Source: Candidatus Omnitrophota bacterium | GTDB taxonomy: Bacteria > Omnitrophota > Gorgyraeia > JAFGHF01 | Assembly: GCA_042571705.1 (NCBI GenBank) | Contig: JBHPFV010000007.1 | Location: forward strand, 1 to 59,097 | Length of the DNA: 59,097 bases | Direction of reading: 5' to 3' | Shown here: positions 1 through 59,097 of the stretch, piece by piece | Numbering within the stretch: the first letter of the stretch is position 1 | How the letters are laid out: each line of letters opens with the position of its first letter | Position numbers and translations under genes: made by a program | The notes under the pieces: generated by a model | Told to the model about the DNA's origin: nothing | The model's input: the letters and a program-made list of their open reading frames with translations, nothing else | The model's database searches: none

Positions 1-138
1 AAAATTGCAGGCCGCGAGACGCACACCAGCATTCAACAAAGAACAAAAACACTGAGCACGGAAACAAGGGTGCAGTTCTCCGATTGATTCTAGGACACTT
101 CTCCGATTGGTTTGAGAACCGGTCTTATGTATATTAAG

Positions 139-939
139 TTAAAACGAATGTTCGTCTTTGTCTTCATAGGCTTCCAGTTCCGGATCGGTAACGTAACCGT
201 GTCTGGCCGGCTCTGGATAGCCCTCATAAGCAAGCGGGCCTTGTTCGTAAGAATACTGATTCGGAAAAACCGGATCAAGCCCTTTGCCCGGTCCAGACAA
301 AACAGTTGTTCTTTCTACAGGCGTTTTGCTTTTAGTTACGGTTAGCTGGCGCGGAAAGTTCTCCCCATCTTGCCGTAAATATTCAATTTTAACGGTATCG
401 CCGACTTTTAGATTTTTTAGGGCCTCTAAACTGTTCAATTTTCTAAAATCAACGGTATAAAATATATCTTTTTCCAAATAACTAGCTTCGTCAAGCTGAC
501 TGAGCACCAATTCACATGTTAGTTTCTTGACTCGACCCTCGGCCAGCTTAGGTTTGACTTTCTGTTCGGCAAAAGCATTTTTAGCGGTCAGAATTAAACA
601 AATTCCGGTGATCAGGATGATTAACGCCCAAATCCTAAAAATTAGCAAGGATTGCTTGCTGCCCCATTCGGCTATTTTTTGTGAGGTCCGGCCGCTAAAC
701 TGCAGGATGATTCTGACCAGGGCAAAGATCCCGATTAAGCCAATAACTTTAAGCCACGCCCCTTGGGCCTTAAACACCACGCCCAGCAGAGAAAATACAA
801 GCATCAGGGTAAAGCCATAGACCGCCCACTTAATCTTGCGATTAGTCTTTTTAATCAGGCGCCGCTTAAGCATCTCCGGTTTAATTAACCAGAGCAGCCC
901 CAAAATTATCCAGAGCGTCCCTAATATTTTAGCTAACAT
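139..939 (-). CDS. Hypothetical membrane protein (about 4 TM helices plus a C-terminal OB-fold-like soluble domain)
   Basis: Hydrophobic helices in the first ~120 aa; 'LKVGDTVKIEY' is an OB-fold-like motif; AAGGAGG RBS upstream. Confidence 0.6.
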   Translation of the reverse strand: MLAKILGTLWIILGLLWLIKPEMLKRRLIKKTNRKIKWAVYGFTLMLVFSLLGVVFKAQGAWLKVIGLIGIFALVRIILQFSGRTSQKIAEWGSKQSLLIFRIWALIILITGICLILTAKNAFAEQKVKPKLAEGRVKKLTCELVLSQLDEASYLEKDIFYTVDFRKLNSLEALKNLKVGDTVKIEYLRQDGENFPRQLTVTKSKTPVERTTVLSGPGKGLDPVFPNQYSYEQGPLAYEGYPEPARHGYVTDPELEAYEDKDEHSF

Positions 940-953
940 GTTTTAACCCTCCT

Positions 954-1523
954 TCAACGCTTAAACTCACTCAAACTCACCCACCAGGCATTGGGGTCGC
1001 TGGTCTTTGCCTGTCGCCAAAGTCTTTTTGCGCTTTTGGTAACTAAATGGCCCGGGGCTTTGCGCATAAATTTGGCGGCCTGCTTAAATCCCTGCTGATA
1101 ATATTCCTGGGCCTGAATTAAACACTCCAGGATATCAGCGTCTCTGGCGATAATCGCCGCCTTTGAGCTTTGCCTCCGGTACTTCCGACGAGATGCCTTT
1201 AATTCCTGTTTGATTGCTTTGGGCAATTTATCGATTTGCTCGGCAAAAGAGTGATCCTCAGCAGCCTGGATATTCAGATAACGCTGGGCCATCTTATGCA
1301 AATCGCCAATCCTGGCCTCGTGCAGATCATTGAATAATGTCATCAAGAGCACCTCTTCGGACTGCTCCCCTTCCATCCGGGCTAGCAGATATCCGATCAC
1401 AGCGCAGCGAAAACTATGCCCGGCTACGGATTCGGCGCGCTTAATTCCCAAAACCGACCAGCCTGAACGCGGCACCTGTTTAAGCATGCCGGCTTCTAAG
1501 ATAAAATTCAATATACTTTTCAC
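954..1523 (-). CDS. HD-domain hydrolase (YfbR/HDDC2-like 5'-deoxynucleotidase family)
   Basis: LKQVPRSGW, ESVAGHSFR, NDLHEARIGD (HD replaced by ND), DADILE motifs. Confidence 0.85.
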   Translation of the reverse strand: MKSILNFILEAGMLKQVPRSGWSVLGIKRAESVAGHSFRCAVIGYLLARMEGEQSEEVLLMTLFNDLHEARIGDLHKMAQRYLNIQAAEDHSFAEQIDKLPKAIKQELKASRRKYRRQSSKAAIIARDADILECLIQAQEYYQQGFKQAAKFMRKAPGHLVTKSAKRLWRQAKTSDPNAWWVSLSEFKR

Positions 1524-2242
1524 GCCACACCTCTTTGTTTGGCAATTTCATAGCAAAATATCACCGTGGCCATGGCGACATTAAAGGAAAGTTCAGCTCC
1601 CGGCATCGGGATGTTAATCTTAGCGTCAAGCTGTTTTTTTAGGCCTGGACGGATCCCCGGCCCTTCTGAACCCAAAACCAGGCCTAAAGGAAATGGTAAA
1701 GTTGCCTGATTTAAGGCTTGGGCCTGCTCGCCCAGGACGCTGCCAACGATCCAATAGCCCTGCTTCTTAGCGCTAATAATCGCGTTGGTTAAATTGGTGA
1801 CTAAAGAAACCGGGATGTAATTTTCTCCTCCGGAGGCTACATGTAAAACCGCCTCGGTCACAGCGCAAGCGCTAAACCGCGGAATTATTACGGCAAATTT
1901 TCCGAAACAGGCCGCAGTACGGATGATCACACCTAAGTTCTGCGGGTCGTTAATCCTATCCAGGAATAAAAGCGTCAGCGGGTCTTTGCCGCAGCCGGCG
2001 AGTAAATCATCAAAAGGCGTATATTCAAACTGTTCTACCTCAGCCACCACGCCCTGTAAGTCTTTGCTGTGCTTAACCCGGGCCAATTGTTTAGCCGCCA
2101 GGCGTTCTGCGGGAAGATGGTTTTTTTTGATTAAACTTTCTATCTGGGGCAGGGCGGTATTTTCCTGCAGGAGTATTTTTTGAATACTCTTGGGATTACT
2201 TTTTAGTCTTTCCAGAATAGAATTTCTACCGTATAAGAACAT
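1520..2242 (-). CDS. rlmB: 23S rRNA (Gm2251) 2'-O-methyltransferase, TrmH/SpoU family
   Basis: LYGRN start, LDRINDPQNLGVIIRTA, LGSEGPG, IPMPG..SFNVA; start moved to ATG at 2242. Confidence 0.88.
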   Translation of the reverse strand: MFLYGRNSILERLKSNPKSIQKILLQENTALPQIESLIKKNHLPAERLAAKQLARVKHSKDLQGVVAEVEQFEYTPFDDLLAGCGKDPLTLLFLDRINDPQNLGVIIRTAACFGKFAVIIPRFSACAVTEAVLHVASGGENYIPVSLVTNLTNAIISAKKQGYWIVGSVLGEQAQALNQATLPFPLGLVLGSEGPGIRPGLKKQLDAKINIPMPGAELSFNVAMATVIFCYEIAKQRGVA

Positions 2243-3011
2243 TGAGCATTTTATTATGGATTTTGCCGTTGGAGGCGACAATATAGGACCTTTTTAAGCT
2301 AATCTCCTCGCCCCGTCTGCCGCTGACCCGGCCGCCTGCTTCTTTGATGATTAGGACACCGGCGGCAAAATCCCAAGGGTTAAGCAGATACTCCCAAAAT
2401 CCGGAAATCCGCCCGCAGGCAAGATAACTTAGGTCTAGCGCCGCCGAACCCAGCCGCCTGATCCCCACGACATCCTGATAAAAGAATCTTTTTATATTTT
2501 TTAAGGTCTCAACCATCGGCCGGCCTCTATTGTAGTAAAAACCGGTAACCAGCAAGGACTCCTTCAGTGTTTTGGTAGCGTTGACCTGAATTTTTTTGCC
2601 GTTTAAGTAGGCCCCGCGGCCTGTTTCAGCGTAAAATAACTCCTCGCGCACCGGATCATAGATCACCGCAGAAAACACCTGGTTATCCTTAGCGCAAGCG
2701 ATCGAGACGCAAAAGATCGGCAGGCCAAAAGCGAAATTATTTGTCCCGTCCAGAGGATCAATAATCCATCGATATCGCGAATTTGTCTTTTTGTATTTGT
2801 TTTCTTCAGCCAAAAAGTTGTGCCCGGGAAAGTGCTTTTTAATTGTGGAGACGATTTTTTTCTCCGCGGCCAGATCAGCGCTAGTCAGCAAATCAAAGGC
2901 TGACTTTTTATGCTCAACCCGCAACTTTTTACTATGGAAATACCTCAGGTGAATCCTGCCGGCTTCTTTGGCGGCGGCAATAGCGACTTTGGTGTATTGG
3001 TTTGGCTTCAT
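2226..3011 (-). CDS. suhB: Inositol monophosphatase family protein
   Basis: WIIDPLDGTNNF, RRLGSAALDL, WDFAAG motifs. Confidence 0.93.
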   Translation of the reverse strand: MKPNQYTKVAIAAAKEAGRIHLRYFHSKKLRVEHKKSAFDLLTSADLAAEKKIVSTIKKHFPGHNFLAEENKYKKTNSRYRWIIDPLDGTNNFAFGLPIFCVSIACAKDNQVFSAVIYDPVREELFYAETGRGAYLNGKKIQVNATKTLKESLLVTGFYYNRGRPMVETLKNIKRFFYQDVVGIRRLGSAALDLSYLACGRISGFWEYLLNPWDFAAGVLIIKEAGGRVSGRRGEEISLKRSYIVASNGKIHNKMLNVLIR

Positions 3012-3014
3012 CTT

Positions 3015-3635
3015 TTAGTTTAGCTTTTCGATCAACGCCTTGATGCCTTGCTCGATCCGTGAATATTCTTTTTTTTCCAGCCATTCTTTCTTAAACACAC
3101 TGCCGCCAAAAGCAACTGCTGAGGCGCCGGATGAGAAAAATGACTGGATATTATCGGCAGTTACGCCTCCGCAGGCCAAAAGCTCAATATCCGCGAAAGG
3201 CCCCTTGATTTCTTTAATGTAACCGGGTCCGAAGAATTTAGCCGGAAAGACCTTGACCATGGTCGCCCCCGCGCTCCAGGCGTGGTAGATCTCCTGGGGG
3301 CTAAAAGCCCCGGGAAATACAGGAATTGTTTGCTTTACGCAGTACTCTACAACTTCAGTCACTAAAGTAGGCAAAACAATAAAGCTGGCTCCGGCATCCA
3401 GGGCCGCGCGTAACTCATCGCTAGTCAATACGGTCCCCGCTCCGATAGTTAAGCGATTGTTAGCTACCCTGACCATCCGCTGAATCAATTCCGCGGCTCC
3501 GGAGGTGTTCATGGTAATCTCAATAGTTTCCAATCCCGCGAGCACTACCGCCTCGATGAGCGGCTCAATCATCTCCAGCTTCGCTGCGCGCAGGATGCCC
3601 ATAATTGGGCGTTGTTTAAACCGGTTCGGATCCAT
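3015..3635 (-). CDS. eda: KDPG/KHG aldolase
   Basis: IEITM, IGAGTVL, VKVFPA (Schiff-base Lys), GGV motifs. Confidence 0.9.
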   Translation of the reverse strand: MDPNRFKQRPIMGILRAAKLEMIEPLIEAVVLAGLETIEITMNTSGAAELIQRMVRVANNRLTIGAGTVLTSDELRAALDAGASFIVLPTLVTEVVEYCVKQTIPVFPGAFSPQEIYHAWSAGATMVKVFPAKFFGPGYIKEIKGPFADIELLACGGVTADNIQSFFSSGASAVAFGGSVFKKEWLEKKEYSRIEQGIKALIEKLN

Positions 3636-3647
3636 GGTCGTTACCTT

Positions 3648-4598
3648 TTAATCAGGTTCGATCTCCTTCAAGCTCTCATAAAATTCGCGGTAATTTTCCT
3701 TTTCCATGCTGTTACGCAAGGCCATTGCCGCCCGGGGGTGCTCGTTCATTATCCCGGATATCGCGTAAGGAATTATATAACCCCATTCAATTTTTTTCCT
3801 CAATGGGATAAACTCGTGGGAGATTAAATCCAAGATCGGGCGGATGTCAAATTTGGGGTTCTTCAAGAATCCGATTAATAGTTCCAGCGGACAATTTCCA
3901 GCGGCCCGGCCGATACCATAAACAGTGCCGTCCAGATAATTGGCATTATGGATAATCGCCTCAATGGTATTGCTAAACGCCAGCTGCTGATGATTGTGCC
4001 CGTGGAAGCCCACCTCTTTGGTCTTGAGTATACTTTTAGCCTTTTTGATTAAAAACTCCACCGGCTCCTGATAAAGCGCGCCGTAACTATCCACAATGTA
4101 AGCCACCTGAACCTTACTCTCTTGCTCTATCTGCTCCAGGGCCTCATCCAACTCCGGACCCATGTCCTTGGAGATGGCCATAATGTTGATCGTAGTCTCA
4201 TATCCTTTCTGGCCGAAATGATTGGTCAGATAGATGGCCTTATCGATGTCTTTGACATAGGCGGCCACCCGAATCATATCCACCGGACTTTCCGCGGCCG
4301 GTTTGACCTCATCGATATTGACTCGCCCGACATCAACCATCACCGAAATCTTTGTCTGGGACTCGATGCCCTCAATTACCCGCTGGATCTGGTCGTCATC
4401 GCAAAACTTCCATAAACCGAATTCTTTGGGCGAAAACAGCTTCTTGGAATTTTTGTAGCCTAATTCGATGTAGTCCACAGCGGCTTGGGAGAGCCCCTTG
4501 TAGACCTCACGGACAAAACGATGGTCAAAATCATGGTTATTGATTAAACCGCCGTCACGAATAGTACAGTCTAAGACCTTAATCTTCTCTCTAAACAT
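3648..4598 (-). CDS. HMGL-like (DRE-TIM) aldolase catalytic domain protein, 4-hydroxy-2-oxovalerate aldolase-like
   Basis: DCTIRDGG, GFHGHN, GIGRAAGN; start moved to ATG 4598 after AAGGAGGG. Confidence 0.85.
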   Translation of the reverse strand: MFREKIKVLDCTIRDGGLINNHDFDHRFVREVYKGLSQAAVDYIELGYKNSKKLFSPKEFGLWKFCDDDQIQRVIEGIESQTKISVMVDVGRVNIDEVKPAAESPVDMIRVAAYVKDIDKAIYLTNHFGQKGYETTINIMAISKDMGPELDEALEQIEQESKVQVAYIVDSYGALYQEPVEFLIKKAKSILKTKEVGFHGHNHQQLAFSNTIEAIIHNANYLDGTVYGIGRAAGNCPLELLIGFLKNPKFDIRPILDLISHEFIPLRKKIEWGYIIPYAISGIMNEHPRAAMALRNSMEKENYREFYESLKEIEPD

Positions 4599-4701
4599 AA
4601 TGCCCTCCTTATATAGACTAGTAATTATACTACTAAAAGCAAAAAATCCCAAGTAAATTCTTACTTGGGATTTTGTTCAGCCTGATTATTACAAGCGGGG
4701 A

Positions 4702-4917
4702 TTATTCCTTCTTGCGCATACCCGGAAGCACGCCTTTAATCGTGCCCCAGGTAACGAAACTTAAGCAAACCAGAAAAACCATCGGGGCTACTTTCTTGGT
4801 GATGATTGTCGCTTCGGACACTCTCACGCCGGCTACGCCCATTCCCAATCCTAGCAGAAAAAAGATTAGCTGTAGGGAAACAACGAACCAAATTATCCCA
4901 AAGATCACCCTGCGCAT
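4702..4917 (-). CDS. Small 2-TM hypothetical membrane protein
   Basis: Two hydrophobic helices, AAGGAGAG RBS, GxLPG C-terminal motif. Confidence 0.6.
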   Translation of the reverse strand: MRRVIFGIIWFVVSLQLIFFLLGLGMGVAGVRVSEATIITKKVAPMVFLVCLSFVTWGTIKGVLPGMRKKE

Positions 4918-4932
4918 TGATCTCTCCTTTGC

Positions 4933-4967
4933 AAAAAAAAGGCCCGGTGAATTTTTGACCGGGCCTT
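4933..4967 (-). terminator. Intrinsic terminator of the csp gene
   Basis: AAGGCCCGGT/ACCGGGCCTT stem followed by T8 on the minus strand. Confidence 0.85.
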
Positions 4968-4981
4968 ATTCAGCTCTAACG

Positions 4982-5182
4982 TTATATCTTTACTACATTG
5001 GTGGCTTGTTCACCCTTAGGGCCCTGCTGGACTTCGAACTCGACCTGCTGACCTTCATCTAAAGACTTATAGCCATCACCCTGAATTGCGCTGTGATGCA
5101 CGAAAACATCCTTGCCTTCTTCAGAAGTAATAAATCCGTAACCCTTTTGGTTGCTGAACCACTTAACTGTTCCTTTTGTCAT
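4982..5182 (-). CDS. cspA: Cold-shock protein
   Basis: GTVKWF..KGYGFI, DVFVHHS (RNP1/RNP2); 66 aa. Confidence 0.97.
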
Positions 5183-5300
5183 TACTTACTACACCTCCTT
5201 CTTGTTAAATTATAGTAAATAATGACGAACTACAAAAAAAACCGCAAGGCGAACCTTCTTTTACCTGGCGGTTTAAGACTTCTACTCCTTATTTACTACT
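5183..5300 (-). promoter_or_regulatory. Conserved structured csp 5' leader (copy 1)
   Basis: Homologous to 49628-49744; 10-bp outer helix and inner hairpin followed by a U-tract. Confidence 0.7.
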
Positions 5301-5306
5301 GAAGAT

Positions 5307-5335
5307 ATTATACCTCGTTTGCCCCTATTTGTCAA
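5307..5335 (-). promoter_or_regulatory. Sigma70 promoter of csp
   Basis: Perfect TTGACA-17-TATAAT on the minus strand. Confidence 0.85.
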
Positions 5336-5355
5336 CAAAATTGTGAAAATAAGTA

Positions 5356-6117
5356 CTAGGCCTTTTCCTTGATTTCTAAGTCTAATTTGTGGGTCCTGGC
5401 CTTGGCCAGCTCCCAGGCGTATTCATAGAGATGCAGCCCTTTGGAACAGGCGACTATCTCTCCGTTTCCCACGCCAATCTCATCGGCCATATACTGTTTG
5501 ACTAACTCCAGGCCGCCCAGATTGGAAGGAAATCCGCCCCAGAGGTCCCAGGAACGAAAATATAACATGAAATGCAATTTGCCGTAACGTACGCGGGTAT
5601 CGATCAGGCGCAAACAAGGCGGATCGTTCAGCTTGATATCCGAAGGCATGCCGATTTCCATAATCGCCTGGTTGGTCCCGAATTCTTGAGTCTTGTAGAT
5701 CTTAATCACTTCTTCAATTTGGTTGCACTGCAGAGGCATTTCTTTGACCAAATCTGCGCCTTCGGCCTTGGTATTCAGCTTGACTTTGGGATTGACCAGA
5801 CGTTCGCCGTATGTGTAGTCTTCGGTTGCGGTCTTCTGGCAGGTCAGCAGATACTGCAAATATTGCTGGATATACTCCATCGTGGTCGGCGGAGGAATGC
5901 TTGAGCCCTCCGGCATAATCGGAATAATCTGGTGGTCCGGATTTTTGACGTGGATAGTAACAAAATCGAACTCCAGCCGGCACTGTCCGGCATAACTGCC
6001 CCGGTCGATCTTATAGACGTGGCCGTGCTCTAAAATCTTGGTCAGGCACTTAAACCAGGCATCGTCTAGATCAAAGGCCTCAATTGAAACCGGTTTTAAC
6101 TTCCTGCTTTCCGCCAT
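5356..6117 (-). CDS. thyA: Thymidylate synthase (short, archaeal-like ThyA family)
   Basis: YTYGERL, DPPCLR (catalytic Cys), FRSWD, GFPSN, LHLYE; start at ATG 6117 after GAGGAG. Confidence 0.82.
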   Translation of the reverse strand: MAESRKLKPVSIEAFDLDDAWFKCLTKILEHGHVYKIDRGSYAGQCRLEFDFVTIHVKNPDHQIIPIMPEGSSIPPPTTMEYIQQYLQYLLTCQKTATEDYTYGERLVNPKVKLNTKAEGADLVKEMPLQCNQIEEVIKIYKTQEFGTNQAIMEIGMPSDIKLNDPPCLRLIDTRVRYGKLHFMLYFRSWDLWGGFPSNLGGLELVKQYMADEIGVGNGEIVACSKGLHLYEYAWELAKARTHKLDLEIKEKA

Positions 6118-6228
6118 CGCGCTGCTCCTCTTACTGTGGATGTATTTTAATACAACTGCCGGCAAATTGCAACTAAAGATTTATTTGTGGCCGTGGCCGC
6201 ATTTTGTCTTTTTCTTAAGCTACTAATC

Positions 6229-6384
6229 TTAATAGTGGTAGGAATGTCTTTTGTCTTTGCCTGAATGCTGCCAATGCCCTCCTTTCTGAACTTGATACTT
6301 GATGTAATGCCCTTCTACAATTACTTGGCCTAGCCGCGGATCGTATTCTCTATGTTCGGGGACCCACTTCCTCTTTGGTTTCAT
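6229..6384 (-). pseudogene. Possible 51-aa gene fragment (MKPKRKWVPEHREYDPRLGQVIVEGHYIKYQVQKGGHWQHSGKDKRHSYHY)
   Basis: Translated by hand; WVPxH/EGHY/GGHW pattern resembles YxWGxW-repeat proteins; no RBS, and in-frame stops lie immediately upstream. Confidence 0.3.
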
Positions 6385-6432
6385 CTATTAGACACAGCAG
6401 GAGGTAAAAATATTCCCTGATTTTTAAACTTT

Positions 6433-7674
6433 TTATTTGGCGCCGACTAATAGCGGCGCGGGGCTGTGCTCCATCTCTGTGGGCAGGCCCATTTTACCGA
6501 GCAAGTCCAGGAAAGGATCGGGATCAAGCTCTTCGACATTGACCATGGTCCGGACATCCCAGATACCTTGGGCGATGAGAATAGCCGCGGCCGCCGGTGG
6601 AACTCCGGCGGTATAGCAAATGGCCTGTGACTCTACTTCCTGGTAACACTCGGCGTGGTCGCAGACATTATAAATAAACAGCTCCTTGGGGCTGTTGCCT
6701 TTTAACCCTTTGACATGAATGCCAATGCAAGTCTTTCCTGTATAATTGGGGGCCAGCGCTAACGGATCAGGCAGGATCGCCTTCAGCATCTTTAAGGGGA
6801 CAACTTTTACGCCTTCGGCAGTCTGAACCGGTTTTTCCGAAGTTAGCCCTAAGTTGGTCAACACCGAAAATACATTAATATAATGATCGCTAAACCCCAT
6901 CCAGAAACGGATACTGTTGGCATCGATGTTTTTGGATAAAGAATGCAGTTCGTCGTGGCCATTGAGATAAATCGGCTGTCGGCCCACTACCGGGAAATCA
7001 TAAATCATTTTTACGGAGTGGACCTGATTCAGCACCCATTTACGGTCAATCCAGTTCCAAATCTTCCTAAACTCCCGGAAATTTATCTCCGGATCAAAAT
7101 TGGTGGCGAAATACTTACCGTGGTTGCCGGCATTGACATCCATAATGTCAATGGTATCGATCATATCAAAGTGGTGTTTTACCGCCAATGCCGCATAGGC
7201 ATTAACCACTCCCGGGTCAAACCCGGCGCCCAAAATAGCGGTCAGGCCATTTTTTTTACACTCGTCTTTGCGCGGCCAATCGTAGTTGGCATACCAGGGT
7301 GGTTTTTCTTCGCCTTTGTGTGGTTCTTCATGTACAGCGGTATCCAGATAAGCCGCGCCGGTCCTAACGCAAGCCGTCAAAAGCGACATATTAACATAAG
7401 GCTGAGCCAGGTTCAGTACAATTTGCGAGTTAGTTTCTTTAATCAGCTTGACTGTGGCCGGGATATCCAGGCAATCAATTTGCCGCGCATATATTTTTTT
7501 GGCAGCATCCTTAATATTATTTTTCTTCTTGATACTCTCGATAATCTGATCGCATTTGCTCCTTGTCCGGGAGGCAATGCAGATATCACCCAAGCGATCG
7601 TTATTCTGCGCGCATTTATGCGCGGTGACATGGCCGACACCGCCGGCGCCGATAATCAACACATTCCTTTTCAT
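6433..7674 (-). CDS. Carboxy(nor)spermidine dehydrogenase (saccharopine dehydrogenase family), divergent copy 2
   Basis: GAGGVG Rossmann motif, GFDPG, FATNFDPEINFREF, HDELHSL, YTAGVPP; downstream of nspC. Confidence 0.9.
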   Translation of the reverse strand: MKRNVLIIGAGGVGHVTAHKCAQNNDRLGDICIASRTRSKCDQIIESIKKKNNIKDAAKKIYARQIDCLDIPATVKLIKETNSQIVLNLAQPYVNMSLLTACVRTGAAYLDTAVHEEPHKGEEKPPWYANYDWPRKDECKKNGLTAILGAGFDPGVVNAYAALAVKHHFDMIDTIDIMDVNAGNHGKYFATNFDPEINFREFRKIWNWIDRKWVLNQVHSVKMIYDFPVVGRQPIYLNGHDELHSLSKNIDANSIRFWMGFSDHYINVFSVLTNLGLTSEKPVQTAEGVKVVPLKMLKAILPDPLALAPNYTGKTCIGIHVKGLKGNSPKELFIYNVCDHAECYQEVESQAICYTAGVPPAAAAILIAQGIWDVRTMVNVEELDPDPFLDLLGKMGLPTEMEHSPAPLLVGAK

Positions 7675-7676
7675 AG

Positions 7677-8924
7677 TTATTTTACTCTTTCACTAGCGGG
7701 AAGCGCCGTTGGCTGATGCTCAACCTTTGTGGGTAAGCCCATTTTACCGAGCAATTCCAGGAAAGGATCAGGATCAAGCTCTTCGACATTGACCATGGTC
7801 CGGACATCCCAGATACCTTGGGCGATGAGAATAGCCGCGGCCGCCGGTGGAACTCCGGCAGTATAGCAAATGGCCTGTGACTCTACTTCCTGGTAACACT
7901 CGGCGTGGTCGCAAGTGTTATAAATAAACAGCTCCTTGGGGCTGTTGCCTTTTAACCCTTTGACATAGTCACCGATGCAGGTCTTTCCTGTGTAGTTGGG
8001 GGCCAGCGATAACGGATCGGGCAGGATCGCCTTCAGCAGCTTTAAGGGGACAACTTTTACGCCTTCGGCAGTCTGAACCGGTTTTTCCGAAGTTAGCCCT
8101 AAGTTGGTCAACACCGAAAATACATTAATATAATGATCGCCAAACCCCATCCAGAAACGGATACTGTTGGCATCGATGTTTTTGGATAAAGAATGCAGTT
8201 CGTCGTGGCCATTGAGATAAATCGGCTGTCGGCCCACTACCGGGAAATCATAAATCATTTTTATTGAGTGGACCGGCTCTTGCACCCATTTGCGGTCAAT
8301 CCAGGTCCAGACCTTTTTAAATTCCCGGAAATTTATCTCCGGATCAAAATTGGTGGCGAAATATTTACCGTGGTTGCCGGCATTAACATCCATAATGTCA
8401 ATGGTATCAATCGTATCAAAGTGGTGCTTTACCGCGCTTGCCGCGTAGGCATTAACCACTCCCGGGTCAAACCCGGCGCCCAAGATAGCGGTCAGGCCTT
8501 TTTCTTGACAGCGCTGCTTGCGTTTCCATTCATAGTTGCCATACCAGGGCGGGTCTTCGCAGACCTTATCCGGCTCTTCATGTATCGCGGTATCCAGATA
8601 AGCCGCGCCGGTTTCAAGACAAGCTTCCAATAAAGACATATTCACATAGGCCTGAGCCAGGTTCAGCACAATCTGCGAGTTAGTTTCTTTGATCAGCTTG
8701 ACTGTGGCCGGGATATCTAAGGCATTAATTTGCCGCGAATATATTTTTTTAGCGGCATCCTTAATATTATTTTTCTTCTTGATGCTCTCGATAATCTGAT
8801 CGCATTTGCTCTTTGTCCGGGAGGCAATGCAGATATCGCCCAAGCGATCATTATTCTGCGCGCATTTATGCGCGGTGACATGGGCTACGCCTCCGGCTCC
8901 GACAATCAACACATTCTTCTTCAT
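7677..8924 (-). CDS. Carboxy(nor)spermidine dehydrogenase (saccharopine dehydrogenase family), copy 1
   Basis: Same motifs plus DTAIHEEPDKVCEDPPWYGNYEW; in operon with nspC. Confidence 0.92.
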   Translation of the reverse strand: MKKNVLIVGAGGVAHVTAHKCAQNNDRLGDICIASRTKSKCDQIIESIKKKNNIKDAAKKIYSRQINALDIPATVKLIKETNSQIVLNLAQAYVNMSLLEACLETGAAYLDTAIHEEPDKVCEDPPWYGNYEWKRKQRCQEKGLTAILGAGFDPGVVNAYAASAVKHHFDTIDTIDIMDVNAGNHGKYFATNFDPEINFREFKKVWTWIDRKWVQEPVHSIKMIYDFPVVGRQPIYLNGHDELHSLSKNIDANSIRFWMGFGDHYINVFSVLTNLGLTSEKPVQTAEGVKVVPLKLLKAILPDPLSLAPNYTGKTCIGDYVKGLKGNSPKELFIYNTCDHAECYQEVESQAICYTAGVPPAAAAILIAQGIWDVRTMVNVEELDPDPFLELLGKMGLPTKVEHQPTALPASERVK

Positions 8925-8959
8925 CTTTCAACTTCTCCCTTACAGTATCTTTTTGCTTC

Positions 8960-9159
8960 ATGGTCTTTGCTCGCTCGCTCTGCAAAGACCATTCGCACAG
9001 ATAAGCATGAATTAAACGATGATTGCAATCTATATTTTGCGGGTGGCAAAGGTTCTAGCCTTCGGCGCGCAGCAAAAGAAAACACAGATAGTATAAGTTT
9101 CTTCCACTGTAATTTTGCGAGCACCGAAGGCGAACCTTTGACAGGACCCGCAAAATATA
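8960..9159. repeat. Intergenic palindromic element (short hairpin plus ~130-bp imperfect inverted repeat), REP/MITE-like
   Basis: ATGGTCTTTGC/GCAAAGACCAT at 8960-8992; ~47-bp imperfect arms at 9031-9077 and 9113-9159. Confidence 0.7.
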
Positions 9160-9196
9160 CGAGCGAAAGCCGCAAAATTATTTCCTTGCATCTTAA

Positions 9197-10300
9197 TTAA
9201 GACATGGCGTTTAGGAAATCGCGATAATTAAAGCGGCGGACGACATCGACCTTGCCGTTGAGTCTTTTTATTACGATCGCCGGCATCTGCAATCCATTAA
9301 ACCAGTTCTTTTTCACCATGGTATAGCCGGCGGCATCAGCAAATTTAATCGTGCTGCCCACTTTCAACCGTGACTTAAACCTAAACGTCCCGAATATATC
9401 ACCGGCTAAGCAAGAACGGCCGGCGACCATATATTTGAATCGGCCGCGGGCGCAGTTCGCTATTTTGGCCTGTTCACGGTAAACCAACAAATCCAGCATA
9501 TGCGCCTCAATTGAGGCGTCGACAATAGCGATATCAATTTTGTTGCGGACGATATCTAAAACCTTAGTGACCAATTCGGCTGATTCGGTGATCACGCTTT
9601 CCCCGGGCTCTAAATACACCTGCAGTTTAAAGCGCCGGGCGAACTGTTTTAGTTTCCGGCAGAATTTATCCAGCGGATAACCCGGCTTGGTAAAATAAAG
9701 CCCGCCGCCTAAACTGACCCATTGCAGGCGGCTAAGTAGATCAGCATAGTTACGGCTGATATAATCAAGACTAGCGGAAAAACTCTTAAAATCAGCATTT
9801 TCGCAATTAAAGTGGAACATCACCCCATTGATAAAAGGCAGGGCCTCACGCAGGGACTTTTTCCCAATCACCCCCAGCCGGGAAAACTTACGCGCCGGGT
9901 CGGCTAAATCAAAGTCGGAATAGCTGACTTGAGGATTCAGCCGCAGGCCAACTTGCAAACCGCTGGTATAGGGGCGAAACTGCTTTAATTGAGCTACCGA
10001 GTTGAAAATAATTTTATCCACGAACCCGCTTAACTCTTTAATCTCTTCCTGAGCATAGCCAACCGAGTAGACTTGAGTTTCTTTGCCGAATTTCTGATAT
10101 CCTAAGCGGGCTTCATAAACAGAGCTGGAAGTTGTCCCGTCCATGTATTCTCTGATCAGCCCAAAGACGCTCCAGGTGGAAAAACATTTAAGCGCTAATA
10201 TGGATTTTGCCCCGGAAGCTCGCCTGATCCGCTTGATGACTTTCAGGTTCTTTAACAACCGGCGTTCATCGATTAAATAGTAAGGTGTCTCTTGGGCCAT
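9197..10300 (-). CDS. nspC: Carboxynorspermidine decarboxylase
   Basis: LALKCFSTW (PLP Lys), DLADPARKFSRLG, MFHFNCE, SCLAGD, YTMVKKNWFNG. Confidence 0.95.
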   Translation of the reverse strand: MAQETPYYLIDERRLLKNLKVIKRIRRASGAKSILALKCFSTWSVFGLIREYMDGTTSSSVYEARLGYQKFGKETQVYSVGYAQEEIKELSGFVDKIIFNSVAQLKQFRPYTSGLQVGLRLNPQVSYSDFDLADPARKFSRLGVIGKKSLREALPFINGVMFHFNCENADFKSFSASLDYISRNYADLLSRLQWVSLGGGLYFTKPGYPLDKFCRKLKQFARRFKLQVYLEPGESVITESAELVTKVLDIVRNKIDIAIVDASIEAHMLDLLVYREQAKIANCARGRFKYMVAGRSCLAGDIFGTFRFKSRLKVGSTIKFADAAGYTMVKKNWFNGLQMPAIVIKRLNGKVDVVRRFNYRDFLNAMS

Positions 10301-10303
10301 CTT

Positions 10304-11053
10304 TTATTTTAATTCCACCTTTGCCCCGGCGTCAAAAGGGTTGGTCCTGATCGCCAGAGAAAACAGATACGGATAATTAACCTTTAAATGTTCCATGTAG
10401 TTCAGCCATTCGGCAATCAAAAAATGATAAACTCTTTTGATGTCTGCTTCCAGATGCTGATAATCCGCATCCGCCAGCCCGCTCAATTTCCTTCTGTGGA
10501 TCAACTCCTCGGTTAAATGAAATACCGCCCAGAGCAGGTTGGTGAATGACTCATGCTCCAGCAGATTAGGATTTTCCAGGAGATTCAATAAAAACTGCCT
10601 TTTTTCTCTTAAGAAAATTTTAATCTCCTCTAAGTCTCCTCTTTTGCTGTCAATCTTATACTGGTGGCGCTTGATGTTTTTGCTGATTTTTAAAAACTCT
10701 TTTTCAGACCAGTCATTAGCAATCACCAGTTTTTGGGTAATTTTATAAGCCTCAACATCAAAAACGGAAAAGGTCTTCAGTAACTCTGTGCCCACTTCGC
10801 TAAAAAAAGCCCCGATCACCATGTTTAATTTGTTCAGCAGCGCCTTCTTTTCCCGGTAATGCAGCAGCTGGTGCAAGACCAAAGTCACTAACAGGACCTC
10901 AAAGAAAACAAAGGCGATATCCCCGATCAGATAGATAAAGATATGATGGATGTCCCTGAAAATAACGTAATGGATATAATAAACCAACACCGAGAGCGCA
11001 ACTAGAATTAACCCCAGAGCTATCTGCCAGCTGGAACTACGTTTGATCATCAA
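10304..11053 (-). CDS. Conserved hypothetical membrane protein (2 TM plus helical domain)
   Basis: N-terminal TMs; KLNMVIGAFFSEVG, LLENPNLLEHESFT, YPYLFSLAIRTNPF look like a conserved family. Confidence 0.7.
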   Translation of the reverse strand: MMIKRSSSWQIALGLILVALSVLVYYIHYVIFRDIHHIFIYLIGDIAFVFFEVLLVTLVLHQLLHYREKKALLNKLNMVIGAFFSEVGTELLKTFSVFDVEAYKITQKLVIANDWSEKEFLKISKNIKRHQYKIDSKRGDLEEIKIFLREKRQFLLNLLENPNLLEHESFTNLLWAVFHLTEELIHRRKLSGLADADYQHLEADIKRVYHFLIAEWLNYMEHLKVNYPYLFSLAIRTNPFDAGAKVELK

Positions 11054-11222
11054 ACAATCCTTTCATGTGCGCAATTGCCGTTCTAAGCTATTGCCCTAGA
11101 CAAATGATTTTACCCTAAACTCAAACGGCTTGCAACTTCTTTTTATTATCCGTCATTTTTCCTTTTGTTTTTCATGAACTTGTGTTACAATCTCTTAACA
11201 AGCATAGAGTTAGGAGAATTGG

Positions 11223-13985
11223 ATGCTGTTAGTAATCTTTTTGCTGATTGTGGCCACAGTGGGCGCGATTGTTTATGGTTTAAGTCTGATTGATCAGCCG
11301 GATCAAGATGAACAGCAAACAGTTAAAGGCCGAAAACCTAAAACTGGCGCCTCAATCCAAGCCAAATATGATCAGTTAAAAATAGAATTTGAGGATCTGC
11401 GGAAGGAGTTATCCGCTAACTCCGGCGTCAATGATGAGTTAGAAAAGTTAAAACAGCAGCAGCAAAAAGATCAGGAAGAATTAGTTACTCTACAAAAAGA
11501 TAACTCTAACTTGAAAAGGCTGAAACAAAAAGAGCATGGAAAAGTAGAGTTTCAGCTAAACGAAAACGCCAGGATCAATAAAGAACTTTTAAAGAACGAG
11601 CAAGCCCGGGAAGAGCAGGCCGCAAAGAACTCTGAGTTACAGAACAAGATACAAGAGTTAACTAAAGAATTAGAGTTGCTGCAGGAAAAACTGACCAAGA
11701 AAAAGCCTTCCAAGAAAACTGCCGCGAAAAAAGAAACAACTCAAGAACAACCACCGCCAGAGCCTGAAAAGCCGGACCCCATCCCGGAACAACCCCAACC
11801 GGAAAAAGAAGTCAGCACCCCGCTTGAGTCTACCATTACAGAACCGCACCCGTTAAAACCGCAAGAACCAAAACCAGAGCAGCAACCTGTTGTCGAAGTA
11901 GACTTAACTAAGATCCGGAATATCGGCATCGTGGCGCATATCGATGCCGGCAAGACCACCACCACGGAAAGAATCCTCTATTTTACCGGCAAATCCCATA
12001 AAATTGGCGAAGTTCATGACGGCAAGGCCCAAATGGATTGGATGAAACAAGAACAGGAACGCGGGATTACCATCACCTCCGCGGCCACCACCTGCTACTG
12101 GAATGAAAACAGAATTAATATTATTGATACGCCCGGACATGTTGACTTTACCGCCGAAGTTGAGCGCAGCCTGCGCGTGCTTGACGGCGCGGTGGTGCTC
12201 TTCTGCGCTGTGGCCGGAGTGGAACCGCAATCCGAGACGGTCTGGCATCAGTCTAACAAATACCATGTCCCCAAGATCGCGTTTGTGAACAAAATGGACC
12301 GCACCAGCGCGGATTATTTTGCGGCCTTAAAGGACATCGAGGATAAGCTCGGGGCCAATGCTGTGCCATTAGTCATACCTTTAGGCAAAGAACGCGATTT
12401 CCGCGGCTGCATTGACCTGATCGAACTTAAGGCCTATGCCTATGATGACCCTCAAGGAAAAGATGTTACCATCATGGAGATACCTCAGGAATATCAGGAG
12501 AGCGCGGCAAAATACCGTAATATAATGATTGAGCGGGTTGCCGCGGAAGATGAGGCATTAATGAAAAAGTTCCTGGATTCTCCCGATTCCATAACCGCGG
12601 ATGAATTGCATCAGGCGATCCGCAAACGCACCATTGCTAATTCAATAGTGCCGGTGCTCTGCGGCTCCTCCTTCAAGAACAAGGGCGTGCAAAAATTACT
12701 CGACGCGGTTGCGCTATATCTACCCTCCCCTCTGGACTTACCTGCCATCAAGGGGCACGACCCCGACAATCCGCAAAACATAGTGGAGATAAAACAAGAT
12801 ATCGACCAGCCGCTTTGCGCCTTGGCCTTTAAAGTTCAGTCTGACCCACATATCGGTAAGCTTGTATACACCAGGATTTATGCCGGAGTGCTCCAGGCAG
12901 GTTCTTACGTGCTCAACCTGACCACGCAAAAAAAAGAACGGGTAGGTAGAATTCTTCAGATGCACGCCAACCAAAGAGAAATTCGCGAACAGGCCTACGC
13001 CGGTGAAATTGTCGCCCTGGTCGGCCTGACCAAGACCAAGACCGCAGACACAATCTGTGACCCTGATCATCCGGTGTTGCTGGAAAGCATGAAGTTCTCC
13101 AAGCCGGTAATCTCGGTAAGCATTGCTCCGGAAAGCAGGTCCGACCGGGACAAACTTGGTAAAGGATTGGCCCGGCTTTTAGAAGAAGACCCGACCCTAA
13201 TGGTCAAGCAAGATAAAGAAACAGAAGAAACTATTCTCTCCGGGATGGGAGAACTGCATTTGCAAATCATTGTCTCCAGATTGAAAGAAGAGTTTAAAGT
13301 GGCCGCTATCACCGGACAGCCAAAAGTCGCTTACAAAGAGACAATTTTAGAATCGGCCAGCGGTGAATATAAACATGCCAAACAGACCGGCGGTCGAGGC
13401 CAATATGGCCACGTCGTGTTTGAAATGGCGCCTCTGGAACGCGGTCAGGAATTTGAGTTTACCGATAGTATCAAAGGCGGGGCGATCCCTAAATCATATA
13501 TCCCGGCGGTAAAGAAGGGCATTCTTGAGATAATGCAAAAAGGGGTCTACGCCAAATATCCTGTAGTCGATGTCAGCGTCAATCTCGTTGATGGCTCATT
13601 TCATGAAGTCGACTCATCAGAAATAGCGTTTAAACTGGCCTCGATCGCTTGCTTTAAGCAAACCTTCCTCAAGGCCAAGCCGATACTGCTTGAGCCCTAC
13701 ATGACGCTGGAGGTCAACACCCCGGAAGATTATTTAAACAGCATTGTTGGTTATATCTGCTCGAAAAGAGGAAAGATCTTAGGCATGGACGCCAAGGGTA
13801 AGAACAAAGTAATTTCCGCGGAGGCCCCGCTGGCTGAGATGTTTGGATACGCGACCACATTTCGCTCATTGAGTAACGGCCGGGCAAACGCGACCATGGA
13901 ATTTAAAAAATATGAGCCGGTACCGAGTGAAATTATCGCAACGATTTTAGAAGAAAGCAAAAAGGAAAAGAAAGACGAAAGTTGA
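11223..13985 (+). CDS. fusA: Elongation factor G paralogue with N-terminal TM anchor, coiled coil and Pro-rich linker
   Basis: EF-G from ~aa 227 (nt ~11898): [45 protein letters not shown]; one continuous ORF; AGGAG RBS before 11223. Confidence 0.92.
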
Positions 13986-14039
13986 GGTTGTTTTACTCGT
14001 TCAAACTCCCATCATAGCCTGGAAAGCAAGCTGCTCTCT

Positions 14040-14786
14040 TCAAAAAGAATATTCAAACGAAGATATTAACCGCAAATCATTTTCCTCGGCTCCCAGAGCG
14101 GGACTCGAGTTATAATCATCGATTAAACTAAGATTCAACGATAGTTTATCAGACAGCGGATTAGTGAATGTTGTTTCTGAACGCAGTCTATAGTCAGTTA
14201 GGTCATCTAAGGTAAGATAAAAATATAAGTTTTGCAAAATCTTGGCATTCCCAAAGAGATTTTTTTCAAAAAATATCCTGGGAACGACAATTGCCTCATC
14301 GCTATCATCTGCTGGGCTTCGATAAACCGCGTGCTCCAATCCAAACCCTACCTCAGCCAAAAGCTTAAGATCGGCTAAATCATAAAACCAATAACCAACC
14401 CCTGCTGCGGGAATGAGCCTGTAGTCAAGATTGGCGAATCTATCGTGGCTGGCTTCGAACTTATAGAAATTATACCATTTTTTCTCTTGCCCAAAACTAA
14501 ACGCGTAGCGGGCCATGGCGTACCATTTTTGCGCGTCCATTTGCTCATTTGATGAAGAATAAAAGGCATTAGCTTCTAAAGTAAATTCGTTGAGCTGTTC
14601 TATTTTTCTATTAGCCAATAGATTCATAAATAATTGGCTGGCCTTGGTATTGCCGCTGGATTTATTGTATCCTAAAGAAACTTTTCTTTGCCAGATTACT
14701 TCTTTTTCCACTTCAGCTAGAGCGGTGGTTTCCTGTAAGATTAAAAAAGTAACAAGAATTATGGGCAAACCATACTTAATCGCCAT
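14040..14786 (-). CDS. DUF481/YdiY-like outer-membrane beta-barrel protein
   Basis: Signal peptide (ALA-E), LGYNKSSGNT, HDRFANLDYR..GVGY, terminal aromatic YSF. Confidence 0.8.
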   Translation of the reverse strand: MAIKYGLPIILVTFLILQETTALAEVEKEVIWQRKVSLGYNKSSGNTKASQLFMNLLANRKIEQLNEFTLEANAFYSSSNEQMDAQKWYAMARYAFSFGQEKKWYNFYKFEASHDRFANLDYRLIPAAGVGYWFYDLADLKLLAEVGFGLEHAVYRSPADDSDEAIVVPRIFFEKNLFGNAKILQNLYFYLTLDDLTDYRLRSETTFTNPLSDKLSLNLSLIDDYNSSPALGAEENDLRLISSFEYSF

Positions 14787-14883
14787 GATAATTAATTTTT
14801 TTATTAAACATACTCTGGCCCAGGAAGGAATTGGGAAAATTAACTCCAGGTTTATCGGGACAGCGTCTTGTTATTAGCGGCTG

Positions 14884-15039
14884 CTATCCTTTGCGCTTCG
14901 AAAAGCACTCTTTGCAGTATACCGGACGGTCTCCGCTGGGCTTAAAAGGGACTTCGCATTCTTTTTTACATTCTGCGCATGTCGCCTTGTGCATCTCTCG
15001 CGGATTCCCGCCATACCCACCACTTTGTCCAAACGCCAT
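14884..15039 (-). CDS. 51-aa CxxC-x17-CxxC zinc-ribbon protein (not in the ORF track)
   Basis: MAFGQSGGYGGNPREMHKATCAECKKECEVPFKPSGDRPVYCKECFSKRKG; AAGGAGGAGG RBS. Confidence 0.9.
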   Translation of the reverse strand: MAFGQSGGYGGNPREMHKATCAECKKECEVPFKPSGDRPVYCKECFSKRKG

Positions 15040-15075
15040 GTTGCCTCCTCCTTTTTTAGTTTCCGATCCAAATAT

Positions 15076-15498
15076 TTAAGCGCGTTTTTTTCTACGCGCG
15101 AAGAATGGCTCCTTTTTTTTAACGGGCTTTTGTCTTTTCTGAGGCTGCCTTTTATTTGAAAAACATTCCTTGCAATATACCGGACGGTCTGCGCTGGGCT
15201 TGAACGGAATTTCGCATTCTTTGTTGCAGTCCGCGCAAATAGCCCGAGTATAAGTTCTTTCCCTGGGACCGCTGCCTGGCCTTTCTCTGTCCTGGCGATG
15301 AGAGTGATTGAAGCGCCGGAAAGGCTTTGGGGAATAGCTTTTCTCAAAAGGCCTTTTTGAAGACTGGCTGATTAAGACATCCAGCTTCACCTCCATGGCG
15401 CTCAACTGCCGCTGCACTTTATTGATCAGGCCAGCCAGGCCCGATTCATCCCGGGCGGCTGCGGCTAATGAACTTTTACGTTTAAAACTTTTTTTCAT
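15076..15498 (-). CDS. Coiled-coil plus CxxC-x17-CxxC domain protein
   Basis: CADCNKECEIPFKPSADRPVYCKEC; basic tails. Confidence 0.85.
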   Translation of the reverse strand: MKKSFKRKSSLAAAARDESGLAGLINKVQRQLSAMEVKLDVLISQSSKRPFEKSYSPKPFRRFNHSHRQDRERPGSGPRERTYTRAICADCNKECEIPFKPSADRPVYCKECFSNKRQPQKRQKPVKKKEPFFARRKKRA

Positions 15499-15513
15499 CT
15501 TGTCCCTCTCTTT

Positions 15514-16110
15514 TTACTCTAAGGTAAACCGGCCAAAAAGATCCAGGCCTAATTTTTCAAAAAGCTGATCAAGTTTGATCATCGGCAAGCCTAATATATT
15601 ATAGAATGAGCCCGCGATATTATCAAATATAAATGTCCCCGGGCCTTCTATTGAAAAACCGCCGGCCTTATCATAAGGACCGGATATCTTGATAAATTTA
15701 TCTTGTTTTTCGCGCGAGAGCCTCCTGACGCGGACCTTGGATACGTCAATCCCGCAGGCTGATTTTCCTGATTTTGCGTCTATTACGCAAAGGCCGGTAT
15801 AGACCAGGATTGTCTTTCCGGAGAAGGCCTTAAGCAGTGATCTGGCCTCTTTTTTCGTCTTTGGTTTTCCGATCAGACGATTTTTTACGAGAACAACGGT
15901 ATCGGCGCCGATAACAAAACCTTGCCTGTATCTATCCGCTATTCTTTCGGCCTTAACCCTGGCATTATGCAGGACGTTGAACCTCACCCCCCTTTTATGG
16001 TCCATCTTCTCCGGGACGTTACTGACAACCACCCGGTGTGGTATCCCGCATTCCTTAAGTATCTTGGAGCGCCTCTTTGACGCCGAAGCTAATATTATTT
16101 TGTCTTTCAT
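15514..16110 (-). CDS. maf: Maf family nucleotide pyrophosphatase
   Basis: ILASASKRR, IGADTVV, GKPK, DKAGGF, NILGLP. Confidence 0.93.
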   Translation of the reverse strand: MKDKIILASASKRRSKILKECGIPHRVVVSNVPEKMDHKRGVRFNVLHNARVKAERIADRYRQGFVIGADTVVLVKNRLIGKPKTKKEARSLLKAFSGKTILVYTGLCVIDAKSGKSACGIDVSKVRVRRLSREKQDKFIKISGPYDKAGGFSIEGPGTFIFDNIAGSFYNILGLPMIKLDQLFEKLGLDLFGRFTLE

Positions 16111-17342
16111 ATATTATCTCCGCAAACCCATCCCGTGGAAAATGCCGCCTGCATGTTGTATCCGCCTGTTTTGGCGTCTATGTCTATTACCTCACCCGCG
16201 AAAAAAAGTCCCTTGACCAGCCTTGATTCCATGGTCTTGGGGTTGAGCTCTTTTGTATTCACGCCGCCTCTTGTAACGATACCGTCTTTAATCGGCAGCA
16301 CACCTTTTACGGTTAACCTTAAGTCAAATAAGCCCGCAATCAGCCTTTTTCTTTCTTCGGCTGTGATTTGGCTGCTGTTCTTATTTTCGTTTATACTACA
16401 ATATTCAAGGAATCGTCCTATTATACCCTGGGGCAGGAGATTTTTAAATATATTTTTTATACTTTTTCTGGGGCCGGCCTTAAATTCGCGGAGCAGCCTG
16501 CGCTCGAGTTTTTTGTGGTCCAGGGCAGGTTTAAAGTTAATCGCTATCGTCGCCTGATTCTTGATTTTTAAGGCGTCATAGACTAAGGCGCTCAGATCAA
16601 GGACAACCGGACCCGACAAACCAAAATGAGTGAAGACCAGCTCTCCGAACCTTTGATCTATTTTTTCGCCTCCGGAAAAAAGTGTTAAGCGCGCATTCTT
16701 CAGTGAGATGCCCTGCCAGTCCCTGATAAATCTCTCTTTGATCAGGATCGGAGCCAGGGCCGGCTTTAAGGGTACGATCTGATGACCGAGCTGCTCAGCG
16801 ATCCTATATCCATCGCCGGTTGAACCTGTTCCAGGGTAGCAGAGACCTCCTGTGGTAATAGCAATACGCCTGGCCAAAATTTGCTTGCCGGAATATGTCC
16901 GCACGCCTTTTATTTTCTCATCTATTATAATGACCTCGCGCACGCGTTCGCTCAAGAGGCATTTAACATTTTTAGCCTTCAACTTTAATTTTAAAACATT
17001 CAGAATATCACTTGATCTATCGCTTGCCGGAAATACTCGAGAGCCGCGCTCCGTCTTAAGTTTAAGCCGGGCAGCTGCAAAGAATGAGATCAGCTCAGTG
17101 TTAAAAAACTGCGCGAAAGTGTTTCTCAGGAAATTGCGCGATTCAGAAAACTTCTCGAGAAAATCTCCAATGTCGCAGGAATTCGTAAGGTTGCAGCGGC
17201 CTTTGCCGGAAATCAGGAGTTTTTTGCCGGGGGTATCGTTGCGCTCAATGAGCAGGACTTTTCTTTTTCTTTCCGCGGCGCGGATCGCGGCCATCATCCC
17301 GGCCGGACCGGCCCCGATTATAATTGCCTCGAATTGCTCCAT
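16107..17342 (-). CDS. HI0933/BaiN/YhiN family flavoprotein
   Basis: GAGPAG, GKKLLISGKGRCNLTN, FTHFGLSGP, TGGYNMQAAFSTG; start at ATG 17342. Confidence 0.92.
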   Translation of the reverse strand: MEQFEAIIIGAGPAGMMAAIRAAERKRKVLLIERNDTPGKKLLISGKGRCNLTNSCDIGDFLEKFSESRNFLRNTFAQFFNTELISFFAAARLKLKTERGSRVFPASDRSSDILNVLKLKLKAKNVKCLLSERVREVIIIDEKIKGVRTYSGKQILARRIAITTGGLCYPGTGSTGDGYRIAEQLGHQIVPLKPALAPILIKERFIRDWQGISLKNARLTLFSGGEKIDQRFGELVFTHFGLSGPVVLDLSALVYDALKIKNQATIAINFKPALDHKKLERRLLREFKAGPRKSIKNIFKNLLPQGIIGRFLEYCSINENKNSSQITAEERKRLIAGLFDLRLTVKGVLPIKDGIVTRGGVNTKELNPKTMESRLVKGLFFAGEVIDIDAKTGGYNMQAAFSTGWVCGDNI

Positions 17343-17359
17343 AGCAAGATATCCCTTAT

Positions 17360-17387
17360 TTGACAATATAGCACATTATAGTATAAT
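17360..17387 (+). promoter_or_regulatory. Sigma70 promoter of dusB, overlapping a divergent -10 for the flavoprotein gene
   Basis: TTGACA-16-TATAAT ending 7 nt before ATG 17395; TATAAT on the minus strand at 17375-17380. Confidence 0.7.
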
Positions 17388-17394
17388 AATCCTC

Positions 17395-18345
17395 ATGAAT
17401 CCAAAAATATATTTGGCCCCGATGTCTGGCATAACTGACCTGGCCTTTAGGCTGATCAGCCGCAAATTAGGCGCCGGACATTGCTTTTTCGAGATGCTCG
17501 ATGCAAAATCCGTAATTTATGGCCATCCGAAAAACCAGCGCCTGCTCAAGACCCTTAAGCAAGACGCGCCGTTGGCCGGGCAATTGGTCGGCGCCGACCC
17601 CGCCGTAATGCTGGATGCCGCCGAAAAGCTGTTCAGCCTTGTTGATCTATCCTTTTTGGATATAAACAGCGCCTGTCCGGCAAAGAAAATAATAAAAAAA
17701 GGCGCCGGGGCGGCCCTATTAAAAGATCCAGCCAGGCTGGGGAAAATCATTAAGAAATTGACTCAGAAACTGCAGCTGCCGGTCACAGTTAAGTTAAGGA
17801 CCGGCTTTAATAAAAGAGATCTCCGGGAAAGCGTGCGCACCGCTAAAATCTGCCAGGCCAACGGCGCGGCCACCGTCTTTATACACGGCCGGACCAGGTC
17901 GCAAGGGTATTCCGGAGATATCGACTATAAAACGATCAAGGCTGTGAAAACGGCCTTAAACATACCTGTATTCGGCAGCGGAAATATCTTTAACCCTTTG
18001 TTGGCTAAAAGAATGCTTGATGAAACAGGATGCGACGGGATTCTGGTAGCCCGGGGCGCGCTGGGCAATCCCTGGATATTCAAAAATATTGAGCGCTATC
18101 TGAAAAATGGTCAGCACCCTCCCTCACTGAGTCTACCCATAAAGAAAAAGGTCCTCAAGGCCCACCTGAGCTTAATAGAAAAATATAAGGATATCCGAGA
18201 CACTAATAAGATCGGTTTTATGGGCAAGGTCACGATGTGGTATTTAAAAGGCCTTTATCATGCCACAAGAATCCGCGAACAGATCTGCAAGGTCAGCTCA
18301 TATCAGGAATTGATTAATTTGATTGACCGCGTAGATAGGCCTTAA
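17395..18345 (+). CDS. dusB: tRNA-dihydrouridine synthase
   Basis: LAPMSGITD, DINSACP (catalytic Cys), GAGAALL, VTVKLRTG, IHGRT, ARGALGNPWIF; real start 17395, not 16852. Confidence 0.9.
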   Translation: MNPKIYLAPMSGITDLAFRLISRKLGAGHCFFEMLDAKSVIYGHPKNQRLLKTLKQDAPLAGQLVGADPAVMLDAAEKLFSLVDLSFLDINSACPAKKIIKKGAGAALLKDPARLGKIIKKLTQKLQLPVTVKLRTGFNKRDLRESVRTAKICQANGAATVFIHGRTRSQGYSGDIDYKTIKAVKTALNIPVFGSGNIFNPLLAKRMLDETGCDGILVARGALGNPWIFKNIERYLKNGQHPPSLSLPIKKKVLKAHLSLIEKYKDIRDTNKIGFMGKVTMWYLKGLYHATRIREQICKVSSYQELINLIDRVDRP

Positions 18346-19039
18346 ATAAAAGCTCTATTTCCTGGAGGGCGCCCTGGTCTATTGAAAAACTCGCCGACTG
18401 GGCAAAAGAATCAAGGTTGATCAGCGCGTTAAGCGTAGCGTCTTGAATCTTAATATTTGCCAGTCTGTTGAAAAAATTTTTATTTACTATTATCACCTCT
18501 GCGTAAATTTTAACCAGATCTTTCAATTCCCAGTCCGCAGGTTTACTTTGTTTGCGCAAAAAATACTGGGCCAGCAAATACATCGAGATCACGCGATATC
18601 TTGTCTCCCCAGGTGTGGCAAAGGGCAAATGATACCGGACCATTGGTTTGAATTTCTCCATAATCGGGCATCCGCTGGCAGCCATATAGATACCCATCAA
18701 AGAACTCAAGCCCTTCTGCAATGAGACGCGCTTGGCATACCTTCTGCCCCCGGCGTCTACTTCTACATCAACCTCTGTATAGGATATCAAATTTTTGCAA
18801 AAAGTTATCAGATCGATCAGGGCCACCGCGGCCGGGCAAAATTTATGTTTTTGTTCATCTAAGGGGCAGTTGGGACATTGAGAACATTTTAGTTCTGACC
18901 ACTGAGGATACGTTTCTTGGGCCGGCTGGATTAAATCGAGGGTTTTATTATCGAGCTGGACATTAAACTCTTTTTCCGTGCCGTCGTCGAATGTAAATTT
19001 ATAATTATAGGTAATTATGTTGGCGGAGTTCTGGCTCAT
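18314..19039 (-). CDS. Cys-rich conserved hypothetical protein (DUF6901-like)
   Basis: QCPNCPL..CP, SSLMGIYMAASGCP, PMVRYHLPFA, SMYLLAQYF; translationally coupled to the kinase. Confidence 0.65.
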   Translation of the reverse strand: MSQNSANIITYNYKFTFDDGTEKEFNVQLDNKTLDLIQPAQETYPQWSELKCSQCPNCPLDEQKHKFCPAAVALIDLITFCKNLISYTEVDVEVDAGGRRYAKRVSLQKGLSSLMGIYMAASGCPIMEKFKPMVRYHLPFATPGETRYRVISMYLLAQYFLRKQSKPADWELKDLVKIYAEVIIVNKNFFNRLANIKIQDATLNALINLDSFAQSASFSIDQGALQEIELLFKAYLRGQSN

Positions 19040-20328
19040 CGCTGCTTCTTTTTGATCGGAAACCTGATCACAAAGGTAGTATTAAAAGACCCTTCCTTGG
19101 GTGGGGGGCTCTCGATTTCCACGCAGCCGTTGTGTTCGCCGACGACCTTCTTAACTATGGCCAGACCTAATCCGGTGCCGCTGCTCTTGCCATAGGTGGC
19201 AAAAGGCTCAAAGATGTTCGCTTTTATTTCTTCAGGAATACCGCCTCCTGTATCGGCCAGCCTGATCTCCACATCCTCACCGAGAGCATTTGTCTCTATC
19301 TTCAGGGTTCCGCCTGTTTTAGACATGGCATCCCTGGCATTGTAGGCAATATTCAGGATCACCCTCTGGATCTTGCCCTTATCCATATAAACCGGGCCGG
19401 TATAATTCAAGTTGGCAACCAGATCAATAGCCTTGTCCTTAAAATCTCTTTCTAAGCAGCCGCAGATATCATCCATCAGATCCTGCAACGAGGCCTCGGC
19501 AAGCGATAAAGTCGACTTGCCCTTGGCAAAGTCTAAGATTTCGACCGTCATACCCATCAGGCGGTCTACGTCACCGACGATAATCTTATGAAACTCCTCG
19601 ATGTCTTTGGTCCCCACGGTCTCCTTTTTCATCATCAACAGATCGGCAAAACCCTTGATCGTGGTCAAAGGGTTGCGGAAATCATGGACAATCCGGCTGG
19701 CCATGTTGCCGATGGCGGAGAGCTTGCCCATCGTCACCAGTTTCTGCTGGGCCTCGATCAATTGTTCGTGTTTTGTTTTAAGCGACTGGTGTTTCTTTAA
19801 GATCTTCTCGTAGAGCATGGCATTTTCAATGGCGATAGCGGCTTGACCGGCAATGATCTCTAAAAGTCTGATGTCTTCAGACGAAAAGCTCAGCCCACCT
19901 TGTTTGTTGATCACCTCTAAGGCGCCAATCAGCTCTTTTTTATGCACTATCGGCACGGCCAAGATGGACTTACTTTTAAACCCTGTCTTCTTATCCAGTC
20001 CGGAACTAAACCTTTTATCTTTGGCCACATCAGCTATATTCAAATATTTTCTTTCCTTGGCCACGGTGCCGATGATGCCCTGGCCAAGTTTTATCCGAAA
20101 CTGCTTAATCTGCGCGCCCTGTTCCCCCAACGCCACAGTAAAATATAAATCCTTCTTACGTTTATCATAAAGGGCGATAGAGGATACCTCGGCATCAACA
20201 GTCTTGGTCGCCTCTTCCATGATCAAATTCAAAAGACGGTCTAAGCTGCCTATGGCCGCGGAGCTTAAGAACTCATTGACCCTATAGATGGTGGTTATTT
20301 CCTTATTCTGATCGATTGATTTATTCAT
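19036..20328 (-). CDS. Cytoplasmic GAF-domain sensor histidine kinase
   Basis: GAF (GQGIIG..LAVPI..LEVINK), H-box VHDFRNPL, N-box NARDAM, DTGGGI, GTGLGL. Confidence 0.93.
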   Translation of the reverse strand: MNKSIDQNKEITTIYRVNEFLSSAAIGSLDRLLNLIMEEATKTVDAEVSSIALYDKRKKDLYFTVALGEQGAQIKQFRIKLGQGIIGTVAKERKYLNIADVAKDKRFSSGLDKKTGFKSKSILAVPIVHKKELIGALEVINKQGGLSFSSEDIRLLEIIAGQAAIAIENAMLYEKILKKHQSLKTKHEQLIEAQQKLVTMGKLSAIGNMASRIVHDFRNPLTTIKGFADLLMMKKETVGTKDIEEFHKIIVGDVDRLMGMTVEILDFAKGKSTLSLAEASLQDLMDDICGCLERDFKDKAIDLVANLNYTGPVYMDKGKIQRVILNIAYNARDAMSKTGGTLKIETNALGEDVEIRLADTGGGIPEEIKANIFEPFATYGKSSGTGLGLAIVKKVVGEHNGCVEIESPPPKEGSFNTTFVIRFPIKKKQR

Positions 20329-20363
20329 TTAATCCTCCTCGATAATCTTTGACAGAATATCTT

Positions 20364-21098
20364 TTAAGGAATTAAATACAAAGTTATACCCACGGCTAAA
20401 ACAATCGCCCCGCTAAAGGCGACCTCAAAAAAAGAGATAAATTCTTGACTTATACTAACCTTATATTTCAATGCGGCCTTGTAAATAGGCAGTCTCAGGC
20501 AGAATATAAACGGAATAATCAGTAAAAAGGCGATCGCGGTTTTAGCAGGTAGAAATATTAGCACGGTGACCGCCCGCTCGAATATCCCATACCACTTCTC
20601 AAATGGGGTATAGCGGTGCTTGTTTTTGAGAAAGCTGGCTTTGAAGGTCTCAATCAAGTAAGTCCCGCTGTAACTGCCGGCGATCAGCAATGTCAGATAG
20701 ATGATAATCTTATCGTTGTTGTAAAAGCTAAGCAGCGGACTGGCTATCCCCTCTACGGGTTTTAAGCCTTTGAGCCCGGTAAAAAATACCGTGGCGATAA
20801 TGGCGATATGCAGGAGTTGATCGGATAGATACGGCCAAAAGCCCTCTTTTTGATCTTTGGTCCGGGCGATCTTGACCCAATCCTGCAAAAGATGGGTTAT
20901 GCTGACCAGGCCGATAAACGCCCAAATACCCGGCAGATGAAGATAAGGCCAGGAGCAAAGGATCAGACAGCCGGTAATTATAAGTACATGAGGTATAGTA
21001 CCTCTTATACCTTTATATCTAAGCTTATAGATCTCGGCAAATTGGAGTGGAAAGTCGCCCACGAAATGGGCTAGTAATAATCGTAGAAAGATGAACAT
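20364..21098 (-). CDS. DUF3307-like membrane protein
   Basis: LLAHFVGDFPLQ, H..QD..K, DQLLH, YGIFER. Confidence 0.75.
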   Translation of the reverse strand: MFIFLRLLLAHFVGDFPLQFAEIYKLRYKGIRGTIPHVLIITGCLILCSWPYLHLPGIWAFIGLVSITHLLQDWVKIARTKDQKEGFWPYLSDQLLHIAIIATVFFTGLKGLKPVEGIASPLLSFYNNDKIIIYLTLLIAGSYSGTYLIETFKASFLKNKHRYTPFEKWYGIFERAVTVLIFLPAKTAIAFLLIIPFIFCLRLPIYKAALKYKVSISQEFISFFEVAFSGAIVLAVGITLYLIP

Positions 21099-21105
21099 AT
21101 CTCAT

Positions 21106-21134
21106 AATATACCTGTGAGTTACGGATTTGTCAA
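21106..21134 (-). promoter_or_regulatory. Sigma70 promoter, probably producing a leaderless transcript
   Basis: TTGACA-17-TATATT ending 7 nt before ATG 21098; no RBS. Confidence 0.6.
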
Positions 21135-21170
21135 GTCCAATCTCACATGGTTGCTAAATCTCCGCCTCAA

Positions 21171-21218
21171 CGGAACTGGTTCCACCGGATTATTAGCATA
21201 AGCTGGGAACCTGTTCCG
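21171..21218. repeat. Intergenic imperfect hairpin
   Basis: CGGAACtGGTTCC...GGAACCtGTTCCG arms with inner TTAT/ATAA. Confidence 0.55.
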
Positions 21219-21280
21219 AGCAGCACAAAGGTGCTTTGCCAGGTTAGTCGTGCCAAAAAGGAAATACATGTTGGGCAATT

Positions 21281-21320
21281 TATCAATACTTATCAATAGC
21301 TATCAAAATATAACAGATAC
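21281..21320 (+). promoter_or_regulatory. 10-bp-periodic direct repeats (candidate HTH binding array)
   Basis: TATCAATACT TATCAATAGC TATCAAAATA TAACAGATAC. Confidence 0.55.
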
Positions 21321-21340
21321 ATAAAATATGTAAAATGAGC

Positions 21341-21369
21341 TTGCATCTAACAACTTTGTGTGATATACT
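21341..21369 (+). promoter_or_regulatory. Sigma70 promoter of the HTH/giant protein locus
   Basis: TTGCAT-17-TATACT with extended -10 TG. Confidence 0.7.
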
Positions 21370-21396
21370 CTTATCATAGTAAACGGGAATGGGCAG

Positions 21397-21633
21397 ATGG
21401 TGAAAAAAATGGGATTAGAAGAAAAACAAGCTTACCCAAAGCGTACGCAGATAATGACACTCCAGGAACTAGCTAAGTATTTAGGAGTGCATCCGATAAC
21501 CATCTATCGCCTACTTAAGGAAACAGATATCCCGGCATTTAAAATAGGAGGACAGTGGAGGTTTAAGAAAGACATCTTAGACCTCTGGCTAATGTCCAGG
21601 ATGGATAAAAGAAACAATCGCCTCCTGAAGTAA
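21397..21633 (+). CDS. Excisionase/BldC-type HTH_17 DNA-binding protein
   Basis: IMTLQELAKYLGVHPITIYRL..IPAFKIGGQWRF. Confidence 0.88.
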   Translation: MVKKMGLEEKQAYPKRTQIMTLQELAKYLGVHPITIYRLLKETDIPAFKIGGQWRFKKDILDLWLMSRMDKRNNRLLK

Positions 21634-21652
21634 TATAATTAGAAGCTAGTCT

Positions 21653-21747
21653 GTCTTTTGAAAAAGGCAAGTTCGCATCAAAAGTGCGATAACGCAAAGC
21701 TCGAGAGTCCCGATTGAAACAGGCGGGACAGTCAGCTGCCAAAAGGC
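21653..21747 (+). ncRNA. c-di-GMP-I (GEMM-I) riboswitch, variant
   Basis: P1 GUCUUUUG/CAAAAGGC; AAAGGCAA; P2 UCGCA/UGCGA; ACGCAAAGCU; P3 GUCCCG/CGGGAC; AGUCAGCUGCC; G20, A47 and C92 equivalents present. Confidence 0.8.
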
Positions 21748-21748
21748 A

Positions 21749-24700
21749 ATGAAAAAACGTAGATTAATCCATATATTTTTCTTCTTGCTCTCACTCTCCT
21801 CCCTACTACTCTATCCTTCATCAGCCATATTGCTGGCCCAAGGTAATCCTCAACCACAAAAAGAAAATTTGATCACGATTAAAAATATTGAGGGCATGGT
21901 CCAGATCAAAAAAGCCGACCAGGCCGGCTGGAGCAAGGCCGCGGCCGGGGATATCCTCTCGACCAACCACAGGATCCGCACGCTGTTAGAATCACGCGCG
22001 GAGCTGGAATACTCAGACGGCTCAATCCTGACTTTAAGAGAAAACAGCATCCTGGATATCAAAGACATCTCCTACGACAAAAAGACCGGAAAACATAAAA
22101 GAGAGATAAAATTAAATTTGGGCGGGATGAAATACAAGGTCACGCCTTTGCGCGAAAAAGGCTCGGAATTTAAAATCCACTCCTCCACTGCTATCGTCGG
22201 AGTCACCGGTACCGAAGGGATCATCGCTACTGATGGTGAGGGTAAGCCAACCAGCAATATCCTGGTCGAAGGCACGACTTACAATACTGATGAAGATGGA
22301 TCAGGCGGACGCCCGTTAAAGGCCGGCAATACCTGGCTGATCGACGAAGCCGCCGAATCCGAAAAATACATGTCCACAGACGATGAAACAGACGCAGCTG
22401 AGTATGATCAGGCCGACCCGGAGCTGGCTGCCAGGTTTAATGCCTTCCTCGCCTTATTTAACCAAAAGCAGGCCCAAGGCTACATCGTCGATGAAGCTAT
22501 CCTGGAAACACTGACCCAGGCGATGCTCAACCGGGATTACCTCAGGGCCAAACAACTGCTTGATCAAGCGGAATTAAAATTAGCCGAGGCCAAAAAACCT
22601 ACTGATCCCCAGGCCCAGGAACTCAGCCAAGCGCTGGAGCTGATCAGGACAGAGTTAGCGGCAAAAGAAACCGCAGGTTATGATTTACAGGGTATCTACC
22701 TGATCTTCTATCAAAGCGAAGAAGCTTACCGGCAAGAAAAATATGCGGCTGGATTAGATCTACTCGAACAGATTAAACTCGGATTATTAAATTTAGTTAA
22801 AGCCGAAGATGATTTTCCGCAAAGACTAAACCAATTAATGGACCGGATCAGTGAAAAAGCAAAACTAGGGTTTATGGTCGAAGAGCCGATCGAACTAGCC
22901 AAAAAATCAGATCTAGCCTATCGTAATGGAGCGCGGGCTGAGGCCGAGGCACTGCTGCTTGAAGCCCGCCAAATGCTATTTCAGGCTAGACGAATAATCC
23001 CGCCGGAGCTATTAGCGGGGCTAACTAGATTAAAGGAAGAGATCTTAACTAAGAAAGCGGATGGCTTTGATATCTTAGAAATCGAAGAGCTTTTAGCCCA
23101 AGTTGATCAATTGCTGGCTCAAGGCAAATATATCGAGGCCGGGCAAATACTACGGGGAATAGAAGCAACCTTGCCTTCGTTAACCAAGACCCTGCCTAAA
23201 GAACTGGCTTATCTATTCAAGACCTTTGAGGAAAAACTGGCTAAAAAAGAGGCCATTGGATTTGATCTGACTGAATTGCAAAATTTAATTAAGTCTGTTT
23301 ATGAAGCTAAACAAGCCGGTGACCTGGAAACAATGAATGCCTTATTAACAGAAGTCTTTACTGTATTAAAACAGCTGGGACCGCCGATTGGATTAACCAA
23401 CCGGCTTAAAGAGTTTAAAGAAAAAGTTGAAGAATTAAAGGCAGCGGGTCTCTCAGCCACAGATATTGACAATCTAGCCATGCAGATCGAGGCGGCCTTA
23501 GCAAAACAAGATCTGAACCTGGTGCGCCAATTGTTAGATCAGGCCGAAGGTCTGCTAGCCTCACTTAAAGACACGGAACCGCCAACAGTTCAGGTATCCG
23601 ATTTAGAGTACAGCGAAGATTCAGTGCAGATCTCTGGTGTAGCCAGCGATAATGTCCAGGTCGACCAAGTCACTGTCAATGGCGCGCTGGCTGTATTGGA
23701 CGATACCGGATCCTTTAATAAGGAATTATTACTCACCTCTTTGCTGGCCGAGGTAATCGTCATCGCCAAAGACGCCGAAGGCAACAGCTCGCCTGAGATA
23801 ATTATCGCTATAGCTGAAGAAAAACTAAGCGCACTCACCACAGAAGATAGCGCTGCAATTCCTGAGCTTAACGCTGATCTTAGTTACAGCGAAACCGGCG
23901 TGGTAGTTACAGGAAAAACAGATCCCGGAGCGGTAGTTACTGCCGGTGAATTAAATGTAACCGCGGATAGCGCCGGGGCCTTTTCCCTGAGCCTGAACGG
24001 ATCGCCTGAATTAGTGGAAAATGGCTTAAGCTTAATCGCTTCCGCCGCAAACGGCAATAGCTCCGCTGAACTAAAACTAGATGTGGAAGATAAATGGCTA
24101 CCGGAACTAGAAGTAACAGACGTCCAGCTATATGACAATATGCCGCCTAGCTTAACCAGTGATCCCTTAAGCTACCAAGGCGAGTTAATCGAAGTAAAAG
24201 GCAAATCTGTTGACACGGCTAATATCACCATCCTGGGAAATGTGGAAGATATCGGCTCAGGAGTAGCCAGCCTGACGATCAATGGCCAAAACGCTAGCTT
24301 AGAGGCCACAGGACAATTTAAACACACCGTATTGCTCACGGCGGAATTAAAATCGATCGCGGTAGAGCTTTTGGATAAAGCCGGGAATAAAAATATCTTT
24401 TCCCGCCCGCTGGACCTATTCCTCTACCCTGCGCTGGTGACTGTAAATGACCGTGAAATTAATGTCGATGAAAATGGAAACTTTTCCACTCAGCTCACGG
24501 CTACTGTTGAGCTAACCGAAGTTCTGATCCAGTCTAAAGATAAATTAGGAAACGAAACTACTCCGCTTAAGCTAATGGTTGTTGATAGGATTGCTCCGGA
24601 AATAAGCTTAGGCGATATCCAATACGAAATTGATTCTGTGCAGATTAGCGGTCAAACTGAACCGGACTCGCTTTTATCGGATACCAGCGGGGCTTTATTC

Positions 24701-27700
24701 CAAGATAATCTCCCTGTAGAGGCATCCGGTTTATTTACCATAACAATCCCCCGGCCAAAAAGCAATTTGACCGGGACATTGGTAGCCCAGGATGCTTCCG
24801 GAAATACCTCTGCAGGCATCGCGGTTACCATCGAGGCCTTAACAGATGAAAAACCGCCTCAACTGAGCGTAGCTAATCTGATTCTTAGAGCGGGTTTGGT
24901 AATTGTCTCGGGCGTAGTCGAAGATGATACGGGAATCGAATCTGTAACAGTCAATAACCAAGCAGTCGAGCTCACCGGCAACGCCTTTTACAAAGAACTT
25001 ACGCTTTCAGCCGATTTGGTAAAAGTAGTGGTAGTAGCCACTGATTTATCCGGTAAAACCGCGACTGTTGAGCAGGTGACCAAAGATGATCTCCCTCCTA
25101 CTCTGACCTTGGCCGACTTAAGCTATGAAGAGGGTTATTGTCTGGTTCAGGGAACGGCAACCGACAACCTGGGCTTAAAAGAAGTAAGAGTAAATAATAT
25201 ACCTATAGATATAGCCCTGCCGGCTGGAGGAGAGTTTGAATATAAGTTGGCCCTAACCGCGGGGTTAGAAAATGTGGTTGTTTCGGCTATTGATTTATAT
25301 GGTAACTATCAGGAAACCGAACCAAAAGAGATAGTCCCGCCGCTGGATCGTGTTGCTCCTATCCTCACTCTTAACGAACTAACTTATGGCAGCCCCACGG
25401 CAATTGTATCCGGAACAGTTACTGACAACATCGGACTAAGATCAGTGCTGATTAATGATCAGCCGATTGATTTTTATGAGGACGGCTCGTTTAAACTAGA
25501 GTTGGATATCACCATTGGATTACCCGAGGCCACACTAAATAACGCTATTTACGACGCTGAGTTCGTAATCATCTCCGGCACAGTAAATCTGCCCAGCCAA
25601 ACCCCTAGTCAAGTAAAAGCCATAGCCGAAGACTTAGCCGGAAATAAAAGCATGGAAATAAAAAGGGAGGTCAACGCCCTGAACCTTGAGGAATATAAAG
25701 TTACAGTTAATGGCTCAGCGGTTGATTTAGAAAATGGGGCTTTTAGAAGTGAATTAATCCTGGAACAAGGCCTGGATACTGTAGCGGTCCTGGTCTATGA
25801 TTCTCTGGGCCGCGTTTCTGAAGAGCTCAAGGTTCCTATAGAAACCACCCCTCCTATTCTTGAGGTAAATCAAGAAACTTACGCCGGAGATACCGTGACC
25901 GTGTCCGGAAAAGCCAGCGATGAGCTTTCCGGTTTAGACGAAATATTAATTAATAATACCTCTATTGATTTTTCCGGCGACGGCGCATTTTCACAAACAT
26001 TACCGATCTCCGAATCCACGGTCACTATAGTGGCCTTGGATAGAGCAGGTAACATGACCGGCTCGATACCGATAACAGTCTCGCCGCCCGATACAGCGCC
26101 GCCACTATTTGTGGTCGGACTGAATCCGGTACCGGCTACTATTGGGAATGATCTGAGCGTAACTATTGATGTCTTAGACAGCAAGACCCGGCAGCCGGAA
26201 ATGTTAGACGGTACACCTGTAGTCAACGCTGTTCTTTCTGACGGTCAAGTTAAGCCCATCGAGATCTCCGGTTCCGGCGCATCATTCTATGGCGCTCTTT
26301 CAACAACCGGCCTGCCTACAGGACTGATTACTTTAACAGTCGAAGGTAAAGATACATCCGGCAACCTGGGTAATGTAAAAGAAGGGCTGGATAATGTCTT
26401 ATTAAATACAATTGATACCAGCGCGCCCAGCTTTAGCGTCAGTCTAACTCCCGCTCCACCTGCTTTCGTAGGGGCCGAGGTTACAGTAAATGCCGCCTCC
26501 AGTGAAACCCTGAAATCCTTACCCAACGGTACGCTGACATTACCGGATGGGATCAGTTTTGAATTCGCCCTGGAAGGCGCTCTCAGCGGCACAAGCTTTA
26601 CCTCCAATTTATCCATCCCGGCTGAGACCATCCCCGGGACAGCTACGCTTAACCTGACTGAGGCGGTGGACCTGGCGGATAATGCGCAAACTTCGCCTAC
26701 TGTTTTTAGTTTTGAGATCGAGCCGGAAGAGGTTGCCGCCAGTCTTCCTTTAAGAATAGAATTCTCTGAAATCACTAATGATCGCATAGCAGTTAAAGGT
26801 CTGAGCAGCCCGCAGGCAATCATCCATATCACGCTGGGAGAAATCAAGGCCGACATCCCCGCTGATGACAATGGGTTGTTCCATTTTATAAAACCTCTCT
26901 TAAGTGAAGACTTAGAATTGATGAGGACATTAGGCGCTTCGATCTTGCTTGATTGTCATGCCACTAACTATGCCGGGCTGATCTCCGAAAAGATCAGTCT
27001 GAATATACCCTTGCCTGCCGCTATTGCGGAGACTAGAGGCGGTGAGAATTTCCTCATCGATATCTCTCCTTACCCGATCGAACAAGGACAAACTGCCCAG
27101 TTTGACATCACTTCACGCCGAGGGCTTCGGGAAGCGCCGAACGTAAGTATCAGATTGAGTAATGGCCGCACAGAGCTGGTGAATATTACCGGTTCAGGCC
27201 GACAATTCCAGGGAATCTATCAATCAACACCGGCCACAGCAATCGGCCCGGCTATTATCCAGATCAAAAGTGAGGATATTTTTGAATCCCGTCCTGGCCT
27301 GATTGTTCCTTCTTCCGAAACCTATGCGGCCATGGCCGGTTCAGGATTTTTTACAATCATCGCCAATCCGGATCCTTTGCCGATGGGAAAAGAATTGGAT
27401 GTTTCCATCACCGCGGAGCGCGCGATAAAGAAAACTCCCAGCTTAGAGATCAGACTGCCCAATGGCAGATTAGACCAGATCATTGTATCAGGAGAAGGCT
27501 CGCAGTTTAACGGAAAATATCTCTGTCCTCAAGATATCCATCCCGGACCGGCGGAGCTAATCGTAAATATGGGTCAACGCAGCGAATCCCGGCGTCCTTT
27601 TGGTATCGCTCCTCCTTATGGTAGAAGGACTCGCGAAGGTGATGTGTTCACATTTTCCAATCCCCGGCCTATGGCTACAGGCAGCTCAGCCACAGTCACT

Positions 27701-30700
27701 GTAAAATCCCGGCACCCCTTAGAAGAAATACCTGGCGCGCAGCTGCTCACCAGCGCTGGCAAGCTTATTCCTATCGAACTCAGCGGCAGCACTCCGGGTC
27801 ATCTATTCAATGCCACAATAGAAATATCCAGTGAGGTAAGTTTGGGGCCGGCGGTAATCATTATCAAAGATCAGGAAGGCAATATCCTTGATGAACATCC
27901 TACAGAAATCACTCCCGGGTTTGGCGCGGCGGATATGGAAGTAGAGGCATTGATGGTCCCTTCACCGGCTACGCCCAATCAAGTAGTAATGATCAATGTA
28001 AACTCTTTGGGTAAAGAACTTAATTTTAGGCCGCGGGGAAAACTGATTTTCTCAGACGGTTTAATCACGCCTTTGAATCTGGAAGGGCCGATACCGGCAA
28101 TGCAATTCAGGACCCCAATAACAATACCGCAAACCGCATCCTTGGGTCCGGTAAACATAATGATTCTCGATGCAGCCGGCCTGCCTATTGGCGGAGGTCA
28201 AGCTTACATCTCCAGGACTCAGCGCGGTGGCGGTTCCGGTGAGCTAAAGGTGTCAGTGATGCCTCCCAATCCTCTGCCGGGTGACCCCTTAGAGGTTTCC
28301 ATATCTTCAGATGCCAGCTTGCAATCTATCAGATGCGCTTTAGAAGTACCTGGGAAAGGGCCTCAGGATATTCGCTTAGAGGGTCCGATACCCGGAAATA
28401 GATTTAGAGCGAATATCTCGTTCCCTCGCGATGCCCAACCTCGAGGTTCAAGAATAGACGTGTTCTTTGATCGCGGGGCCGGCGAAGAAACACAAAGCTT
28501 CTTCCTCGAAGGCCGACATCACGAAGGAGGAGGTCACCGGCCGCCTGAACTAAACCCCTTCCCTCCTATGCCCGGAAAGCCCCTGGTGATCACTCTACAT
28601 GCGCCTTTCATAATGGACTTCGCGCCCAGCGTCAGAGTAAATTACATAACCGGCAATGAGTCATTAGCTACTAACGGCCCGATACCCGGAGACAGATTTA
28701 CCGGAACTTTACCTAATGTAGCCATGGCGGTAACATCGATCGATGTCTTAGGTCCCGGAGGTGAATTGTTAGTCAATCTACCTATTGAAATGCTGGGCGG
28801 CAGGCATGATGCGCCGCATATACAAATTATGCCCTTACCTTTAATGCCTGGCTCCCCGGCAAACCTGAGGCTGGAATTCCCTAGGCAGGTTTACAGTCTG
28901 CCAACAGCAAGCATAAAATTAGAAACCGGCCGGATGGTCCCGATAACTTTAACCGGTCCGATCCCCGGCAGCATGTTTACGGGCATGTTCAGCATTCCCC
29001 ACGATACTTCGTTCGGTCCGGCAAACTTAGAAGTTTATATCGATAACCAGCTTGTGCCCGGCGGCACCATGCCGGTCAATATCGGAGACAGCGGCCCTGT
29101 TAGCGGTGATCTTTTGGCCTTAATGATCTTCCCGGGAGCGCCGGGAGAATTAAATATAGATTGGCACCTCTTGCCTAGGGCAGAAAGACATAAAATAGAA
29201 TGTCAGGCCCCGGGATTACCTAAAAAGACATTTGACGCCGGCAGGAGGAGTCATTATTTTGTAACAGGCTTGGAGGCCGACAGCGAATATAAAGTAACAG
29301 TCATCGCCTTTGACAGCAGGCGTAGAGAAATTACCCGTTCAGAGTATTATATCCGAACCATCAGCTCAGCCTATGGCGGCCAGGGTTTTCCCCTTTATGT
29401 TCACCCTTCCGGACCGGGAAACCTGCAAATAAACTGGGACCATCAACCAGGCGTGCTAAGTTATAATCTCTTCTACGTCCAGGGAGCTAATGACCCATTA
29501 ACTCAAACACCGCACCCGGCAGGTAATGCCACAAGTTATCATTTATATGAGTTGGCTGCCGGGCAATATCAAATTCAGGTAGAAGCAATGCTCTCAACAG
29601 GCGAGACAATGCTCAGTGAAATCAGAACAGAATATGTCAGCAGTGATTTTGATTATGGCCGGCCTCCTGTAGAGCTACATCCCTATCCGCCTATAACCGG
29701 ACAACCTTTAGATATTGATGTGCTGCTTCCGATGACAATTCCTGTTCTGCCCAGTGTAAAAGCCCAATACGCCACTGCCGGTGAAGACGCCTTTACCATG
29801 TCCGGGCCCCTGCCGGGCTCTAGCTTCCACGGGACCCTGGCCTCAGTAAAAGATACGATTACCGCGATAAATTTCTATGACCCGATCAGCGGCGGAATGA
29901 AACATTCCCATCCGATTGGCGGGGATTTGTATTATGATATTACACCATATGACCTCTGGGTCAGAATCAGCGTAGATCCTGAGCCAGCTGTAGGCACTGA
30001 GACAAGTATTAATCTTGATTTCAACCAAGAAGTTGATTTTCAACACGCGGGGTTAAGACTGCTGGTAGGTTTTGTGGGTGGCCGAGAAATTGAGATACCT
30101 GTATCTAGTTCCGGCCCGCAAATGAGCTATCAGGCTATGCTAAGCGCGACCCAGCATAGCGAAACCATAGAAACGATCGGCATAGAAGGTTCCCGAGGCA
30201 TGGTCCCTGAAGAATATATCAACACCCAGGCCAGCGGTGGAATTACCGCCACGCTCTCGATCACGCCTGATCCGCCAATAATGGGTACAAATACACAAAT
30301 TCAAGTCAGTATAGCTGACGCTGGCACGTATCAACCGCGCAATATAGATTCGCTTCCTGCGGTCGGCGTAGATCTTGCTAGCGGCACGATGTGGGAATTA
30401 ACTGCCAATGGATCATTGCCGGGTTCTGAGTTTTCCGCTGAACTAACTCAAGCTATGTTCACTGCCCCTATTGAGTTAATTGACGTAGAGTATAATGGCG
30501 TGCTTATTGCCAGCAAGACTTTTGTTGTCGAAGGTGGCCCGGTTACATTTGGCCCGATGTTCTATCCCGATCCTCCGCAAACCGGACAGCCGTTAAACTT
30601 GAATCTGGATATTCCTCCCGATGAACCACCCATGTCTGGATTCCCTGAGGTCAAGATTAATTACGCCTCAGGCACAACTCCAGCAAGTGAATATATGGAA

Positions 30701-33700
30701 ATCAGCGGCGCGCTTCCCGGCCGGCATTTCAATGGATTACTGCCTGAGGTCAAAGGGCCAATTGTATCCGCGGACTTCATTAATCCCCTGACCGGTACCA
30801 TAGAACACACTTATTATTTTACCGCTGGATCTACGGATTACGCTGGCGGCACAATTGATGTCGCGCCTAATGATCCGCCATTAGCCGATACTGCAATTGA
30901 GATAACTTACCATGCTGATCGCACAGTCTATCAACGGCCGATCATCGAGATCCACTACCTCGACAATTCAATGGAAGTTTTTGATGGCCTGGGTCCTGTT
31001 CCGGGCATGACCTTCAATGTATCTCAATATATTACAAAACAAGTCACGCGCATCGAGGCCTGGAACCTCCAACATTCCTTAATATTCGCTAGTAGACATT
31101 TTGCGCATCCCGGAGGCGAGGGCGCAGGTGCAATTGCCGTTGCCCCTGATCCACATTATCCGCCTACAACAGTAGCTATACAGGCAACTACAGACTATGT
31201 TCAATCAAATTTCCCATTCTTAAAGATATTCTACTGGGACAATAGCTTAGAAACTGTGACCCTTGCAGGAGATCTACCCGGTACTTCATTTAGCGTAGAA
31301 CATTACATTACAAAGGATATAGAAAGAATCGAGCTTTTGAGTTCCGGCCAGGCCCAGCTTGCTGTGCGTTACTTTCATGATGGGCCAGATGCAGGTGAAG
31401 GCACAATTGCCATTAGTCCTGATCCTGCTTACGCAAATACTACAGTTACTATTAATGTAACTACTGATAATTCGCAACCAGGCCTGCCGATACTCAAAAT
31501 ATTTTATTCTGATAACACTGTGGAAAGTACTCCTCCTGTTCTTACGGGAGAACTACCAGGGACTTTTTTCACTGTAGATTATTACACCTTAAAAACCATA
31601 GTCCGAATCGAAGCCTTGACCCCAAGCTTAACTAATGTAATTGCCGCCCGCGATTTTTATGATGACGATGGTGGTCAAGATTTCGGACCTACGTTTACTC
31701 CTGACCCACCTGTGGTTGGTGAACCATTATCGATGGTATTAGAGCTAGACCCTAACGAACCGCCGATATACGGTTATCCAATAGTGCGGATAAATTATGT
31801 TTCCGGAACATCTCCGGAGAGCGAAGACATGCAAGTCTCCGGCGCTGTACCGGGACGGTACTTTGAGGGTTATTTATCCGAGGTAAAAGGCCTGGTGGAA
31901 ACTGCTGAATTTATCGACCCAATCTCAGGATCCACAGAACATACGCATTACTTTGTCGAAGGAATTATGTCGTCGTTGGTAGATGCTTCTGTGACACTCA
32001 CTATTTCTCCTGATCCGCCGATATTCGGAGATAGTCTGGAGGTCACCGTAACTACTACACCTGCCGTACGCACACCGATTATAGAAATAATTTATCTAGA
32101 TGGAGATGTGTTTGAGCCGGTTGTTTCCGGAGCAGATCCGGGAATGAACTTTACTGCCACATTAAGTGAACTGACCAAACCCATAGACAAAATTGAACTT
32201 CTCTCAGGAATGAATGATCCTCAACCGGATGAACTTGTGGAAACATTTTACCTCAATCTGGGCAGCCTGCCCTATCCAACAAATGTTTGGTTAGAAGCAG
32301 GTGGTCTACCTACTGAGGTATTTGTAAACTGGGATAGTGTTTCTGAAGCCGATGGTTATTTTATATATTATAGCCTTTCCGAAGATCCCTTCCACTCATC
32401 CGACTACGTACAGGTGTTTGAAAAGAACATTACCAGAGAGATAGTCAGCGGGCTTTCCAGTGGTGAGACTTATTATTTTGTTGTTAGCGCCTACGCCAAT
32501 GACGGCCGGGAAAGCGGCTTTGACATGGAAGAATCATGGGTGATTGGTTCAGGAACCGCGGGTGAAGGCTCACTCACCCTGCTGAGCCCCGCTCCTTTGG
32601 GCGACTTTGGCGAGATTGACTTTGACAATGTCACGCAAGGCACGACATCAGACAGCGAGACTATTACAATTCAAAATACAGGCACCAGCACCGCTACAAT
32701 TAGAGCCTTCGGCGGAACATTGCTCAATGTCTTAAATCCCGAAGACACTATCCCGGCCAGCAACGTCAATTTTACAGATGGTTACACCATCGCCCCATCC
32801 GGCAGCGAATCCCGGTCAATCACTGTCAGCGTACCATCAGGGACTCCTTCGGGAGATTATCTGAGTGTCCCCGGAAACAGGTTAATACTCTATGATGATA
32901 TCAATGGAAACGGTTCCTTAGATAGCGGTGAGAGTTTTGTCAAGATTGAGCTGCGAGTTACTGTTGGTGTTGAAGGGTTGGATGCGCAGGAGTCCGGCGT
33001 AATGTTTGATGTCACCGCTCCGGGCACAACCACCGCTACCAAGACAATCCATGTAGAGAATACCTCCGGCGGCACCTTAGCGAATATCCAGCTAGAAACC
33101 AACACGTTATATAAACAAGGGAATTTTTCACAGACTATTTCCTCTTCCAACATAATATTTAGTCTTAATTCCGCGGTTGCCGGGACCTTGGGGGTCGGTG
33201 AAACCACAAGTTCATCGATTTATGTCTCTGTCCCCGCGAATACTATAGCCGGTGACTACGGCGGGGCAATGGTAATCTATAATGATACTAACTACAATTC
33301 TTCGCGTGATAACGATGAGCCTTTTGTCAGTGTTTTAATGATGGTACCTGTAAGCGGCTCACCCGATATTGGCAATCTCAGCGCCGTTAACCGCGGCACC
33401 GGCGGCACCGTCGATCTGACCTGGACTGATTCAGATACAACTACCGACCACTATCATGTTTATTATAGAACCTCTGCTGAATCACATGTCTGGGGCTCAC
33501 CGGATGAGCATACATTTGACAAGGCCTTTCAAGTTACCGGATTAACTGATAATACTGCTTATTATTTTGTAGTCCGGGCCGCGAATAGCACTTGTACTGA
33601 AGATACAAATACAACCGAGGTCTCGGCCACCCCGACAACATCAGGAGCTGATATTACGCCTCCTACATTCGCTGGAATCGCTTCCGCCTTTGGTAATGGC

Positions 33701-35620
33701 GAATATGGCCAGGTAGTGATAGAATTTTTCTCAGCCTCGGACGCCAGCACCCCCATTTCCTACTCGGCTTACTACGGAACGGATCCTAATACTATTTTCG
33801 ATAATACCCCGGTTAGCGTAACGCCGTCCTCCCACTTAATACTTTCCTTACAGGATGGCACGACCTACTATTTTGCGGTCCGGGCCAAAGATTATTATAA
33901 CAACGAAGAAAAAAATACGCGCATTGAAACAGCCATACCTTATGGTTCAGCCGACCATATTGCCATCACCTCTGAAGCTTCCTCAAGCGCTGTAGGCAGC
34001 CCGGTCTTGGTAAAAGTTACGGCCTATTCTTCCGCTGATAACTCAACGGTAGATACCTCTTTTACGGATTCTGTTAAGGTCTATATAGAAGAGGCCATAG
34101 ATTATGGACAACCCCGCTGCATAGTCTCTCTGCAGGATAGAGTCAGCGATGATCAGGCTGAAGTGGCCATGGTTGCCGGCGAGGGGTATTTCACAATAGA
34201 TGCGGTGGAGACAACAACGGTCGAAATATTTGCAATAGGACTGCCCACTAACACGCTAAGCATAGATTTTACCGGCGCTGCAGGATCAGGCATCGATCAG
34301 TTCGCGATAGAAGGAGCCTCTTCAGCTATGACCGGCACCGACACTAATGATGGCGCCCTAATCTGGATCAGCGCGCTTGATTCAACAGGAAAAGTACTCG
34401 ATCAATATTTAGGGGAAATCGACATTACTGTAAGTGGCGCTGGATCACCGCAGCTATGGAGAGACGGTTCTCAAGTATCTGGCAGTTCTCCATATCGAGT
34501 AACTTACACTACAGGTGAAAACAGCGAAATGAAGTTATACCTAAAGAATGCTGTATCCGGATCGTTCACAGTCAGCGCCGAAGAAGTTATTAACACTGAT
34601 CACGACTCAAACGATTTCTCGGTAAGTTTTTATGGAGTTGATGGTTATCTTTTGGAGTCAGCCGGACAATACACCATCAGCGCTGAGACCATCGGCAGCC
34701 GGATCAAGTGGACCGCCTATTCAGTAAATAATAGTGACACACCGCTCAGTGGTTACAATGGCCAGGCCGAGATGGTCACACTCAGTGGTGACGATAACAA
34801 TAGCGCTATGGTCATACCTTCGACAATACAATTTGTCAACGGTATCGCTGAATTCTATGTCGAAAATTCTGAATATGAGACCGTAACCTTCAAAATACAA
34901 GATATCAGCGATAATCTTATAGATAGCGACAATGCTTATGCTACCTTTACCTCGACTGATACTGAGGGACCTGACTTAATTAGAGTGGAAGCGGAAACGC
35001 CGTTTTTGCTCCATCTCTATTTCTCTGAAGCGATAGACTCCGATAGCGCCTTTAACAAAAATAACTACGGTAATGCCGTAACAGCTGGAAATATAGATAA
35101 GATCTGCTGGTATGAAGATGAAGTAACACTACACTTAGGCGCCAGCCTAAATTTAGGTCAAGGTTATACTCTAACCGTTTATGGTACATCTGGTGACGAG
35201 ATCAAAGACGGAGAAGGCAATTATATGGGAGGAGATCAAAGTAAGGATTTCACCGTCCCCAATGTTGACTATCAGGGCTCAAGTTACGGTGGAGGAGATT
35301 GGCTAGAGATCCAGGTCTCTCCTGCCAACCTGCCCACTGGATCTGAACAAACTGTTCATGTCATCGTCTATCATAAGAATGCCTGTGGATACTTAACCGG
35401 CGCCAACGCGATTAACCGCTCGGAGGATGTCTCCGGCATCACTCTCGTTTATGGCGGCGACGACCAGAGAATCATCACTAAACCTTCCAGTAGCTCAATG
35501 GGCAATGGAGTTTGCGAATTTGATATCACTATCGACTTCGATAACTCGGATGAATCTGTCACTATCACCGCCGAAGCAGGAAATGTCACTTCAGGCGAAG
35601 CCACTATCGAGGCCAACTAA
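21749..35620 (+). CDS. Giant (4623 aa) exported protein: signal peptide, FecR domain, helical repeats, many Ig-like/Fn3 domains
   Basis: Sec signal; FecR-like RIRT..SRAELEYSDGSILTLRENS..STAIVGVTGT; ~60-aa helical repeats; DTxPP..DxAGN Ig repeats; Fn3 (W..Y..GL....Y.F.V.A); DxNxNG Ca-binding-like loops. Confidence 0.85.
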   Translation: MKKRRLIHIFFFLLSLSSLLLYPSSAILLAQGNPQPQKENLITIKNIEGMVQIKKADQAGWSKAAAGDILSTNHRIRTLLESRAELEYSDGSILTLRENSILDIKDISYDKKTGKHKREIKLNLGGMKYKVTPLREKGSEFKIHSSTAIVGVTGTEGIIATDGEGKPTSNILVEGTTYNTDEDGSGGRPLKAGNTWLIDEAAESEKYMSTDDETDAAEYDQADPELAARFNAFLALFNQKQAQGYIVDEAILETLTQAMLNRDYLRAKQLLDQAELKLAEAKKPTDPQAQELSQALELIRTELAAKETAGYDLQGIYLIFYQSEEAYRQEKYAAGLDLLEQIKLGLLNLVKAEDDFPQRLNQLMDRISEKAKLGFMVEEPIELAKKSDLAYRNGARAEAEALLLEARQMLFQARRIIPPELLAGLTRLKEEILTKKADGFDILEIEELLAQVDQLLAQGKYIEAGQILRGIEATLPSLTKTLPKELAYLFKTFEEKLAKKEAIGFDLTELQNLIKSVYEAKQAGDLETMNALLTEVFTVLKQLGPPIGLTNRLKEFKEKVEELKAAGLSATDIDNLAMQIEAALAKQDLNLVRQLLDQAEGLLASLKDTEPPTVQVSDLEYSEDSVQISGVASDNVQVDQVTVNGALAVLDDTGSFNKELLLTSLLAEVIVIAKDAEGNSSPEIIIAIAEEKLSALTTEDSAAIPELNADLSYSETGVVVTGKTDPGAVVTAGELNVTADSAGAFSLSLNGSPELVENGLSLIASAANGNSSAELKLDVEDKWLPELEVTDVQLYDNMPPSLTSDPLSYQGELIEVKGKSVDTANITILGNVEDIGSGVASLTINGQNASLEATGQFKHTVLLTAELKSIAVELLDKAGNKNIFSRPLDLFLYPALVTVNDREINVDENGNFSTQLTATVELTEVLIQSKDKLGNETTPLKLMVVDRIAPEISLGDIQYEIDSVQISGQTEPDSLLSDTSGALFQDNLPVEASGLFTITIPRPKSNLTGTLVAQDASGNTSAGIAVTIEALTDEKPPQLSVANLILRAGLVIVSGVVEDDTGIESVTVNNQAVELTGNAFYKELTLSADLVKVVVVATDLSGKTATVEQVTKDDLPPTLTLADLSYEEGYCLVQGTATDNLGLKEVRVNNIPIDIALPAGGEFEYKLALTAGLENVVVSAIDLYGNYQETEPKEIVPPLDRVAPILTLNELTYGSPTAIVSGTVTDNIGLRSVLINDQPIDFYEDGSFKLELDITIGLPEATLNNAIYDAEFVIISGTVNLPSQTPSQVKAIAEDLAGNKSMEIKREVNALNLEEYKVTVNGSAVDLENGAFRSELILEQGLDTVAVLVYDSLGRVSEELKVPIETTPPILEVNQETYAGDTVTVSGKASDELSGLDEILINNTSIDFSGDGAFSQTLPISESTVTIVALDRAGNMTGSIPITVSPPDTAPPLFVVGLNPVPATIGNDLSVTIDVLDSKTRQPEMLDGTPVVNAVLSDGQVKPIEISGSGASFYGALSTTGLPTGLITLTVEGKDTSGNLGNVKEGLDNVLLNTIDTSAPSFSVSLTPAPPAFVGAEVTVNAASSETLKSLPNGTLTLPDGISFEFALEGALSGTSFTSNLSIPAETIPGTATLNLTEAVDLADNAQTSPTVFSFEIEPEEVAASLPLRIEFSEITNDRIAVKGLSSPQAIIHITLGEIKADIPADDNGLFHFIKPLLSEDLELMRTLGASILLDCHATNYAGLISEKISLNIPLPAAIAETRGGENFLIDISPYPIEQGQTAQFDITSRRGLREAPNVSIRLSNGRTELVNITGSGRQFQGIYQSTPATAIGPAIIQIKSEDIFESRPGLIVPSSETYAAMAGSGFFTIIANPDPLPMGKELDVSITAERAIKKTPSLEIRLPNGRLDQIIVSGEGSQFNGKYLCPQDIHPGPAELIVNMGQRSESRRPFGIAPPYGRRTREGDVFTFSNPRPMATGSSATVTVKSRHPLEEIPGAQLLTSAGKLIPIELSGSTPGHLFNATIEISSEVSLGPAVIIIKDQEGNILDEHPTEITPGFGAADMEVEALMVPSPATPNQVVMINVNSLGKELNFRPRGKLIFSDGLITPLNLEGPIPAMQFRTPITIPQTASLGPVNIMILDAAGLPIGGGQAYISRTQRGGGSGELKVSVMPPNPLPGDPLEVSISSDASLQSIRCALEVPGKGPQDIRLEGPIPGNRFRANISFPRDAQPRGSRIDVFFDRGAGEETQSFFLEGRHHEGGGHRPPELNPFPPMPGKPLVITLHAPFIMDFAPSVRVNYITGNESLATNGPIPGDRFTGTLPNVAMAVTSIDVLGPGGELLVNLPIEMLGGRHDAPHIQIMPLPLMPGSPANLRLEFPRQVYSLPTASIKLETGRMVPITLTGPIPGSMFTGMFSIPHDTSFGPANLEVYIDNQLVPGGTMPVNIGDSGPVSGDLLALMIFPGAPGELNIDWHLLPRAERHKIECQAPGLPKKTFDAGRRSHYFVTGLEADSEYKVTVIAFDSRRREITRSEYYIRTISSAYGGQGFPLYVHPSGPGNLQINWDHQPGVLSYNLFYVQGANDPLTQTPHPAGNATSYHLYELAAGQYQIQVEAMLSTGETMLSEIRTEYVSSDFDYGRPPVELHPYPPITGQPLDIDVLLPMTIPVLPSVKAQYATAGEDAFTMSGPLPGSSFHGTLASVKDTITAINFYDPISGGMKHSHPIGGDLYYDITPYDLWVRISVDPEPAVGTETSINLDFNQEVDFQHAGLRLLVGFVGGREIEIPVSSSGPQMSYQAMLSATQHSETIETIGIEGSRGMVPEEYINTQASGGITATLSITPDPPIMGTNTQIQVSIADAGTYQPRNIDSLPAVGVDLASGTMWELTANGSLPGSEFSAELTQAMFTAPIELIDVEYNGVLIASKTFVVEGGPVTFGPMFYPDPPQTGQPLNLNLDIPPDEPPMSGFPEVKINYASGTTPASEYMEISGALPGRHFNGLLPEVKGPIVSADFINPLTGTIEHTYYFTAGSTDYAGGTIDVAPNDPPLADTAIEITYHADRTVYQRPIIEIHYLDNSMEVFDGLGPVPGMTFNVSQYITKQVTRIEAWNLQHSLIFASRHFAHPGGEGAGAIAVAPDPHYPPTTVAIQATTDYVQSNFPFLKIFYWDNSLETVTLAGDLPGTSFSVEHYITKDIERIELLSSGQAQLAVRYFHDGPDAGEGTIAISPDPAYANTTVTINVTTDNSQPGLPILKIFYSDNTVESTPPVLTGELPGTFFTVDYYTLKTIVRIEALTPSLTNVIAARDFYDDDGGQDFGPTFTPDPPVVGEPLSMVLELDPNEPPIYGYPIVRINYVSGTSPESEDMQVSGAVPGRYFEGYLSEVKGLVETAEFIDPISGSTEHTHYFVEGIMSSLVDASVTLTISPDPPIFGDSLEVTVTTTPAVRTPIIEIIYLDGDVFEPVVSGADPGMNFTATLSELTKPIDKIELLSGMNDPQPDELVETFYLNLGSLPYPTNVWLEAGGLPTEVFVNWDSVSEADGYFIYYSLSEDPFHSSDYVQVFEKNITREIVSGLSSGETYYFVVSAYANDGRESGFDMEESWVIGSGTAGEGSLTLLSPAPLGDFGEIDFDNVTQGTTSDSETITIQNTGTSTATIRAFGGTLLNVLNPEDTIPASNVNFTDGYTIAPSGSESRSITVSVPSGTPSGDYLSVPGNRLILYDDINGNGSLDSGESFVKIELRVTVGVEGLDAQESGVMFDVTAPGTTTATKTIHVENTSGGTLANIQLETNTLYKQGNFSQTISSSNIIFSLNSAVAGTLGVGETTSSSIYVSVPANTIAGDYGGAMVIYNDTNYNSSRDNDEPFVSVLMMVPVSGSPDIGNLSAVNRGTGGTVDLTWTDSDTTTDHYHVYYRTSAESHVWGSPDEHTFDKAFQVTGLTDNTAYYFVVRAANSTCTEDTNTTEVSATPTTSGADITPPTFAGIASAFGNGEYGQVVIEFFSASDASTPISYSAYYGTDPNTIFDNTPVSVTPSSHLILSLQDGTTYYFAVRAKDYYNNEEKNTRIETAIPYGSADHIAITSEASSSAVGSPVLVKVTAYSSADNSTVDTSFTDSVKVYIEEAIDYGQPRCIVSLQDRVSDDQAEVAMVAGEGYFTIDAVETTTVEIFAIGLPTNTLSIDFTGAAGSGIDQFAIEGASSAMTGTDTNDGALIWISALDSTGKVLDQYLGEIDITVSGAGSPQLWRDGSQVSGSSPYRVTYTTGENSEMKLYLKNAVSGSFTVSAEEVINTDHDSNDFSVSFYGVDGYLLESAGQYTISAETIGSRIKWTAYSVNNSDTPLSGYNGQAEMVTLSGDDNNSAMVIPSTIQFVNGIAEFYVENSEYETVTFKIQDISDNLIDSDNAYATFTSTDTEGPDLIRVEAETPFLLHLYFSEAIDSDSAFNKNNYGNAVTAGNIDKICWYEDEVTLHLGASLNLGQGYTLTVYGTSGDEIKDGEGNYMGGDQSKDFTVPNVDYQGSSYGGGDWLEIQVSPANLPTGSEQTVHVIVYHKNACGYLTGANAINRSEDVSGITLVYGGDDQRIITKPSSSSMGNGVCEFDITIDFDNSDESVTITAEAGNVTSGEATIEAN

Positions 35621-35630
35621 AACCTCCCCC

Positions 35631-35659
35631 TTGTAATTATCCACAAATTGTGATAAAAT
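35631..35659 (+). promoter_or_regulatory. Internal sigma70 promoter with a DnaA box in its spacer
   Basis: TTGTAA-17-TAAAAT with extended TG; TTATCCACA at 35637-35645. Confidence 0.5.
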
Positions 35660-35740
35660 TCTTCTAACTATAGTTTTTATATTTAGTTAGGAGGGGACCA
35701 GATTTCTCTATCCAAATTTTTTTGCGATAAGAGACAGGGG

Positions 35741-38323
35741 ATGTTTTTAATCTTTTTCGCTCTCTTTGTCATCTTACTTAATTGCCTACTTTTTGCCGCA
35801 GAAGAAGATAGCGAGCTATTCCAACAAGGGGTCCAGGCCTATCAAGAAAAGGATTTTGACCCGGCAATAGAGATCTTCGAAAAGCTATCCCAGAAAATCT
35901 TTGGACATGAGCCCAGTTTCTACAACTTGGGGCTAGCCTATGTGCAAAAGACCAAATACCCTCAGGCCATTGAGGCCTTTGAGCAAGCTAGCCTGTATAA
36001 TCCCTATAACCTGTTCAGCTATAAATTCCTGGCCGACCTTTTTATCCTGACTAAAAAATATGAAGACGCCCTAACTAAAATTAAAGATGTGCTCAAGCGC
36101 AATCCTCAAGACAGCGATGCCCACTTAAAAAACGGTTTTTTGGCTCTTAAGAAAAACGACCTGGATGCAGCGACAAAAGAATTTACCTTTGTCAGAAACC
36201 TCGATCCTGATGACCTGGCCAGCCGAATCAATCTAGCCGGATTATTCCTGCAAAGCAAAAATTTCGACAAAGCCAAAAGCTATCTATCTGAAATCGAAAA
36301 CAAGACCCTAGGCGATGCCAAAACCAATGCCTTTCGCTGGGCATTAGTCAGTTATCTGTATAGAGTGGAAAAGCAAACCCAAAAGGCTGAAAACACCCGA
36401 AAAACCGCAGTTGCCCTGGCGCCGGCATGGAGAAGAATAAAGGATCCGAACTTTGCGGTTGCCCCGTTACAGCTTGAGTTTACTCATCACCTGCTTCATC
36501 AGCGTTCACTCTCCACGCTCGGTGAGGCTAATCTCCTGGAGTTTCAGCAAAGCGAGGCCTCGAAACGAGTGGTGGAGCGGATACAAACAGAAAAAGCGGA
36601 AGAAAAGAAAAAGGCTACCGTAGCGGTAGCCAAGAAAAAAGATACTCAAGGCCCGTTTGATTTAACCGGAGAATGGGAACACACGGTTGAATACTATGAC
36701 CGCAACCCGATTACCTCTAATCCAATCAATGACGTGAACATGACCAGCAACCTGGAATTAGACGCCAAATTTAAGAATGGCCTGAAGTTTTCCTCGGAAT
36801 TCGAAGCCTACCTTAACCGCTGGGACCATGTCCAGTTAGATTTCTTCAAGATCAACTTAAAGAAAGATAACGATGAGCTGGATATAGGTAAATTCTCGGC
36901 TAAAAATTTCCCCAGCGCGCTTACTCACCCTACCTTAGAGCAGGGCATTCGCTGGTGGCATCGTTTCGAACGTAATGTCCAAACACAATTATTTGACCAA
37001 TTGCCGCAAGACTTAGAGGCATTCGACCAAGACCAATCAGATTTAAAGCAGATTCCTAATGTCAGTCAACTCTATGGCCTAGCCGAACGCGCCCGTGAGT
37101 TCTTCGCTACCTGGGAGGTAACGGTATTGCATGGCCGGTCTAAAAAACCAAAAAATTTAGACGCCCGTAAAGAAAAGAATGAGAACACTTATGAAACCAG
37201 CGGCCAATTTGAGCAGTGGGTCAGCGCCTTTCATATTATGGCCGAGCCCTCAGATAACACTGAGATAGGATTTTCTTATTCCCGAGTCAAAGACGATAAT
37301 ACCGAGGCCTCGGTCAGCGCAACTACCCTGGCCATAGAAAGCGAGGCCTATGGAGTAGATTGGTCAGCGGAATTTTTGGACGGCAAACTAAAAACCGATG
37401 GCGAGCATGTCCGGGCAAATTATGATGAGAATATCGCATTGGACGACGGTATAAAAAATAAATCTGACCTGATCACAACCGTGGGCGTAGATTATGAACT
37501 GACTGACAATTGGGATTTATCCTACGACCTAAAGCGGGTTGGGGCAAATTACGAAGTTGAAGGCGGCTACCAGACGCCGGATAAGCTGACCCAGACCTGG
37601 ACCGGTAAATATGCTGCACCCCAAACTAAACCCTGGACGGTCAGATCAATAAACCTCAAAGTCGAACCGGCCCGGGTCAATCTCTCAAAAAGCAATGAGA
37701 CTAGCAAGGACTATCTGACCTTTCAGCCCAAGATATCCTTTACCCTGCCTCAGGACGCCAAGCTCTCTTTTGATTATAAATTCTACCATGAGCAACAGTC
37801 CTGCGTCTGTACCGAATATAAGACCCGGACCTTAAAAACAGAGTTGGAATATGAACACGAAGCCTCTAAAACTACCTTCAAACCCAGCTTTACCTTTGAG
37901 CGTAAAGATGACCGCGTGGCCGCGCCGACAGATGAAAAAAAGAGGGACTTTACCTTAAGTGTTGAGAATAAATTTGTAGATAACCTGACCTTGAAGGCCT
38001 CCGCGGAAAGAGAGAGAAAAGGTTATGTGGGCGCGACTACAAAGTCTTATAATCAACATAAGTATTCCTTTGAGGCAAAGTATGTCTTCGTCCCCGGCCG
38101 CTGTGATAGCAGCCTGAAGGTGTCTATCGACGATAAGGACCAAACTGACACTAATGATATCGAAATAGACACGCTGAAATTTACATTTAATTATACCTCT
38201 GAAGACAAAAATGATAAGCTGACTATAGAGTATGAACGAAAATCAAATATCTACGATCCCTGGTCGGATACATCGGCTTACCGGCAAAATTACGCCAAGA
38301 TGAAATTCACAAATAAATTTTAG
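35741..38323 (+). CDS. TPR-repeat plus C-terminal outer-membrane beta-barrel protein
   Basis: Signal peptide, ~5-6 TPRs (YNLGLAY..AIEAFE), then ~550 aa of amphipathic beta-strands ending KMKFTNKF. Confidence 0.75.
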   Translation: MFLIFFALFVILLNCLLFAAEEDSELFQQGVQAYQEKDFDPAIEIFEKLSQKIFGHEPSFYNLGLAYVQKTKYPQAIEAFEQASLYNPYNLFSYKFLADLFILTKKYEDALTKIKDVLKRNPQDSDAHLKNGFLALKKNDLDAATKEFTFVRNLDPDDLASRINLAGLFLQSKNFDKAKSYLSEIENKTLGDAKTNAFRWALVSYLYRVEKQTQKAENTRKTAVALAPAWRRIKDPNFAVAPLQLEFTHHLLHQRSLSTLGEANLLEFQQSEASKRVVERIQTEKAEEKKKATVAVAKKKDTQGPFDLTGEWEHTVEYYDRNPITSNPINDVNMTSNLELDAKFKNGLKFSSEFEAYLNRWDHVQLDFFKINLKKDNDELDIGKFSAKNFPSALTHPTLEQGIRWWHRFERNVQTQLFDQLPQDLEAFDQDQSDLKQIPNVSQLYGLAERAREFFATWEVTVLHGRSKKPKNLDARKEKNENTYETSGQFEQWVSAFHIMAEPSDNTEIGFSYSRVKDDNTEASVSATTLAIESEAYGVDWSAEFLDGKLKTDGEHVRANYDENIALDDGIKNKSDLITTVGVDYELTDNWDLSYDLKRVGANYEVEGGYQTPDKLTQTWTGKYAAPQTKPWTVRSINLKVEPARVNLSKSNETSKDYLTFQPKISFTLPQDAKLSFDYKFYHEQQSCVCTEYKTRTLKTELEYEHEASKTTFKPSFTFERKDDRVAAPTDEKKRDFTLSVENKFVDNLTLKASAERERKGYVGATTKSYNQHKYSFEAKYVFVPGRCDSSLKVSIDDKDQTDTNDIEIDTLKFTFNYTSEDKNDKLTIEYERKSNIYDPWSDTSAYRQNYAKMKFTNKF

Positions 38324-38332
38324 GGGGAACCA

Positions 38333-39454
38333 ATGAGGTGCCTATATATCAGTATAACCCTTTGCCTGATACTCTCTGGCTGTGCCATGGGGCCAACACC
38401 GATAAAAAAATTCGTCTCCCCTGCTGCGGCTCTTTATGATCAGGCCGGCGTACATTTTGAACAGCAAGATTATGATGCGGCCATCGCTAAATACGAAGAA
38501 TTCATCGCCGCCCACCCCAGACACAACCTAATTCCCGGGGCCCATTTGGGAGTGGCCTGGTCATATTATCTAAAGGGGAATTACGAAGAATCTCTAGCGG
38601 CGCAGAAAAAGGTCAGGACAAAAGATCAGACCTTAAAGGCCTGGCTGGATCAACTGGCCGGTAATTGTAAAACTAAACTGGCCAGCGCCCCAGCTGCGGC
38701 CAGCGCTCCCAGACTGTTCGATATCCCCATATTTACTAACCAAAAGATTCTCAAGATCGAGGGCACAGTGCCGCCAGAGAGTTCAATCTCCATCAATGCC
38801 ATCGAAGCAGCTGTTCAAGACGGATTATTCGCTCAAGATATCTCTCTGGAAGTAGGAGAAAATCTAATCAAAATCGAGATCATTGATAAAGATGGTAATA
38901 TCGAAACCAAAGAATCTAAAGTGACACTGGATATAACCGTACCGGAGCTGGAAGTAACTGACGCCGAATTGGACGATCATGGTTATGTGACTATCTCGGG
39001 ACTGAGCGAGCCTCACGCAACTGTTACGGCCAATAACGAAGAATTCCTGGTCTCATCTGTTGGTAAATTTACAGGGGAAGTAAAACTGCCTCATAACCTA
39101 AAAATCGAACTGAGCGCTGAAGACCGCGCCGGTAATATTGCCAAGCTGACTTTCGCTGACGCCGAGCAGCCTGAGGAGCCCACGGGTCTGGTGATCAGAT
39201 CTATATATGGAACCAGCGTGGATCTGGAGTGGGATCAGAATCCAGAACAAGACATCAAAGGCTATAATATCTATTATTCTCAAGTCGGCGGGTGGTCAGA
39301 TCAACAATATAACCCGGAGTTAATTGAGGAGACCACCCAGACCATGACCGGTTTAGAATCAGGCAATACCTACACCATCTATCTGCGGGCAGTAGATAAA
39401 ATGGGCAATCAAGGCGAACCTTCAGAGGTGACCGTCAACGCCGTGATCCCATAA
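38333..39454 (+). CDS. Lipoprotein with BamD-like TPR, two Ig-like domains and Fn3
   Basis: Lipobox LSGC; TPR YDAAIAKYEEFIAAHP; EDRAGN; Fn3 LEWDQNPEQDIKGYNIYY..AVDKMGNQG. Confidence 0.8.
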   Translation: MRCLYISITLCLILSGCAMGPTPIKKFVSPAAALYDQAGVHFEQQDYDAAIAKYEEFIAAHPRHNLIPGAHLGVAWSYYLKGNYEESLAAQKKVRTKDQTLKAWLDQLAGNCKTKLASAPAAASAPRLFDIPIFTNQKILKIEGTVPPESSISINAIEAAVQDGLFAQDISLEVGENLIKIEIIDKDGNIETKESKVTLDITVPELEVTDAELDDHGYVTISGLSEPHATVTANNEEFLVSSVGKFTGEVKLPHNLKIELSAEDRAGNIAKLTFADAEQPEEPTGLVIRSIYGTSVDLEWDQNPEQDIKGYNIYYSQVGGWSDQQYNPELIEETTQTMTGLESGNTYTIYLRAVDKMGNQGEPSEVTVNAVIP

Positions 39455-39474
39455 TCTTAAAAAAGGAAGCTTAA

Positions 39475-42081
39475 ATGGGACAAACAACAAAAAAGAAGTG
39501 TCTAGTCAGTATATCTATCGCCGTCCTGACCGCATCAATAATCACCATGATTGCTCTTCTGCTTCCCAATTTCTACAATTCATTCGAGTCAAAAACCATT
39601 GATTTAAGATTCCAGCTGCGTGGACCAATCCCACAAAGAGAAGATATCTTATTCGTGGAAATGGATGAACGAGCCGTTGAAGATCTGGGCCGCTGGCCCT
39701 GGCCGCGGGATATGTTCGCTCATATTATCGATACGCTTAACGCCTTAAAGGCAAAGACAATTCTCTTTGATGTCACCTTTGCTGAACCTACACAACTTAT
39801 CGTTGATAGAGAAAAATTAAGCGCTGGTTTAAGGCTCAAAGAAAATAAAAAAATTATCCAGAATTTCATTGCCGCTACAGATGAAGCATTTACTCAAGGT
39901 ACAGTTACTCCGGCTGAGGCCAAGGATTCCCTAAACCAAATTAATCAAGGCATTGAATTGTGGGCAACAGAAATACAAAACACATTTTATGAAACCATCA
40001 AAGACAATGATCTGATCTTAGCCGAAGCAATTAAAAAAGCTCAAAATGTATATCTTGGTTATCAACTGGAAGTAATCCATACCCCTAAAGACATAATTAG
40101 AAATGATGCCTACCTGGAATTGAAAAAACAACTTATTGGCTGGGCCGGAAAAAATCCCCATGGAAGTTTTAAACAGCTGCCTTCTTCTTTAAAAAATACT
40201 CCATTTAGCCCTAAAGAAATGGGCCTTTTTTTGAAAAGGGCTCAGATCCAGGCTTTATTAGATAAAAACCTGGAACTAAACTTAGAAGATGTCGCTGGCG
40301 CGCTAGGAGAAAGCAACCCCAGTAATCTACGCACCAACTACAATGATGTTAAAAGTTCGCTATTCAGAGAGCGATTAGAAGAATTGGCTCAACATAAACC
40401 GGAAATCTCTTTTAGGGAATTGGTCTGGGCTTTAGGGTTATTTAAAAATTCGGATATAGAACTACTCAAAGAAGAATATCAATCCTATATACTTGAACAT
40501 TTCTTTTCAGAAAAAATAGGTATAGATTATTTCGGCGAAGAAAATCTTTTGCCGGCGATAAAGATCTCACCTCCCATACTCCCCCTGGCCAAAGCAGTAA
40601 AGGGCGCAGGATTCCTAAATGCCATACCGGATCAGGACGGCACAATAAGAAAGATCCCTCTTGTGGTGCGTTACAAAGATAAAATCTATGCCCATATCGC
40701 GCTCAGAACTGTCCTTGATCAGCAGGGCATCGACTCTCAGTCACAGCTGAAAATTACTCCGCAGTTTTTAGAGCTCCCGGGAAGGCGCATTCCCATTGAC
40801 GAGAATGGATTTCTTTTTGTAAACTGGGCGGATAAATGGCAGGATTCTTTTGCCCATCTCTCTTGTAGCGAAGTGTACAGACTTTGGCAGTTAAAAAGAA
40901 ATGTAGCGCAAAATTTAAAATTATCCAAGGAAGAATTAGAAGCGGCAAACCTAACCGAGACATTGGCTGAGGATACAAATAAACTCAAAGAAGCCGATCA
41001 GAAACTAGGGCGCCTGGTCAAAGATAAGATCTGTATCATCGGCCTGACTGCCCCGGGGACACACGACTACTCCCCGATCCCCTTACAGCCGGATTATCCA
41101 GCGGTCGGCACCCATGCCAATGTGCTCAATACTATACTAGAAAACAACTATCTTTATAAAGCAGGCTTACCGATTAACTTGACAACAATATTCATCTTAG
41201 CCATAATCACCGGTATCTCCGTAGCCTTACTTTCTCCAATGTATAGTTTTATCTTTAATTTCTTGATCTTCAGTATCTACTCGCTTTTGTGTATCTTTCT
41301 GTTTAAAGAAAGAGGCCTTTGGATAGATATGGTCGGTCCTTTGGGCACAGTGATCTTAAGCTATCTGGGAATTGTCAGCTACAACTTCACCTCTGAAGAA
41401 AAAGAAAAGAAATGGATCAGAAAGGCCTTTGGACATTATGTCTCTAAGAATGTCATGGAGGAGATCCTTAAAGACCCGGCCAAGTTAAAATTGGGCGGAG
41501 AAAGAAAGGAGCTCAGCGTCCTTTTTTCGGATATCCGCAGTTTTACCACTTATTCTGAAAACCACCAGCCCGAAGAAGTAGTCGGTATCTTAAACGAATA
41601 TTTAGATACGATGACCAAGGTAATCTTAAAACACAACGGTACTCTGGATAAATACGTCGGTGATGAGATCGTGGCTGTTTTTGGCGCCCCGTCGGCCAGC
41701 GTAGAAACCGACCACGCTCAGCGGGCGGTAGCAGCCGCGGTGGATATGCTTAAAGAATTAAAACAGCTGCAGGAAAAATGGCACAGCGAAGGCAAACAGC
41801 CGCTCGATATCGGGATCGGCATCAACACCGGACCAATGCTGGTAGGAAACATCGGTTCCACCGAAAGAATGGATTATACTGTTATTGGTGACGCGGTCAA
41901 TTTAGGCTCCAGGATCGAGGGCTTGACCCGAGAATATAAGAACCATCTGATTATCAGCGAATTTACCTATGCCTACGTCAAGGATATGGTCGAGGCCAAA
42001 CAGCTCGAAGCGGTCAAGGTAAAAGGTAAACAAAAACCAGTGATGATCTATGAGGTGTTAAACCTAAAAGAAAGAGGCTAA
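39475..42081 (+). CDS. CHASE2-domain class III adenylate cyclase
   Basis: GRWPWPR, D.DGTIRK, GTHANVLNTIL, 3 TMs, LFSDIRSFT, DKYVGDE (Lys), DYTVIGDAVNLGSRIE (Asp), consistent with ATP specificity. Confidence 0.93.
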   Translation: MGQTTKKKCLVSISIAVLTASIITMIALLLPNFYNSFESKTIDLRFQLRGPIPQREDILFVEMDERAVEDLGRWPWPRDMFAHIIDTLNALKAKTILFDVTFAEPTQLIVDREKLSAGLRLKENKKIIQNFIAATDEAFTQGTVTPAEAKDSLNQINQGIELWATEIQNTFYETIKDNDLILAEAIKKAQNVYLGYQLEVIHTPKDIIRNDAYLELKKQLIGWAGKNPHGSFKQLPSSLKNTPFSPKEMGLFLKRAQIQALLDKNLELNLEDVAGALGESNPSNLRTNYNDVKSSLFRERLEELAQHKPEISFRELVWALGLFKNSDIELLKEEYQSYILEHFFSEKIGIDYFGEENLLPAIKISPPILPLAKAVKGAGFLNAIPDQDGTIRKIPLVVRYKDKIYAHIALRTVLDQQGIDSQSQLKITPQFLELPGRRIPIDENGFLFVNWADKWQDSFAHLSCSEVYRLWQLKRNVAQNLKLSKEELEAANLTETLAEDTNKLKEADQKLGRLVKDKICIIGLTAPGTHDYSPIPLQPDYPAVGTHANVLNTILENNYLYKAGLPINLTTIFILAIITGISVALLSPMYSFIFNFLIFSIYSLLCIFLFKERGLWIDMVGPLGTVILSYLGIVSYNFTSEEKEKKWIRKAFGHYVSKNVMEEILKDPAKLKLGGERKELSVLFSDIRSFTTYSENHQPEEVVGILNEYLDTMTKVILKHNGTLDKYVGDEIVAVFGAPSASVETDHAQRAVAAAVDMLKELKQLQEKWHSEGKQPLDIGIGINTGPMLVGNIGSTERMDYTVIGDAVNLGSRIEGLTREYKNHLIISEFTYAYVKDMVEAKQLEAVKVKGKQKPVMIYEVLNLKERG

Positions 42082-42083
42082 AA

Positions 42084-42617
42084 ATGCTTAAGGCTAAAAC
42101 GCTAATTTGGTTGTTTGTAATCTTATTCAATGTCAGCGCCGCGCCATCAGGCCTGGCCGAGGAACAGGTTTGTGGAGAGAAAACTTACATAGAAGTTAAC
42201 GACGATAACTATAAGTCTGAAGTGCTTGAATCTACTCAAGCCCTGATTGTCTTCTTTTATGCTGCTTGGTGTCCTTACTCAGACTCATTGCTTCCGATCT
42301 ATAAGCAAATAGAAAATAGCTATTCTAGGCAAGTGAAATTCTGCCGTTTTTTATTAGGCGATGAATACAAAGATTTTTCCAGTCCGGAAGGTAAAGCGCT
42401 TTGGGCGAGACTTAAGGAAAATTACGGCGTCAACATGCTCCCGACATTGGCCATGTTTAACGAAGGAAAAGAATTGGATAGGATGCGCGGCCGGCCGGAA
42501 AAAGAATTGGTCAGCGGTTACGCTGAGTTCTTAAAAAAATGGATCGATTCCAACCTGATCGACCCTCAAGAAAATCCCTACCTTTTTGAAAGCACTTTGA
42601 TGCTTCGCAAAAAATAG
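42084..42617 (+). CDS. Exported thioredoxin-fold protein with a CxxS site
   Basis: Signal peptide; FYAAWCPYS; YGVNMLPT cis-Pro. Confidence 0.8.
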   Translation: MLKAKTLIWLFVILFNVSAAPSGLAEEQVCGEKTYIEVNDDNYKSEVLESTQALIVFFYAAWCPYSDSLLPIYKQIENSYSRQVKFCRFLLGDEYKDFSSPEGKALWARLKENYGVNMLPTLAMFNEGKELDRMRGRPEKELVSGYAEFLKKWIDSNLIDPQENPYLFESTLMLRKK

Positions 42618-42625
42618 CAAAGCGA

Positions 42626-43942
42626 CTAATTAAACTGCAAGTTTATGGTTTCTTGGTCTACTTCCCCGTGAGGATCACTAACGGTAATCGTCAGGGCCTC
42701 AGCAGTAGAATTGGAGATTGTGAATTGGCCTTGGCCATTAGCCATCTGAGCGCCTGGCGAGGATAGAGTAAAGCTATTATCAGCCACTGCCTCATTAACA
42801 TCGAGATCAAACTGGGCGTTGACAAATTGCGCTATCCTGCCTGAGGTACAGCGGGTTGTAATTGTAACAGTAACAGAAGTATTCACGCCGGCTGGATTGT
42901 TGGTTGCAGATAGCTCAATGCTCAAGGGCACATAAGGCACTGAGTAATCCGGGCTCCTGGTATCGCGCTCGATCTCGTTGCCGGCTAAATCCTTTAAGTC
43001 TCTGACCTCCACATACATCTCGGTATAAGAACGCAACAGATCATCTAGCTCCAAGATTACTCTATCGCCATGAAACTCGACACTCCGGGGGGTTTGCTGA
43101 TCACCAGAGAACACTTCGTAATTGCTGGTGTCGGTGGCCGCCCCATCATCGAGCTCCTCGCTAAAGGTCATTTCCACAAAGGCCAGCGTCTCCATCTTGA
43201 TATCTATGATCTGAGGAGGTTCTTGATCAGGGATACTAAACGTGATGCTGGCCTCTATTGGCTTAAAAGCCCCTTGAGGATCGATTAGCTGCAGCAGAAG
43301 CTCTTCTTCCTCCTCAGAATTTGTAATCGAAAAACTTGCCTCACCCTCCGATATATCTAACTTTTGAGGATTCAAGGTAAAACTCTTATCTGACAGGCCC
43401 AATTCCTCAACCGTGATGTTTAAGCCCCGCTGGTTATAATCAATAGCTAGATTGCCCTCTTTATCCAAGACCAGGACAGTAGCTTTCTGTGGTTCATTGA
43501 CATTGCCCCGGGAAACCAAATCTATTTCCAAATGATCGGGAACAGATTTTTCTTTGAAGGTTATCCTGGCCGGAAACGGACTTTTATTCTTTCCTGAAAC
43601 AATGCTCAATTCCAGCGTTTCCAGCTCGGAATCTTCGATAAAGAAAAAGGCCCTACCCTTTTTAAACTCTAACTCCTCAGGCAAACTGTTAAAGCTCTTA
43701 GCCCGCTTGCCCCCAATTTCTTTGACACCAATGCTGACTTTTTTCAAACCCTCAAAACTTTCATCAATTAAACCATAGGAATCCAGGGAAAAGACAGCCA
43801 CCTCTTTGGGGCTGTTACGAATTCCGGCCTGATCCAATTTTATAAAAAACTGGGTTGCCTGCCCTGGGAGCTGTTCCTCGGCAAAGGAGGGATTAAACAC
43901 ACCAAGAATGATCCCCGCGGAGAAAAGAAAAATTTTCCACAT
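42626..43942 (-). CDS. Secreted Ig-like (SbsA-like) protein, paralogous to the giant protein C-terminus
   Basis: Signal peptide MWKIFLF..SFA; DQEPPQI..MTFSEELD..SNY..DLAGN; start at ATG 43942. Confidence 0.72.
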   Translation of the reverse strand: MWKIFLFSAGIILGVFNPSFAEEQLPGQATQFFIKLDQAGIRNSPKEVAVFSLDSYGLIDESFEGLKKVSIGVKEIGGKRAKSFNSLPEELEFKKGRAFFFIEDSELETLELSIVSGKNKSPFPARITFKEKSVPDHLEIDLVSRGNVNEPQKATVLVLDKEGNLAIDYNQRGLNITVEELGLSDKSFTLNPQKLDISEGEASFSITNSEEEEELLLQLIDPQGAFKPIEASITFSIPDQEPPQIIDIKMETLAFVEMTFSEELDDGAATDTSNYEVFSGDQQTPRSVEFHGDRVILELDDLLRSYTEMYVEVRDLKDLAGNEIERDTRSPDYSVPYVPLSIELSATNNPAGVNTSVTVTITTRCTSGRIAQFVNAQFDLDVNEAVADNSFTLSSPGAQMANGQGQFTISNSTAEALTITVSDPHGEVDQETINLQFN

Positions 43943-43947
43943 TTTAA

Positions 43948-44169
43948 TTAGACGTTCCACCATAACCAACCCCTATTTTTTAAAGAACATGCTCCGTTGA
44001 TCTTGCCCTCTAAGCGCAGACTGTTTAATGTCCGGCTGGTAGAATCCGGGCACTGCAGATCCTTGGCCAAGGCCTCTAACTCGACCTGACGGGTAGAGAG
44101 CCGCCCCTTGCTCTTCAATAAATCTATGATGAAATCCTCTGCTTCTTTTTTAGACAGGATGCGCAACAT
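43948..44169 (-). CDS. Small hypothetical winged-helix-like protein
   Basis: LSTRQVE..CPD..TLNSLRLEGKI..GWLWW; tightly packed in the operon. Confidence 0.55.
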   Translation of the reverse strand: MLRILSKKEAEDFIIDLLKSKGRLSTRQVELEALAKDLQCPDSTSRTLNSLRLEGKINGACSLKNRGWLWWNV

Positions 44170-44177
44170 AAAGCTTC

Positions 44178-45449
44178 TTAGCCGCTCAGTTTCTTTAGAG
44201 CTAGAAGGACTGCGTCTATCTCTGCTTCTGTATTATATAAATGAAGGCTGATCCTCACATTTCCTCCATAATTATCTAAGATATTTAAGAACCGCATTGC
44301 CGGTATACAGCAGTGATGTCCGGCCCGAGTCAATATCTTCCACTGCTCATCTAAAGTTAGGCTGATATCGTGACTGAGCCAGTCTTTGAGGTTAAAACTG
44401 ACAATACCGCATCTGTTCTCTACCCCTTGCGGCCCATAGATTTCTATATTATCAATACTTTTGAGCCCCGCTAAGAGCTGATCTAATAAAGATAATTCAT
44501 GCTCTCTTATTTTTTCCATACCTAAATTATTTGCTAAAAATTCAGCGGCAGTCCCCAGGCCAATTACTCCGGGGATATAAGGCGTGCCGCCATCAAACAG
44601 CCGCTGGTCATTTTTAAGTTTGTAGTCTCTTAAGGTTACGTCCAGAATAGTCCCGCCTCCCAGATGGAATGGATGAAAACGCTCAAGAAGTTCTTTCCTG
44701 ACGACCAGGGCACCGGTACCCTTTGGACCTAGCGGACCTTTATGTCCGGAAAATCCATAAAAATCGCACCCTAATTCACTGAAATCCACCGGCAGATGGC
44801 CAACCGCCTGAGCGCCATCAACAAATATCAGCGCCCGGGGATTGATTTGTTTAATCGTATCGACTATTTGCTTGACTGGTTGTACCGTGCCTATTGAATT
44901 AGAGACATGCTGAAAGGCTACAAATACGGTGTTTTTATCGACCTGGGATCTGAAGGCCTCAGGGCTGAGCAATCCTTCCTCATTAGGGCTAACAGTTCTA
45001 AATTCGACTCCTCGGGCCTTGGCCAGCCTAATCCAGGGCATCAGGTTTGAGTGATGCTCGATGGCCGTGGCCACAATGTTAGCCGACTGACCAATATCTA
45101 TTAACGGCGGGGCACAGCCAAAACCTCGCTCTGTGCGGTCAAGCAGCGGATGCTCTAAGGCAAAGGCAACCATATTGGCCGCCTCGGTGAAATTCCTGGT
45201 AAAGATTAACTCCCGGGGCTGGCAATTAACTAAGTATTTGGCTATTTTCTCACGGGCCAGATCGTACTCTTGAGTCGCTCTCTGGGCCAGACGATAGGCC
45301 CCTCTTTCGACATTTACGCAGTATTTTGTATAATAGGCATTCATGCTCTCGATAACTACTTGAGGAGTAAAGCTGGTAGCGCTATTATCAAAATAGATAT
45401 AATCCTTGAGCAATGGAAATTGCCCGCGCAGATCTTCCCGGGAAAACAT
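44178..45449 (-). CDS. Cysteine desulfurase, SufS/CsdA-like (class V aminotransferase)
   Basis: YFDNSAT, EHHSNLMPW, VDGAQ, SGHK (PLP Lys), RAGHHC. Confidence 0.9.
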   Translation of the reverse strand: MFSREDLRGQFPLLKDYIYFDNSATSFTPQVVIESMNAYYTKYCVNVERGAYRLAQRATQEYDLAREKIAKYLVNCQPRELIFTRNFTEAANMVAFALEHPLLDRTERGFGCAPPLIDIGQSANIVATAIEHHSNLMPWIRLAKARGVEFRTVSPNEEGLLSPEAFRSQVDKNTVFVAFQHVSNSIGTVQPVKQIVDTIKQINPRALIFVDGAQAVGHLPVDFSELGCDFYGFSGHKGPLGPKGTGALVVRKELLERFHPFHLGGGTILDVTLRDYKLKNDQRLFDGGTPYIPGVIGLGTAAEFLANNLGMEKIREHELSLLDQLLAGLKSIDNIEIYGPQGVENRCGIVSFNLKDWLSHDISLTLDEQWKILTRAGHHCCIPAMRFLNILDNYGGNVRISLHLYNTEAEIDAVLLALKKLSG

Positions 45450-45493
45450 CTTCTTCCTTGAATTTTTTGGATTATTTAGATCGTGAGGATTTT

Positions 45494-46258
45494 TTAACTG
45501 CCTTCGGCGATAGCAAGCTTGGACATGACTACAAGTTCAAGATATGAAAAATCAAAAGGTTTGAGCACATAGCCACAGGCCCCCAACTCCATTGCTTTTT
45601 TGACTTTTTCATCTTCCTGGTTTCCTGTAACCATTACCACTCCAAGTTTGGGGTCAATTTCTAAAAGTTTGGGCAGTGTGTCGATGCCGGTCATTACGGG
45701 CATATCAATATCCAGCAGAACCACTGAAAATTCTTGAGCCCGGGCTAACTCCAGGGCCTGTTCACCATTTTCCGCTTCCGATATCTTATAGTGCTTGGTC
45801 TCAAAGAACCCCTTTAAGACGCGGCGGATGTTTTCTTCATCATCAACAATTAGCATTAATTTTTCTTTTCTCGCTGCCGGCTCGGCAAAGATATTGTCTT
45901 TGGCCTTAACGATTTTGCCTATTTGTTCCGCAATTTGCGGGATACCGATATCTTTGCTCAAGACCTCGTTGGCCCCGGCGGCCATGGCCTCTTTTTCGAG
46001 TTCAGCTGAAAGGCTCGCTGAATAGATTACTATCGGCAGGTCTTTTTTGCTCTCTCTTACTTTTTTCAAAACAGAAATTCCCGCGCCCCCGCCCAAATTA
46101 ATATCCAGAAGGATCAGCTCAAACATCTCTTGGAAAATAATTGCCAGTGCCTGTTCAGCGCTGGGTACTGTTTTGACCTCATGCCCCTTGGCGCTGAGCG
46201 CGCTCTGGATCTGCTCCCTTAAGGCAACTTCATCATTGACAACAAGAATCTTGGCCAT
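45494..46258 (-). CDS. Tandem dual-receiver response regulator with no output domain
   Basis: Two REC domains (ILVVNDE..LLDINL; LMLIVDDE..LLDIDMP..KPF). Confidence 0.88.
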   Translation of the reverse strand: MAKILVVNDEVALREQIQSALSAKGHEVKTVPSAEQALAIIFQEMFELILLDINLGGGAGISVLKKVRESKKDLPIVIYSASLSAELEKEAMAAGANEVLSKDIGIPQIAEQIGKIVKAKDNIFAEPAARKEKLMLIVDDEENIRRVLKGFFETKHYKISEAENGEQALELARAQEFSVVLLDIDMPVMTGIDTLPKLLEIDPKLGVVMVTGNQEDEKVKKAMELGACGYVLKPFDFSYLELVVMSKLAIAEGS

Positions 46259-46273
46259 ATCGATACCTCATTA

Positions 46274-47656
46274 TTACTTAGTATAAATTGAAATCGTTAC
46301 CGGGCCGGCGGCCAATTTCTTCTTTTTTAAAGCTGTTCGGCCGAATTCAGAAATCCCCAACCCCATCGCTTTAATTCGTGACTTCAGCGCCGCTACTTCT
46401 GTTATTTGAATCGAAAACACTACCAGGCTTTTCGAATCATAGTCTATTTGTCCGCCCTTGCCCCTAATCGCATCCAATAACCTGACCTTTTGATCCTCCG
46501 CCGTAAGGCTAATATGCCAATGCAACGCCGAGGCATCCTTCTTTTCAAAATAGAGCGAGACATCATATTCTTGATCCGCAAGAATCGGCGCCGTGGAAGT
46601 GAGATTACGCAAACGCGAAGTGGCGGTATCGCCAGAAATAAGCAGAATCTCCTCAAGTGTATTTTCTATTTCAGCGCTCTCCAGGACAAAGTCATAAATA
46701 TCATTGGCCTGGTAATTAAATCTAGTGGCCGCGGAGACAAGTATCCTTCTGAGCTCACCCTTACGGCTGTCTTCTTTACGCTTAATCTCACGCAGGATAT
46801 TCTCGGTCCTGCTTTTTTCCGCTCTTGAACTCTTCAGCGCCGTTTCCGCTTGGGCCTTTAGTTTGATCTGACTTTGCAGTTTCTGGCTGGCCGCGGTCTT
46901 TGCTGTCTGCAGATCTGTCTTATCATCGCTGGAAAAAGAATTTATTTTGAAATCTAACCCCGCTATCTCTGTTTCCAAGCGCTCTATTGCGGACTGGTGC
47001 GTTTTTATTTCTTTGAGTTTTGTCTCTAGGGTGCTCTCTAATTGCAGGATTGTTTTTTCTGTTGCTGTTTGGCCTTTTTCGGCATATTGAAAATGCCAGT
47101 GTAAAGGTTGAGCTTCTTCAACCCGCTCAACAAAGAGTTCTTCCGGGATCGTTGTCACTGGGGCATCTTCCGCTCCATAAATCATCACCGCATCTTCGTT
47201 AGTGAAGCGTTTCTCTCTCTTGCGTTCACTCAGCGGTTCTTCTGCTTTAATCTCCTGCACCTGCGCAGGCGCATCCTTAATTTCCTGAACCCGGCCGCGG
47301 CCTTTAAGATACTTAATTCCGAAGAAAAGCATTGCCGCCAAGAGGACTGAAACAATAACTCTGAGAATCAGCTTTTCCGACAGCGCAAATTTTTTAGCTG
47401 TTTGAGCTTCCGGTTCGGGGGCTTGGGAAAGTTTAAACAGTATCGTCGAGGCTAAATCAGAGGGGACCTTGATATCGCCTAATTTCGATAATTGGTTAGA
47501 TAGGAAGTCGATTGAGCCGATGTACTCCTTACACTTTGCGCATTGGTCCAGATGGGCAACATAGGCTGTATATTCCTTTTCGGCGAGTAAATCTTGCTGG
47601 AAAGGCTTTAATCTTTTCCTGATATCGTCGCAATTTAGTATCAGATCATCCGCCAC
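46274..47656 (-). CDS. Anti-sigma-like protein (zf-HC2, TM, coiled coil, duplicated LHWH domain)
   Basis: C..HLDQCAKC; one TM; long coiled coil; overlaps the sigma gene. Confidence 0.65.
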   Translation of the reverse strand: MADDLILNCDDIRKRLKPFQQDLLAEKEYTAYVAHLDQCAKCKEYIGSIDFLSNQLSKLGDIKVPSDLASTILFKLSQAPEPEAQTAKKFALSEKLILRVIVSVLLAAMLFFGIKYLKGRGRVQEIKDAPAQVQEIKAEEPLSERKREKRFTNEDAVMIYGAEDAPVTTIPEELFVERVEEAQPLHWHFQYAEKGQTATEKTILQLESTLETKLKEIKTHQSAIERLETEIAGLDFKINSFSSDDKTDLQTAKTAASQKLQSQIKLKAQAETALKSSRAEKSRTENILREIKRKEDSRKGELRRILVSAATRFNYQANDIYDFVLESAEIENTLEEILLISGDTATSRLRNLTSTAPILADQEYDVSLYFEKKDASALHWHISLTAEDQKVRLLDAIRGKGGQIDYDSKSLVVFSIQITEVAALKSRIKAMGLGISEFGRTALKKKKLAAGPVTISIYTK

Positions 47657-48128
47657 GGCTTAATACTTCCTTTATTTGTTCTTTGAGCTGTTCCCGGGCC
47701 TTGAGTGTCTGAATTCGGGCCTCACTCTCAGAGATTCCCAGCACGGTGGAAATGCCTTTATAGGTAAGGTGGGCCTGGTCGCGTAAGAGGAGTACGGCCT
47801 TAATCTCAAAGGGAAGGGCTTGGAGGCTTAAGGTAATAATCTTAAAGAATGGCCGGCGTGCCGGAGAAATATGCTCAAGACTGGATTCATCAACAGACGG
47901 CATTGCTTTTACATCCCGGCTCTGATCAATAGCAACGCCAAGGACCCTGATCAGAAAAGCTTCCCCCTCTTCATATACAGAGGCGCTGCGCAGGGCCTTA
48001 ACAAAACTGGAAGCGGTGAGCTCATAGGTCTTGTTTTTATCATTTCCAATCATATAGAGGACCAGCGCGAAAACTCTTTGTTGATAACGCTCAATGAGAA
48101 ATTTTAAATGTGCTTCGTCTTGGCTCAT
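47646..48128 (-). CDS. Degenerate ECF sigma-70-like protein
   Basis: LIERYQQRVF (region 2-like), VLLLRD..LTYKGISTVLGIS..AREQLK (region 4). Confidence 0.7.
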   Translation of the reverse strand: MSQDEAHLKFLIERYQQRVFALVLYMIGNDKNKTYELTASSFVKALRSASVYEEGEAFLIRVLGVAIDQSRDVKAMPSVDESSLEHISPARRPFFKIITLSLQALPFEIKAVLLLRDQAHLTYKGISTVLGISESEARIQTLKAREQLKEQIKEVLSRGG

Positions 48129-48206
48129 CTATTTTATCCGTGCTGTTGCGATTTACTGTTTAGATCTTTCTTAATAGTTTACTCATTTACCAAGGATAAG
48201 TCAATC

Positions 48207-48665
48207 TTAAAAATTGTATTTTTCATTTTTTTTGTGGTGCCCTTCTTCCTCTTCCTCGAGCATCTGCATGTGCTGCCGTTGTTCTTGCTCCTGTTCTATG
48301 CGCAGCGCCTGCTCTTCTTCCTCCGTCATCATCATCTGGTGCTCTTCTTCCATCTGTTGTTGGCGCAGCCACTCTTCTTCCTCTTCCTCGAACATCTGCA
48401 TCTGGCGCAGCTGTTCTTGCTCCTGTTGTATCTGCATCGCCTGTTCTTCTTCTTCCGTCATCATTATCTGGTGCTCTTCTTCCATCTGTTGTTGGCGCAG
48501 CAACTCTTCTTCCTCTTCCTCGAACATCTGCATCTGGCGCAGCTGTTCTTGCTCCTGTTGTATCTGCATCGCCTGTTCTTCTTCCTCAAGTTGCTGTTGG
48601 CTTGCTGTCGCCGCACTAGATACGATAAGCACCAATATCAAGATCAACAATTTCCACATTTTCAT
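48207..48665 (-). CDS. Secreted E/Q/M-rich tandem-repeat protein
   Basis: Signal peptide MKMWKLLILILVLIVSSAATA; 44-aa repeats; overlaps the upstream stop (ATGA). Confidence 0.65.
   Translation of the reverse strand: MKMWKLLILILVLIVSSAATASQQQLEEEEQAMQIQQEQEQLRQMQMFEEEEEELLRQQQMEEEHQIMMTEEEEQAMQIQQEQEQLRQMQMFEEEEEEWLRQQQMEEEHQMMMTEEEEQALRIEQEQEQRQHMQMLEEEEEGHHKKNEKYNF
48244..48587 (-). repeat. 132-bp coding tandem repeat, ~2.6 copies
   Basis: Same block recurs at 48361 and 48493. Confidence 0.9.
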
Positions 48666-49039
48666 CCCCCAATATTTTCTTCTACTAAATTAAGAAGTTC
48701 TTCTATGCTCATATCTTTGCTTAAGAAACGGCGCCCGCCGATCATGCCTGCTTGATCAGCTATTTCTTCCTTAGTTACGGTGCCGGTCAAAAAGACGATG
48801 GGAATGGCCTTAAGCTTCTGATCTGATTCTATTCTATGAGCTATTTCACCTCCATCCGTAGCTGGGAACATGATATCCAATAGAATAAGATCGGGGTTAG
48901 CTTTTTGGACAGCAGCAAGAGCCTGTTTTTCATCGTTCTCTGTTGTGACTTCATATTTACCGGTTCGCTCAAGGTGCATTTTAATCATCTTCGTATAGCT
49001 TTCGTCATCGTCAATTAGTAATATCTTTTTCTTAGCCAT
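48662..49039 (-). CDS. Single-domain response regulator
   Basis: ILLIDDD, PDLILLDIMFP, IPIVFLT, FLSK. Confidence 0.9.
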   Translation of the reverse strand: MAKKKILLIDDDESYTKMIKMHLERTGKYEVTTENDEKQALAAVQKANPDLILLDIMFPATDGGEIAHRIESDQKLKAIPIVFLTGTVTKEEIADQAGMIGGRRFLSKDMSIEELLNLVEENIGG

Positions 49040-49076
49040 GCCCCCCTCCTTTTGATATTATTCTACCCCAAATAAA

Positions 49077-49125
49077 AACCCTCTGCAACATATTATATCA
49101 CAGAGGGTTAGGAAGTGAAACTCCC
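49077..49125. repeat. Recurrent palindromic boundary element, copy A (carries promoter -35)
   Basis: AACCCTCTG..CAGAGGGTT; minus-strand TTGCAG-17-TAGAAT; followed by ACTCCC. Confidence 0.7.
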
Positions 49126-49135
49126 TTAAAAACTT

Positions 49136-49345
49136 TTACTGCTCTTTCGCAATATTCACATTAATGGCGCGAGGCCCTTTGGGAGAATTCTCAACTTCGA
49201 ACTCAACTTGCTCATCTCCGCGCAAAGCATCAAAACTAGTCCCTTCAATACTGCTCTGGTGGAAGAATACCTGCCTGCCGTCTGTATCATCAATAAAGCC
49301 AAAGCCTCTATCGCGAACCAGTTTATTTATTTTTCCTTTATGCAT
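49136..49345 (-). CDS. Cold-shock domain protein (divergent subtype)
   Basis: RGFGFI, VFFHQS, VEFEVE..PKGPRA; start at ATG 49345 after AAGGAG. Confidence 0.92.
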   Translation of the reverse strand: MHKGKINKLVRDRGFGFIDDTDGRQVFFHQSSIEGTSFDALRGDEQVEFEVENSPKGPRAINVNIAKEQ

Positions 49346-49379
49346 CTCGTATCTCCTTAATACCCTTGCGGGGCACAAG

Positions 49380-49420
49380 TGCAAATAAGGCCCGGAGATT
49401 TTTACCGGGCCTTATTTGCA
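49380..49420 (-). terminator. Terminator-like hairpin after csp, homologous to 4933-4967
   Basis: 16-bp arms TGCAAATAAGGCCCGG/CCGGGCCTTATTTGCA; weak U-tract. Confidence 0.7.
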
Positions 49421-49426
49421 TCTACG

Positions 49427-49627
49427 CTATATCTTCACTACATTGGTGGCTTGTTCACCTTTAGGGCCCTGTTGAACTTCAAATTCAACTTGCTGACCTT
49501 CGTCTAAAGACTTATAACCGTCACCCTGAATGACGCTGTGATGCACGAAAACATCTTTGCCTGATTCAGAACTAATAAATCCGTAGCCTTTTTGGTTACT
49601 AAACCATTTGACTGTTCCTTTTTCCAT
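49427..49627 (-). CDS. cspA: Cold-shock protein, close paralogue of 4982-5182
   Basis: Differs from copy 1 at only 4 of 66 residues. Confidence 0.96.
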
Positions 49628-49779
49628 TACTTACTACACCTCCTTTTCAACAAATTATAGTAAATAATGGCAGAAACAAAAAAGCCGTAAGGCGACTTTT
49701 TCTTTACCTTACGGTCCAAGACTTCAATCCCTCTATTTACTACTGAGTTTAGTCTACTACACTTTACTCACTTTGTCAA
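49628..49779 (-). promoter_or_regulatory. csp promoter and conserved structured 5' leader (copy 2)
   Basis: TTGACA-17-TAGACT (49779-49751); leader homologous to 5183-5300. Confidence 0.7.
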
Positions 49780-49828
49780 CTAAAAATGTAAAAAAGTGTA
49801 ATTCCGCATAATTCCGGGGACAGATCAC

Positions 49829-51961
49829 TTAAACTTTCGATCTGCGTAATCTCAGGGCATTGCCAATCACCGATACCGAACTAAAGCTCATTGCCGCTCC
49901 GGCAATCATCGGATTAAGCAATACTCCTAAGAAAGGATACAGCGCCCCTGCGGCAATAGGGATGCCAATGGCATTATAAACAAAAGCGAAGAAAAGGTTC
50001 TGTTTAATATTTTTCATTACCGCTTTACTTAAACGCAGGGCTTTGACTATTCCCTCAAGATCACCTTTGACTAATGTTATTCCCGCGCTTTCAATAGCCA
50101 CATCTGTTCCTGTGCCCATGGCGATGCCAACTGCGGCTTCGGCTAATGCGGGCGCATCATTGATGCCGTCGCCGGCAACCATAACCATAGCACCTTCACG
50201 CCTAAGCTGTTTAACGATTTCTTGTTTATCTTGAGGCTCCAATTCAGCCCGGACATCATCAATCTCCAACTCCTTGGCAATTGCCTCAGCAGTGTGACGA
50301 TTATCGCCGGTAAGCATAATAATCTTTAAGCCCATATTATGTAGTGCTTTTATAGCAGCATGGGTAGTTTCTTTTATGGGGTCAGAAATACCGAGTATGC
50401 CTATTAGCTCTTGATCGTGCGCTACCCAAACCACTGTTTGTGCTTTTTGATACAGTAGAGCAGCTTTATTGATCAGCTCAACAGACGGTTTAATATTAAA
50501 ACTTTCAATAAACTTTTGCTTTCCAAGTAATGCTGTCTTTCCCTGCAGCGTCCCTTTAACGCCGCCCCCGGTTACTGATTGAAAATCACTCACAGGCTCA
50601 AAATCAACATTTTTTTCTTCTGCATAGTCAGTGATAGCCTGGGCTAAGGGATGTTCGCTGTTTTGTTCAAGCGCGGCGGCTATATTTATTAAAGACTTTT
50701 CATCGCCATAAGTTGCGCTGATGCAGGCGGTTACCTGCGGTTTTCCCGCTGTCAAAGTCCCGGTCTTATCAGTGAGTAGATGGGTAATTTTCTCTGCCTT
50801 CTCTATTGCTTCGGCATTCTTAATCAAAATGCCGGTTTGCGCCCCTTTACCCACACCTACCATTACTGACATTGGCGTGGCCAAACCCAATGCGCAGGGA
50901 CAGGCAATAATTAAAACAGAGATCGCGCTGACTAACGCATAGGCTAAGGCCGGTTCCGGGCCCCAAATAGTCCAAGCAATAAAGGCGCCCAGCGCGCAAA
51001 CCACAACTGCCGGCACAAAATAACCTGAAACTTGATCAGCAAGTTTTTGTATCGGAGCCCGGCTGCGCTGAGCCTCAGCGACCATCCGCACAATCTGAGC
51101 CAGAAGCGTTTCTTGGCCGATTTTCTCAGTGCGCATGATGAAAGCGCCGGTTTGATTAACTGTGGCGCCGATAACACGATCACCAACTTTTTTTGATACA
51201 GGCATGGGTTCGCCTGAGATCATCGACTCATCAACAGTGCTCCTGCCCTCAATAATAATGCCGTCTAGAGGTATTTTCTCTCCGGGCCGAACACGCAAAA
51301 GATCGCCCTTTTTAACCAAATCTATGCTTATTTCTTCCTCAACACTATTTATAATACGGTGAGCATTCTTAGCCGCAAGACCAAGCAAGGCCCTGATGGC
51401 ATAACCTGTTCTGCGCCGCGCTTTGGCCTCTAATAATTGGCCTAACATCACCAACACAGTAATTACTGTCGCCGCCTCAAAATAGAGGCCGATTTCTCCT
51501 CCCCGTTTTAGTGATTCCGGAAATACTCCTGGAAAAATAACCGCTATGGCACTAAATCCAAAGGCCGCGCCCACTCCCAAAGCTATGAGAGTAAACATAT
51601 TCGGACTTTTATTCAGAATAGAATTCCAGGCCCTGACAAAAAATATTCCACCTACCCAAAAAACAACAGCTGTGGATAATATTAACTGCGCCCAACGCGA
51701 AACAGCAACAGGCACCAATACCGAAAGATCAAGCCCCGGGATCATTTCACCCAAGGCTAAAATAAAAACCGGGATTGTCAGGATTAAACCAAGCCAGAAC
51801 TTTTTAGATAAAGCACGCTCCTCGCCATCGTCTACTTCAGAGCTAATGTGCTTGGGCTCAAGCGGCATTCCGCATTTTGAGCAGTCTCCTGGTTGATCCT
51901 GCTCAATTTCAGGATGCATCGGGCAGGTATAAGAGGTGGGAACAGGATACTTAATTACCAT
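49829..51961 (-). CDS. copA: Copper-translocating P1B-type ATPase
   Basis: [35 protein letters not shown] and MSFSS Cu+ motifs. Confidence 0.95.
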
Positions 51962-51970
51962 ACAATGACC

Positions 51971-52927
51971 TTAGAGCATTGATTGAATCAGATTAAACAA
52001 ATAACCTGTGATGATAATAGCTAATGTTGTTACACCAAAAAAGATCGCTATTAACTGCAATTTCATTGCCCGCCTTAAGATTACAGCTTCGGGAAAGCTC
52101 AAAGCGGCTGTGGCCATCATAAAAGCCAATGCCGTTCCCAGCGGAAGGCCTTTTCTGAACAAGACAACAGCTATCGGCACAATTGCCGCACAACTACCAT
52201 ACATCGGCACGCCAAGTATGGTCGCGATAGGAACCGAAAAAGGCCCGGTTTTACTTATTATGCTTTGTATTGTTTCTTGAGGAATGTAGTTATGGATAAA
52301 TGAACCTATCCCTACTCCCAACAACACCCACATCCATAGCTTCTTTGTAATCGACTTGGCTTCATCTATCCCAAAGATAATTCTTTCTTTTATTCCGTTG
52401 TAAACCTTTTCTTTGGCTTGCTGTTTATCTTCTGAAACAAGACCCTGAACAAGATATCTCTCCAAATGCATCCGGCCCAAGATCAGACCTGAGCTAACTC
52501 CTATTGTAATTCCACTCAATACATAGAGAAGAGTAATTTTCCACCCAAAAAAACCAAGCATTACTATTACTAAATACTCGTTAATTAAAGGTGAAGTTAT
52601 TAAGAATGAAAAGGTCACCCCTAACGGCATACCCACTTCTAAGAAACTTAAAAAAATAGGTATCGATGAACACGAACAGAATGGGGTAATAGAACCAAAA
52701 ATCGAAGCAAGAAGATTCCCTAATGCCTTTTTCTTACTAATCCAAACCTTGACTTTATTTTGGGATATATAACTTCTGATAAAACCAATGACTGCTATCA
52801 TAGAAAATAGCAGCAATAGTATTTTTATAGAATCATATAAAAAGAAATTGACTACTCCACCCAGCTTGGATTCCGGGTGAAATCCAAAAACAGAATAAAC
52901 TAACCAGTCGATTATTAGCTGCAACAC
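51971..52927 (-). CDS. ArsP/DUF318 family permease
   Basis: TPFCSCSSIP, SFLITSP, GVPMY, GTALAFMM, LSFPE. Confidence 0.88.
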   Translation of the reverse strand: MLQLIIDWLVYSVFGFHPESKLGGVVNFFLYDSIKILLLLFSMIAVIGFIRSYISQNKVKVWISKKKALGNLLASIFGSITPFCSCSSIPIFLSFLEVGMPLGVTFSFLITSPLINEYLVIVMLGFFGWKITLLYVLSGITIGVSSGLILGRMHLERYLVQGLVSEDKQQAKEKVYNGIKERIIFGIDEAKSITKKLWMWVLLGVGIGSFIHNYIPQETIQSIISKTGPFSVPIATILGVPMYGSCAAIVPIAVVLFRKGLPLGTALAFMMATAALSFPEAVILRRAMKLQLIAIFFGVTTLAIIITGYLFNLIQSML

Positions 52928-53058
52928 GACTTACCTTTATTTTCGTCTTTAGCACCACAACAAGGTTTTGTTTTAGCCTTTTCTTCCATCTTTTTATCCA
53001 ATCTTTCTATCAGCTTGCCTAAAAAGCTTTTTTTCTTAGTCTCTTTTGAGCTTTCCAT
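52915..53058 (-). CDS. 47-aa protein with two CC motifs, putatively metal-binding (not in the ORF track)
   Basis: MESSKETKKKSFLGKLIERLDKKMEEKAKTKPCCGAKDENKGKSCCS; AAGGAG RBS; overlaps the permease start. Confidence 0.75.
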   Translation of the reverse strand: MESSKETKKKSFLGKLIERLDKKMEEKAKTKPCCGAKDENKGKSCCS

Positions 53059-53097
53059 TTTTCTCTCCTTGTTTTACTTGCTACTGAAGATACAAAC

Positions 53098-53168
53098 CCC
53101 TCTGCGACATATTATATCACAGAGGGTCAAAAATTTAAACTCCCCGGGCTTGAGTCGATGTTGATAAC
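53098..53168. repeat. Recurrent boundary element, copy B
   Basis: CCCTCTGCGACATATTATATCACAGAGGG nearly identical to copy A; then ACTCCCCGGG..GTTGATAAC as in copy E. Confidence 0.72.
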
Positions 53169-53192
53169 ATAAATTAACCCGTCTCTATCTAA

Positions 53193-53525
53193 TTAATAAT
53201 TTCGGCGGGCAGCATAGGTAAAACATGCAAAGTACTTTTTCCACAACACTTCGCTAGATTTAAACTGATTCGCTCCAAAGAAGTAATCCACTACCGCTTC
53301 TCGCAAACGAGCAACCTCTTTACGACGGGCAAAACCCTTAACGCTATCTAAAGTTAAGCTGATTAGCTCCAGGATCCGTTCAGCAGCCCGCTGGCAATAA
53401 GCGCTATTACCTTTCAATCGCCAGTTAACGGCGCGCTCCACTTCACTGCCAATGTTTGCCATCTGTTCAACAAACGATAACTGGTTCCAACGGCCTTTGG
53501 CTAGTTCTTTATGCTGATAACTCAT
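53193..53525 (-). CDS. Conserved hypothetical helical protein, partner of the DUF5674-like gene
   Basis: W..LS..EQMANIGSEVERA..E..RLRE; ATGA overlap with the upstream gene. Confidence 0.7.
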   Translation of the reverse strand: MSYQHKELAKGRWNQLSFVEQMANIGSEVERAVNWRLKGNSAYCQRAAERILELISLTLDSVKGFARRKEVARLREAVVDYFFGANQFKSSEVLWKKYFACFTYAARRNY

Positions 53526-53863
53526 TGTTCAATCTTCTTTGCTACGATCTCTATTATTCTTTTAGATAGTTCTTTATTTTCTATACCGCGGCTTCTGTTG
53601 CCTTGCGACGGACGCATATTAATCATGGAATCAAACTCAACAAAGTCATCTCCCGGCATCTCCGGGTAAAAGTTAATTCCCCAAAGGCTGTTTTGCTTGG
53701 ATCCATCCTCCAGGAGCAATGCCTCTAAATCGGAGTGAAGTTCAGCATCAACCGCAATGAGCTCCCGGTCAACATCGATCACGGCTTTAACTAAATCTCC
53801 AAACCTATCGACAGCCATCTGTTTCAGCCTTGCCAGCGCCAATTTATCTGATATTATTTCCAT
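53522..53863 (-). CDS. DUF5674-like protein
   Basis: VKAVIDV..ELHSDLE.LLL.DGS.Q..LWGIN..EFDSMIN.RP.QGNRSR; start at ATG 53863. Confidence 0.75.
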   Translation of the reverse strand: MEIISDKLALARLKQMAVDRFGDLVKAVIDVDRELIAVDAELHSDLEALLLEDGSKQNSLWGINFYPEMPGDDFVEFDSMINMRPSQGNRSRGIENKELSKRIIEIVAKKIEQ

Positions 53864-53944
53864 TTTGATCAACCTTCTTTTCAATTTGCCTTAGCCCAAA
53901 GTAACACATTTTTTGCTAATTTACAAGGGCAAATTGGTCAAAAA

Positions 53945-54058
53945 ATAACCCACTGCAACTTGTTTATTTACGGTTGGTTATGTAGCTATTGAGACCTATT
54001 TTAGAAAACCAACACGACCATTGTACGGTCTGCCGTTTCTGATCACCGTTACTCCCCG
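53945..54058. repeat. Recurrent boundary element, copy C (degenerate)
   Basis: ATAACC..CTGCAACTTGTTTATTTACGG..GGTTAT; ACTCCCCG at 54051. Confidence 0.5.
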
Positions 54059-54121
54059 TAATGGCTTCTTTTGTTTTTTTAAACCATCCCGGCTATTAAC
54101 TACTTTACTTTTTGGAGGAGT

Positions 54122-54826
54122 TTAAATTCGCCCTTTTAGATACGCCTGCCTCTTTGGTCCCGGAAATCGCTCAATAGCGTATCGCAGCATTGTTCGCGGC
54201 ATCGTTTTATAATGCTTTTTCAAAAACGTTTCTTCGGTCGTTAAATCTCGTTTGCCTACTTCGCGCAACATCCAGCCTACAGCTTTATGAATCAAATCGT
54301 GAGTATCATGCAATAAAAGCCGTGCAACCTTGCAGGCATCGTGAAAATCATTGTGTTTAATATACTGGTAGGTTGCAATCATCGCAATTCTTCTCTCCCA
54401 TAAAACATTTGATTGTGCCAAATCACAAAGCGGCTTTCTGCTTTTATCCACTAAGAATGCACCGACTATATGATACGCTGACAAATCTACCAAATCCCAG
54501 TTATTTATGTATTTAGTATGTTTTAAATACAACGTGTATATTTTCACTTTATCAGAATCGTTTGCCTTAGCGTATTTTGCAACTAAAATTAAAAGAGCTG
54601 CTAATCTTTCTTCGTGTATCTTGGACTTTAAAAGTTTGGCCGTTTCAACCAAACTGATATCTGCGCACCTTTTGGCTGCTGCTCTTATATGAGGAACTTT
54701 AACGCCGATAAATTTGTCGCCTTCTGCATATTCGCCCGGCCCCGTCTTGAAAAACCACTGTAGTGTTTCCGCCTGTTTTTTACTACTACACCTTCTTAAC
54801 TCGCTACGTAGTTTATTTAATGCCAT
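54122..54826 (-). CDS. alkD: DNA alkylation repair protein (AlkD-like HEAT-repeat glycosylase)
   Basis: FFKTGPGEY.EGD.F.GV.VP, NNWDLVD, WERR, LIHKAVGWMLRE, PRTMLRYAIE. Confidence 0.85.
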   Translation of the reverse strand: MALNKLRSELRRCSSKKQAETLQWFFKTGPGEYAEGDKFIGVKVPHIRAAAKRCADISLVETAKLLKSKIHEERLAALLILVAKYAKANDSDKVKIYTLYLKHTKYINNWDLVDLSAYHIVGAFLVDKSRKPLCDLAQSNVLWERRIAMIATYQYIKHNDFHDACKVARLLLHDTHDLIHKAVGWMLREVGKRDLTTEETFLKKHYKTMPRTMLRYAIERFPGPKRQAYLKGRI

Positions 54827-54831
54827 TTTAT

Positions 54832-55257
54832 CTACACTGTGTATAATTCGGGCTGATGAACTCCGTGACTCATATATTCTATAGAGCTAGGCGTAATTTT
54901 AACCACTACGTAATTTGGGTCTTCAGGTCCCTTGAAGAACTGGCTCAACATATCACACCAGCATTTTTTCTTAGTTTCCAAATCAGTTAAAATTTCCGCT
55001 GTAGCTTCTACATTTATATAAGGAAGCTCCCAATTTTTGCTATCTGCACCGAAAGCAACATGGACGTTATTATCTTTTTTTATTTGACTTATCTTTCTTG
55101 ATGACACAAAAGCTGTAGTGTAAAGAGTTAAATCATTTTCTGGCTGCATAGCCATATAGCGTGCCCAAGGCTTTCCATCTTTTATGGTTGCGACTGACCC
55201 TATCGGATATTCCTTTATAACTTTGATAATCTTAGTTTTCAATTCATCTTTCTGCAT
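54832..55257 (-). CDS. Pyridoxamine 5'-phosphate oxidase-like / general stress protein
   Basis: VATIKDGKPWARYM, SRKISQI..N.V, FFKGPEDPNY. Confidence 0.85.
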   Translation of the reverse strand: MQKDELKTKIIKVIKEYPIGSVATIKDGKPWARYMAMQPENDLTLYTTAFVSSRKISQIKKDNNVHVAFGADSKNWELPYINVEATAEILTDLETKKKCWCDMLSQFFKGPEDPNYVVVKITPSSIEYMSHGVHQPELYTV

Positions 55258-55280
55258 AATCTTCCTCCTTCTTTTTTATC

Positions 55281-55330
55281 ATTGTACAACAAGCAAAACC
55301 ACCTTGCAACTTATTTTATTGCAAGTGGTT
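55281..55330. repeat. Recurrent boundary element, copy D (carries promoter)
   Basis: AACCAC-C-TTGCAACTTATTTTATTGCAA-GTGGTT; minus-strand TTGCAA-17-TACAAT. Confidence 0.7.
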
Positions 55331-55349
55331 AAAGACTATTACACAAAAA

Positions 55350-55381
55350 GACACTGCCCCAGTATCAATCGGGACAGTGTC
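55350..55381. repeat. Hairpin, also a direct repeat of 56165-56193
   Basis: GACACTGcCCC..GGGACAGTGTC. Confidence 0.6.
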
Positions 55382-55389
55382 TCCTATTT

Positions 55390-56082
55390 TTAGCTTGCCA
55401 CTGCAAAATATTCATCTGCCCGGGCAGTAATCTCTTGTAAACTCTTTTCCAAATCCAACATTTTTTTAACACGCGTTTTTCCATTTGCATCTTGAGGCAC
55501 ATAAATCGGCTCGCCCAGAATAACAATTCCCCGGCTAAAAGGAGCAGGGAGAATAAACCTATCCCAAGTATTCAATATTTTCTTCCTGCTCACGCTAAAT
55601 GTAATAGGGATAATGGGGCATTTAGTCTTCTGAGCAAGATAAATTACTCCCCTCTTTACTTTATATCTTGGGCCTCGAGAGCCGTCTGGAGCAATCCAAG
55701 CGTTATACCCGGAATTTATCTTCTGAATTAACCTACGCAATCCTTCCTTACCATCTTTCTTGTTTGAACCACGGATAATTTCAAGGTTTAAGTCTCTTAT
55801 AACTCTAGTTACATACTCTCCGGCATGATTATTACTTATCAGGACACAAGTTTTCTCTTCCGTAAGAAAACTACGGTAATAAAAGAAGACGAGCATTAAG
55901 CAGTTGTGCCAGAACACATAGATTACATTTTGTCCTTTTGGGACAACAGGATTATGGGGCTGACTGATAATCTTAAATTTTATTGTTTTACCCCAAAGCA
56001 TAATTAGCCTTCCGGTCAAGAAAGACCCCGATCGTACCAACAAAAAATTTTTAACTCTTTTCACCGCTTTAGGCAACTTCAT
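55390..56082 (-). CDS. DUF374 / lysophospholipid acyltransferase family protein
   Basis: YVFWH, LIS...GE, IRGS, PDGSRGP, GVIYLAQ, TWDRFILP.PF. Confidence 0.85.
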   Translation of the reverse strand: MKLPKAVKRVKNFLLVRSGSFLTGRLIMLWGKTIKFKIISQPHNPVVPKGQNVIYVFWHNCLMLVFFYYRSFLTEEKTCVLISNNHAGEYVTRVIRDLNLEIIRGSNKKDGKEGLRRLIQKINSGYNAWIAPDGSRGPRYKVKRGVIYLAQKTKCPIIPITFSVSRKKILNTWDRFILPAPFSRGIVILGEPIYVPQDANGKTRVKKMLDLEKSLQEITARADEYFAVAS

Positions 56083-56164
56083 AATTTAAGGCTCGACCAC
56101 AATAAAATCTGTGATTTTCTTTCCTTTACCATTCGTATAATAGACGTTATCCGAACTGTTCGCA

Positions 56165-56193
56165 ACACTGCCCTATTTTTAATCGGGACAGCG
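56165..56193. repeat. Second copy of ACACTGCCC..AATCGGGACAG
   Basis: Matches 55351-55380. Confidence 0.55.
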
Positions 56194-56293
56194 CATTTAC
56201 ATATTATATCCCGCTAAACCAAAAAAAGCCAATTAAAAAGAAAAAGCGCCGCTTTTATCGACGCTTCTTCAAATATAGAGAAATAACTATCGT

Positions 56294-56731
56294 TTAACCA
56301 ATGATGCTTGGCTTGAAGTTTTCATCTAGCCATAGCGCAACTATCTTCTTTACTGGAAACCCCCACGAAACAATAACATTGACAGCCTTTCGTAAATGTT
56401 CCTTTTGTAGATCTTCATTTTCATGTAATCCTGCGCAACCATAGTGCGCAGGATTACCTGCGCAACCATAGTGCGCAGGATTACCTGCGCAATCATAATG
56501 TGCCACAACAGCTATAATCTGTGAATTGTGTTTCTTTACGGAAACTTTTACTTTTTCCCTTATAAATTCAATAATATTTACGTTCTTACCTTCCGATAAT
56601 ATTTTATTAGGTCCCGGCTCTGTAATCATATCAACATAATCAACGCCAAAACGCTTTTGCATATATTCTGTAACTGGTTTTTGAGCGCGCCCATCTATAC
56701 AATTTATGGCGGTAGCAAATTCTTTAGCCAT
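56294..56731 (-). CDS. Beta-carbonic-anhydrase-like protein with a triplicated HxxC motif
   Basis: CIDGR, DMITEPG, HYDCAGNP. Confidence 0.75.
   Translation of the reverse strand: MAKEFATAINCIDGRAQKPVTEYMQKRFGVDYVDMITEPGPNKILSEGKNVNIIEFIREKVKVSVKKHNSQIIAVVAHYDCAGNPAHYGCAGNPAHYGCAGLHENEDLQKEHLRKAVNVIVSWGFPVKKIVALWLDENFKPSIIG
56430..56503 (-). repeat. 27-bp in-frame tandem repeat, ~2.7 copies
   Basis: CCTGCGCAACCATAGTGCGCAGGATTA twice plus a variant copy. Confidence 0.9.
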
Positions 56732-56850
56732 ATATTCACCTCTCTCTACATTGCCTCGGCAAACTCAGGACGATACTTAGCCACACCTGAAATTGTCTGT
56801 ACTTTTGTTTTAAAAAGAATCTGCCCTAAGATTTTATTATTTTCCCAGTT

Positions 56851-57093
56851 TTATCCAATAATTCGTAACGCAAAATACGGGACAATGTTGAACATAAACA
56901 CGGCTATCTTGAAGAACATTGCGCCAGCATAGTGAATCTCATCAAATCTCTCAACCGACAACTTAAGAAACTTGCTATGGAATTTATAGACAAAATCATG
57001 CAATACTGTAATAGCGAAAAACCACCAAAGAAGTATTCCTATATTGATTATTGAGCACCAGCCTAACACTGCACGTATCGTTTCAATTGTCAT
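56851..57093 (-). CDS. DUF6868-like small membrane protein
   Basis: LGWCSIINIGILLWWF..H..F.LS.E.FD.IHY..M.FFKI..FN.VPY.AL. Confidence 0.75.
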   Translation of the reverse strand: MTIETIRAVLGWCSIINIGILLWWFFAITVLHDFVYKFHSKFLKLSVERFDEIHYAGAMFFKIAVFMFNIVPYFALRIIG

Positions 57094-57166
57094 GCAACAC
57101 CTCCTCTTTTAAAATATTATATTCCAAACAAAAACACCAAATTGGACGAATTTCGCAACTGGTTAT

Positions 57167-58375
57167 CTACTGCAAAACATCAGATACTAAATCTAAATAG
57201 TCTCGTAAAAGCCTTGTAGTAAGAAAATTCTCTCTTACGTATTCCTTGGCCTTCCTTCCCATTTCTTGAGCTAATTTTTTATCCTGAAGCAACTTTACAA
57301 TTCTATCAGCACACATGTTATAATTATGAGGGTCAACCAAAAATCCATTTTTACCGTCTTTAATTTGATATGGAATACCGCCAACATTTCCGGCAACAAC
57401 CGGCTTCCCTTTCCAGAGTGCTTCTGTTACAGTAAGAGCAAATCCCTCTTTCACTGACTTTTGGATTATTACATCAGAAAACCGTTGAACCGCATTTACC
57501 AGAATGTCATTATTTCCCACAACAAATAATACATCTCCCTTTTCTACAAGATTTCTGGCTTTTTTATGCATTCTGTCATATATATTCATACCTTCGGGAT
57601 CATCCGTAGCTAAGTTATAGCAATATAAAAGCCGGCAATCTACCTTTTCCTTTACTAACTTATATACCTCCAATACGCCCTCCGGGTCTTTCCATAGATC
57701 CATCCTAGAAATCTGGGTAATGATTGGCTTATCTGTAGGGATTTTTGCTTTCTTAATGTATTTTAAAATTTCCTGTTCCGACAAATCTCTGTTTTTTAGA
57801 GAAAGCGGATCAATGGCAGGATGAATAACTCTTTGCTCAACTGGCAAATCTCTCTTTATATACTTCTCGCTAGAGACAATTATTAGATCATATCTGATAA
57901 TAAATTTCTTAAGAAAATCCCATAATTCCTGGTTCGGATTGGAAAGATCAATATGGCATCTCCATATCCAAGGCTGCTGTTTTTTGTAGAATTTTATAAG
58001 CGGGAGTGGTTGCGGATCATGCACAATTATACAATCGTATTTGAGATGGGTATATCCCGCAAATTCCTGGTTTACATCCGTATAAACCATCTTTTTCATA
58101 TCAGAGAGTTCAATTGAACCACTTTGCAGCGCATTGTGAAATCCTTTTGTTACATCAAAGAATGCTGGATTCCCATGAATAATACGCCAGTCTGCATCAG
58201 TAACTTCGTTCATCAGCGGCACCAGCCGGCTTAATATTTCAGCCACACCTCCTCCTAAAAATGTGGAGTTTATATGGCAGATGTGTTTGTTGTAAATTTT
58301 TTGTGCCTTTTTATAAATATCAGATATAACCTTTTCTCCAACTATGTCTATATAATCTCCCAGACTCCTTATCAT
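57167..58375 (-). CDS. treT: GT4 glycosyltransferase, TreT (trehalose synthase)-like
   Basis: INST..GGGVAEIL, VHDPQP, WRCHID, SR.D.WKD, EGFALTVTEALWKG. Confidence 0.75.
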   Translation of the reverse strand: MIRSLGDYIDIVGEKVISDIYKKAQKIYNKHICHINSTFLGGGVAEILSRLVPLMNEVTDADWRIIHGNPAFFDVTKGFHNALQSGSIELSDMKKMVYTDVNQEFAGYTHLKYDCIIVHDPQPLPLIKFYKKQQPWIWRCHIDLSNPNQELWDFLKKFIIRYDLIIVSSEKYIKRDLPVEQRVIHPAIDPLSLKNRDLSEQEILKYIKKAKIPTDKPIITQISRMDLWKDPEGVLEVYKLVKEKVDCRLLYCYNLATDDPEGMNIYDRMHKKARNLVEKGDVLFVVGNNDILVNAVQRFSDVIIQKSVKEGFALTVTEALWKGKPVVAGNVGGIPYQIKDGKNGFLVDPHNYNMCADRIVKLLQDKKLAQEMGRKAKEYVRENFLTTRLLRDYLDLVSDVLQ

Positions 58376-58430
58376 GGAATCCTCCTTTTTGCTAACGCCT
58401 TACTATCAATATCCTAAATATGTTCCTGAT

Positions 58431-58547
58431 ATTATATCCTAAACAAAAGCCCCTTGCAACTTATTTTGTTACAAGGGGTTAAAAGTAGCAGCCCTGGTTC
58501 TAAGCAGTGGTAAAATTTGGCTCCCCGGGCGGGTCTTTGTTGATAAC
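58431..58547. repeat. Recurrent boundary element, copy E, with promoter and tRNA-3'-end-like sequence
   Basis: AGCCCCTTGCAACTTATTTTGTTACAAGGGGTT; minus-strand TTGCAA-17-TATAAT; 58518-58533 reverse complement is CCCGCCCGGGGAGCCA. Confidence 0.7.
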
Positions 58548-58729
58548 AGGAAATAGGTATGACCCCTTTTTCCCTGTTTAATCCTTTATCGCAGTGTGGT
58601 CATCCATTACACAGCAGACCATTCGATCAGTATAGCGAAAAAGGAAATCTTCAGAGTAGCTTGCACTTTTGTCCTTTTAGATGTATAATGCTTTGATATT
58701 AAAAACTAACACTAAACCGGGAGAAAAAC

Positions 58730-59097
58730 ATGTTTTTAAATGAAGAAATATGCAGCCAAGTCAAAGAAAGATTTAATGATTTAAAAGATGACGTAAAGCT
58801 TGTGGTCTTCACACAGCAAAGTGAATGCCAGCATTGCGAAGAAAACCAAAAACTTGCAGAAGAGGTATCAGCATTATCGGATAAGATCTCTACAACAGTT
58901 TTCGATTTCCGCTCAGATAAAGAACAGGTCAAAAAGTATGGTATCGATAAAGTGCCGGCCATAGCTATTATAGGAAAAGCCGATTACGGCATACGCTTAT
59001 ATGGCATGCCAACCGGATATGACTTTATATCATTGATCGAGGGCATTCGAATCGTTTCAACGGGAGAAACGCAGCTAACAAGTGAAGACAATGAATA
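58730..59097 (+). CDS. Protein disulfide oxidoreductase (AhpF-N/GlrX-arch-like), truncated by the window edge; not in the ORF track
   Basis: MFLNEEICSQVKERFNDLKDDVKLVVFTQQSECQHC..YGIDKVPAI..DYGIRLYGMPTGYDF; TTGCAC-17-TATAAT upstream. Confidence 0.85.
   Translation, partial: MFLNEEICSQVKERFNDLKDDVKLVVFTQQSECQHCEENQKLAEEVSALSDKISTTVFDFRSDKEQVKKYGIDKVPAIAIIGKADYGIRLYGMPTGYDFISLIEGIRIVSTGETQLTSEDNE

Follow-up and report, generated by a model that had tools for sequence, protein, structure and literature searches.

Does a bacterium of the phylum Candidatus Omnitrophota carry a complete elongation factor G (EF-G) on a membrane anchor, and, if so, is the gene genuine, on which side of the membrane would its product work, and for what? 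These questions are raised by one open reading frame in a stretch of 59,097 nucleotides, called the window hereafter, for which a preliminary description had proposed an EF-G preceded in the same frame by a hydrophobic N-terminus, a coiled coil and a PEP-rich spacer. We refer to proteins of this architecture as long forms, and to the anchor, stalk and spacer together as the module.

Results

Gene structure and expression signals

The features of the locus are collected in Table 1. The frame had been described as one long gene, and it is indeed uninterrupted and conserved as one frame in relatives, which keep the same architecture both in the class genome sample and in the species-representative scan presented below. 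The AGGAG ribosome-binding site named in the preliminary description is in place; as to the extended -10 element, its motif is present, but no promoter with both hexamers emerged on the + strand from a scan for the consensus, and the element is thus a motif match only. The EF-G boundary appears to lack a usable internal start, as had been claimed, given that in-frame ATG, GTG or TTG codons between codons 14 and 236 are limited to TTG97 and TTG152, with a Shine-Dalgarno-like motif upstream of neither, and that the next candidate start, GTG237, lies within the first strand of the G domain, directly before G1 (the P-loop). In all six long forms examined, the hydrophobic helix begins directly at the first ATG. 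The flanking genes (upstream, one for a membrane protein of 249 aa; downstream, one for a DUF481 protein) are unrelated and both on the opposite strand, which sets the window gene outside the rpsL-rpsG-fusA-tuf (str) operon, in agreement with the earlier reading. With 0.476 in the gene against 0.454 in the genome, the GC content is close enough that composition shows no sign of recent transfer. A look-up of sequencing runs, RNA included, listed none.

Table 1. Coordinates of the predicted features of the long-form gene in the window
Feature	Position	Strand	Basis or remark
TGTTACAAT, extended -10-like	11183..11191	+	motif match only
AGGAG, Shine-Dalgarno-like	11212..11216	+	6 nt 5' of ATG
Whole ORF, predicted membrane-anchored EF-G paralogue	11223..13985	+	920 aa + stop, no internal stops
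Hydrophobic helix, aa 2-22, predicted single-pass anchor (N-out/C-in)	11226..11288	+	hydropathy, AlphaFold2, charge
Juxtamembrane linker, aa 23-42, acidic then basic (KGRKPK), disordered	11289..11348	+	pLDDT <50 at aa 24-40
E/K/Q-rich coiled coil (stalk), aa 43-158	11349..11696	+	AlphaFold2 helices 43-65 and 68-158
Spacer, aa 159-224, basic then acidic/Pro-rich, disordered	11697..11894	+	pLDDT ~33 at aa 160-217
Complete EF-G of EFG I type (G/G', II, III, IV, V), aa 225-920	11895..13982	+	Pfam, TIGR00484, AlphaFold2, 1efg alignment
G domain with G' insert, aa 230-502	11910..12728	+	Pfam; G1 AHIDAGKT, switch II DTPGH, NKMD
Domain IV, aa 700-819	13320..13679	+	Pfam; tip loops GGRGQYGH, HEVDSS

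Domains and subfamily of the EF-G part

That the EF-G is complete, with its motifs intact, was upheld by five domains in Pfam (GTP_EFTU 230-502, EF-G_D2 530-613, EFG_III 625-698, EFG_IV 700-819 and EFG_C 822-905), by the presence in the translation of the GTPase and domain IV motifs, and by TIGR00484, the NCBIfam EF-G equivalog, whose match spans aa 225-913 and model positions 4-690 of 691 at 998 bits (cut-off 659). Thermus thermophilus EF-G (1efg) aligns end to end and without gaps with the EF-G part (824 bits), which AlphaFold2 models with high confidence. Across a set of 66 long forms, composed of 64 full fusions, a 990-aa protein that ends at a contig end (L172) and the window protein, every protein keeps G1, DTPGH, NKxD and the two domain IV loops (66/66), and residues Q721, G723, G724, G726, Q727, Y728, H730, H794, V796, D797, S798 and S799 are invariant in 67 aligned long forms. 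Keeping all catalytic and domain IV residues, the EF-G part has the look of an active factor.

Other members of the superfamily were considered and rejected. The hallmark of spdEFG1, a three-residue 'KDG' insertion in switch I according to the available text of the paper describing the EFG subfamilies (PMC3150367), is missing from the window protein, whose switch I aligns with that of 1efg without an insertion. The scores for EFG II (EF-G2) stay below the cut-offs (501 vs 890 bits for NF009377 and 489 vs 1000 for NF058620), as do those for a tetracycline ribosomal protection protein (NF012153, 376 vs 775 bits) and, by far, for LepA (185 vs 534 bits).

Distribution of the fusion and of its parts

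The fusion is real and not an artefact of assembly. Among 401 sampled genomes of the class, its frame is open in 40, namely 39 others with at least 990 aa and the window's own frame of 923 aa, while a scan of species-representative genomes returned 74 loci, nearly all from Candidatus Omnitrophota, with 64 full fusions (999-1079 aa) and four more that end at a contig end; the two surveys overlap, sharing the same species representatives. Many relatives therefore carry the same N-terminal part joined to EF-G, and the parts are not always separate, and a frame-preserving fusion that recurs in dozens of diverged genomes is more than chance would give. Moreover, the boundary residues of the long form align with the N-terminus of a short paralogue, minus its Met. 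Both parts do occur as separate genes in some genomes, but that a membrane coiled-coil gene and a neighbouring fusA were joined here through an assembly or sequencing error is practically inconceivable in view of 64 independent full-length fusions, of the open frames in the class, of a junction that aligns with the short paralogue and of long forms that make up a separate EF-G lineage. Within the window's own family, the fusion was found in none of nine other genomes. Queried with the first 229 aa of the window protein, a word index gave no match at E <= 1e-5; queried with the N-terminal part of G036, it gave only seven proteins (1004-1062 aa), all with EF-G Pfam domains and one of them named 'elongation factor G'.

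Matches to the module occur in 90/401 class genomes, and frames of at least 900 aa in only 40 of those. Stand-alone homologues, of ~220-270 aa, occur commonly in the class without adjoining EF-G, so that the module may have a function of its own. In one genus (g99), three genomes keep only an anchor-stalk-spacer gene (294-353 aa) together with a single EF-G, and two fusion-bearing congeners have three EF-G genes; this loss of the EF-G part marks the long-form lineage as dispensable and accessory. Pfam returned only sub-threshold coiled-coil noise for the module and its stand-alone homologues, and the Atlas only generic look-alikes of the module with low recognition, including a 'TolA-like' cluster at 0.91. 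When a 65-row alignment of the module was used as a profile against 1.84 billion representatives, the matches numbered 413 at an E cut-off of 1e-3, of which 224 remained at 1e-10 and 72 at 1e-30. Only one protein of ~1040 aa stands among the 150 matches listed. Many of these may, as we read them, be pieces of genes truncated on short contigs, and it is probable that ordinary EF-G sequences stand in as cluster representatives for the full-length fusions in that database; the fused and stand-alone counts given above do not draw on this search.

The genes surrounding the 64 full fusions are conserved, most often a rarA-like ATPase (48), pheT (38), uvrD (20) and cyclophilin (17), typically in the order pheT, rarA-like ATPase, long-form gene, cyclophilin or uvrD, and they point neither to secretion or membrane insertion nor to giant genes. 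This typical neighbourhood is absent from the window locus, which has no rarA-like ATPase upstream, where it lies in 48/64 loci. Each protein flanking the window gene is matched in one of five genomes of the same family, on different contigs, which says little about synteny.

Phylogeny and other EF-G copies

In a tree of 109 rows, the 68 long, 24 short and 17 str rows each make up one side of a branch (SH-aLRT 77.6, 93 and 100, respectively), and the window copy groups among the long rows, at the moderate support of 77.6; the short rows are 24 of 49 known short forms, the str-type rows were chosen from the loci on hand, and EFG II rows are absent. Another tree, of 46 rows, left out duplicate or non-EF-G loci (L001, L003-L005, L011 and L036-L038) and frames below 560 aa. 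On the 109-row tree, the long forms have a short (~700 aa), soluble paralogue as their sister and stand apart from the fusA of the str operon; since they fall on one side of a branch, a single ancient fusion suffices to explain them. Between their EF-G part and the short paralogue, which 10 of 40 long-form genomes also carry, identity amounts to 61-72%. Relatives with the long form also hold a str-operon fusA (~52-54% identical) adjoining tuf, in keeping with the earlier suggestion that the window gene is a second copy. Both rpsG and tuf are absent from the window genome's assembly, which is 89% complete, and its canonical fusA is probably in the unassembled 11%; the other copy in that genome, on contig C24, is EFG II-like (NF009381, 911 bits). 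Taken together, the long form is best regarded as an ancient accessory paralogue lineage of one Candidatus Omnitrophota class.

Anchor, stalk and spacer

The hydrophobic N-terminus, coiled coil and PEP-rich spacer reported in frame with EF-G were confirmed as a conserved architecture. In the window protein, the best 19-residue window starts at residue 2 with a Kyte-Doolittle mean of 2.78 (median 2.51 over the 66 long forms), without any K/R before the helix and with four in the 20 residues after that window; over the 66 proteins, K/R average 0.08 before the helix vs 4.7 in the following 20 residues. A very short N-terminus with positive charges only C-terminal of the helix leads to the prediction, made from hydropathy and charge counts only, of an N-out/C-in topology with EF-G in the cytoplasm, and the protein is predicted to be a bitopic inner-membrane protein.

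Modelled in two copies, the stalk shows in-register heptad contacts over aa 42-160 with an ipSAE of 0.47 against 0.01 for the best control, at least 84% of contacts agreeing between runs and a partner pLDDT of at least 76. This supports a parallel dimeric coiled coil, the figure being the model's own confidence and the mark applied having been reached by 20/30 proteins solved as pairs and 1/23 solved as single chains. By arithmetic, ~118 residues of coiled coil would extend over roughly 17 nm, followed by a linker of ~65 residues. All long forms have a disordered spacer, which in relatives varies in length and is kept in composition but not in sequence. The window's stalk is the shortest, with 237 aa up to the G1 motif vs a median of 342 among the 66 long forms (range 237-395); it has a ~90-aa deletion and is the most divergent, still matching the module profile (E 7e-32). 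The conserved stalk motifs KR.EW, KEKEL..F.KNV and SEWVPK.EF..LN.EY.ELE are absent from it, among them the W and SEW..P..EF..LN.EY.ELE positions that hardly vary elsewhere, and the near-invariant stalk residues outside the window copy are W97, K122, E123, F130, S192, W194, P196 and F200 (A4 numbering).

Discussion

Proposed function and alternatives

The best explanation for these observations, to which we give about an even chance of being right, is an anchored and catalytically working EF-G that serves ribosomes translating at the membrane. The anchor would confine a working EF-G head, or two of them, to a zone a few tens of nm deep along the membrane. There, by docking at the factor site that EF-G normally uses on the ribosome and by hydrolysing GTP, the heads would drive translocation, RRF-dependent recycling or both, raising the local factor supply for membrane-translating ribosomes and leaving the bulk of the work to the soluble EF-G of the str operon. 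An N-terminal fusion should not block ribosome binding, as judged by a chimera of the L9 N-domain with the EF-G N-terminus that was solved on the ribosome (PDB 4WPO; PMC4990484, available text): like the long form, it is an N-terminally linked EF-G, and it still binds the ribosomal factor site, although it is an engineered protein tethered to a ribosomal protein, unlike the natural membrane tether predicted here. Against an anchored working EF-G weigh the dispensability of the lineage, the missing fusion in the nine other genomes of the window's family, the frequent stand-alone homologues of the module, the short and divergent stalk of the window copy and conserved neighbours that hint at neither secretion nor membrane insertion. 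A more specific version, in which a dimeric inner-membrane EF-G would serve, through translocation, recycling or both, ribosomes busy with co-translational insertion or secretion, giant proteins included, seems to us unlikely. In that case one class of Omnitrophota would maintain an arm of the elongation cycle dedicated to one place in the cell, and translation factor supply would be compartmentalised although the bacterium has no internal organelles. Very long membrane or secreted proteins are typical of Omnitrophota, and the window genome holds frames of up to 33,204 aa.

The same anchor, stalk and head could also be expected if EF-G were not a catalytic factor but a ribosome-binding handle, by which ribosomes would be held or parked at the membrane, so as to localise, partition or silence them in very small cells. 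A dimeric, two-headed stalk suits such a tether, and the near-invariant stalk residues outside the window copy suggest that the stalk offers a surface for specific binding and is more than a mere spacer. We nevertheless consider this sequestration improbable, because a mere handle would be expected to lose the GTPase and domain IV tip residues that all 66 long forms keep, and because the EF-G part remains so similar to the short paralogue.

Two further proposals are more doubtful still. According to the first, the protein would be a reserve stored at the membrane, inactive or restricted while anchored, until a protease cuts the spacer under some condition and frees a soluble EF-G. The long disordered spacer of all long forms would allow for this, and EF4/LepA is thought to be stored at the membrane and released under stress (PMC5207388, available text); no protease site or partner was identified, however, the spacer is conserved in composition only, and a soluble short paralogue is already at hand in a quarter of the long-form genomes. 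The second, to which we attach just as little probability, makes the module the functional core, as an envelope- or division-related coiled coil that gained EF-G for sensing or regulating the translation state; the window genome's fusion, with its shortened stalk, may then be drifting. The widespread stand-alone homologues, a module that outlives the loss of EF-G in g99 and the truncated, divergent stalk of the window would fit, but neither Pfam nor the Atlas matched the module to a known family, and the EF-G of the long forms is conserved as well as the short one, in full-length frames without stops.

The preliminary description had kept export of the EF-G moiety as its alternative. In such a reading, the hydrophobic segment would be a signal peptide and the protein would act outside the cytoplasm, by moonlighting or as an epibiont effector. 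Some Omnitrophota are host-dependent, which would speak for it together with the N-terminal hydrophobic segment; the charge distribution over the 66 proteins argues against it and favours a cytoplasmic EF-G, the missing positive n-region, the K/R cluster after the helix and a hydrophobic run of ~20 residues being marks of a reverse signal anchor and not of a cleaved signal peptide. As GTP and ribosomes are absent outside the cell, we hold export to be very improbable.

Comparison with known systems

In overall design, the protein with its predicted cytoplasmic EF-G is ZipA-like, with an N-terminal anchor, a charged helical or flexible linker and a C-terminal cytoplasmic globular domain. ZipA and TolA are bitopic N-out/C-in tether proteins, the globular domain of ZipA being C-terminal and cytoplasmic and the bulk of TolA periplasmic. 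No sequence relationship to either was found with Pfam, and the Omnitrophota cargo is a translation factor. Among EF-G proteins, EF-G1A and EF-G1B of Pseudomonas aeruginosa share out translocation and recycling (PMC3832671, available text), and the long form resembles EF-G1B in that it too is of EFG I type and adds, from a locus other than the str operon, a second EF-G to the one encoded within it. Unlike these soluble proteins of ~700 aa, it adds 237-395 aa of anchor, coiled coil and spacer, and its lineage diverged anciently within one class. With EF4/LepA it shares membrane association in a translational GTPase of the EF-G superfamily, but the available text (PMC5207388) describes EF4 without an integral anchor and EF4 has no domain IV, whereas the long form combines a predicted transmembrane helix with a full EF-G.

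That EF-G proteins are soluble, as the preliminary description took for established, is consistent with the literature searched, supplementary files excepted, in which no description of an anchored EF-G was found. The words transmembrane, membrane, N-terminal extension and coiled are absent from the available text of a survey of translational GTPases (PMC4342817) and of a survey of EF-G (PMC12172202), and in the available text of an Omnitrophota preprint of June 2026 (10.64898/2026.06.07.730766) EF-G figures solely as cargo of hypervariable regions, the term 'membrane-anchored' being applied to giant proteins alone. The fusion therefore appears genuine as a means of keeping a translation factor at the membrane, and such a means has apparently not been described before; annotation pipelines, which give these proteins no other name than 'elongation factor G', hide the architecture. 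If true, an integral-membrane EF-G lineage across many families of the phylum would be a natural tethered core translation factor, with an anchor, a coiled coil of 17-28 nm and a flexible linker as a natural design for tethering EF-G. It also opens a testable question, namely whether local factor supply limits translation at the membrane, which gains in force where cells are very small and their membrane or secreted proteins enormous.

Results

The observations in the preliminary description of a membrane-tethered EF-G were borne out in every part: the long form, in which an anchor, a coiled coil and a spacer precede EF-G, is in the window a single open frame with an intact EF-G and its motifs, the N-terminal segments and an AGGAG. 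TIGR00484, the equivalog model for EF-G, scores 998 bits over residues 225-913 (cut-off 659), the Pfam order is normal (G domain, domain II, III, IV and C-terminal domain), HEVDSS is readable in the translation, and Thermus thermophilus EF-G (1efg) aligns to the EF-G part without a break, at 824 bits. No complete promoter was called on the plus strand by a consensus scan. The absence of a ribosome-binding site or start at the EF-G boundary also held, as the only in-frame start-type codons from codon 14 to 236 are TTG97 and TTG152, both without a Shine-Dalgarno-like motif, and GTG237 falls within the first strand of the G domain, shortly ahead of the G1 (P-loop) motif, which makes a soluble EF-G from an internal start of this gene unlikely.

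Features of the window gene, its relatives and other ORFs of the window
Feature	Position	Strand	Context or basis
Long-form gene	11223-13985	+	920 codons
TGTTACAAT	11183-11191	+	motif
AGGAG	6 nt 5' of ATG	+	Shine-Dalgarno-like motif
Hydrophobic segment	directly past initiator Met	+	best 19-residue window, Kyte-Doolittle mean 2.78
Short linker with KGRKPK at its end	after hydrophobic segment	+	translation
E/K/Q-rich helical stretch	between KGRKPK linker and spacer	+	translation
Spacer, basic, then acidic and proline-rich	just N-terminal of EF-G part	+	translation
Small ORF of adjacent pair	14884-15039	-	C-terminal treble-clef zinc-finger motif (…CxxC…PVYCKECF…), common to the pair
Longer ORF of the pair	15076-15498	-	same motif; PF23477 match
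4623-aa ORF (stop-to-stop 4652 aa)	21749-35620	+	FecR, Big_6, Glucodextran_B, fn3 domains
Second EF-G-like gene of the window's genome, 686 aa	C24:1769-3793 (L002:1495-3552)		between fmt and yebC/ruvC, named from translations
Tandem long and short forms	L039 (G026:C12); G399:C3:90019-95671		order reversed between genomes
Genus g99, no EF-G part	L073 (G195); L080 (G255); L077 (G211)
Genus g99, fused	L095 (G113); L096 (G297)
Stand-alone modules	L084-L094, L097-L099		e.g. L084:4042-4740, L087:4106-4780

The comparative evidence that the long form is one conserved gene is strong. When 41 genomes of the same class were searched with the whole protein, G036, G028, G040, G012 and G026 yielded frames of 1006-1102 aa that align to the window protein from about residue 50 through the end; in the six long forms compared, window copy included, an ATG stands directly at the hydrophobic helix, and their N-terminal parts align from the helix and K/R patch through the coiled coil to the acidic/Pro spacer. 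Searched with a profile of this module, 90 of 401 sampled class genomes gave a match (E <= 1e-5), 40 of them with an open frame of 923-1158 aa at the match; these 40 frames were recovered again when the short paralogue (about 700 aa, no anchor) served as query in the sample, and they encode a closely related EF-G. When one genome per species (GTDB 232) was scanned with two stalk-derived peptide patterns, a sample that overlaps the class sample because both use species representatives, 74 loci were obtained: 64 full fusions (999-1079 aa), four fusions ended by a contig edge, three that leave the contig ahead of the EF-G part and three stand-alone modules. The fusion is poorly explained as an artefact. 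Nearly all record titles name Candidatus Omnitrophota or Omnitrophica, the others being some 'uncultured Planctomycetales' or 'Planctomycetia', one Margulisiibacteriota and a few plain 'bacterium'. In a phylum sample of 401 genomes (E <= 1e-8), all 149 module-matching genomes are listed under the same class or are the window's own.

The G1, DTPGH and NKxD motifs and both domain IV loops are kept in 66/66 long forms, and a 67-row long-form alignment shows no variation at the tip of domain IV. The N-terminal helix has a median hydropathy of 2.51 in these 66 proteins, with a mean of 0.08 K/R ahead of it and 4.7 in the next 20 residues. Membrane helices are oriented by the positive-inside rule, and this charge distribution predicts a single-pass reverse signal anchor, N-out/C-in, which would leave the EF-G part in the cytoplasm; export of the EF-G moiety, the alternative in the preliminary description, is poorly supported. 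The AlphaFold2 model of the window protein (alignment of 67 long forms, mean pLDDT 80.3) shows a helix at 2-22, disorder at 24-40, helices at 43-65 and 68-158, disorder at 160-217 (pLDDT about 33) and then EF-G at high confidence. Modeled in two copies, residues 1-165 scored 0.47 vs 0.01 for the best control, passing a mark reached by 20/30 proteins solved as pairs and 1/23 solved as single chains, with at least 84% contact agreement between runs, a partner pLDDT of at least 76, and in-register contacts spaced by heptads between residues 42 and 160; the model thus supports a parallel dimeric stalk. By arithmetic, its 118 coiled-coil residues would reach about 17 nm, with up to about 20 nm of further slack in the 65-residue spacer. 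The window stalk is the shortest among 66 long forms and lacks positions nearly invariant in the others; in the model of a typical member (G036), the conserved SEWVP marks a kink between one helix at 44-192 and another at 197-237, which a disordered tail follows.

Two EF-G-like genes are present in the window assembly (89% complete; 1.88 Mb in 73 contigs), and the one on contig C24 is EFG II-like, judged by its best model (NF009381, 911 bits). Stop-to-stop frames of 33,204, 12,185, 9,432, 6,065 and 5,491 aa also occur in this genome (contigs C1, C16, C22, C37 and C38). Since neither tuf nor rpsG was found anywhere in the assembly, the str operon evidently lies in the unassembled part, and the canonical fusA is probably missing with it. 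A 2026 preprint on Omnitrophota genomes (10.64898/2026.06.07.730766) places ribosomal-protein and EF-Tu/EF-G genes within their hypervariable regions, a location that might account for the poor assembly. Relatives bearing the long form have a third EF-G (about 700 aa) adjoining tuf, with 52-54% identity to the window protein. Against TIGR00484, str-type, short and long proteins alike reach 945-1075 bits, and all three kinds fall in EFG I as outlined in PMC3150367; aligned to 1efg, the window protein has no KDG insertion in switch I. A 46-row tree divides the EF-G genes of the class into three groups, one EFG II-like, one str and a third (SH-aLRT 100) that unites the long forms with four short forms. 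On a 109-row tree, the 68 long, 24 short and 17 str proteins each occupy one side of a branch (SH-aLRT 77.6, 93 and 100), for which a single change of architecture would suffice. Short forms occur in 49 of the 401 class genomes, long forms in 40 and both in 10. This separation and distribution indicate that the anchored EF-G is an old, separately maintained lineage.

It is also an accessory one, as three of five g99 genomes examined retain a 294-353-aa anchor-stalk-spacer gene without the EF-G part, which was lost within the genus while this gene was kept. These three (G195, G255 and G211) have one EF-G gene each and no EFG II-like gene, against three EF-G genes in each of the two fusion-bearing genomes; in G195 and G255 the EF-G-less gene occupies the rarA...cyclophilin-uvrD locus. 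The module is missing from all nine further genomes in the window's family. Stand-alone modules of about 220-270 aa, themselves membrane coiled-coil proteins, are frequent and, in several families, lie beside aminotransferase-like, dCMP-deaminase-like and response regulator genes, not EF-G; neither the module nor these homologues matched a Pfam family. At the 64 fusion loci, a rarA-like ATPase is immediately upstream in 48, with pheT at 38, uvrD at 20 and cyclophilin at 17 (neighbors at both kinds of locus being named from translations), a context outside which the window copy lies. These usual neighbors give no hint of secretion.

Discussion

Our comparisons show an intact EF-G of EFG I type in one conserved gene, as a separate paralogue lineage restricted, as far as searched, to one Omnitrophota class. 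Its N-terminal part is predicted to comprise a single-pass anchor in N-out/C-in orientation, a stalk that dimerizes and a flexible linker. A fusion at the EF-G N-terminus is compatible with factor binding, because a ribosome-bound structure exists for EF-G with a protein domain linked there (4WPO; the construct described in PMC4990484). We envisage that the EF-G heads would serve ribosomes close to the membrane, as an extra translocation and/or recycling factor. A link with giant proteins, proposed in the preliminary description, may exist in this genome, whose frames reach 33,204 aa. Alternatively, the protein may serve as a ribosome tether, or as a releasable store of EF-G, or it may in essence be a coiled-coil membrane protein to which EF-G was added as a regulator. 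Literature searches in the articles themselves found no published account of a membrane-anchored EF-G, and one long-form member is annotated only as 'elongation factor G' in one source. The enzyme itself is ordinary, and what is unusual is its predicted anchoring.

What the first reader, a model, noticed from the sequence alone, without database searches (positions are those of the whole stretch)
21281..43942. Candidate new trans-envelope signalling system: riboswitch-gated giant FecR-Ig protein + TPR barrel + lipoprotein + CHASE2 adenylate cyclase
Seen: a co-oriented run of HTH gene, c-di-GMP-I riboswitch, 4623-aa FecR/Ig protein, TPR-beta-barrel, TPR/Ig/Fn3 lipoprotein, CHASE2 cyclase and exported CxxS thioredoxin. 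The last four are separated by only 2-20 bp. Established: CHASE2 cyclases often neighbour FecR- and TPR/barrel proteins (e.g. Sinorhizobium NsrA-CyaK), and Lys in DKYVGD plus Asp in DYTVIG indicate ATP specificity. Inference: here the FecR module sits at the base of a ~0.5-MDa Ig filament, possibly threaded through the barrel. Surface, host or prey contact could then be relayed to cAMP synthesis, while c-di-GMP controls whether the filament is made. I do not know a described system with this full layout.
Basis: partly seen in the sequence, partly recalled or inferred. Interest (0 to 1): 0.88.

Follow-up and report, generated by a model that had tools for sequence, protein, structure and literature searches.

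The report
Giant FecR fibre with CHASE2 cyclase
An uncultured Omnitrophota bacterium carries a conserved gene cluster that appears to link a half-megadalton surface fibre, through an outer-membrane barrel, to an inner-membrane enzyme that makes cyclic AMP: a stretched-out version of a poorly understood signalling module known from rhizobia.

Summary
All seven listed features are present, and the last four genes are 9, 20 and 2 bp apart. The 860-aa protein models as TPR plus a ~26-strand barrel, closest to MtrB (Z 21.9). Barrel, lipoprotein and CHASE2 cyclase are syntenic in 9 of 9 Omnitrophota loci that reach far enough. The giant FecR gene is next to the barrel in 8 of 8, in either orientation.

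The layout is not without precedent. The S. meliloti ORF upstream of the CyaK-like cyclase, which I take to be NsrA, is itself FecR + TPR + C-terminal region in one chain. This locus is therefore a split form in which the FecR part has grown into a 4,623-aa Ig/Fn3 fibre. The barrel shows no detectable sequence similarity to NsrA's.

DUF3307 and an orthologous GAF type accompany CHASE2 cyclases elsewhere in the phylum, so GAF is the likely cAMP receptor.

The riboswitch is real but lies upstream of the giant gene in only 4 of 10 genomes, and it looks like an OFF switch. The FecR-CHASE2 co-fold gave weak support only. Threading through the barrel was not tested.

Verdict: a new variant of a known kind, interest 0.64.

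The parts
18314..19039 (-). DUF6901 protein (241 aa), cytoplasmic, with a CxxCxxC...C motif; last gene of the divergent operon
   Evidence: Pfam DUF6901 E 4.4e-82. A tandem DUF6901 gene lies directly after the cyclase in L011 and L012. The Atlas gives only DUF6901 clusters and no function.
19036..20328 (-). Soluble GAF-HisKA-HATPase histidine kinase (430 aa); candidate cAMP receptor
   Evidence: Pfam. No hydrophobic stretch in the sequence as read. An orthologue of 42% identity lies directly upstream of the cyclase in G239. Cyclase-linked GAFs elsewhere are 41-58% identical, against 33% for the best paralogue in the same genome.
20364..21098 (-). DUF3307 polytopic membrane protein (244 aa)
   Evidence: Pfam DUF3307 E 2.3e-14. 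Near the cluster in 7 of 10 genomes and single-copy in all 5 further genomes searched. Next to a CHASE2 cyclase in 6 of 7 other Omnitrophota loci.
21397..21633 (+). Excisionase-family / HTH_17 DNA-binding protein (78 aa)
   Evidence: NCBIfam excise domain E 4.8e-14. An orthologue lies upstream of the giant gene in 7 of 10 genomes. HTH_17 was found on the L009 orthologue.
21656..21743 (+). c-di-GMP-I riboswitch aptamer, ending 5 nt before the giant gene's ATG
   Evidence: RF01051, 42.8 bits (gathering 35). Same position in G402 (55.6 bits), G405 (72.7) and G239 (50.2). In G405 and G239 it is followed by a hairpin plus U-tract.
21749..35620 (+). Giant exported protein (4623 aa): signal peptide, FecR domain (75-175), six three-helix bundles (~224-605), then about 4000 aa of diverged Ig-like/Fn3 repeats
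   Evidence: Eight homologues of 3796-5142 aa all start with FecR, and five of them carry the NCBI name 'FecR domain-containing protein' in Omnitrophota. It holds the only FecR domain in this genome.
35741..38323 (+). Outer-membrane protein (860 aa): N-terminal TPR domain (~25-260), linker helix, ~26-strand beta-barrel (309-859) ending in Phe
   Evidence: AF2 model with mean pLDDT 81.6. VIA-align: MtrB 6r2q_B, Z 21.9, rmsd 4.4, 461 aligned. Foldseek also finds MtrB and FimD/PapC. All 10 orthologues end in F: K-F in nine, D-F in L030.
38333..39454 (+). Lipoprotein (373 aa): BamD-like TPR, Glucodextran_B-type Ig and Fn3
   Evidence: Pfam and NCBIfam. LSGC lipobox read. It follows the barrel gene in all 10 loci that reach past the barrel.
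39475..42081 (+). CHASE2 class III adenylate cyclase (868 aa). The CHASE2 match is stretched over residues 24-578 by an insertion. TM helices lie at ~8-34 and ~560-612.
   Evidence: Pfam, hydrophobic windows, best solved relative CyaB 3r5g at E 7.5e-46. It is the only class III cyclase found in the genome.
42084..42617 (+). Exported thioredoxin-fold protein with CxxS (WCPYS)
   Evidence: Present only in the window and the three closest relatives L005, L006 and L007.
42626..43969 (-). Exported Big_5 Ig-like protein (447 aa), convergent with the thioredoxin gene; an accessory neighbour
   Evidence: Pfam Big_5 E 1.1e-5. 63-68% identical orthologues lie in the same place in L005-L007, with a weak one in L009.

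Best explanation
This is one conserved envelope-spanning signalling unit of the FecR/outer-membrane-barrel/CHASE2 type. It follows the logic of Sinorhizobium NsrA-CyaK but is split into separate proteins and greatly extended.

Shown:
- The genes travel together across Omnitrophota lineages.
- The 860-aa protein models as TPR plus a 26-strand barrel.
- The cyclase carries the ATP-type catalytic motifs.
- The giant protein starts with a signal peptide, a FecR domain and a rod of six three-helix bundles, and then consists of Ig/Fn3 modules.

Inferred:
- The FecR head and helical rod stay in the periplasm.
- The FecR head touches the periplasmic CHASE2 domain of the cyclase.
- The chain passes the outer membrane inside the MtrB-like barrel, helped by the TPR parts of the barrel protein and the lipoprotein.
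- About 4000 aa of Ig/Fn3 modules form a surface fibre.
- Binding or pulling at the fibre changes the FecR-CHASE2 contact and thereby cAMP synthesis.
- cAMP is read by the conserved soluble GAF histidine kinase. DUF3307 is a membrane partner of the cyclase, and the role of DUF6901 is unknown.
- In the window's lineage a c-di-GMP-I riboswitch abutting the start codon most likely blocks production of the fibre when c-di-GMP is high.
For: Synteny. Barrel-lipoprotein-cyclase occurs in 9 of 9 loci that reach far enough: the window, L005-L009, L011, L012 and L030. The giant FecR gene is next to the barrel in 8 of 8 loci with upstream sequence. It is co-oriented in the window, L006, L010 and L030, and divergent in L008, L009, L011 and L012.

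Barrel. Mean pLDDT 81.6 with ~26 strands. MtrB gives Z 21.9 and the next barrels 19.0-17.3. The C-terminal residue is Phe in 10 of 10 orthologues.

Precedent. The S. meliloti ORF upstream of the CHASE2 cyclase is FecR+TPR+C-terminal region. Its FecR domain sits at the same place, just after the signal peptide. NsrA is needed for CyaK signalling (PMC7529298, passages read). A CHASE2-cyclase/FecR/TPR cluster is noted in Campylobacterota (PMC9239204, passage read).

Wider module. I picked 7 other Omnitrophota loci only because DUF3307 and FecR lay close together. Six of them have a CHASE2 cyclase beside DUF3307. GAF proteins are adjacent in L059 (GAF-SpoIIE), L062 (GAF-HK) and L064. Outer-membrane barrels or TPR proteins of other families lie beside FecR: SlipAM-like, ShlB/POTRA and TPR. 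Cyclase-linked GAFs are 41-58% identical to the window's GAF, against 33% for the best own paralogue.

Co-fold of FecR(31-215) with periplasmic CHASE2(35-556). The verdict was weak support. The score was 0.36 and the best of 3 controls 0.00. That mark was reached by 58 of 80 solved complexes and 2 of 110 mismatched pairs. At 0.60 or under, however, it was reached by only 7 of those 80 solved complexes and by both mismatches that passed. The runs agree in at least 91% of contacts and the partner's pLDDT is at least 73. My own alignments were used.

N-terminal model. Six three-helix bundles with pLDDT 75-93 lie between FecR and the first Ig domain.

Single copies. The genome has one FecR domain, one class III cyclase and nine GGDEF matches.

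Riboswitch. The aptamer ends 5 nt from the ATG in the window and in G402. In G405 it is followed by a terminator whose 5' arm (CCAUAGCU) is the exact complement of AGCUAUGG in the aptamer's 3' part.
Against: - No result bears directly on passage of the giant protein through the barrel, or on where the protein sits in the cell.
- The co-fold support is weak by the tool's own calibration.
- Half of the FecR region in the N-terminal model has pLDDT 27-55.
- The barrel shows no detectable sequence similarity to the NsrA-family C-terminal region (hhalign probability 0.03), so the parallel is one of architecture and not of ancestry.
- The barrel family is rare. It was found in 3 of 401 sampled Omnitrophota genomes, and 42 proteins reach E <= 0.001 among 1.84 billion representatives.
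- The riboswitch precedes the giant gene in only 4 of 10 genomes.
- No cNMP_binding domain was found in this genome, which is 89.1% complete.
- The genome has 18 GAF matches, so the choice of this GAF as cAMP receptor rests on gene neighbourhood and orthology only.
- The giant protein has no recognised outer-membrane export or anchoring signal in Pfam.
Confidence: 0.55

Rival explanations
1. Adhesin display machine with inside-out control. The TPR barrel and lipoprotein are a dedicated outer-membrane anchor or translocon for a giant adhesin. The FecR head and helical rod act as a periplasmic retention plug. The cyclase, GAF kinase and riboswitch set when the adhesin is made or kept, rather than reporting what the fibre touches. 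This resembles the LapA/LapE retention system controlled by c-di-GMP, which I recall from memory and did not read.
For: The anatomy is the same as in the main reading. The riboswitch acts on the giant gene itself. Type IV pilus/T2SS ATPase genes are inserted in the cluster in two relatives: a PilT-like gene in L006 and an MshEN-T2SSE gene in G239. That pattern fits surface-behaviour regulons.
Against: CHASE2 is an extracytoplasmic sensor domain, and in S. meliloti NsrA is needed for signal perception by CyaK (PMC7529298). The FecR-CHASE2 pairing recurs with small FecR proteins that carry no adhesin part, at 262-292 aa in L060, L061 and L063. FecR is therefore not merely a plug. The two readings do not exclude each other.
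Confidence: 0.25
2. The giant protein is a periplasmic or cell-envelope scaffold that never crosses the outer membrane. The barrel is a solute channel or assembly factor. FecR-CHASE2 senses a periplasmic condition.
For: There is no export signal beyond the Sec-type N-terminus. An exported CxxS thioredoxin and a lipoprotein are present.
Against: About 4000 aa of Ig/Fn3 modules with pI 4.3 are typical of surface fibres. A 26-strand MtrB-like barrel is far wider than a solute channel needs. The barrel gene keeps its place beside the giant gene in 8 of 8 loci.
Confidence: 0.1
3. The genes are neighbours without a shared function. The run of short gaps reflects a compact genome only.
For: The genome is small, at 1.88 Mb. 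FecR domains are common in the phylum, in 224 of 401 genomes.
Against: The same set recurs at 35-45% protein identity, with rearranged order and orientation. The genome holds a single copy each of FecR, class III cyclase and DUF3307.
Confidence: 0.03

Closest known systems
Sinorhizobium meliloti NsrA-CyaK (and CyaD1/D2): an outer-membrane beta-barrel protein needed for signal perception by CHASE2 adenylate cyclases
   Same: Both have a CHASE2 class III cyclase next to a gene or genes giving an N-terminal FecR domain, TPR repeats and an outer-membrane barrel. FecR sits directly after the signal peptide in both. The genes are adjacent.
   Different: In rhizobia it is one ~1200-aa chain. Here FecR is on a 4623-aa Ig/Fn3 protein and TPR+barrel on a separate 860-aa protein, with an extra lipoprotein. 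The barrels show no detectable sequence similarity. Rhizobial proteins are often labelled TonB-dependent receptor, while this barrel is closest to MtrB. That the pSymB ORF is NsrA is my inference from its position, its length and the paper's residue numbers. The record carries no annotation, and the NsrA paper (PMC5952392) is not held.
Campylobacterota cluster of CHASE2 adenylate cyclase, cAMP phosphodiesterase, FecR-domain outer-membrane protein and TPR protein (PMC9239204, passage read)
   Same: CHASE2 cyclase, FecR protein and TPR protein are clustered, and the authors propose that they form one pathway.
   Different: No phosphodiesterase gene was seen in this locus among the genes scanned. 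The passage read mentions no giant fibre, riboswitch, DUF3307 or GAF kinase.
Burkholderia 'BiofilmReg' operon: response regulator, LysM-FecR periplasmic protein and CHASE2 histidine kinase (PMC5192318, passages read)
   Same: A periplasmic FecR-domain protein is encoded beside a CHASE2 sensor.
   Different: The output there is a histidine kinase fused to CHASE2. The FecR protein is small and peptidoglycan-binding, and no barrel is present.
MtrCAB porin-cytochrome complex of Shewanella (PDB 6r2q)
   Same: It is the best structural match of the barrel: Z 21.9, rmsd 4.4 A, 461 residues aligned. From memory, MtrB is a 26-strand sheath with a partner protein running through it.
   Different: There is no Pfam hit to an MtrB family, no cytochrome genes were seen in the locus, and identity is 11%. 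This is a likeness of fold only.
FecA-FecR-FecI trans-envelope signalling
   Same: Both use a FecR domain to couple an outer-membrane barrel protein to an inner-membrane signalling protein.
   Different: The giant protein has no cytoplasmic anti-sigma part. None of the 16 window proteins scanned is an ECF sigma factor or a TonB-dependent transducer. The output here is cAMP.
Giant proteins of Omnitrophota (PMC10066038; bioRxiv 10.1101/2023.11.21.568195; bioRxiv 10.64898/2026.06.07.730766)
   Same: Very long exported or membrane proteins in small genomes of this phylum, proposed to serve cell-cell contact.
   Different: A term search of the three main texts found 0 occurrences of FecR, CHASE2, riboswitch, adenylate cyclase or c-di-GMP. 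Supplements could not be seen.

Membership tests
NsrA-CyaK-type module | CHASE2 domain fused to a class III cyclase domain in an inner-membrane protein | tested here: met
   CHASE2 E 3.1e-44 and Guanylate_cyc E 4.4e-26. Hydrophobic segments flank CHASE2.
NsrA-CyaK-type module | Partner with an N-terminal FecR domain directly after a signal peptide | tested here: met
   FecR at 75-175 of the giant protein. It is collinear with FecR 85-179 of the S. meliloti ORF.
NsrA-CyaK-type module | FecR, TPR and barrel in a single polypeptide | tested here: not met
   FecR is on the 4623-aa protein and TPR+barrel on the separate 860-aa protein. The same split is seen in all 10 genomes.
NsrA-CyaK-type module | Barrel related in sequence to the NsrA-family barrel | tested here: not met
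   hhalign of the barrel-only alignment A2 against the NsrA-family alignment A3 gave probability 0.03 and E 0.95. BLASTP finds only the TPR part. Homology too remote for sequence methods cannot be excluded.
NsrA-CyaK-type module | The barrel partner is required for signal-dependent cAMP synthesis | not testable with these tools
   This needs genetics or biochemistry.
c-di-GMP-I riboswitch (RF01051) | Covariance-model score above Rfam's gathering score | tested here: met
   42.8 bits against 35. Orthologous sites score 50.2-72.7 bits.
c-di-GMP-I riboswitch (RF01051) | An expression platform coupled to the aptamer | tested here: met
   The aptamer ends 5 nt from the ATG in the window and in G402. 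In G405 and G239 it is followed by a hairpin plus U-tract. The direction of switching is inferred only.
c-di-GMP-I riboswitch (RF01051) | Binds c-di-GMP | not testable with these tools
   This needs in-line probing or ITC. Some relatives score better with the GGC variant model, RF03167.
Class III adenylate cyclase, ATP-specific | Two metal-binding Asp, substrate Lys and Asp, and transition-state Asn and Arg | tested here: met
   FSDIRSFT, DKYVGDE and MDYTVIGDAVNLGSR align with the same motifs of the solved cyclase CyaB 3r5g (E 7.5e-46). The roles of these residues are recalled from knowledge of class III cyclases and come from no call.
MtrB-type outer-membrane sheath | Large (~26-strand) barrel fold | tested here: met
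   ~26 strands in the model. MtrB is the top barrel match by both Foldseek and VIA-align.
MtrB-type outer-membrane sheath | Sequence family membership and a multihaem cytochrome partner | tested here: inconclusive
   No MtrB-type Pfam family appears among the hits. No cytochrome genes were noticed among the proteins scanned, but I ran no specific search.
Slam (surface lipoprotein assembly modulator) | TPR_Slam N-terminus plus SlipAM/DUF560 barrel | tested here: not met
   TPR_Slam scored 19.3 bits against a cut-off of 35.2, and SlipAM gave no hit. A SlipAM-like barrel does occur beside FecR in another Omnitrophota locus, L059.
FecR anti-sigma factor | Cytoplasmic anti-sigma domain, ECF sigma gene and TonB-dependent transducer nearby | tested here: not met
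   The giant protein begins with a signal-peptide-like N-terminus. Pfam scans of 16 window proteins found no sigma-70 family or TonB-receptor hit.
Inverse autotransporter (intimin/invasin type) | Its own barrel between a periplasmic N-terminal domain and a C-terminal Ig passenger, in one chain | tested here: not met
   No barrel domain was found in the giant protein. After FecR come helical bundles and then Ig/Fn3 repeats.

The most novel reading that the evidence does not exclude
Outer-membrane barrel + FecR protein + CHASE2 cyclase + DUF3307 + GAF effector is a general and so far undescribed five-part trans-envelope cAMP pathway. It runs from rhizobia to Omnitrophota. In this lineage its FecR receptor has become a contact or force antenna about the size of the cell: a fibre of roughly 40 Ig/Fn3 modules threaded through an MtrB-like sheath. 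Touching a host or prey cell would then be converted directly into cAMP, and c-di-GMP would decide whether the antenna is built.
Probability: 0.3. Interest if true: 0.85.

Novelty: new variant of a known kind. Interest (0 to 1): 0.64.

Why it matters
What activates CHASE2 domains is still unknown. The one studied case, NsrA-CyaK, shows only that an outer-membrane protein is needed. This locus separates the parts of that protein into individual genes, so FecR-CHASE2, FecR-TPR and barrel-fibre contacts can each be tested.

The survey also points to three further partners that have not been linked to CHASE2 cyclases in the papers I could search. DUF3307 and a specific GAF type follow CHASE2 cyclases across the phylum, while DUF6901 was seen beside the cyclase only in the window, L011 and L012. 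If GAF is the cAMP receptor, the pathway runs from the cell surface to a two-component kinase or a PP2C phosphatase.

For Omnitrophota, whose giant proteins are suspected of mediating contact with other cells, this would be the first giant protein with a plausible signalling output. It would also be a case of cross-talk between c-di-GMP and cAMP.

Tried and rejected
- Sequence link between this barrel and NsrA's. BLASTP found the TPR part only and hhalign gave probability 0.03. Common ancestry of the barrels is therefore not claimed.
- Remote relatives of the barrel. A profile search of 1.84 billion representatives gave 42 hits at E <= 0.001. I scanned ten of them with Pfam. Two had TPR only, one had SlpA_C and seven had nothing. 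None had a FecR fusion.
- Fold search of the N-terminal model. Foldseek against the PDB gave no match at E <= 0.001, so the helical rod is named after no family.
- NKFDE-type cNMP motif in the GAF domain. I looked for it by eye. The full motif, as I recall it, was not recognisable, and I left this as inconclusive.
- Function of DUF6901. The Atlas returned only DUF6901 clusters and structural rows under TM 0.5. Papers: of the four terms DUF3307, DUF6901, PF11750 and PF21842, only DUF3307 occurs, once, in one phage paper of which I saw the search listing only.
- Expression data. The look-up of sequencing runs listed no run for window 20300-26300. None was listed, which is not evidence that none exists.
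- Promoter. I read TTGCAT-17-TATACT upstream of the HTH gene, but the scan tool did not list it, so it is not claimed.
- Thioredoxin partner. I considered whether the CxxS thioredoxin acts on the nearly invariant CxC (C688, C690) of the barrel. The side of the membrane on which that turn lies cannot be told from the model, and the idea was dropped.
No earlier findings were seen.
- Supplements of papers are closed. The domain tables of the Omnitrophota giant-protein papers may list FecR-headed proteins that I could not see.

Full report
WHAT IS THERE. The window is contig C7 of a 1.88-Mb, 73-contig genome that is 89.1% complete. Relatives of its proteins come from Candidatus Omnitrophota.

On the plus strand lie these features:
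- an excisionase-family HTH gene (21397-21633);
- a c-di-GMP-I riboswitch (21656-21743; 42.8 bits against a gathering score of 35);
- a 4623-aa ORF (21749-35620);
- an 860-aa TPR protein (35741-38323);
- a 373-aa lipoprotein (38333-39454);
- an 868-aa CHASE2 cyclase (39475-42081);
- a 177-aa exported CxxS thioredoxin (42084-42617).

The gaps are 115, 120, 9, 20 and 2 bp. Only the end coordinate, 43942, is off: it lies inside a convergent minus-strand gene for an exported Big_5 protein (42626-43969).

THE PARTS.

The giant protein is 495 kDa with pI 4.3. It starts with a signal-peptide-like N-terminus, followed by a FecR domain (75-175). A model of residues 31-670 has mean pLDDT 75. It places six three-helix bundles (protein residues ~224-605, pLDDT 75-93) between FecR and the first Ig-like domain. 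Half of the FecR region is poorly modelled. The remainder consists of several classes of diverged ~85-100-aa repeats, with Big_6, Glucodextran_B and fn3 hits.

The 860-aa protein was modelled on 16 homologues, with mean pLDDT 81.6. It has TPR helices up to ~260, a linker helix, and ~26 strands from 309 to 859. All ten orthologues end in F, as K-F in nine and D-F in L030. VIA-align against 48,161 chains puts MtrB (6r2q_B) first, with Z 21.9, rmsd 4.4 A and 461 residues aligned. A SusC-like protein follows at 19.0, FyuA at 18.7 and FimD at 17.3. Foldseek agrees.

The cyclase domain aligns best with the solved adenylate cyclase CyaB (3r5g, E 7.5e-46) and keeps FSDIRSFT, DKYVGDE and MDYTVIGDAVNLGSR. 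Its CHASE2 match is stretched over residues 24-578. In the S. meliloti, CHASE2-SpoIIE and L059 proteins it covers 25-306, 11-308 and 19-372. The cyclases of the system-bearing genomes align over the full length. Those of L059, L060, L061 and L063 lack roughly residues 105-256 or more.

SYNTENY. A scan of one genome per species found nine related loci. Eight are labelled Omnitrophota. One 3-kb contig is labelled Lysobacterales. Further pieces came from whole-genome searches. Ten genomes carry the system: the window, G401, G402, G403, G404, G405, G239, G379, and the genomes of L011 and L012. L013 is a further fragment.
- Barrel-lipoprotein-cyclase is present in 9 of 9 loci that reach far enough. 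L010 and L013 end early.
- In G402 a cNMP_binding-GAF gene and a PilT-like gene are inserted between lipoprotein and cyclase. In G239 the inserted genes are a GAF kinase, a receiver and an MshEN-T2SSE ATPase.
- The giant gene adjoins the barrel in 8 of 8 loci with upstream sequence. It is co-oriented in four and divergent in four. In L008 a 2012-aa gene lies between them.
- In G401 and G403 the contig ends at the barrel, and the giant gene is on another contig.
- The HTH gene precedes the giant gene in 7 of 10 genomes.
- The thioredoxin is seen in 4 of the 9 genomes with visible sequence after the cyclase.
- The barrel family is rare. It occurs in 3 of 401 sampled genomes of the phylum, the window's own included. 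Among 1.84 billion representatives it has 42 hits at E <= 0.001.

Upstream and divergent lie three further genes: DUF3307 (20364-21098), a soluble GAF-HisKA-HATPase kinase (19036-20328) and DUF6901 (18314-19039).
- DUF3307 lies between lipoprotein and cyclase in L011 and L012. It lies after the giant gene in G379, before the HTH gene in G401 and G403, and ~2.3 kb from the HTH gene in G239. It is single-copy in each of the five further genomes searched.
- A 42%-identical orthologue of the GAF kinase sits directly upstream of the cyclase in G239.
- A tandem DUF6901 gene follows the cyclase in L011 and L012.

In the phylum sample DUF3307 occurs in 65 of 401 genomes and FecR in 224 of 401. From those two listings I picked seven loci only because DUF3307 and FecR lay within 10 kb of each other. 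Six of them have a CHASE2 cyclase next to DUF3307; the seventh contig ends too early. GAF proteins are adjacent in three of them: GAF-SpoIIE in L059, GAF-HK in L062, and one in L064. Outer-membrane or TPR proteins of other families lie beside the FecR gene: SlipAM-like in L059, ShlB/POTRA in L060 and TPR in L062. The cyclase-linked GAF domains are 41-58% identical to the window's, whereas the best paralogue among the window genome's own GAFs is 33%.

The conserved core is therefore FecR protein + CHASE2 cyclase + DUF3307 + a particular GAF effector. An outer-membrane partner accompanies it, and its family varies.

THE KNOWN RELATIVE. On S. meliloti pSymB, the ORF that ends where a CHASE2 cyclase gene begins has FecR at 85-179 and TPR at 436-560, followed by a long C-terminal region. 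PMC7529298 (passages read) calls residues 600-1200 of NsrA the beta-barrel portion. It also shows that NsrA and CyaK are both needed for signal perception. I infer that this ORF is NsrA. Its family of ~1200-aa proteins is widespread in Rhizobiaceae and is labelled 'FecR domain-containing protein' or 'TonB-dependent receptor'. PMC9239204 (passage) notes a CHASE2-cyclase/phosphodiesterase/FecR/TPR cluster in Campylobacterota. PMC5192318 (passages) describes a LysM-FecR protein beside a CHASE2 kinase in Burkholderia. The present locus shares this logic. It fails two membership features: it is not a single chain, and the barrel shows no sequence similarity (hhalign probability 0.03).

THE CONTACT. 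Co-folding FecR(31-215) with the periplasmic CHASE2 part (35-556), each with my own alignment, gave 'weak support'. The score was 0.36 (runs 0.31-0.41) and the best of three controls 0.00. The mark was reached by 58 of 80 solved complexes and by 2 of 110 mismatched pairs. At 0.60 or under, however, it was reached by only 7 of those 80 and by both mismatches that passed. The runs agree in at least 91% of contacts and the partner's pLDDT is at least 73. Given the recurrent adjacency, I read this as mildly favourable and no more.

THE RIBOSWITCH. It lies between the HTH gene and the giant gene in the window, G402, G405 and G239. It does not lie there in G401, G403 or G404, where the gap is only ~55-85 nt. 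Nor is it found before the giant gene in G379, L011 or L012. In L011 and L012 a riboswitch of the same clan precedes a response-regulator gene beside the cluster. The L012 copy scores 60 bits against a gathering score of 59, and the L011 copy only 30.2 bits. In G239 another one precedes an FHA-GAF kinase gene.

In the window and in G402 the aptamer ends 5 nt before the ATG. In G405 and G239 it is followed by a hairpin and a U-tract. In G405 the 5' arm of that hairpin is the exact complement of eight bases in the aptamer's 3' part. I infer an OFF switch, in which a ligand-bound aptamer leads to termination or an occluded start. This is inference, not measurement. The genome has nine GGDEF matches and 11 c-di-GMP-I matches, eight of them over the cut-off and two of those on a palindromic contig.

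OUTPUT. This is the only class III cyclase found in the genome. No cNMP_binding domain was found in the genome, at 89.1% completeness. Two other system-bearing genomes have 7 and 5 matches, and G402 has a cNMP_binding-GAF gene inside the cluster. The conserved GAF effector is my candidate receptor.

VERDICT. This is a real, conserved and so far undescribed variant of the FecR/barrel/CHASE2 kind. Three Omnitrophota giant-protein papers do not mention FecR, CHASE2, riboswitch, adenylate cyclase or c-di-GMP in their main texts. A four-term search for CHASE2 with adenylate cyclase, outer membrane and TPR found three papers holding all four terms. The two listed were the two already cited. Threading through the barrel, sensing by the fibre, and cAMP binding by GAF all remain to be tested.

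Noticed in passing
G000 contig C32 (21,028 bp), outside the window: The contig is a perfect palindrome: the same genes run outward on both arms, which is probably an assembly or amplification artefact. It carries the genome's second CHASE2 protein, a CHASE2-SpoIIE phosphatase of 618 aa. That gene is followed by a c-di-GMP-I riboswitch (65.1 bits) and a 233-aa exported protein.
   Followed up: partly
G379 contig C73, around 100129-100674: A GGDEF match lies in an open frame of 44,966 aa in another system-bearing Omnitrophota genome.
   Followed up: no
L012:13817-13894 (-) and L011:12896-13057 (-): A riboswitch of the c-di-GMP-I-GGC variant sits directly upstream of a response-regulator gene next to the cluster, in two genomes that have no riboswitch before the giant gene. 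It scores 60 bits in L012 and a weak 30 bits in L011.
   Followed up: partly
L006:13733-15783 (-) and L030:8636-12270: Type IV pilus/T2SS-type ATPase genes are inserted between lipoprotein and cyclase in two separate lineages: a PilT-like gene with a cNMP_binding-GAF gene in L006, and an MshEN-T2SSE gene with a GAF kinase and a receiver in L030. This hints at a link between the system and pili.
   Followed up: partly
window 37802-37810 (residues 688-690 of the 860-aa protein): A CxC motif in a turn of the barrel is invariant or nearly so across orthologues. A CxxS thioredoxin is encoded in the same operon in the closest relatives only.
   Followed up: no
L013 (3,075-bp contig): A contig from a MAG labelled Lysobacterales carries the Omnitrophota-type barrel and the start of the lipoprotein gene. 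The barrel is about 40% identical to the window's barrel, much as in the distant Omnitrophota loci L008-L012. This looks like a binning error.
   Followed up: no
window 11223-13985 (+): An EF-G-like GTPase of 920 aa whose GTP_EFTU domain starts only at residue 230, so it has an N-terminal extension of about 230 aa.
   Followed up: no
window 45494-46258 (-): A protein made of two receiver domains, with a weak cREC_REC hit, lies 2.9 kb beyond the operon. It could be the partner of the GAF kinase, but its orthologues are not consistently near the cluster.
   Followed up: partly
L008:3766-9804 (-): In G379 a 2012-aa protein with a PPDK_N (pyruvate phosphate dikinase ATP-binding) domain lies between the giant FecR gene and the barrel gene.
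   Followed up: no

Follow-up and report, generated by a model that had tools for sequence, protein, structure and literature searches.

A receptor-less c-di-GMP-I riboswitch predicted to close the start site of a 4,623-aa secreted protein gene in Omnitrophota

How might a cell control the production of a secreted protein of 4,623 aa? The question is raised by a locus on an Omnitrophota contig, of which we analysed a window of 59,097 nucleotides, where a structured RNA lies between the gene of a small DNA-binding protein and the large gene. In our preferred reading, to which we give a probability of about 0.6, this RNA is a c-di-GMP-I riboswitch without a tetraloop receptor that turns translation off, with its P1 helix itself serving as the expression platform for the 4,623-aa protein. 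The features of the locus, in window coordinates, are as follows.

21361 to 21369, + strand: putative extended -10 element TGaTATACT ahead of the HTH_17 gene, from our reading of the sequence
21397 to 21633, + strand: gene for a 78-aa HTH_17 / excisionase-family DNA-binding protein (PF12728, 56.7 bits; TIGR01764, 52.4 bits)
21634 to 21639, + strand: hexamer that matches TATAAT perfectly, 13 nt ahead of P1, candidate riboswitch-proximal promoter, read in the same way
21652 to 21660, + strand: P1 5' strand UGUCUUUUG, also the 5' arm of a competing hairpin (pairing and folding)
21656 to 21743, + strand: c-di-GMP-I aptamer (Rfam RF01051 match)
21661 to 21670, + strand: conserved core AAAAAGGCAA (alignment and folding)
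21673 to 21689, + strand: P2 hairpin UCGCAU/GUGCGA, capped by a loop CAAAA (21679-21683) that is not GNRA (alignment and folding)
21692 to 21700, + strand: conserved linker ACGCAAAGC, agreeing with the consensus at every position
21698 to 21737, + strand: P3 hairpin with an AGCU/AGCU base, GA/UC and then GUCCCG/CGGGAC (-17.3 kcal/mol alone)
21738 to 21739, + strand: unpaired G and C of GCUGCC (RF01051 alignment)
21740 to 21748, + strand: P1 3' strand CAAAAGGCA, with AAAGG at 21742-21746 and its last base adjoining the ATG (pairing and folding)
21749 to 35620, + strand: large gene, 4623 aa (ORF and domain search)
35741 to 42617, + strand: downstream of the large gene, genes for a TPR protein (860 aa), a TPR-Glucodextran_B-fn3 protein (373 aa), a CHASE2 class-III nucleotide cyclase (868 aa) and a thioredoxin-like protein (177 aa)

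The aptamer matched RF01051 (c-di-GMP-I) with 42.8 bits, above the gathering score of 35, covering all 87 model positions (1-87), and was the only RNA match at gathering level in the window. Searched against 4227 families, the whole window gave it an E-value of 4.6e-5; the value was 4.7e-7 for a 601-nt region and 3.5e-7 in a whole-genome search. The words AAAGGCAA (21663-21670), ACGCAAAGC, GACAG and GCUGCC agree with the consensus, and the longer motifs ACGCAAAGCU and CAGCUGCC lie at 21692-21701 and 21733-21740. The element is a genuine member of the c-di-GMP-I (GEMM-I) aptamer family; the preliminary description had claimed as much from the motif words and an 8-bp P1 running to the start codon, and both the covariance model and the pairing bear this out.

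The three-helix junction is complete, with P2, the G-C and C-G pairs (G21667 with C21695, C21668 with G21694), an AAA-containing linker, P3 and the closing P1. P2 has five Watson-Crick pairs plus U78-G84, leaving a loop of CAAAA or UCAAAAG; its first pair is a U-U mismatch, and its internal loop is enlarged to 4x4 (AAGU/UAAC) relative to the consensus AAA/GAC. P3 has no tetraloop receptor, the CUAA and AuG columns being deleted in the Rfam alignment. The element is thus outside GEMM type I, which combines a P2 GNRA tetraloop with a P3 receptor, and it shares the missing receptor, but not the loop, with type II, which is defined by a GYRA tetraloop without receptor (PMC11218506; PMC1950547). 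Loss of both tetraloop and receptor, with a plain GUCCCG/CGGGAC stem in P3, had been described beforehand as unusual. The loss itself is confirmed; the word fits the loop, which in GEMM RNAs is reported to be "almost always" GNRA, but not the receptor, reported in only about 50% of them (PMC1950547, Weinberg 2007).

We next consider how P1 meets the start codon. Positions 21653-21660 pair with 21747-21740 through G-C, U-G, C-G, four U-A and G-C pairs, and RNAfold lengthens the helix from 8 to 9 bp by adding U21652-A21748. With G21660-C21740 as its first pair, the helix keeps the register of P1 in the consensus of the clan-mate model RF03167, and a run of eight standard or G-U pairs, with the register fixed, would arise by chance with a probability of about 0.375^8 = 4e-4. 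The P1 3' strand covers -9 to -1 before the ATG at 21749, which is the first start codon after an in-frame stop and from which the protein's N-terminus aligns with its orthologues. With P1 forced to form, the probability that 21741-21744 are unpaired drops to 0, from 0.95 otherwise. The aptamer's 3' end and the ATG are separated by only 5 nt, leaving no room for a terminator, and the scan for terminator-like sites on the + strand from 21000 to 22100 returned none. This makes a translational OFF switch the likeliest reading, and the OFF logic put forward in the preliminary description remains the most economical one. Its statement that P1 buries the ribosome-binding site needs amending: AAAGG stands 2 nt from the ATG, a spacing shared by only 4 of the 203 AAAGG words that occur up to 20 nt from a start (1271 long ORFs), whereas the genome's peak lies 7-9 nt from the ATG, so there is no canonical Shine-Dalgarno sequence to bury. 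A search of the assembly for the 16S 3' end, which carries the anti-Shine-Dalgarno, did not find it. The part of the ribosome landing site that P1 does cover is the -1 to -9 stretch. Since CUUUUG/CAAAAG is common among P1 helices of the class (e.g. L051), P1 is not obviously shaped by the start site.

In the mechanism that we propose, c-di-GMP binding would lock the three-helix junction together with P1, and the locked P1 would block ribosome landing, so that the large gene is translated less. In the ligand-free RNA, the U-rich 5' strand of P1 would instead pair with the A-rich core (21652-58 with 21663-69), breaking the binding pocket and leaving the A-rich leader open. Rho is present in the genome, and an untranslated 13.9-kb message would probably be terminated or degraded, which would affect the downstream genes too. 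Within this scheme we infer that the RNA binds its ligand, which way the switch acts, what the competing hairpin does, that Rho polarity applies and where the transcript has its 5' end.

To gauge the balance between the two states we used a two-state folding model. P2 and P3 alone gave -24.9 kcal/mol and the aptamer fold with P1 -35.4 kcal/mol, against -30.0 kcal/mol for the fold with the competing hairpin, or -34.1 kcal/mol when a 3-bp GCC/GGC mini-hairpin is added. The nearest-neighbour model assigns the open alternative (-34.1 to -36.8 kcal/mol) a ligand-free stability similar to that of the P1 fold, and the states are predicted to be near enough in energy for a tight ligand to tip the balance. 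By the same token, the gene could always be partly closed and the dynamic range small. In a control in which the upstream bases were shuffled, 41 of 200 shuffles matched or beat the competing hairpin. Of 42 aptamers examined, 4 can pair their GG(C/U) core in a hairpin of at most -5 kcal/mol, and two of these (G000 C15 and L059) have a terminator-like hairpin downstream. Neither the shuffle control nor the 42-aptamer survey singled out the competing hairpin as a specific design. The core (21662-21670) and the start site (21741-21749) share the 9-mer AAAAGGCAA. A tentative idea, which we consider rather unlikely, is that the ligand pocket doubles as a decoy: with the U-rich strand on the core the pocket would be broken and the gene on, and with the same strand on the start site the pocket would be formed and the gene off.

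The protein encoded by the large gene has a signal-peptide-like N-terminus, a FecR domain (residues 75-175) and a helical region, followed by Big_6, Glucodextran_B and fn3 domains. The four genes downstream may share its transcript, judging from strand and short spacers; orthologues of the CHASE2 cyclase occur in 4 of 4 genomes, but on contigs other than those of the large gene. Upstream, TTGCAT (21341-21346), with a 3/6 match to the -35 consensus, lies 17 nt ahead of TGaTATACT, and the word TGnTATACT also precedes other riboswitches in the genome and the HTH_17 genes of L040 and L042. The putative TATAAT promoter has a weak -35 (GAAACA, 21611-21616). The promoter scan called neither of these + strand candidates, TGaTATACT because it fails the -35 criterion, and both are our own reading. 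The genome (1.88 Mb) has a working c-di-GMP system, with 9 GGDEF and 22 PilZ matches.

We then compared orthologous loci. A c-di-GMP-I aptamer was found at 3 of 6 (G000, G024/L013 and G034/L014), so that across the six there is a terminator platform at two, a P1 predicted to mask the start at one, and no riboswitch at three. Stepwise folding of L014 suggested a possible antiterminator, formed by the P2 3' strand with the terminator 5' arm, which would mean OFF; in L013 it gave no clear competitor to the terminator. The closest orthologues, G274 (L040; 69% identity) and L042, have no aptamer ahead of the gene, although the HTH_17 gene precedes it in both. In G097 (52%) no aptamer was seen, but only about 286 nt upstream of the start are assembled there. 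No close relative carrying the element was found among 61 relatives, 401 class genomes, assembled genome contigs and metagenome contigs (two loci there). That 3 of the 6 loci carry the aptamer indicates that the link of this gene family to c-di-GMP sensing predates the present copy.

The arrangement of P1 over a start site also recurs, on contig C1 of the same genome and in two relatives. At C1:123634-123721(-), P1 UUUUACCUC/GAGGUGAAA engulfs a GAGGUGA Shine-Dalgarno that ends 5 nt before the ATG; on the decoy idea, this second riboswitch would reach the same toggle in a different register (AGGUAAA in the core versus GAGGUGAAA at the Shine-Dalgarno). P1 of L065 reaches into the AUG, including its A and U, and that of L068 covers UAGGAU. 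Omnitrophota c-di-GMP-I aptamers are unusually dense and lie mostly ahead of secreted proteins; in the class of this genome they were present in 55 of 61 sampled genomes.

Among the alternatives, the one that survives best, which we nevertheless regard as fairly improbable, is that the element is a weakened or decaying copy whose P1 forms independently of ligand or which binds poorly, the leader then acting as a constant damper on translation. Its score is low, near the bottom of the genome's eight matches above the cut-off (tied with the C15 match, with only one, at 38.5 bits, lower), and top matches in relatives reach 54-90 bits. The non-GNRA loop, the missing receptor, the altered P2 internal loop, the ligand-free stability of P1 and the absence of the element from the nearest orthologues all point in the same direction. 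Against decay, the junction keeps every core word that the consensus gives in capitals, the helices P1, P2 and P3 are all clean, the score exceeds the curated cut-off, and about half of known GEMM RNAs reportedly do without the receptor as well (PMC1950547).

An ON switch, in which ligand would raise expression by melting a repressive apo structure or by stabilizing the mRNA, as might suit a biofilm-type adhesin, seems to us a good deal less probable than decay. Several observations argue against it: there is no terminator, ligand would stabilize a single helix, the one over -9 to -1, AAAA at 21741-44 stays unpaired at 0.95-1.0 in the apo fold, and no apo-specific structure was obtained in which the AUG is more firmly masked than by P1. 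Precedent speaks for it, Bc2 ahead of cap being reportedly a positive regulator. Class II switches of Clostridioides difficile surface proteins are likewise described as positive regulators (PMC6366702), and ON was predicted for GEMM RNAs whose terminator overlaps the aptamer (Weinberg 2007, PMC1950547).

The ligand could be other than c-di-GMP, either 3',3'-cGAMP or an unknown molecule, but we hold this to be very unlikely. The periphery is atypical, and the aptamers of some relatives (L046, L055) have an A at model position 11, reading AAUAGCAAAC, from which GEMM-Ib-like variants may exist in the class. The present copy has a G there (G21666), which we take to be Vc2 G20; likewise, we take C21739 to be the equivalent of Vc2 C92 and assign the linker A that stacks between the bases of the ligand within ACGCAAAGC. 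G21666, C21739 and ACGCAAAGC are all present in the RF01051 alignment, filling the ligand-contacting columns, and plain c-di-GMP-I is the best Rfam model for the element. In Vc2, G20 versus A20 is reported to set ligand discrimination, G20 discriminating against cGAMP, and a role of C92 is also described (PMC6140456). With a G at the discriminating position, as had been pointed out in favour of c-di-GMP before our analysis, c-di-GMP is most likely the ligand.

Finally, a chance resemblance, with an A-rich leader and two hairpins crossing the threshold by just 7.8 bits, is hardly credible given the E-value against the whole library, the match over the full model length, the correct P1 register, the 5' regulatory position on the same strand 5 nt upstream of a secreted Ig/fn3 gene, and the abundance of such aptamers in the genome and class, orthologous genes included.

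If the preferred reading of a translational OFF switch is right, the riboswitch provides a concrete point of regulation, open to testing, for a secreted protein of very large size, from a phylum that is uncultured, has small cells and is much discussed for its long proteins. The main text of two papers on these long proteins makes no mention of riboswitches or c-di-GMP, and among the matches listed for Omnitrophota and riboswitch were papers on ComFB in which the terms are incidental. One gene family under the same messenger by different means across lineages would be a small, clear case of regulatory turnover. Should the pocket indeed act as a decoy, a minimal platform-free design would be used repeatedly in Omnitrophota, and a large protein for contact with host or prey would be made when c-di-GMP is low. 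The preliminary description was guessing when it wrote of an "adhesin" and a "motile or searching state". Ig/fn3 domains abound in the protein, which is secreted, no flagellin turned up in the 89%-complete genome, and a "searching state" at low c-di-GMP is speculation.

For riboswitch biology the element is a compact example of a principle already known, since bound Vc2 in the Vibrio cholerae tfoY leader is reported to restrict translation of tfoY (PMC7371385). Vc2 shares with our element the RF01051 family, the G at the discriminating position and OFF control, which is translational with P1 moving in Vc2 (PMC7371385; PMC9262584) and predicted here. Unlike Vc2, which has a GAAA tetraloop and its receptor, the element has neither. 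Vc2 is also said, in the 2018 account of Inuzuka, to mask a ribosome-binding site lying far from its aptamer, whereas here the P1 3' strand abuts the AUG. Type II GEMM-I RNAs have the same P3 without tetraloop receptor (PMC1950547; PMC11218506), but they carry a GYRA tetraloop, for which this element substitutes CAAAA/UCAAAAG, with a P2 internal loop of 4x4. Cd1, of the Clostridioides difficile flagellar operon, belongs to the same aptamer class and is described as an OFF switch (PMC9262584), the direction predicted here, yet it acts through a transcription terminator, which this leader lacks. Bc2/cap (PMC4933901) and the C. difficile class II switches (PMC6366702) are each reported as a c-di-GMP riboswitch before a large surface or adhesion protein. 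The regulation reported there is positive, whereas the architecture here predicts negative control, and of a different protein family, one with a FecR N-terminus and Ig/fn3 domains.

A search of the whole 59-kb window against 4227 Rfam families, repeated on 601 nt, gave c-di-GMP-I (RF01051) as the sole gathering-level RNA match, at 21656-21743 on the plus strand (42.8 bits, gathering score 35, E 4.6e-5, all 87 model positions). This bears out the membership proposed in the preliminary description, and the GEMM-I hallmark words lie where it had placed them. The score is low relative to matches in the window's own genome (G000) and in relatives of the class. In the RF01051 alignment, the riboswitch agrees with the consensus at the junction words AAAGGCAA, ACGCAAAGC, GACAG, and GCUGCC. 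P2 departs from the model: its first pair is U-U, its internal loop is AAGU/UAAC compared to the conserved AAA/GAC, and the P2 loop is CAAAA (UCAAAAG without counting a U-G pair) where GNRA is expected. The tetraloop-receptor columns CUAA and AuG are deleted. As the preliminary description had it, loop motif and receptor are both missing. The closing helix and its neighbours are as follows:

21397-21633, plus strand: HTH_17/excisionase-family gene, 78 aa, ending 19 nt upstream of P1
21653-21660 with 21747-21740, plus strand: P1 helix (G-C, U-G, C-G, four U-A, G-C)
21749-35620, plus strand: large gene
downstream, same strand: TPR protein
downstream, same strand: TPR-Glucodextran_B-fn3 protein
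39475-42081, plus strand: CHASE2 class-III nucleotide cyclase
downstream, same strand: thioredoxin-like protein

All 8 claimed P1 pairs, ending 1 nt ahead of the ATG, were confirmed, and RNAfold adds U21652-A21748. The first pair, G21660-C21740, keeps the register that the clan-mate model RF03167 shows for P1 in its consensus. P1 is real, and other aptamers of the class often share its sequence, CUUUUG/CAAAAG (e.g., locus L051).

According to PMC1950547, GEMM RNAs nearly always carry a GNRA tetraloop, almost 50% of them have the receptor, and GYRA-loop RNAs almost never do; by these counts the riboswitch shares the lack of a receptor with about half of the family, yet has a rarer, non-GNRA loop, so that "unusual" holds for the loop and not for the receptor. 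Receptor-bearing and GYRA-loop receptor-less RNAs are named type I and type II in PMC11218506. The riboswitch matches neither type exactly. As previously described, it carries a G at the alignment column that we take to be position 20 of Vc2, the Vibrio cholerae tfoY riboswitch. Two relatives' loci, L046 (G050:C31:4841-4928; 83.1 bits) and L055 (G031:C69:4101-4185; 75.9 bits), both read AAUAGCAAAC and have an A in place of this presumed G20, which makes them possible cGAMP-type sensors. In Vc2, G20 forms a pair with one of the ligand's guanines, and an A at this position marks cGAMP sensors (PMC6140456).

The ATG at 21749 is the first start codon past an in-frame stop and opens an ORF of 4,623 aa, whose N-terminus (MKKRRLIHIFFFLL...) is signal-peptide-like. 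A FecR domain (residues 75-175) is followed by a long helical region and then Big_6, Glucodextran_B, and fn3 domains; against NCBIfam, the N-terminal domain gave sub-threshold matches only, to Leptospira Lsa33 and LipL45. These features support a secreted, Ig-rich surface protein, while the term "adhesin-like" goes further and an adhesin is a guess. The element is a receptor-less c-di-GMP-I riboswitch with P1 abutting the start codon of this large secreted-protein gene. Early in the large ORF, within its 5′ end, the minus strand has a terminator-like hairpin with a T-run (21913-21929), which also underlies a weak SorY-like match.

The 3′ end of the aptamer is just 5 nt from the ATG and no plus-strand terminator-like site was found from 21000 to 22100, so control must be exerted at initiation or via its consequences. 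P1, which in this family is the helix stabilised by ligand, spans -9 to -1 relative to the start codon; when it is forced, the probability that 21741-21744 are unpaired falls from 0.95 to 0. In the unconstrained RNAfold minimum, UGUCUUU (21652-58) pairs with AAAGGCA (21663-69), a competing hairpin that takes up pocket nucleotides and leaves the leader A-run open. The folding model gives -24.9 kcal/mol for P2 and P3 alone, -35.4 kcal/mol for the P1-containing aptamer, and -30.0 kcal/mol for the competing-hairpin fold, or -34.1 when a GCC/GGC mini-hairpin of 3 bp is added. As the two folds are near-isoenergetic, a tightly bound ligand could shift the balance to the closed start site. Without ligand, the P1 5′ strand could pair with the aptamer core and the A-run would be open; c-di-GMP would stabilise P1 and close the start site. 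A translational OFF switch is the most likely reading, with a probability of roughly 60%. Since the message is 13.9 kb and G000 encodes Rho, it is reasonable to infer polarity on the genes downstream as well.

Several observations, the low score and the common P1 sequence among them, weigh against a switch or qualify it. Across 1271 G000 ORFs of at least 150 aa, AAAGG peaks 7-9 nt ahead of the ATG; the 2-nt distance seen in this leader accounts for only 4 of 203 occurrences. The leader AAAGG is not a canonical Shine-Dalgarno (SD) sequence; the earlier claim that P1 buries the RBS holds as regards coverage of the start region, and not as regards this motif. In the folding model the P1 fold already matches its rival in stability when no ligand is bound, and some closure of the leader may be permanent. 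When the upstream bases were shuffled, 41 of 200 shuffles equalled or beat the competing hairpin. A core-pairing hairpin of -5 kcal/mol or lower occurred in 4 of 42 aptamers (30 from relatives, L013, L014, and 10 from G000, one of two identical C32 copies being dropped): the riboswitch itself (contig C7) and the C1 aptamer, both start-masking, and C15 and L059, both with a terminator-like hairpin downstream.

The start-masking design is a minority, found in 2 of 11 G000 matches (C7 and C1); in C1, P1 (UUUUACCUC/GAGGUGAAA) engulfs the SD. Among the 30 best-scoring relatives' loci, a crude script called a terminator-like hairpin within 80 nt in 21, and an ORF of at least 60 aa starts within 15 nt in five. 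By inspection, P1 covers the AUG or SD in two of these five (L065, L068) and the SD lies immediately 3′ of P1 in L047; L064 and L067 look spurious. Two identical copies of a riboswitch, leader, and secreted-protein gene start (G000:C32:9726-9825, plus strand, and 11205-11304, minus strand) are oriented towards each other across about 1.4 kb, an inverted duplication or assembly artefact. In three G000 matches, P2 and the GCAAAG linker are separated by a conserved insertion of ~55-70 nt, GCCCGCC..UGCC..GGCA..GGCGGGC, resembling an extra junction domain:

C21:10376-10521 (L004)
C48:7865-8001 (L008)
C13:36002-36169 (L010)

Using the N-terminal 617 aa of the large protein as query (E 1e-15 or better), we searched 401 genomes of the class and found orthologues in 5, G000 counted, and on one metagenome contig. 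An aptamer is present at three of these six loci, and the start is masked only in G000.

Upstream regions of the large-gene orthologues
G000: aptamer within the 115-nt spacer after the HTH_17 gene
G274: 69% identity, 4647-aa ORF, GTG start; HTH_17 gene, 19-nt spacer; aptamer absent at E ≤ 0.01
G097: 52% identity; TGGCAT-N5-TTGCT word; no aptamer within the ~286 nt assembled upstream
L042: 41% identity; HTH_17 gene, short spacer; aptamer not found at the locus
G034 (L014): 35% identity; aptamer (50.2 bits), then terminator
G024 (L013): 34% identity; aptamer (71.2 bits, RF03167; 70.3 bits, RF01051), then terminator hairpin

Three orthologues have sigma-54-like TGGCAT-N5-TTGCT words upstream, on the minus strand of each locus (L013 ~3866-3881, L014 ~3857-3872, L041 ~3624-3639); G000, G274, and L042 have instead the HTH_17 gene and its promoter word TGnTATACT. 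Since three lineages keep the HTH_17 gene ahead of the large one, its protein may be the operon's own regulator; among NCBIfam models it scores best with the MADS1 defence-system HTH protein (64.7 bits, under the cut-off of 80). Orthologues of the cyclase (44-76% identity, ranking like the large-gene identities) occur in all four other genomes having the large gene, but on other contigs. In G047, a group II intron domain match (L018 1982-2057, minus strand; 51.7 bits) adjoins a small FecR-domain gene.

The G000 assembly (1.88 Mb, 73 contigs, 89% complete, 45% G+C) encodes 9 GGDEF and 22 PilZ matches, and 8 of its 11 RF01051 matches are above cut-off. Among the matches listed for its Rho protein, five Candidatus Omnitrophota records come closest, at 75-79% identity, and the others reach 74% at most. 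Matches occurred in 55 of 61 sampled genomes of the class (above cut-off in 52), with up to 17 in genomes of 1-2.7 Mb, a very dense representation for small genomes. The first long ORFs downstream of G000 aptamers mostly have signal-peptide-like starts. A searching or contact state at low c-di-GMP is speculative, and the suggested "motile" state gained no support, as no flagellin was found in this assembly of 89% completeness. Together, these results confirm the original observation and partly support its interpretation. The OFF logic proposed here is the same as that demonstrated experimentally for Vc2/tfoY at translation (PMC7371385) and for the Clostridioides difficile riboswitch Cd1 at transcription (PMC9262584).
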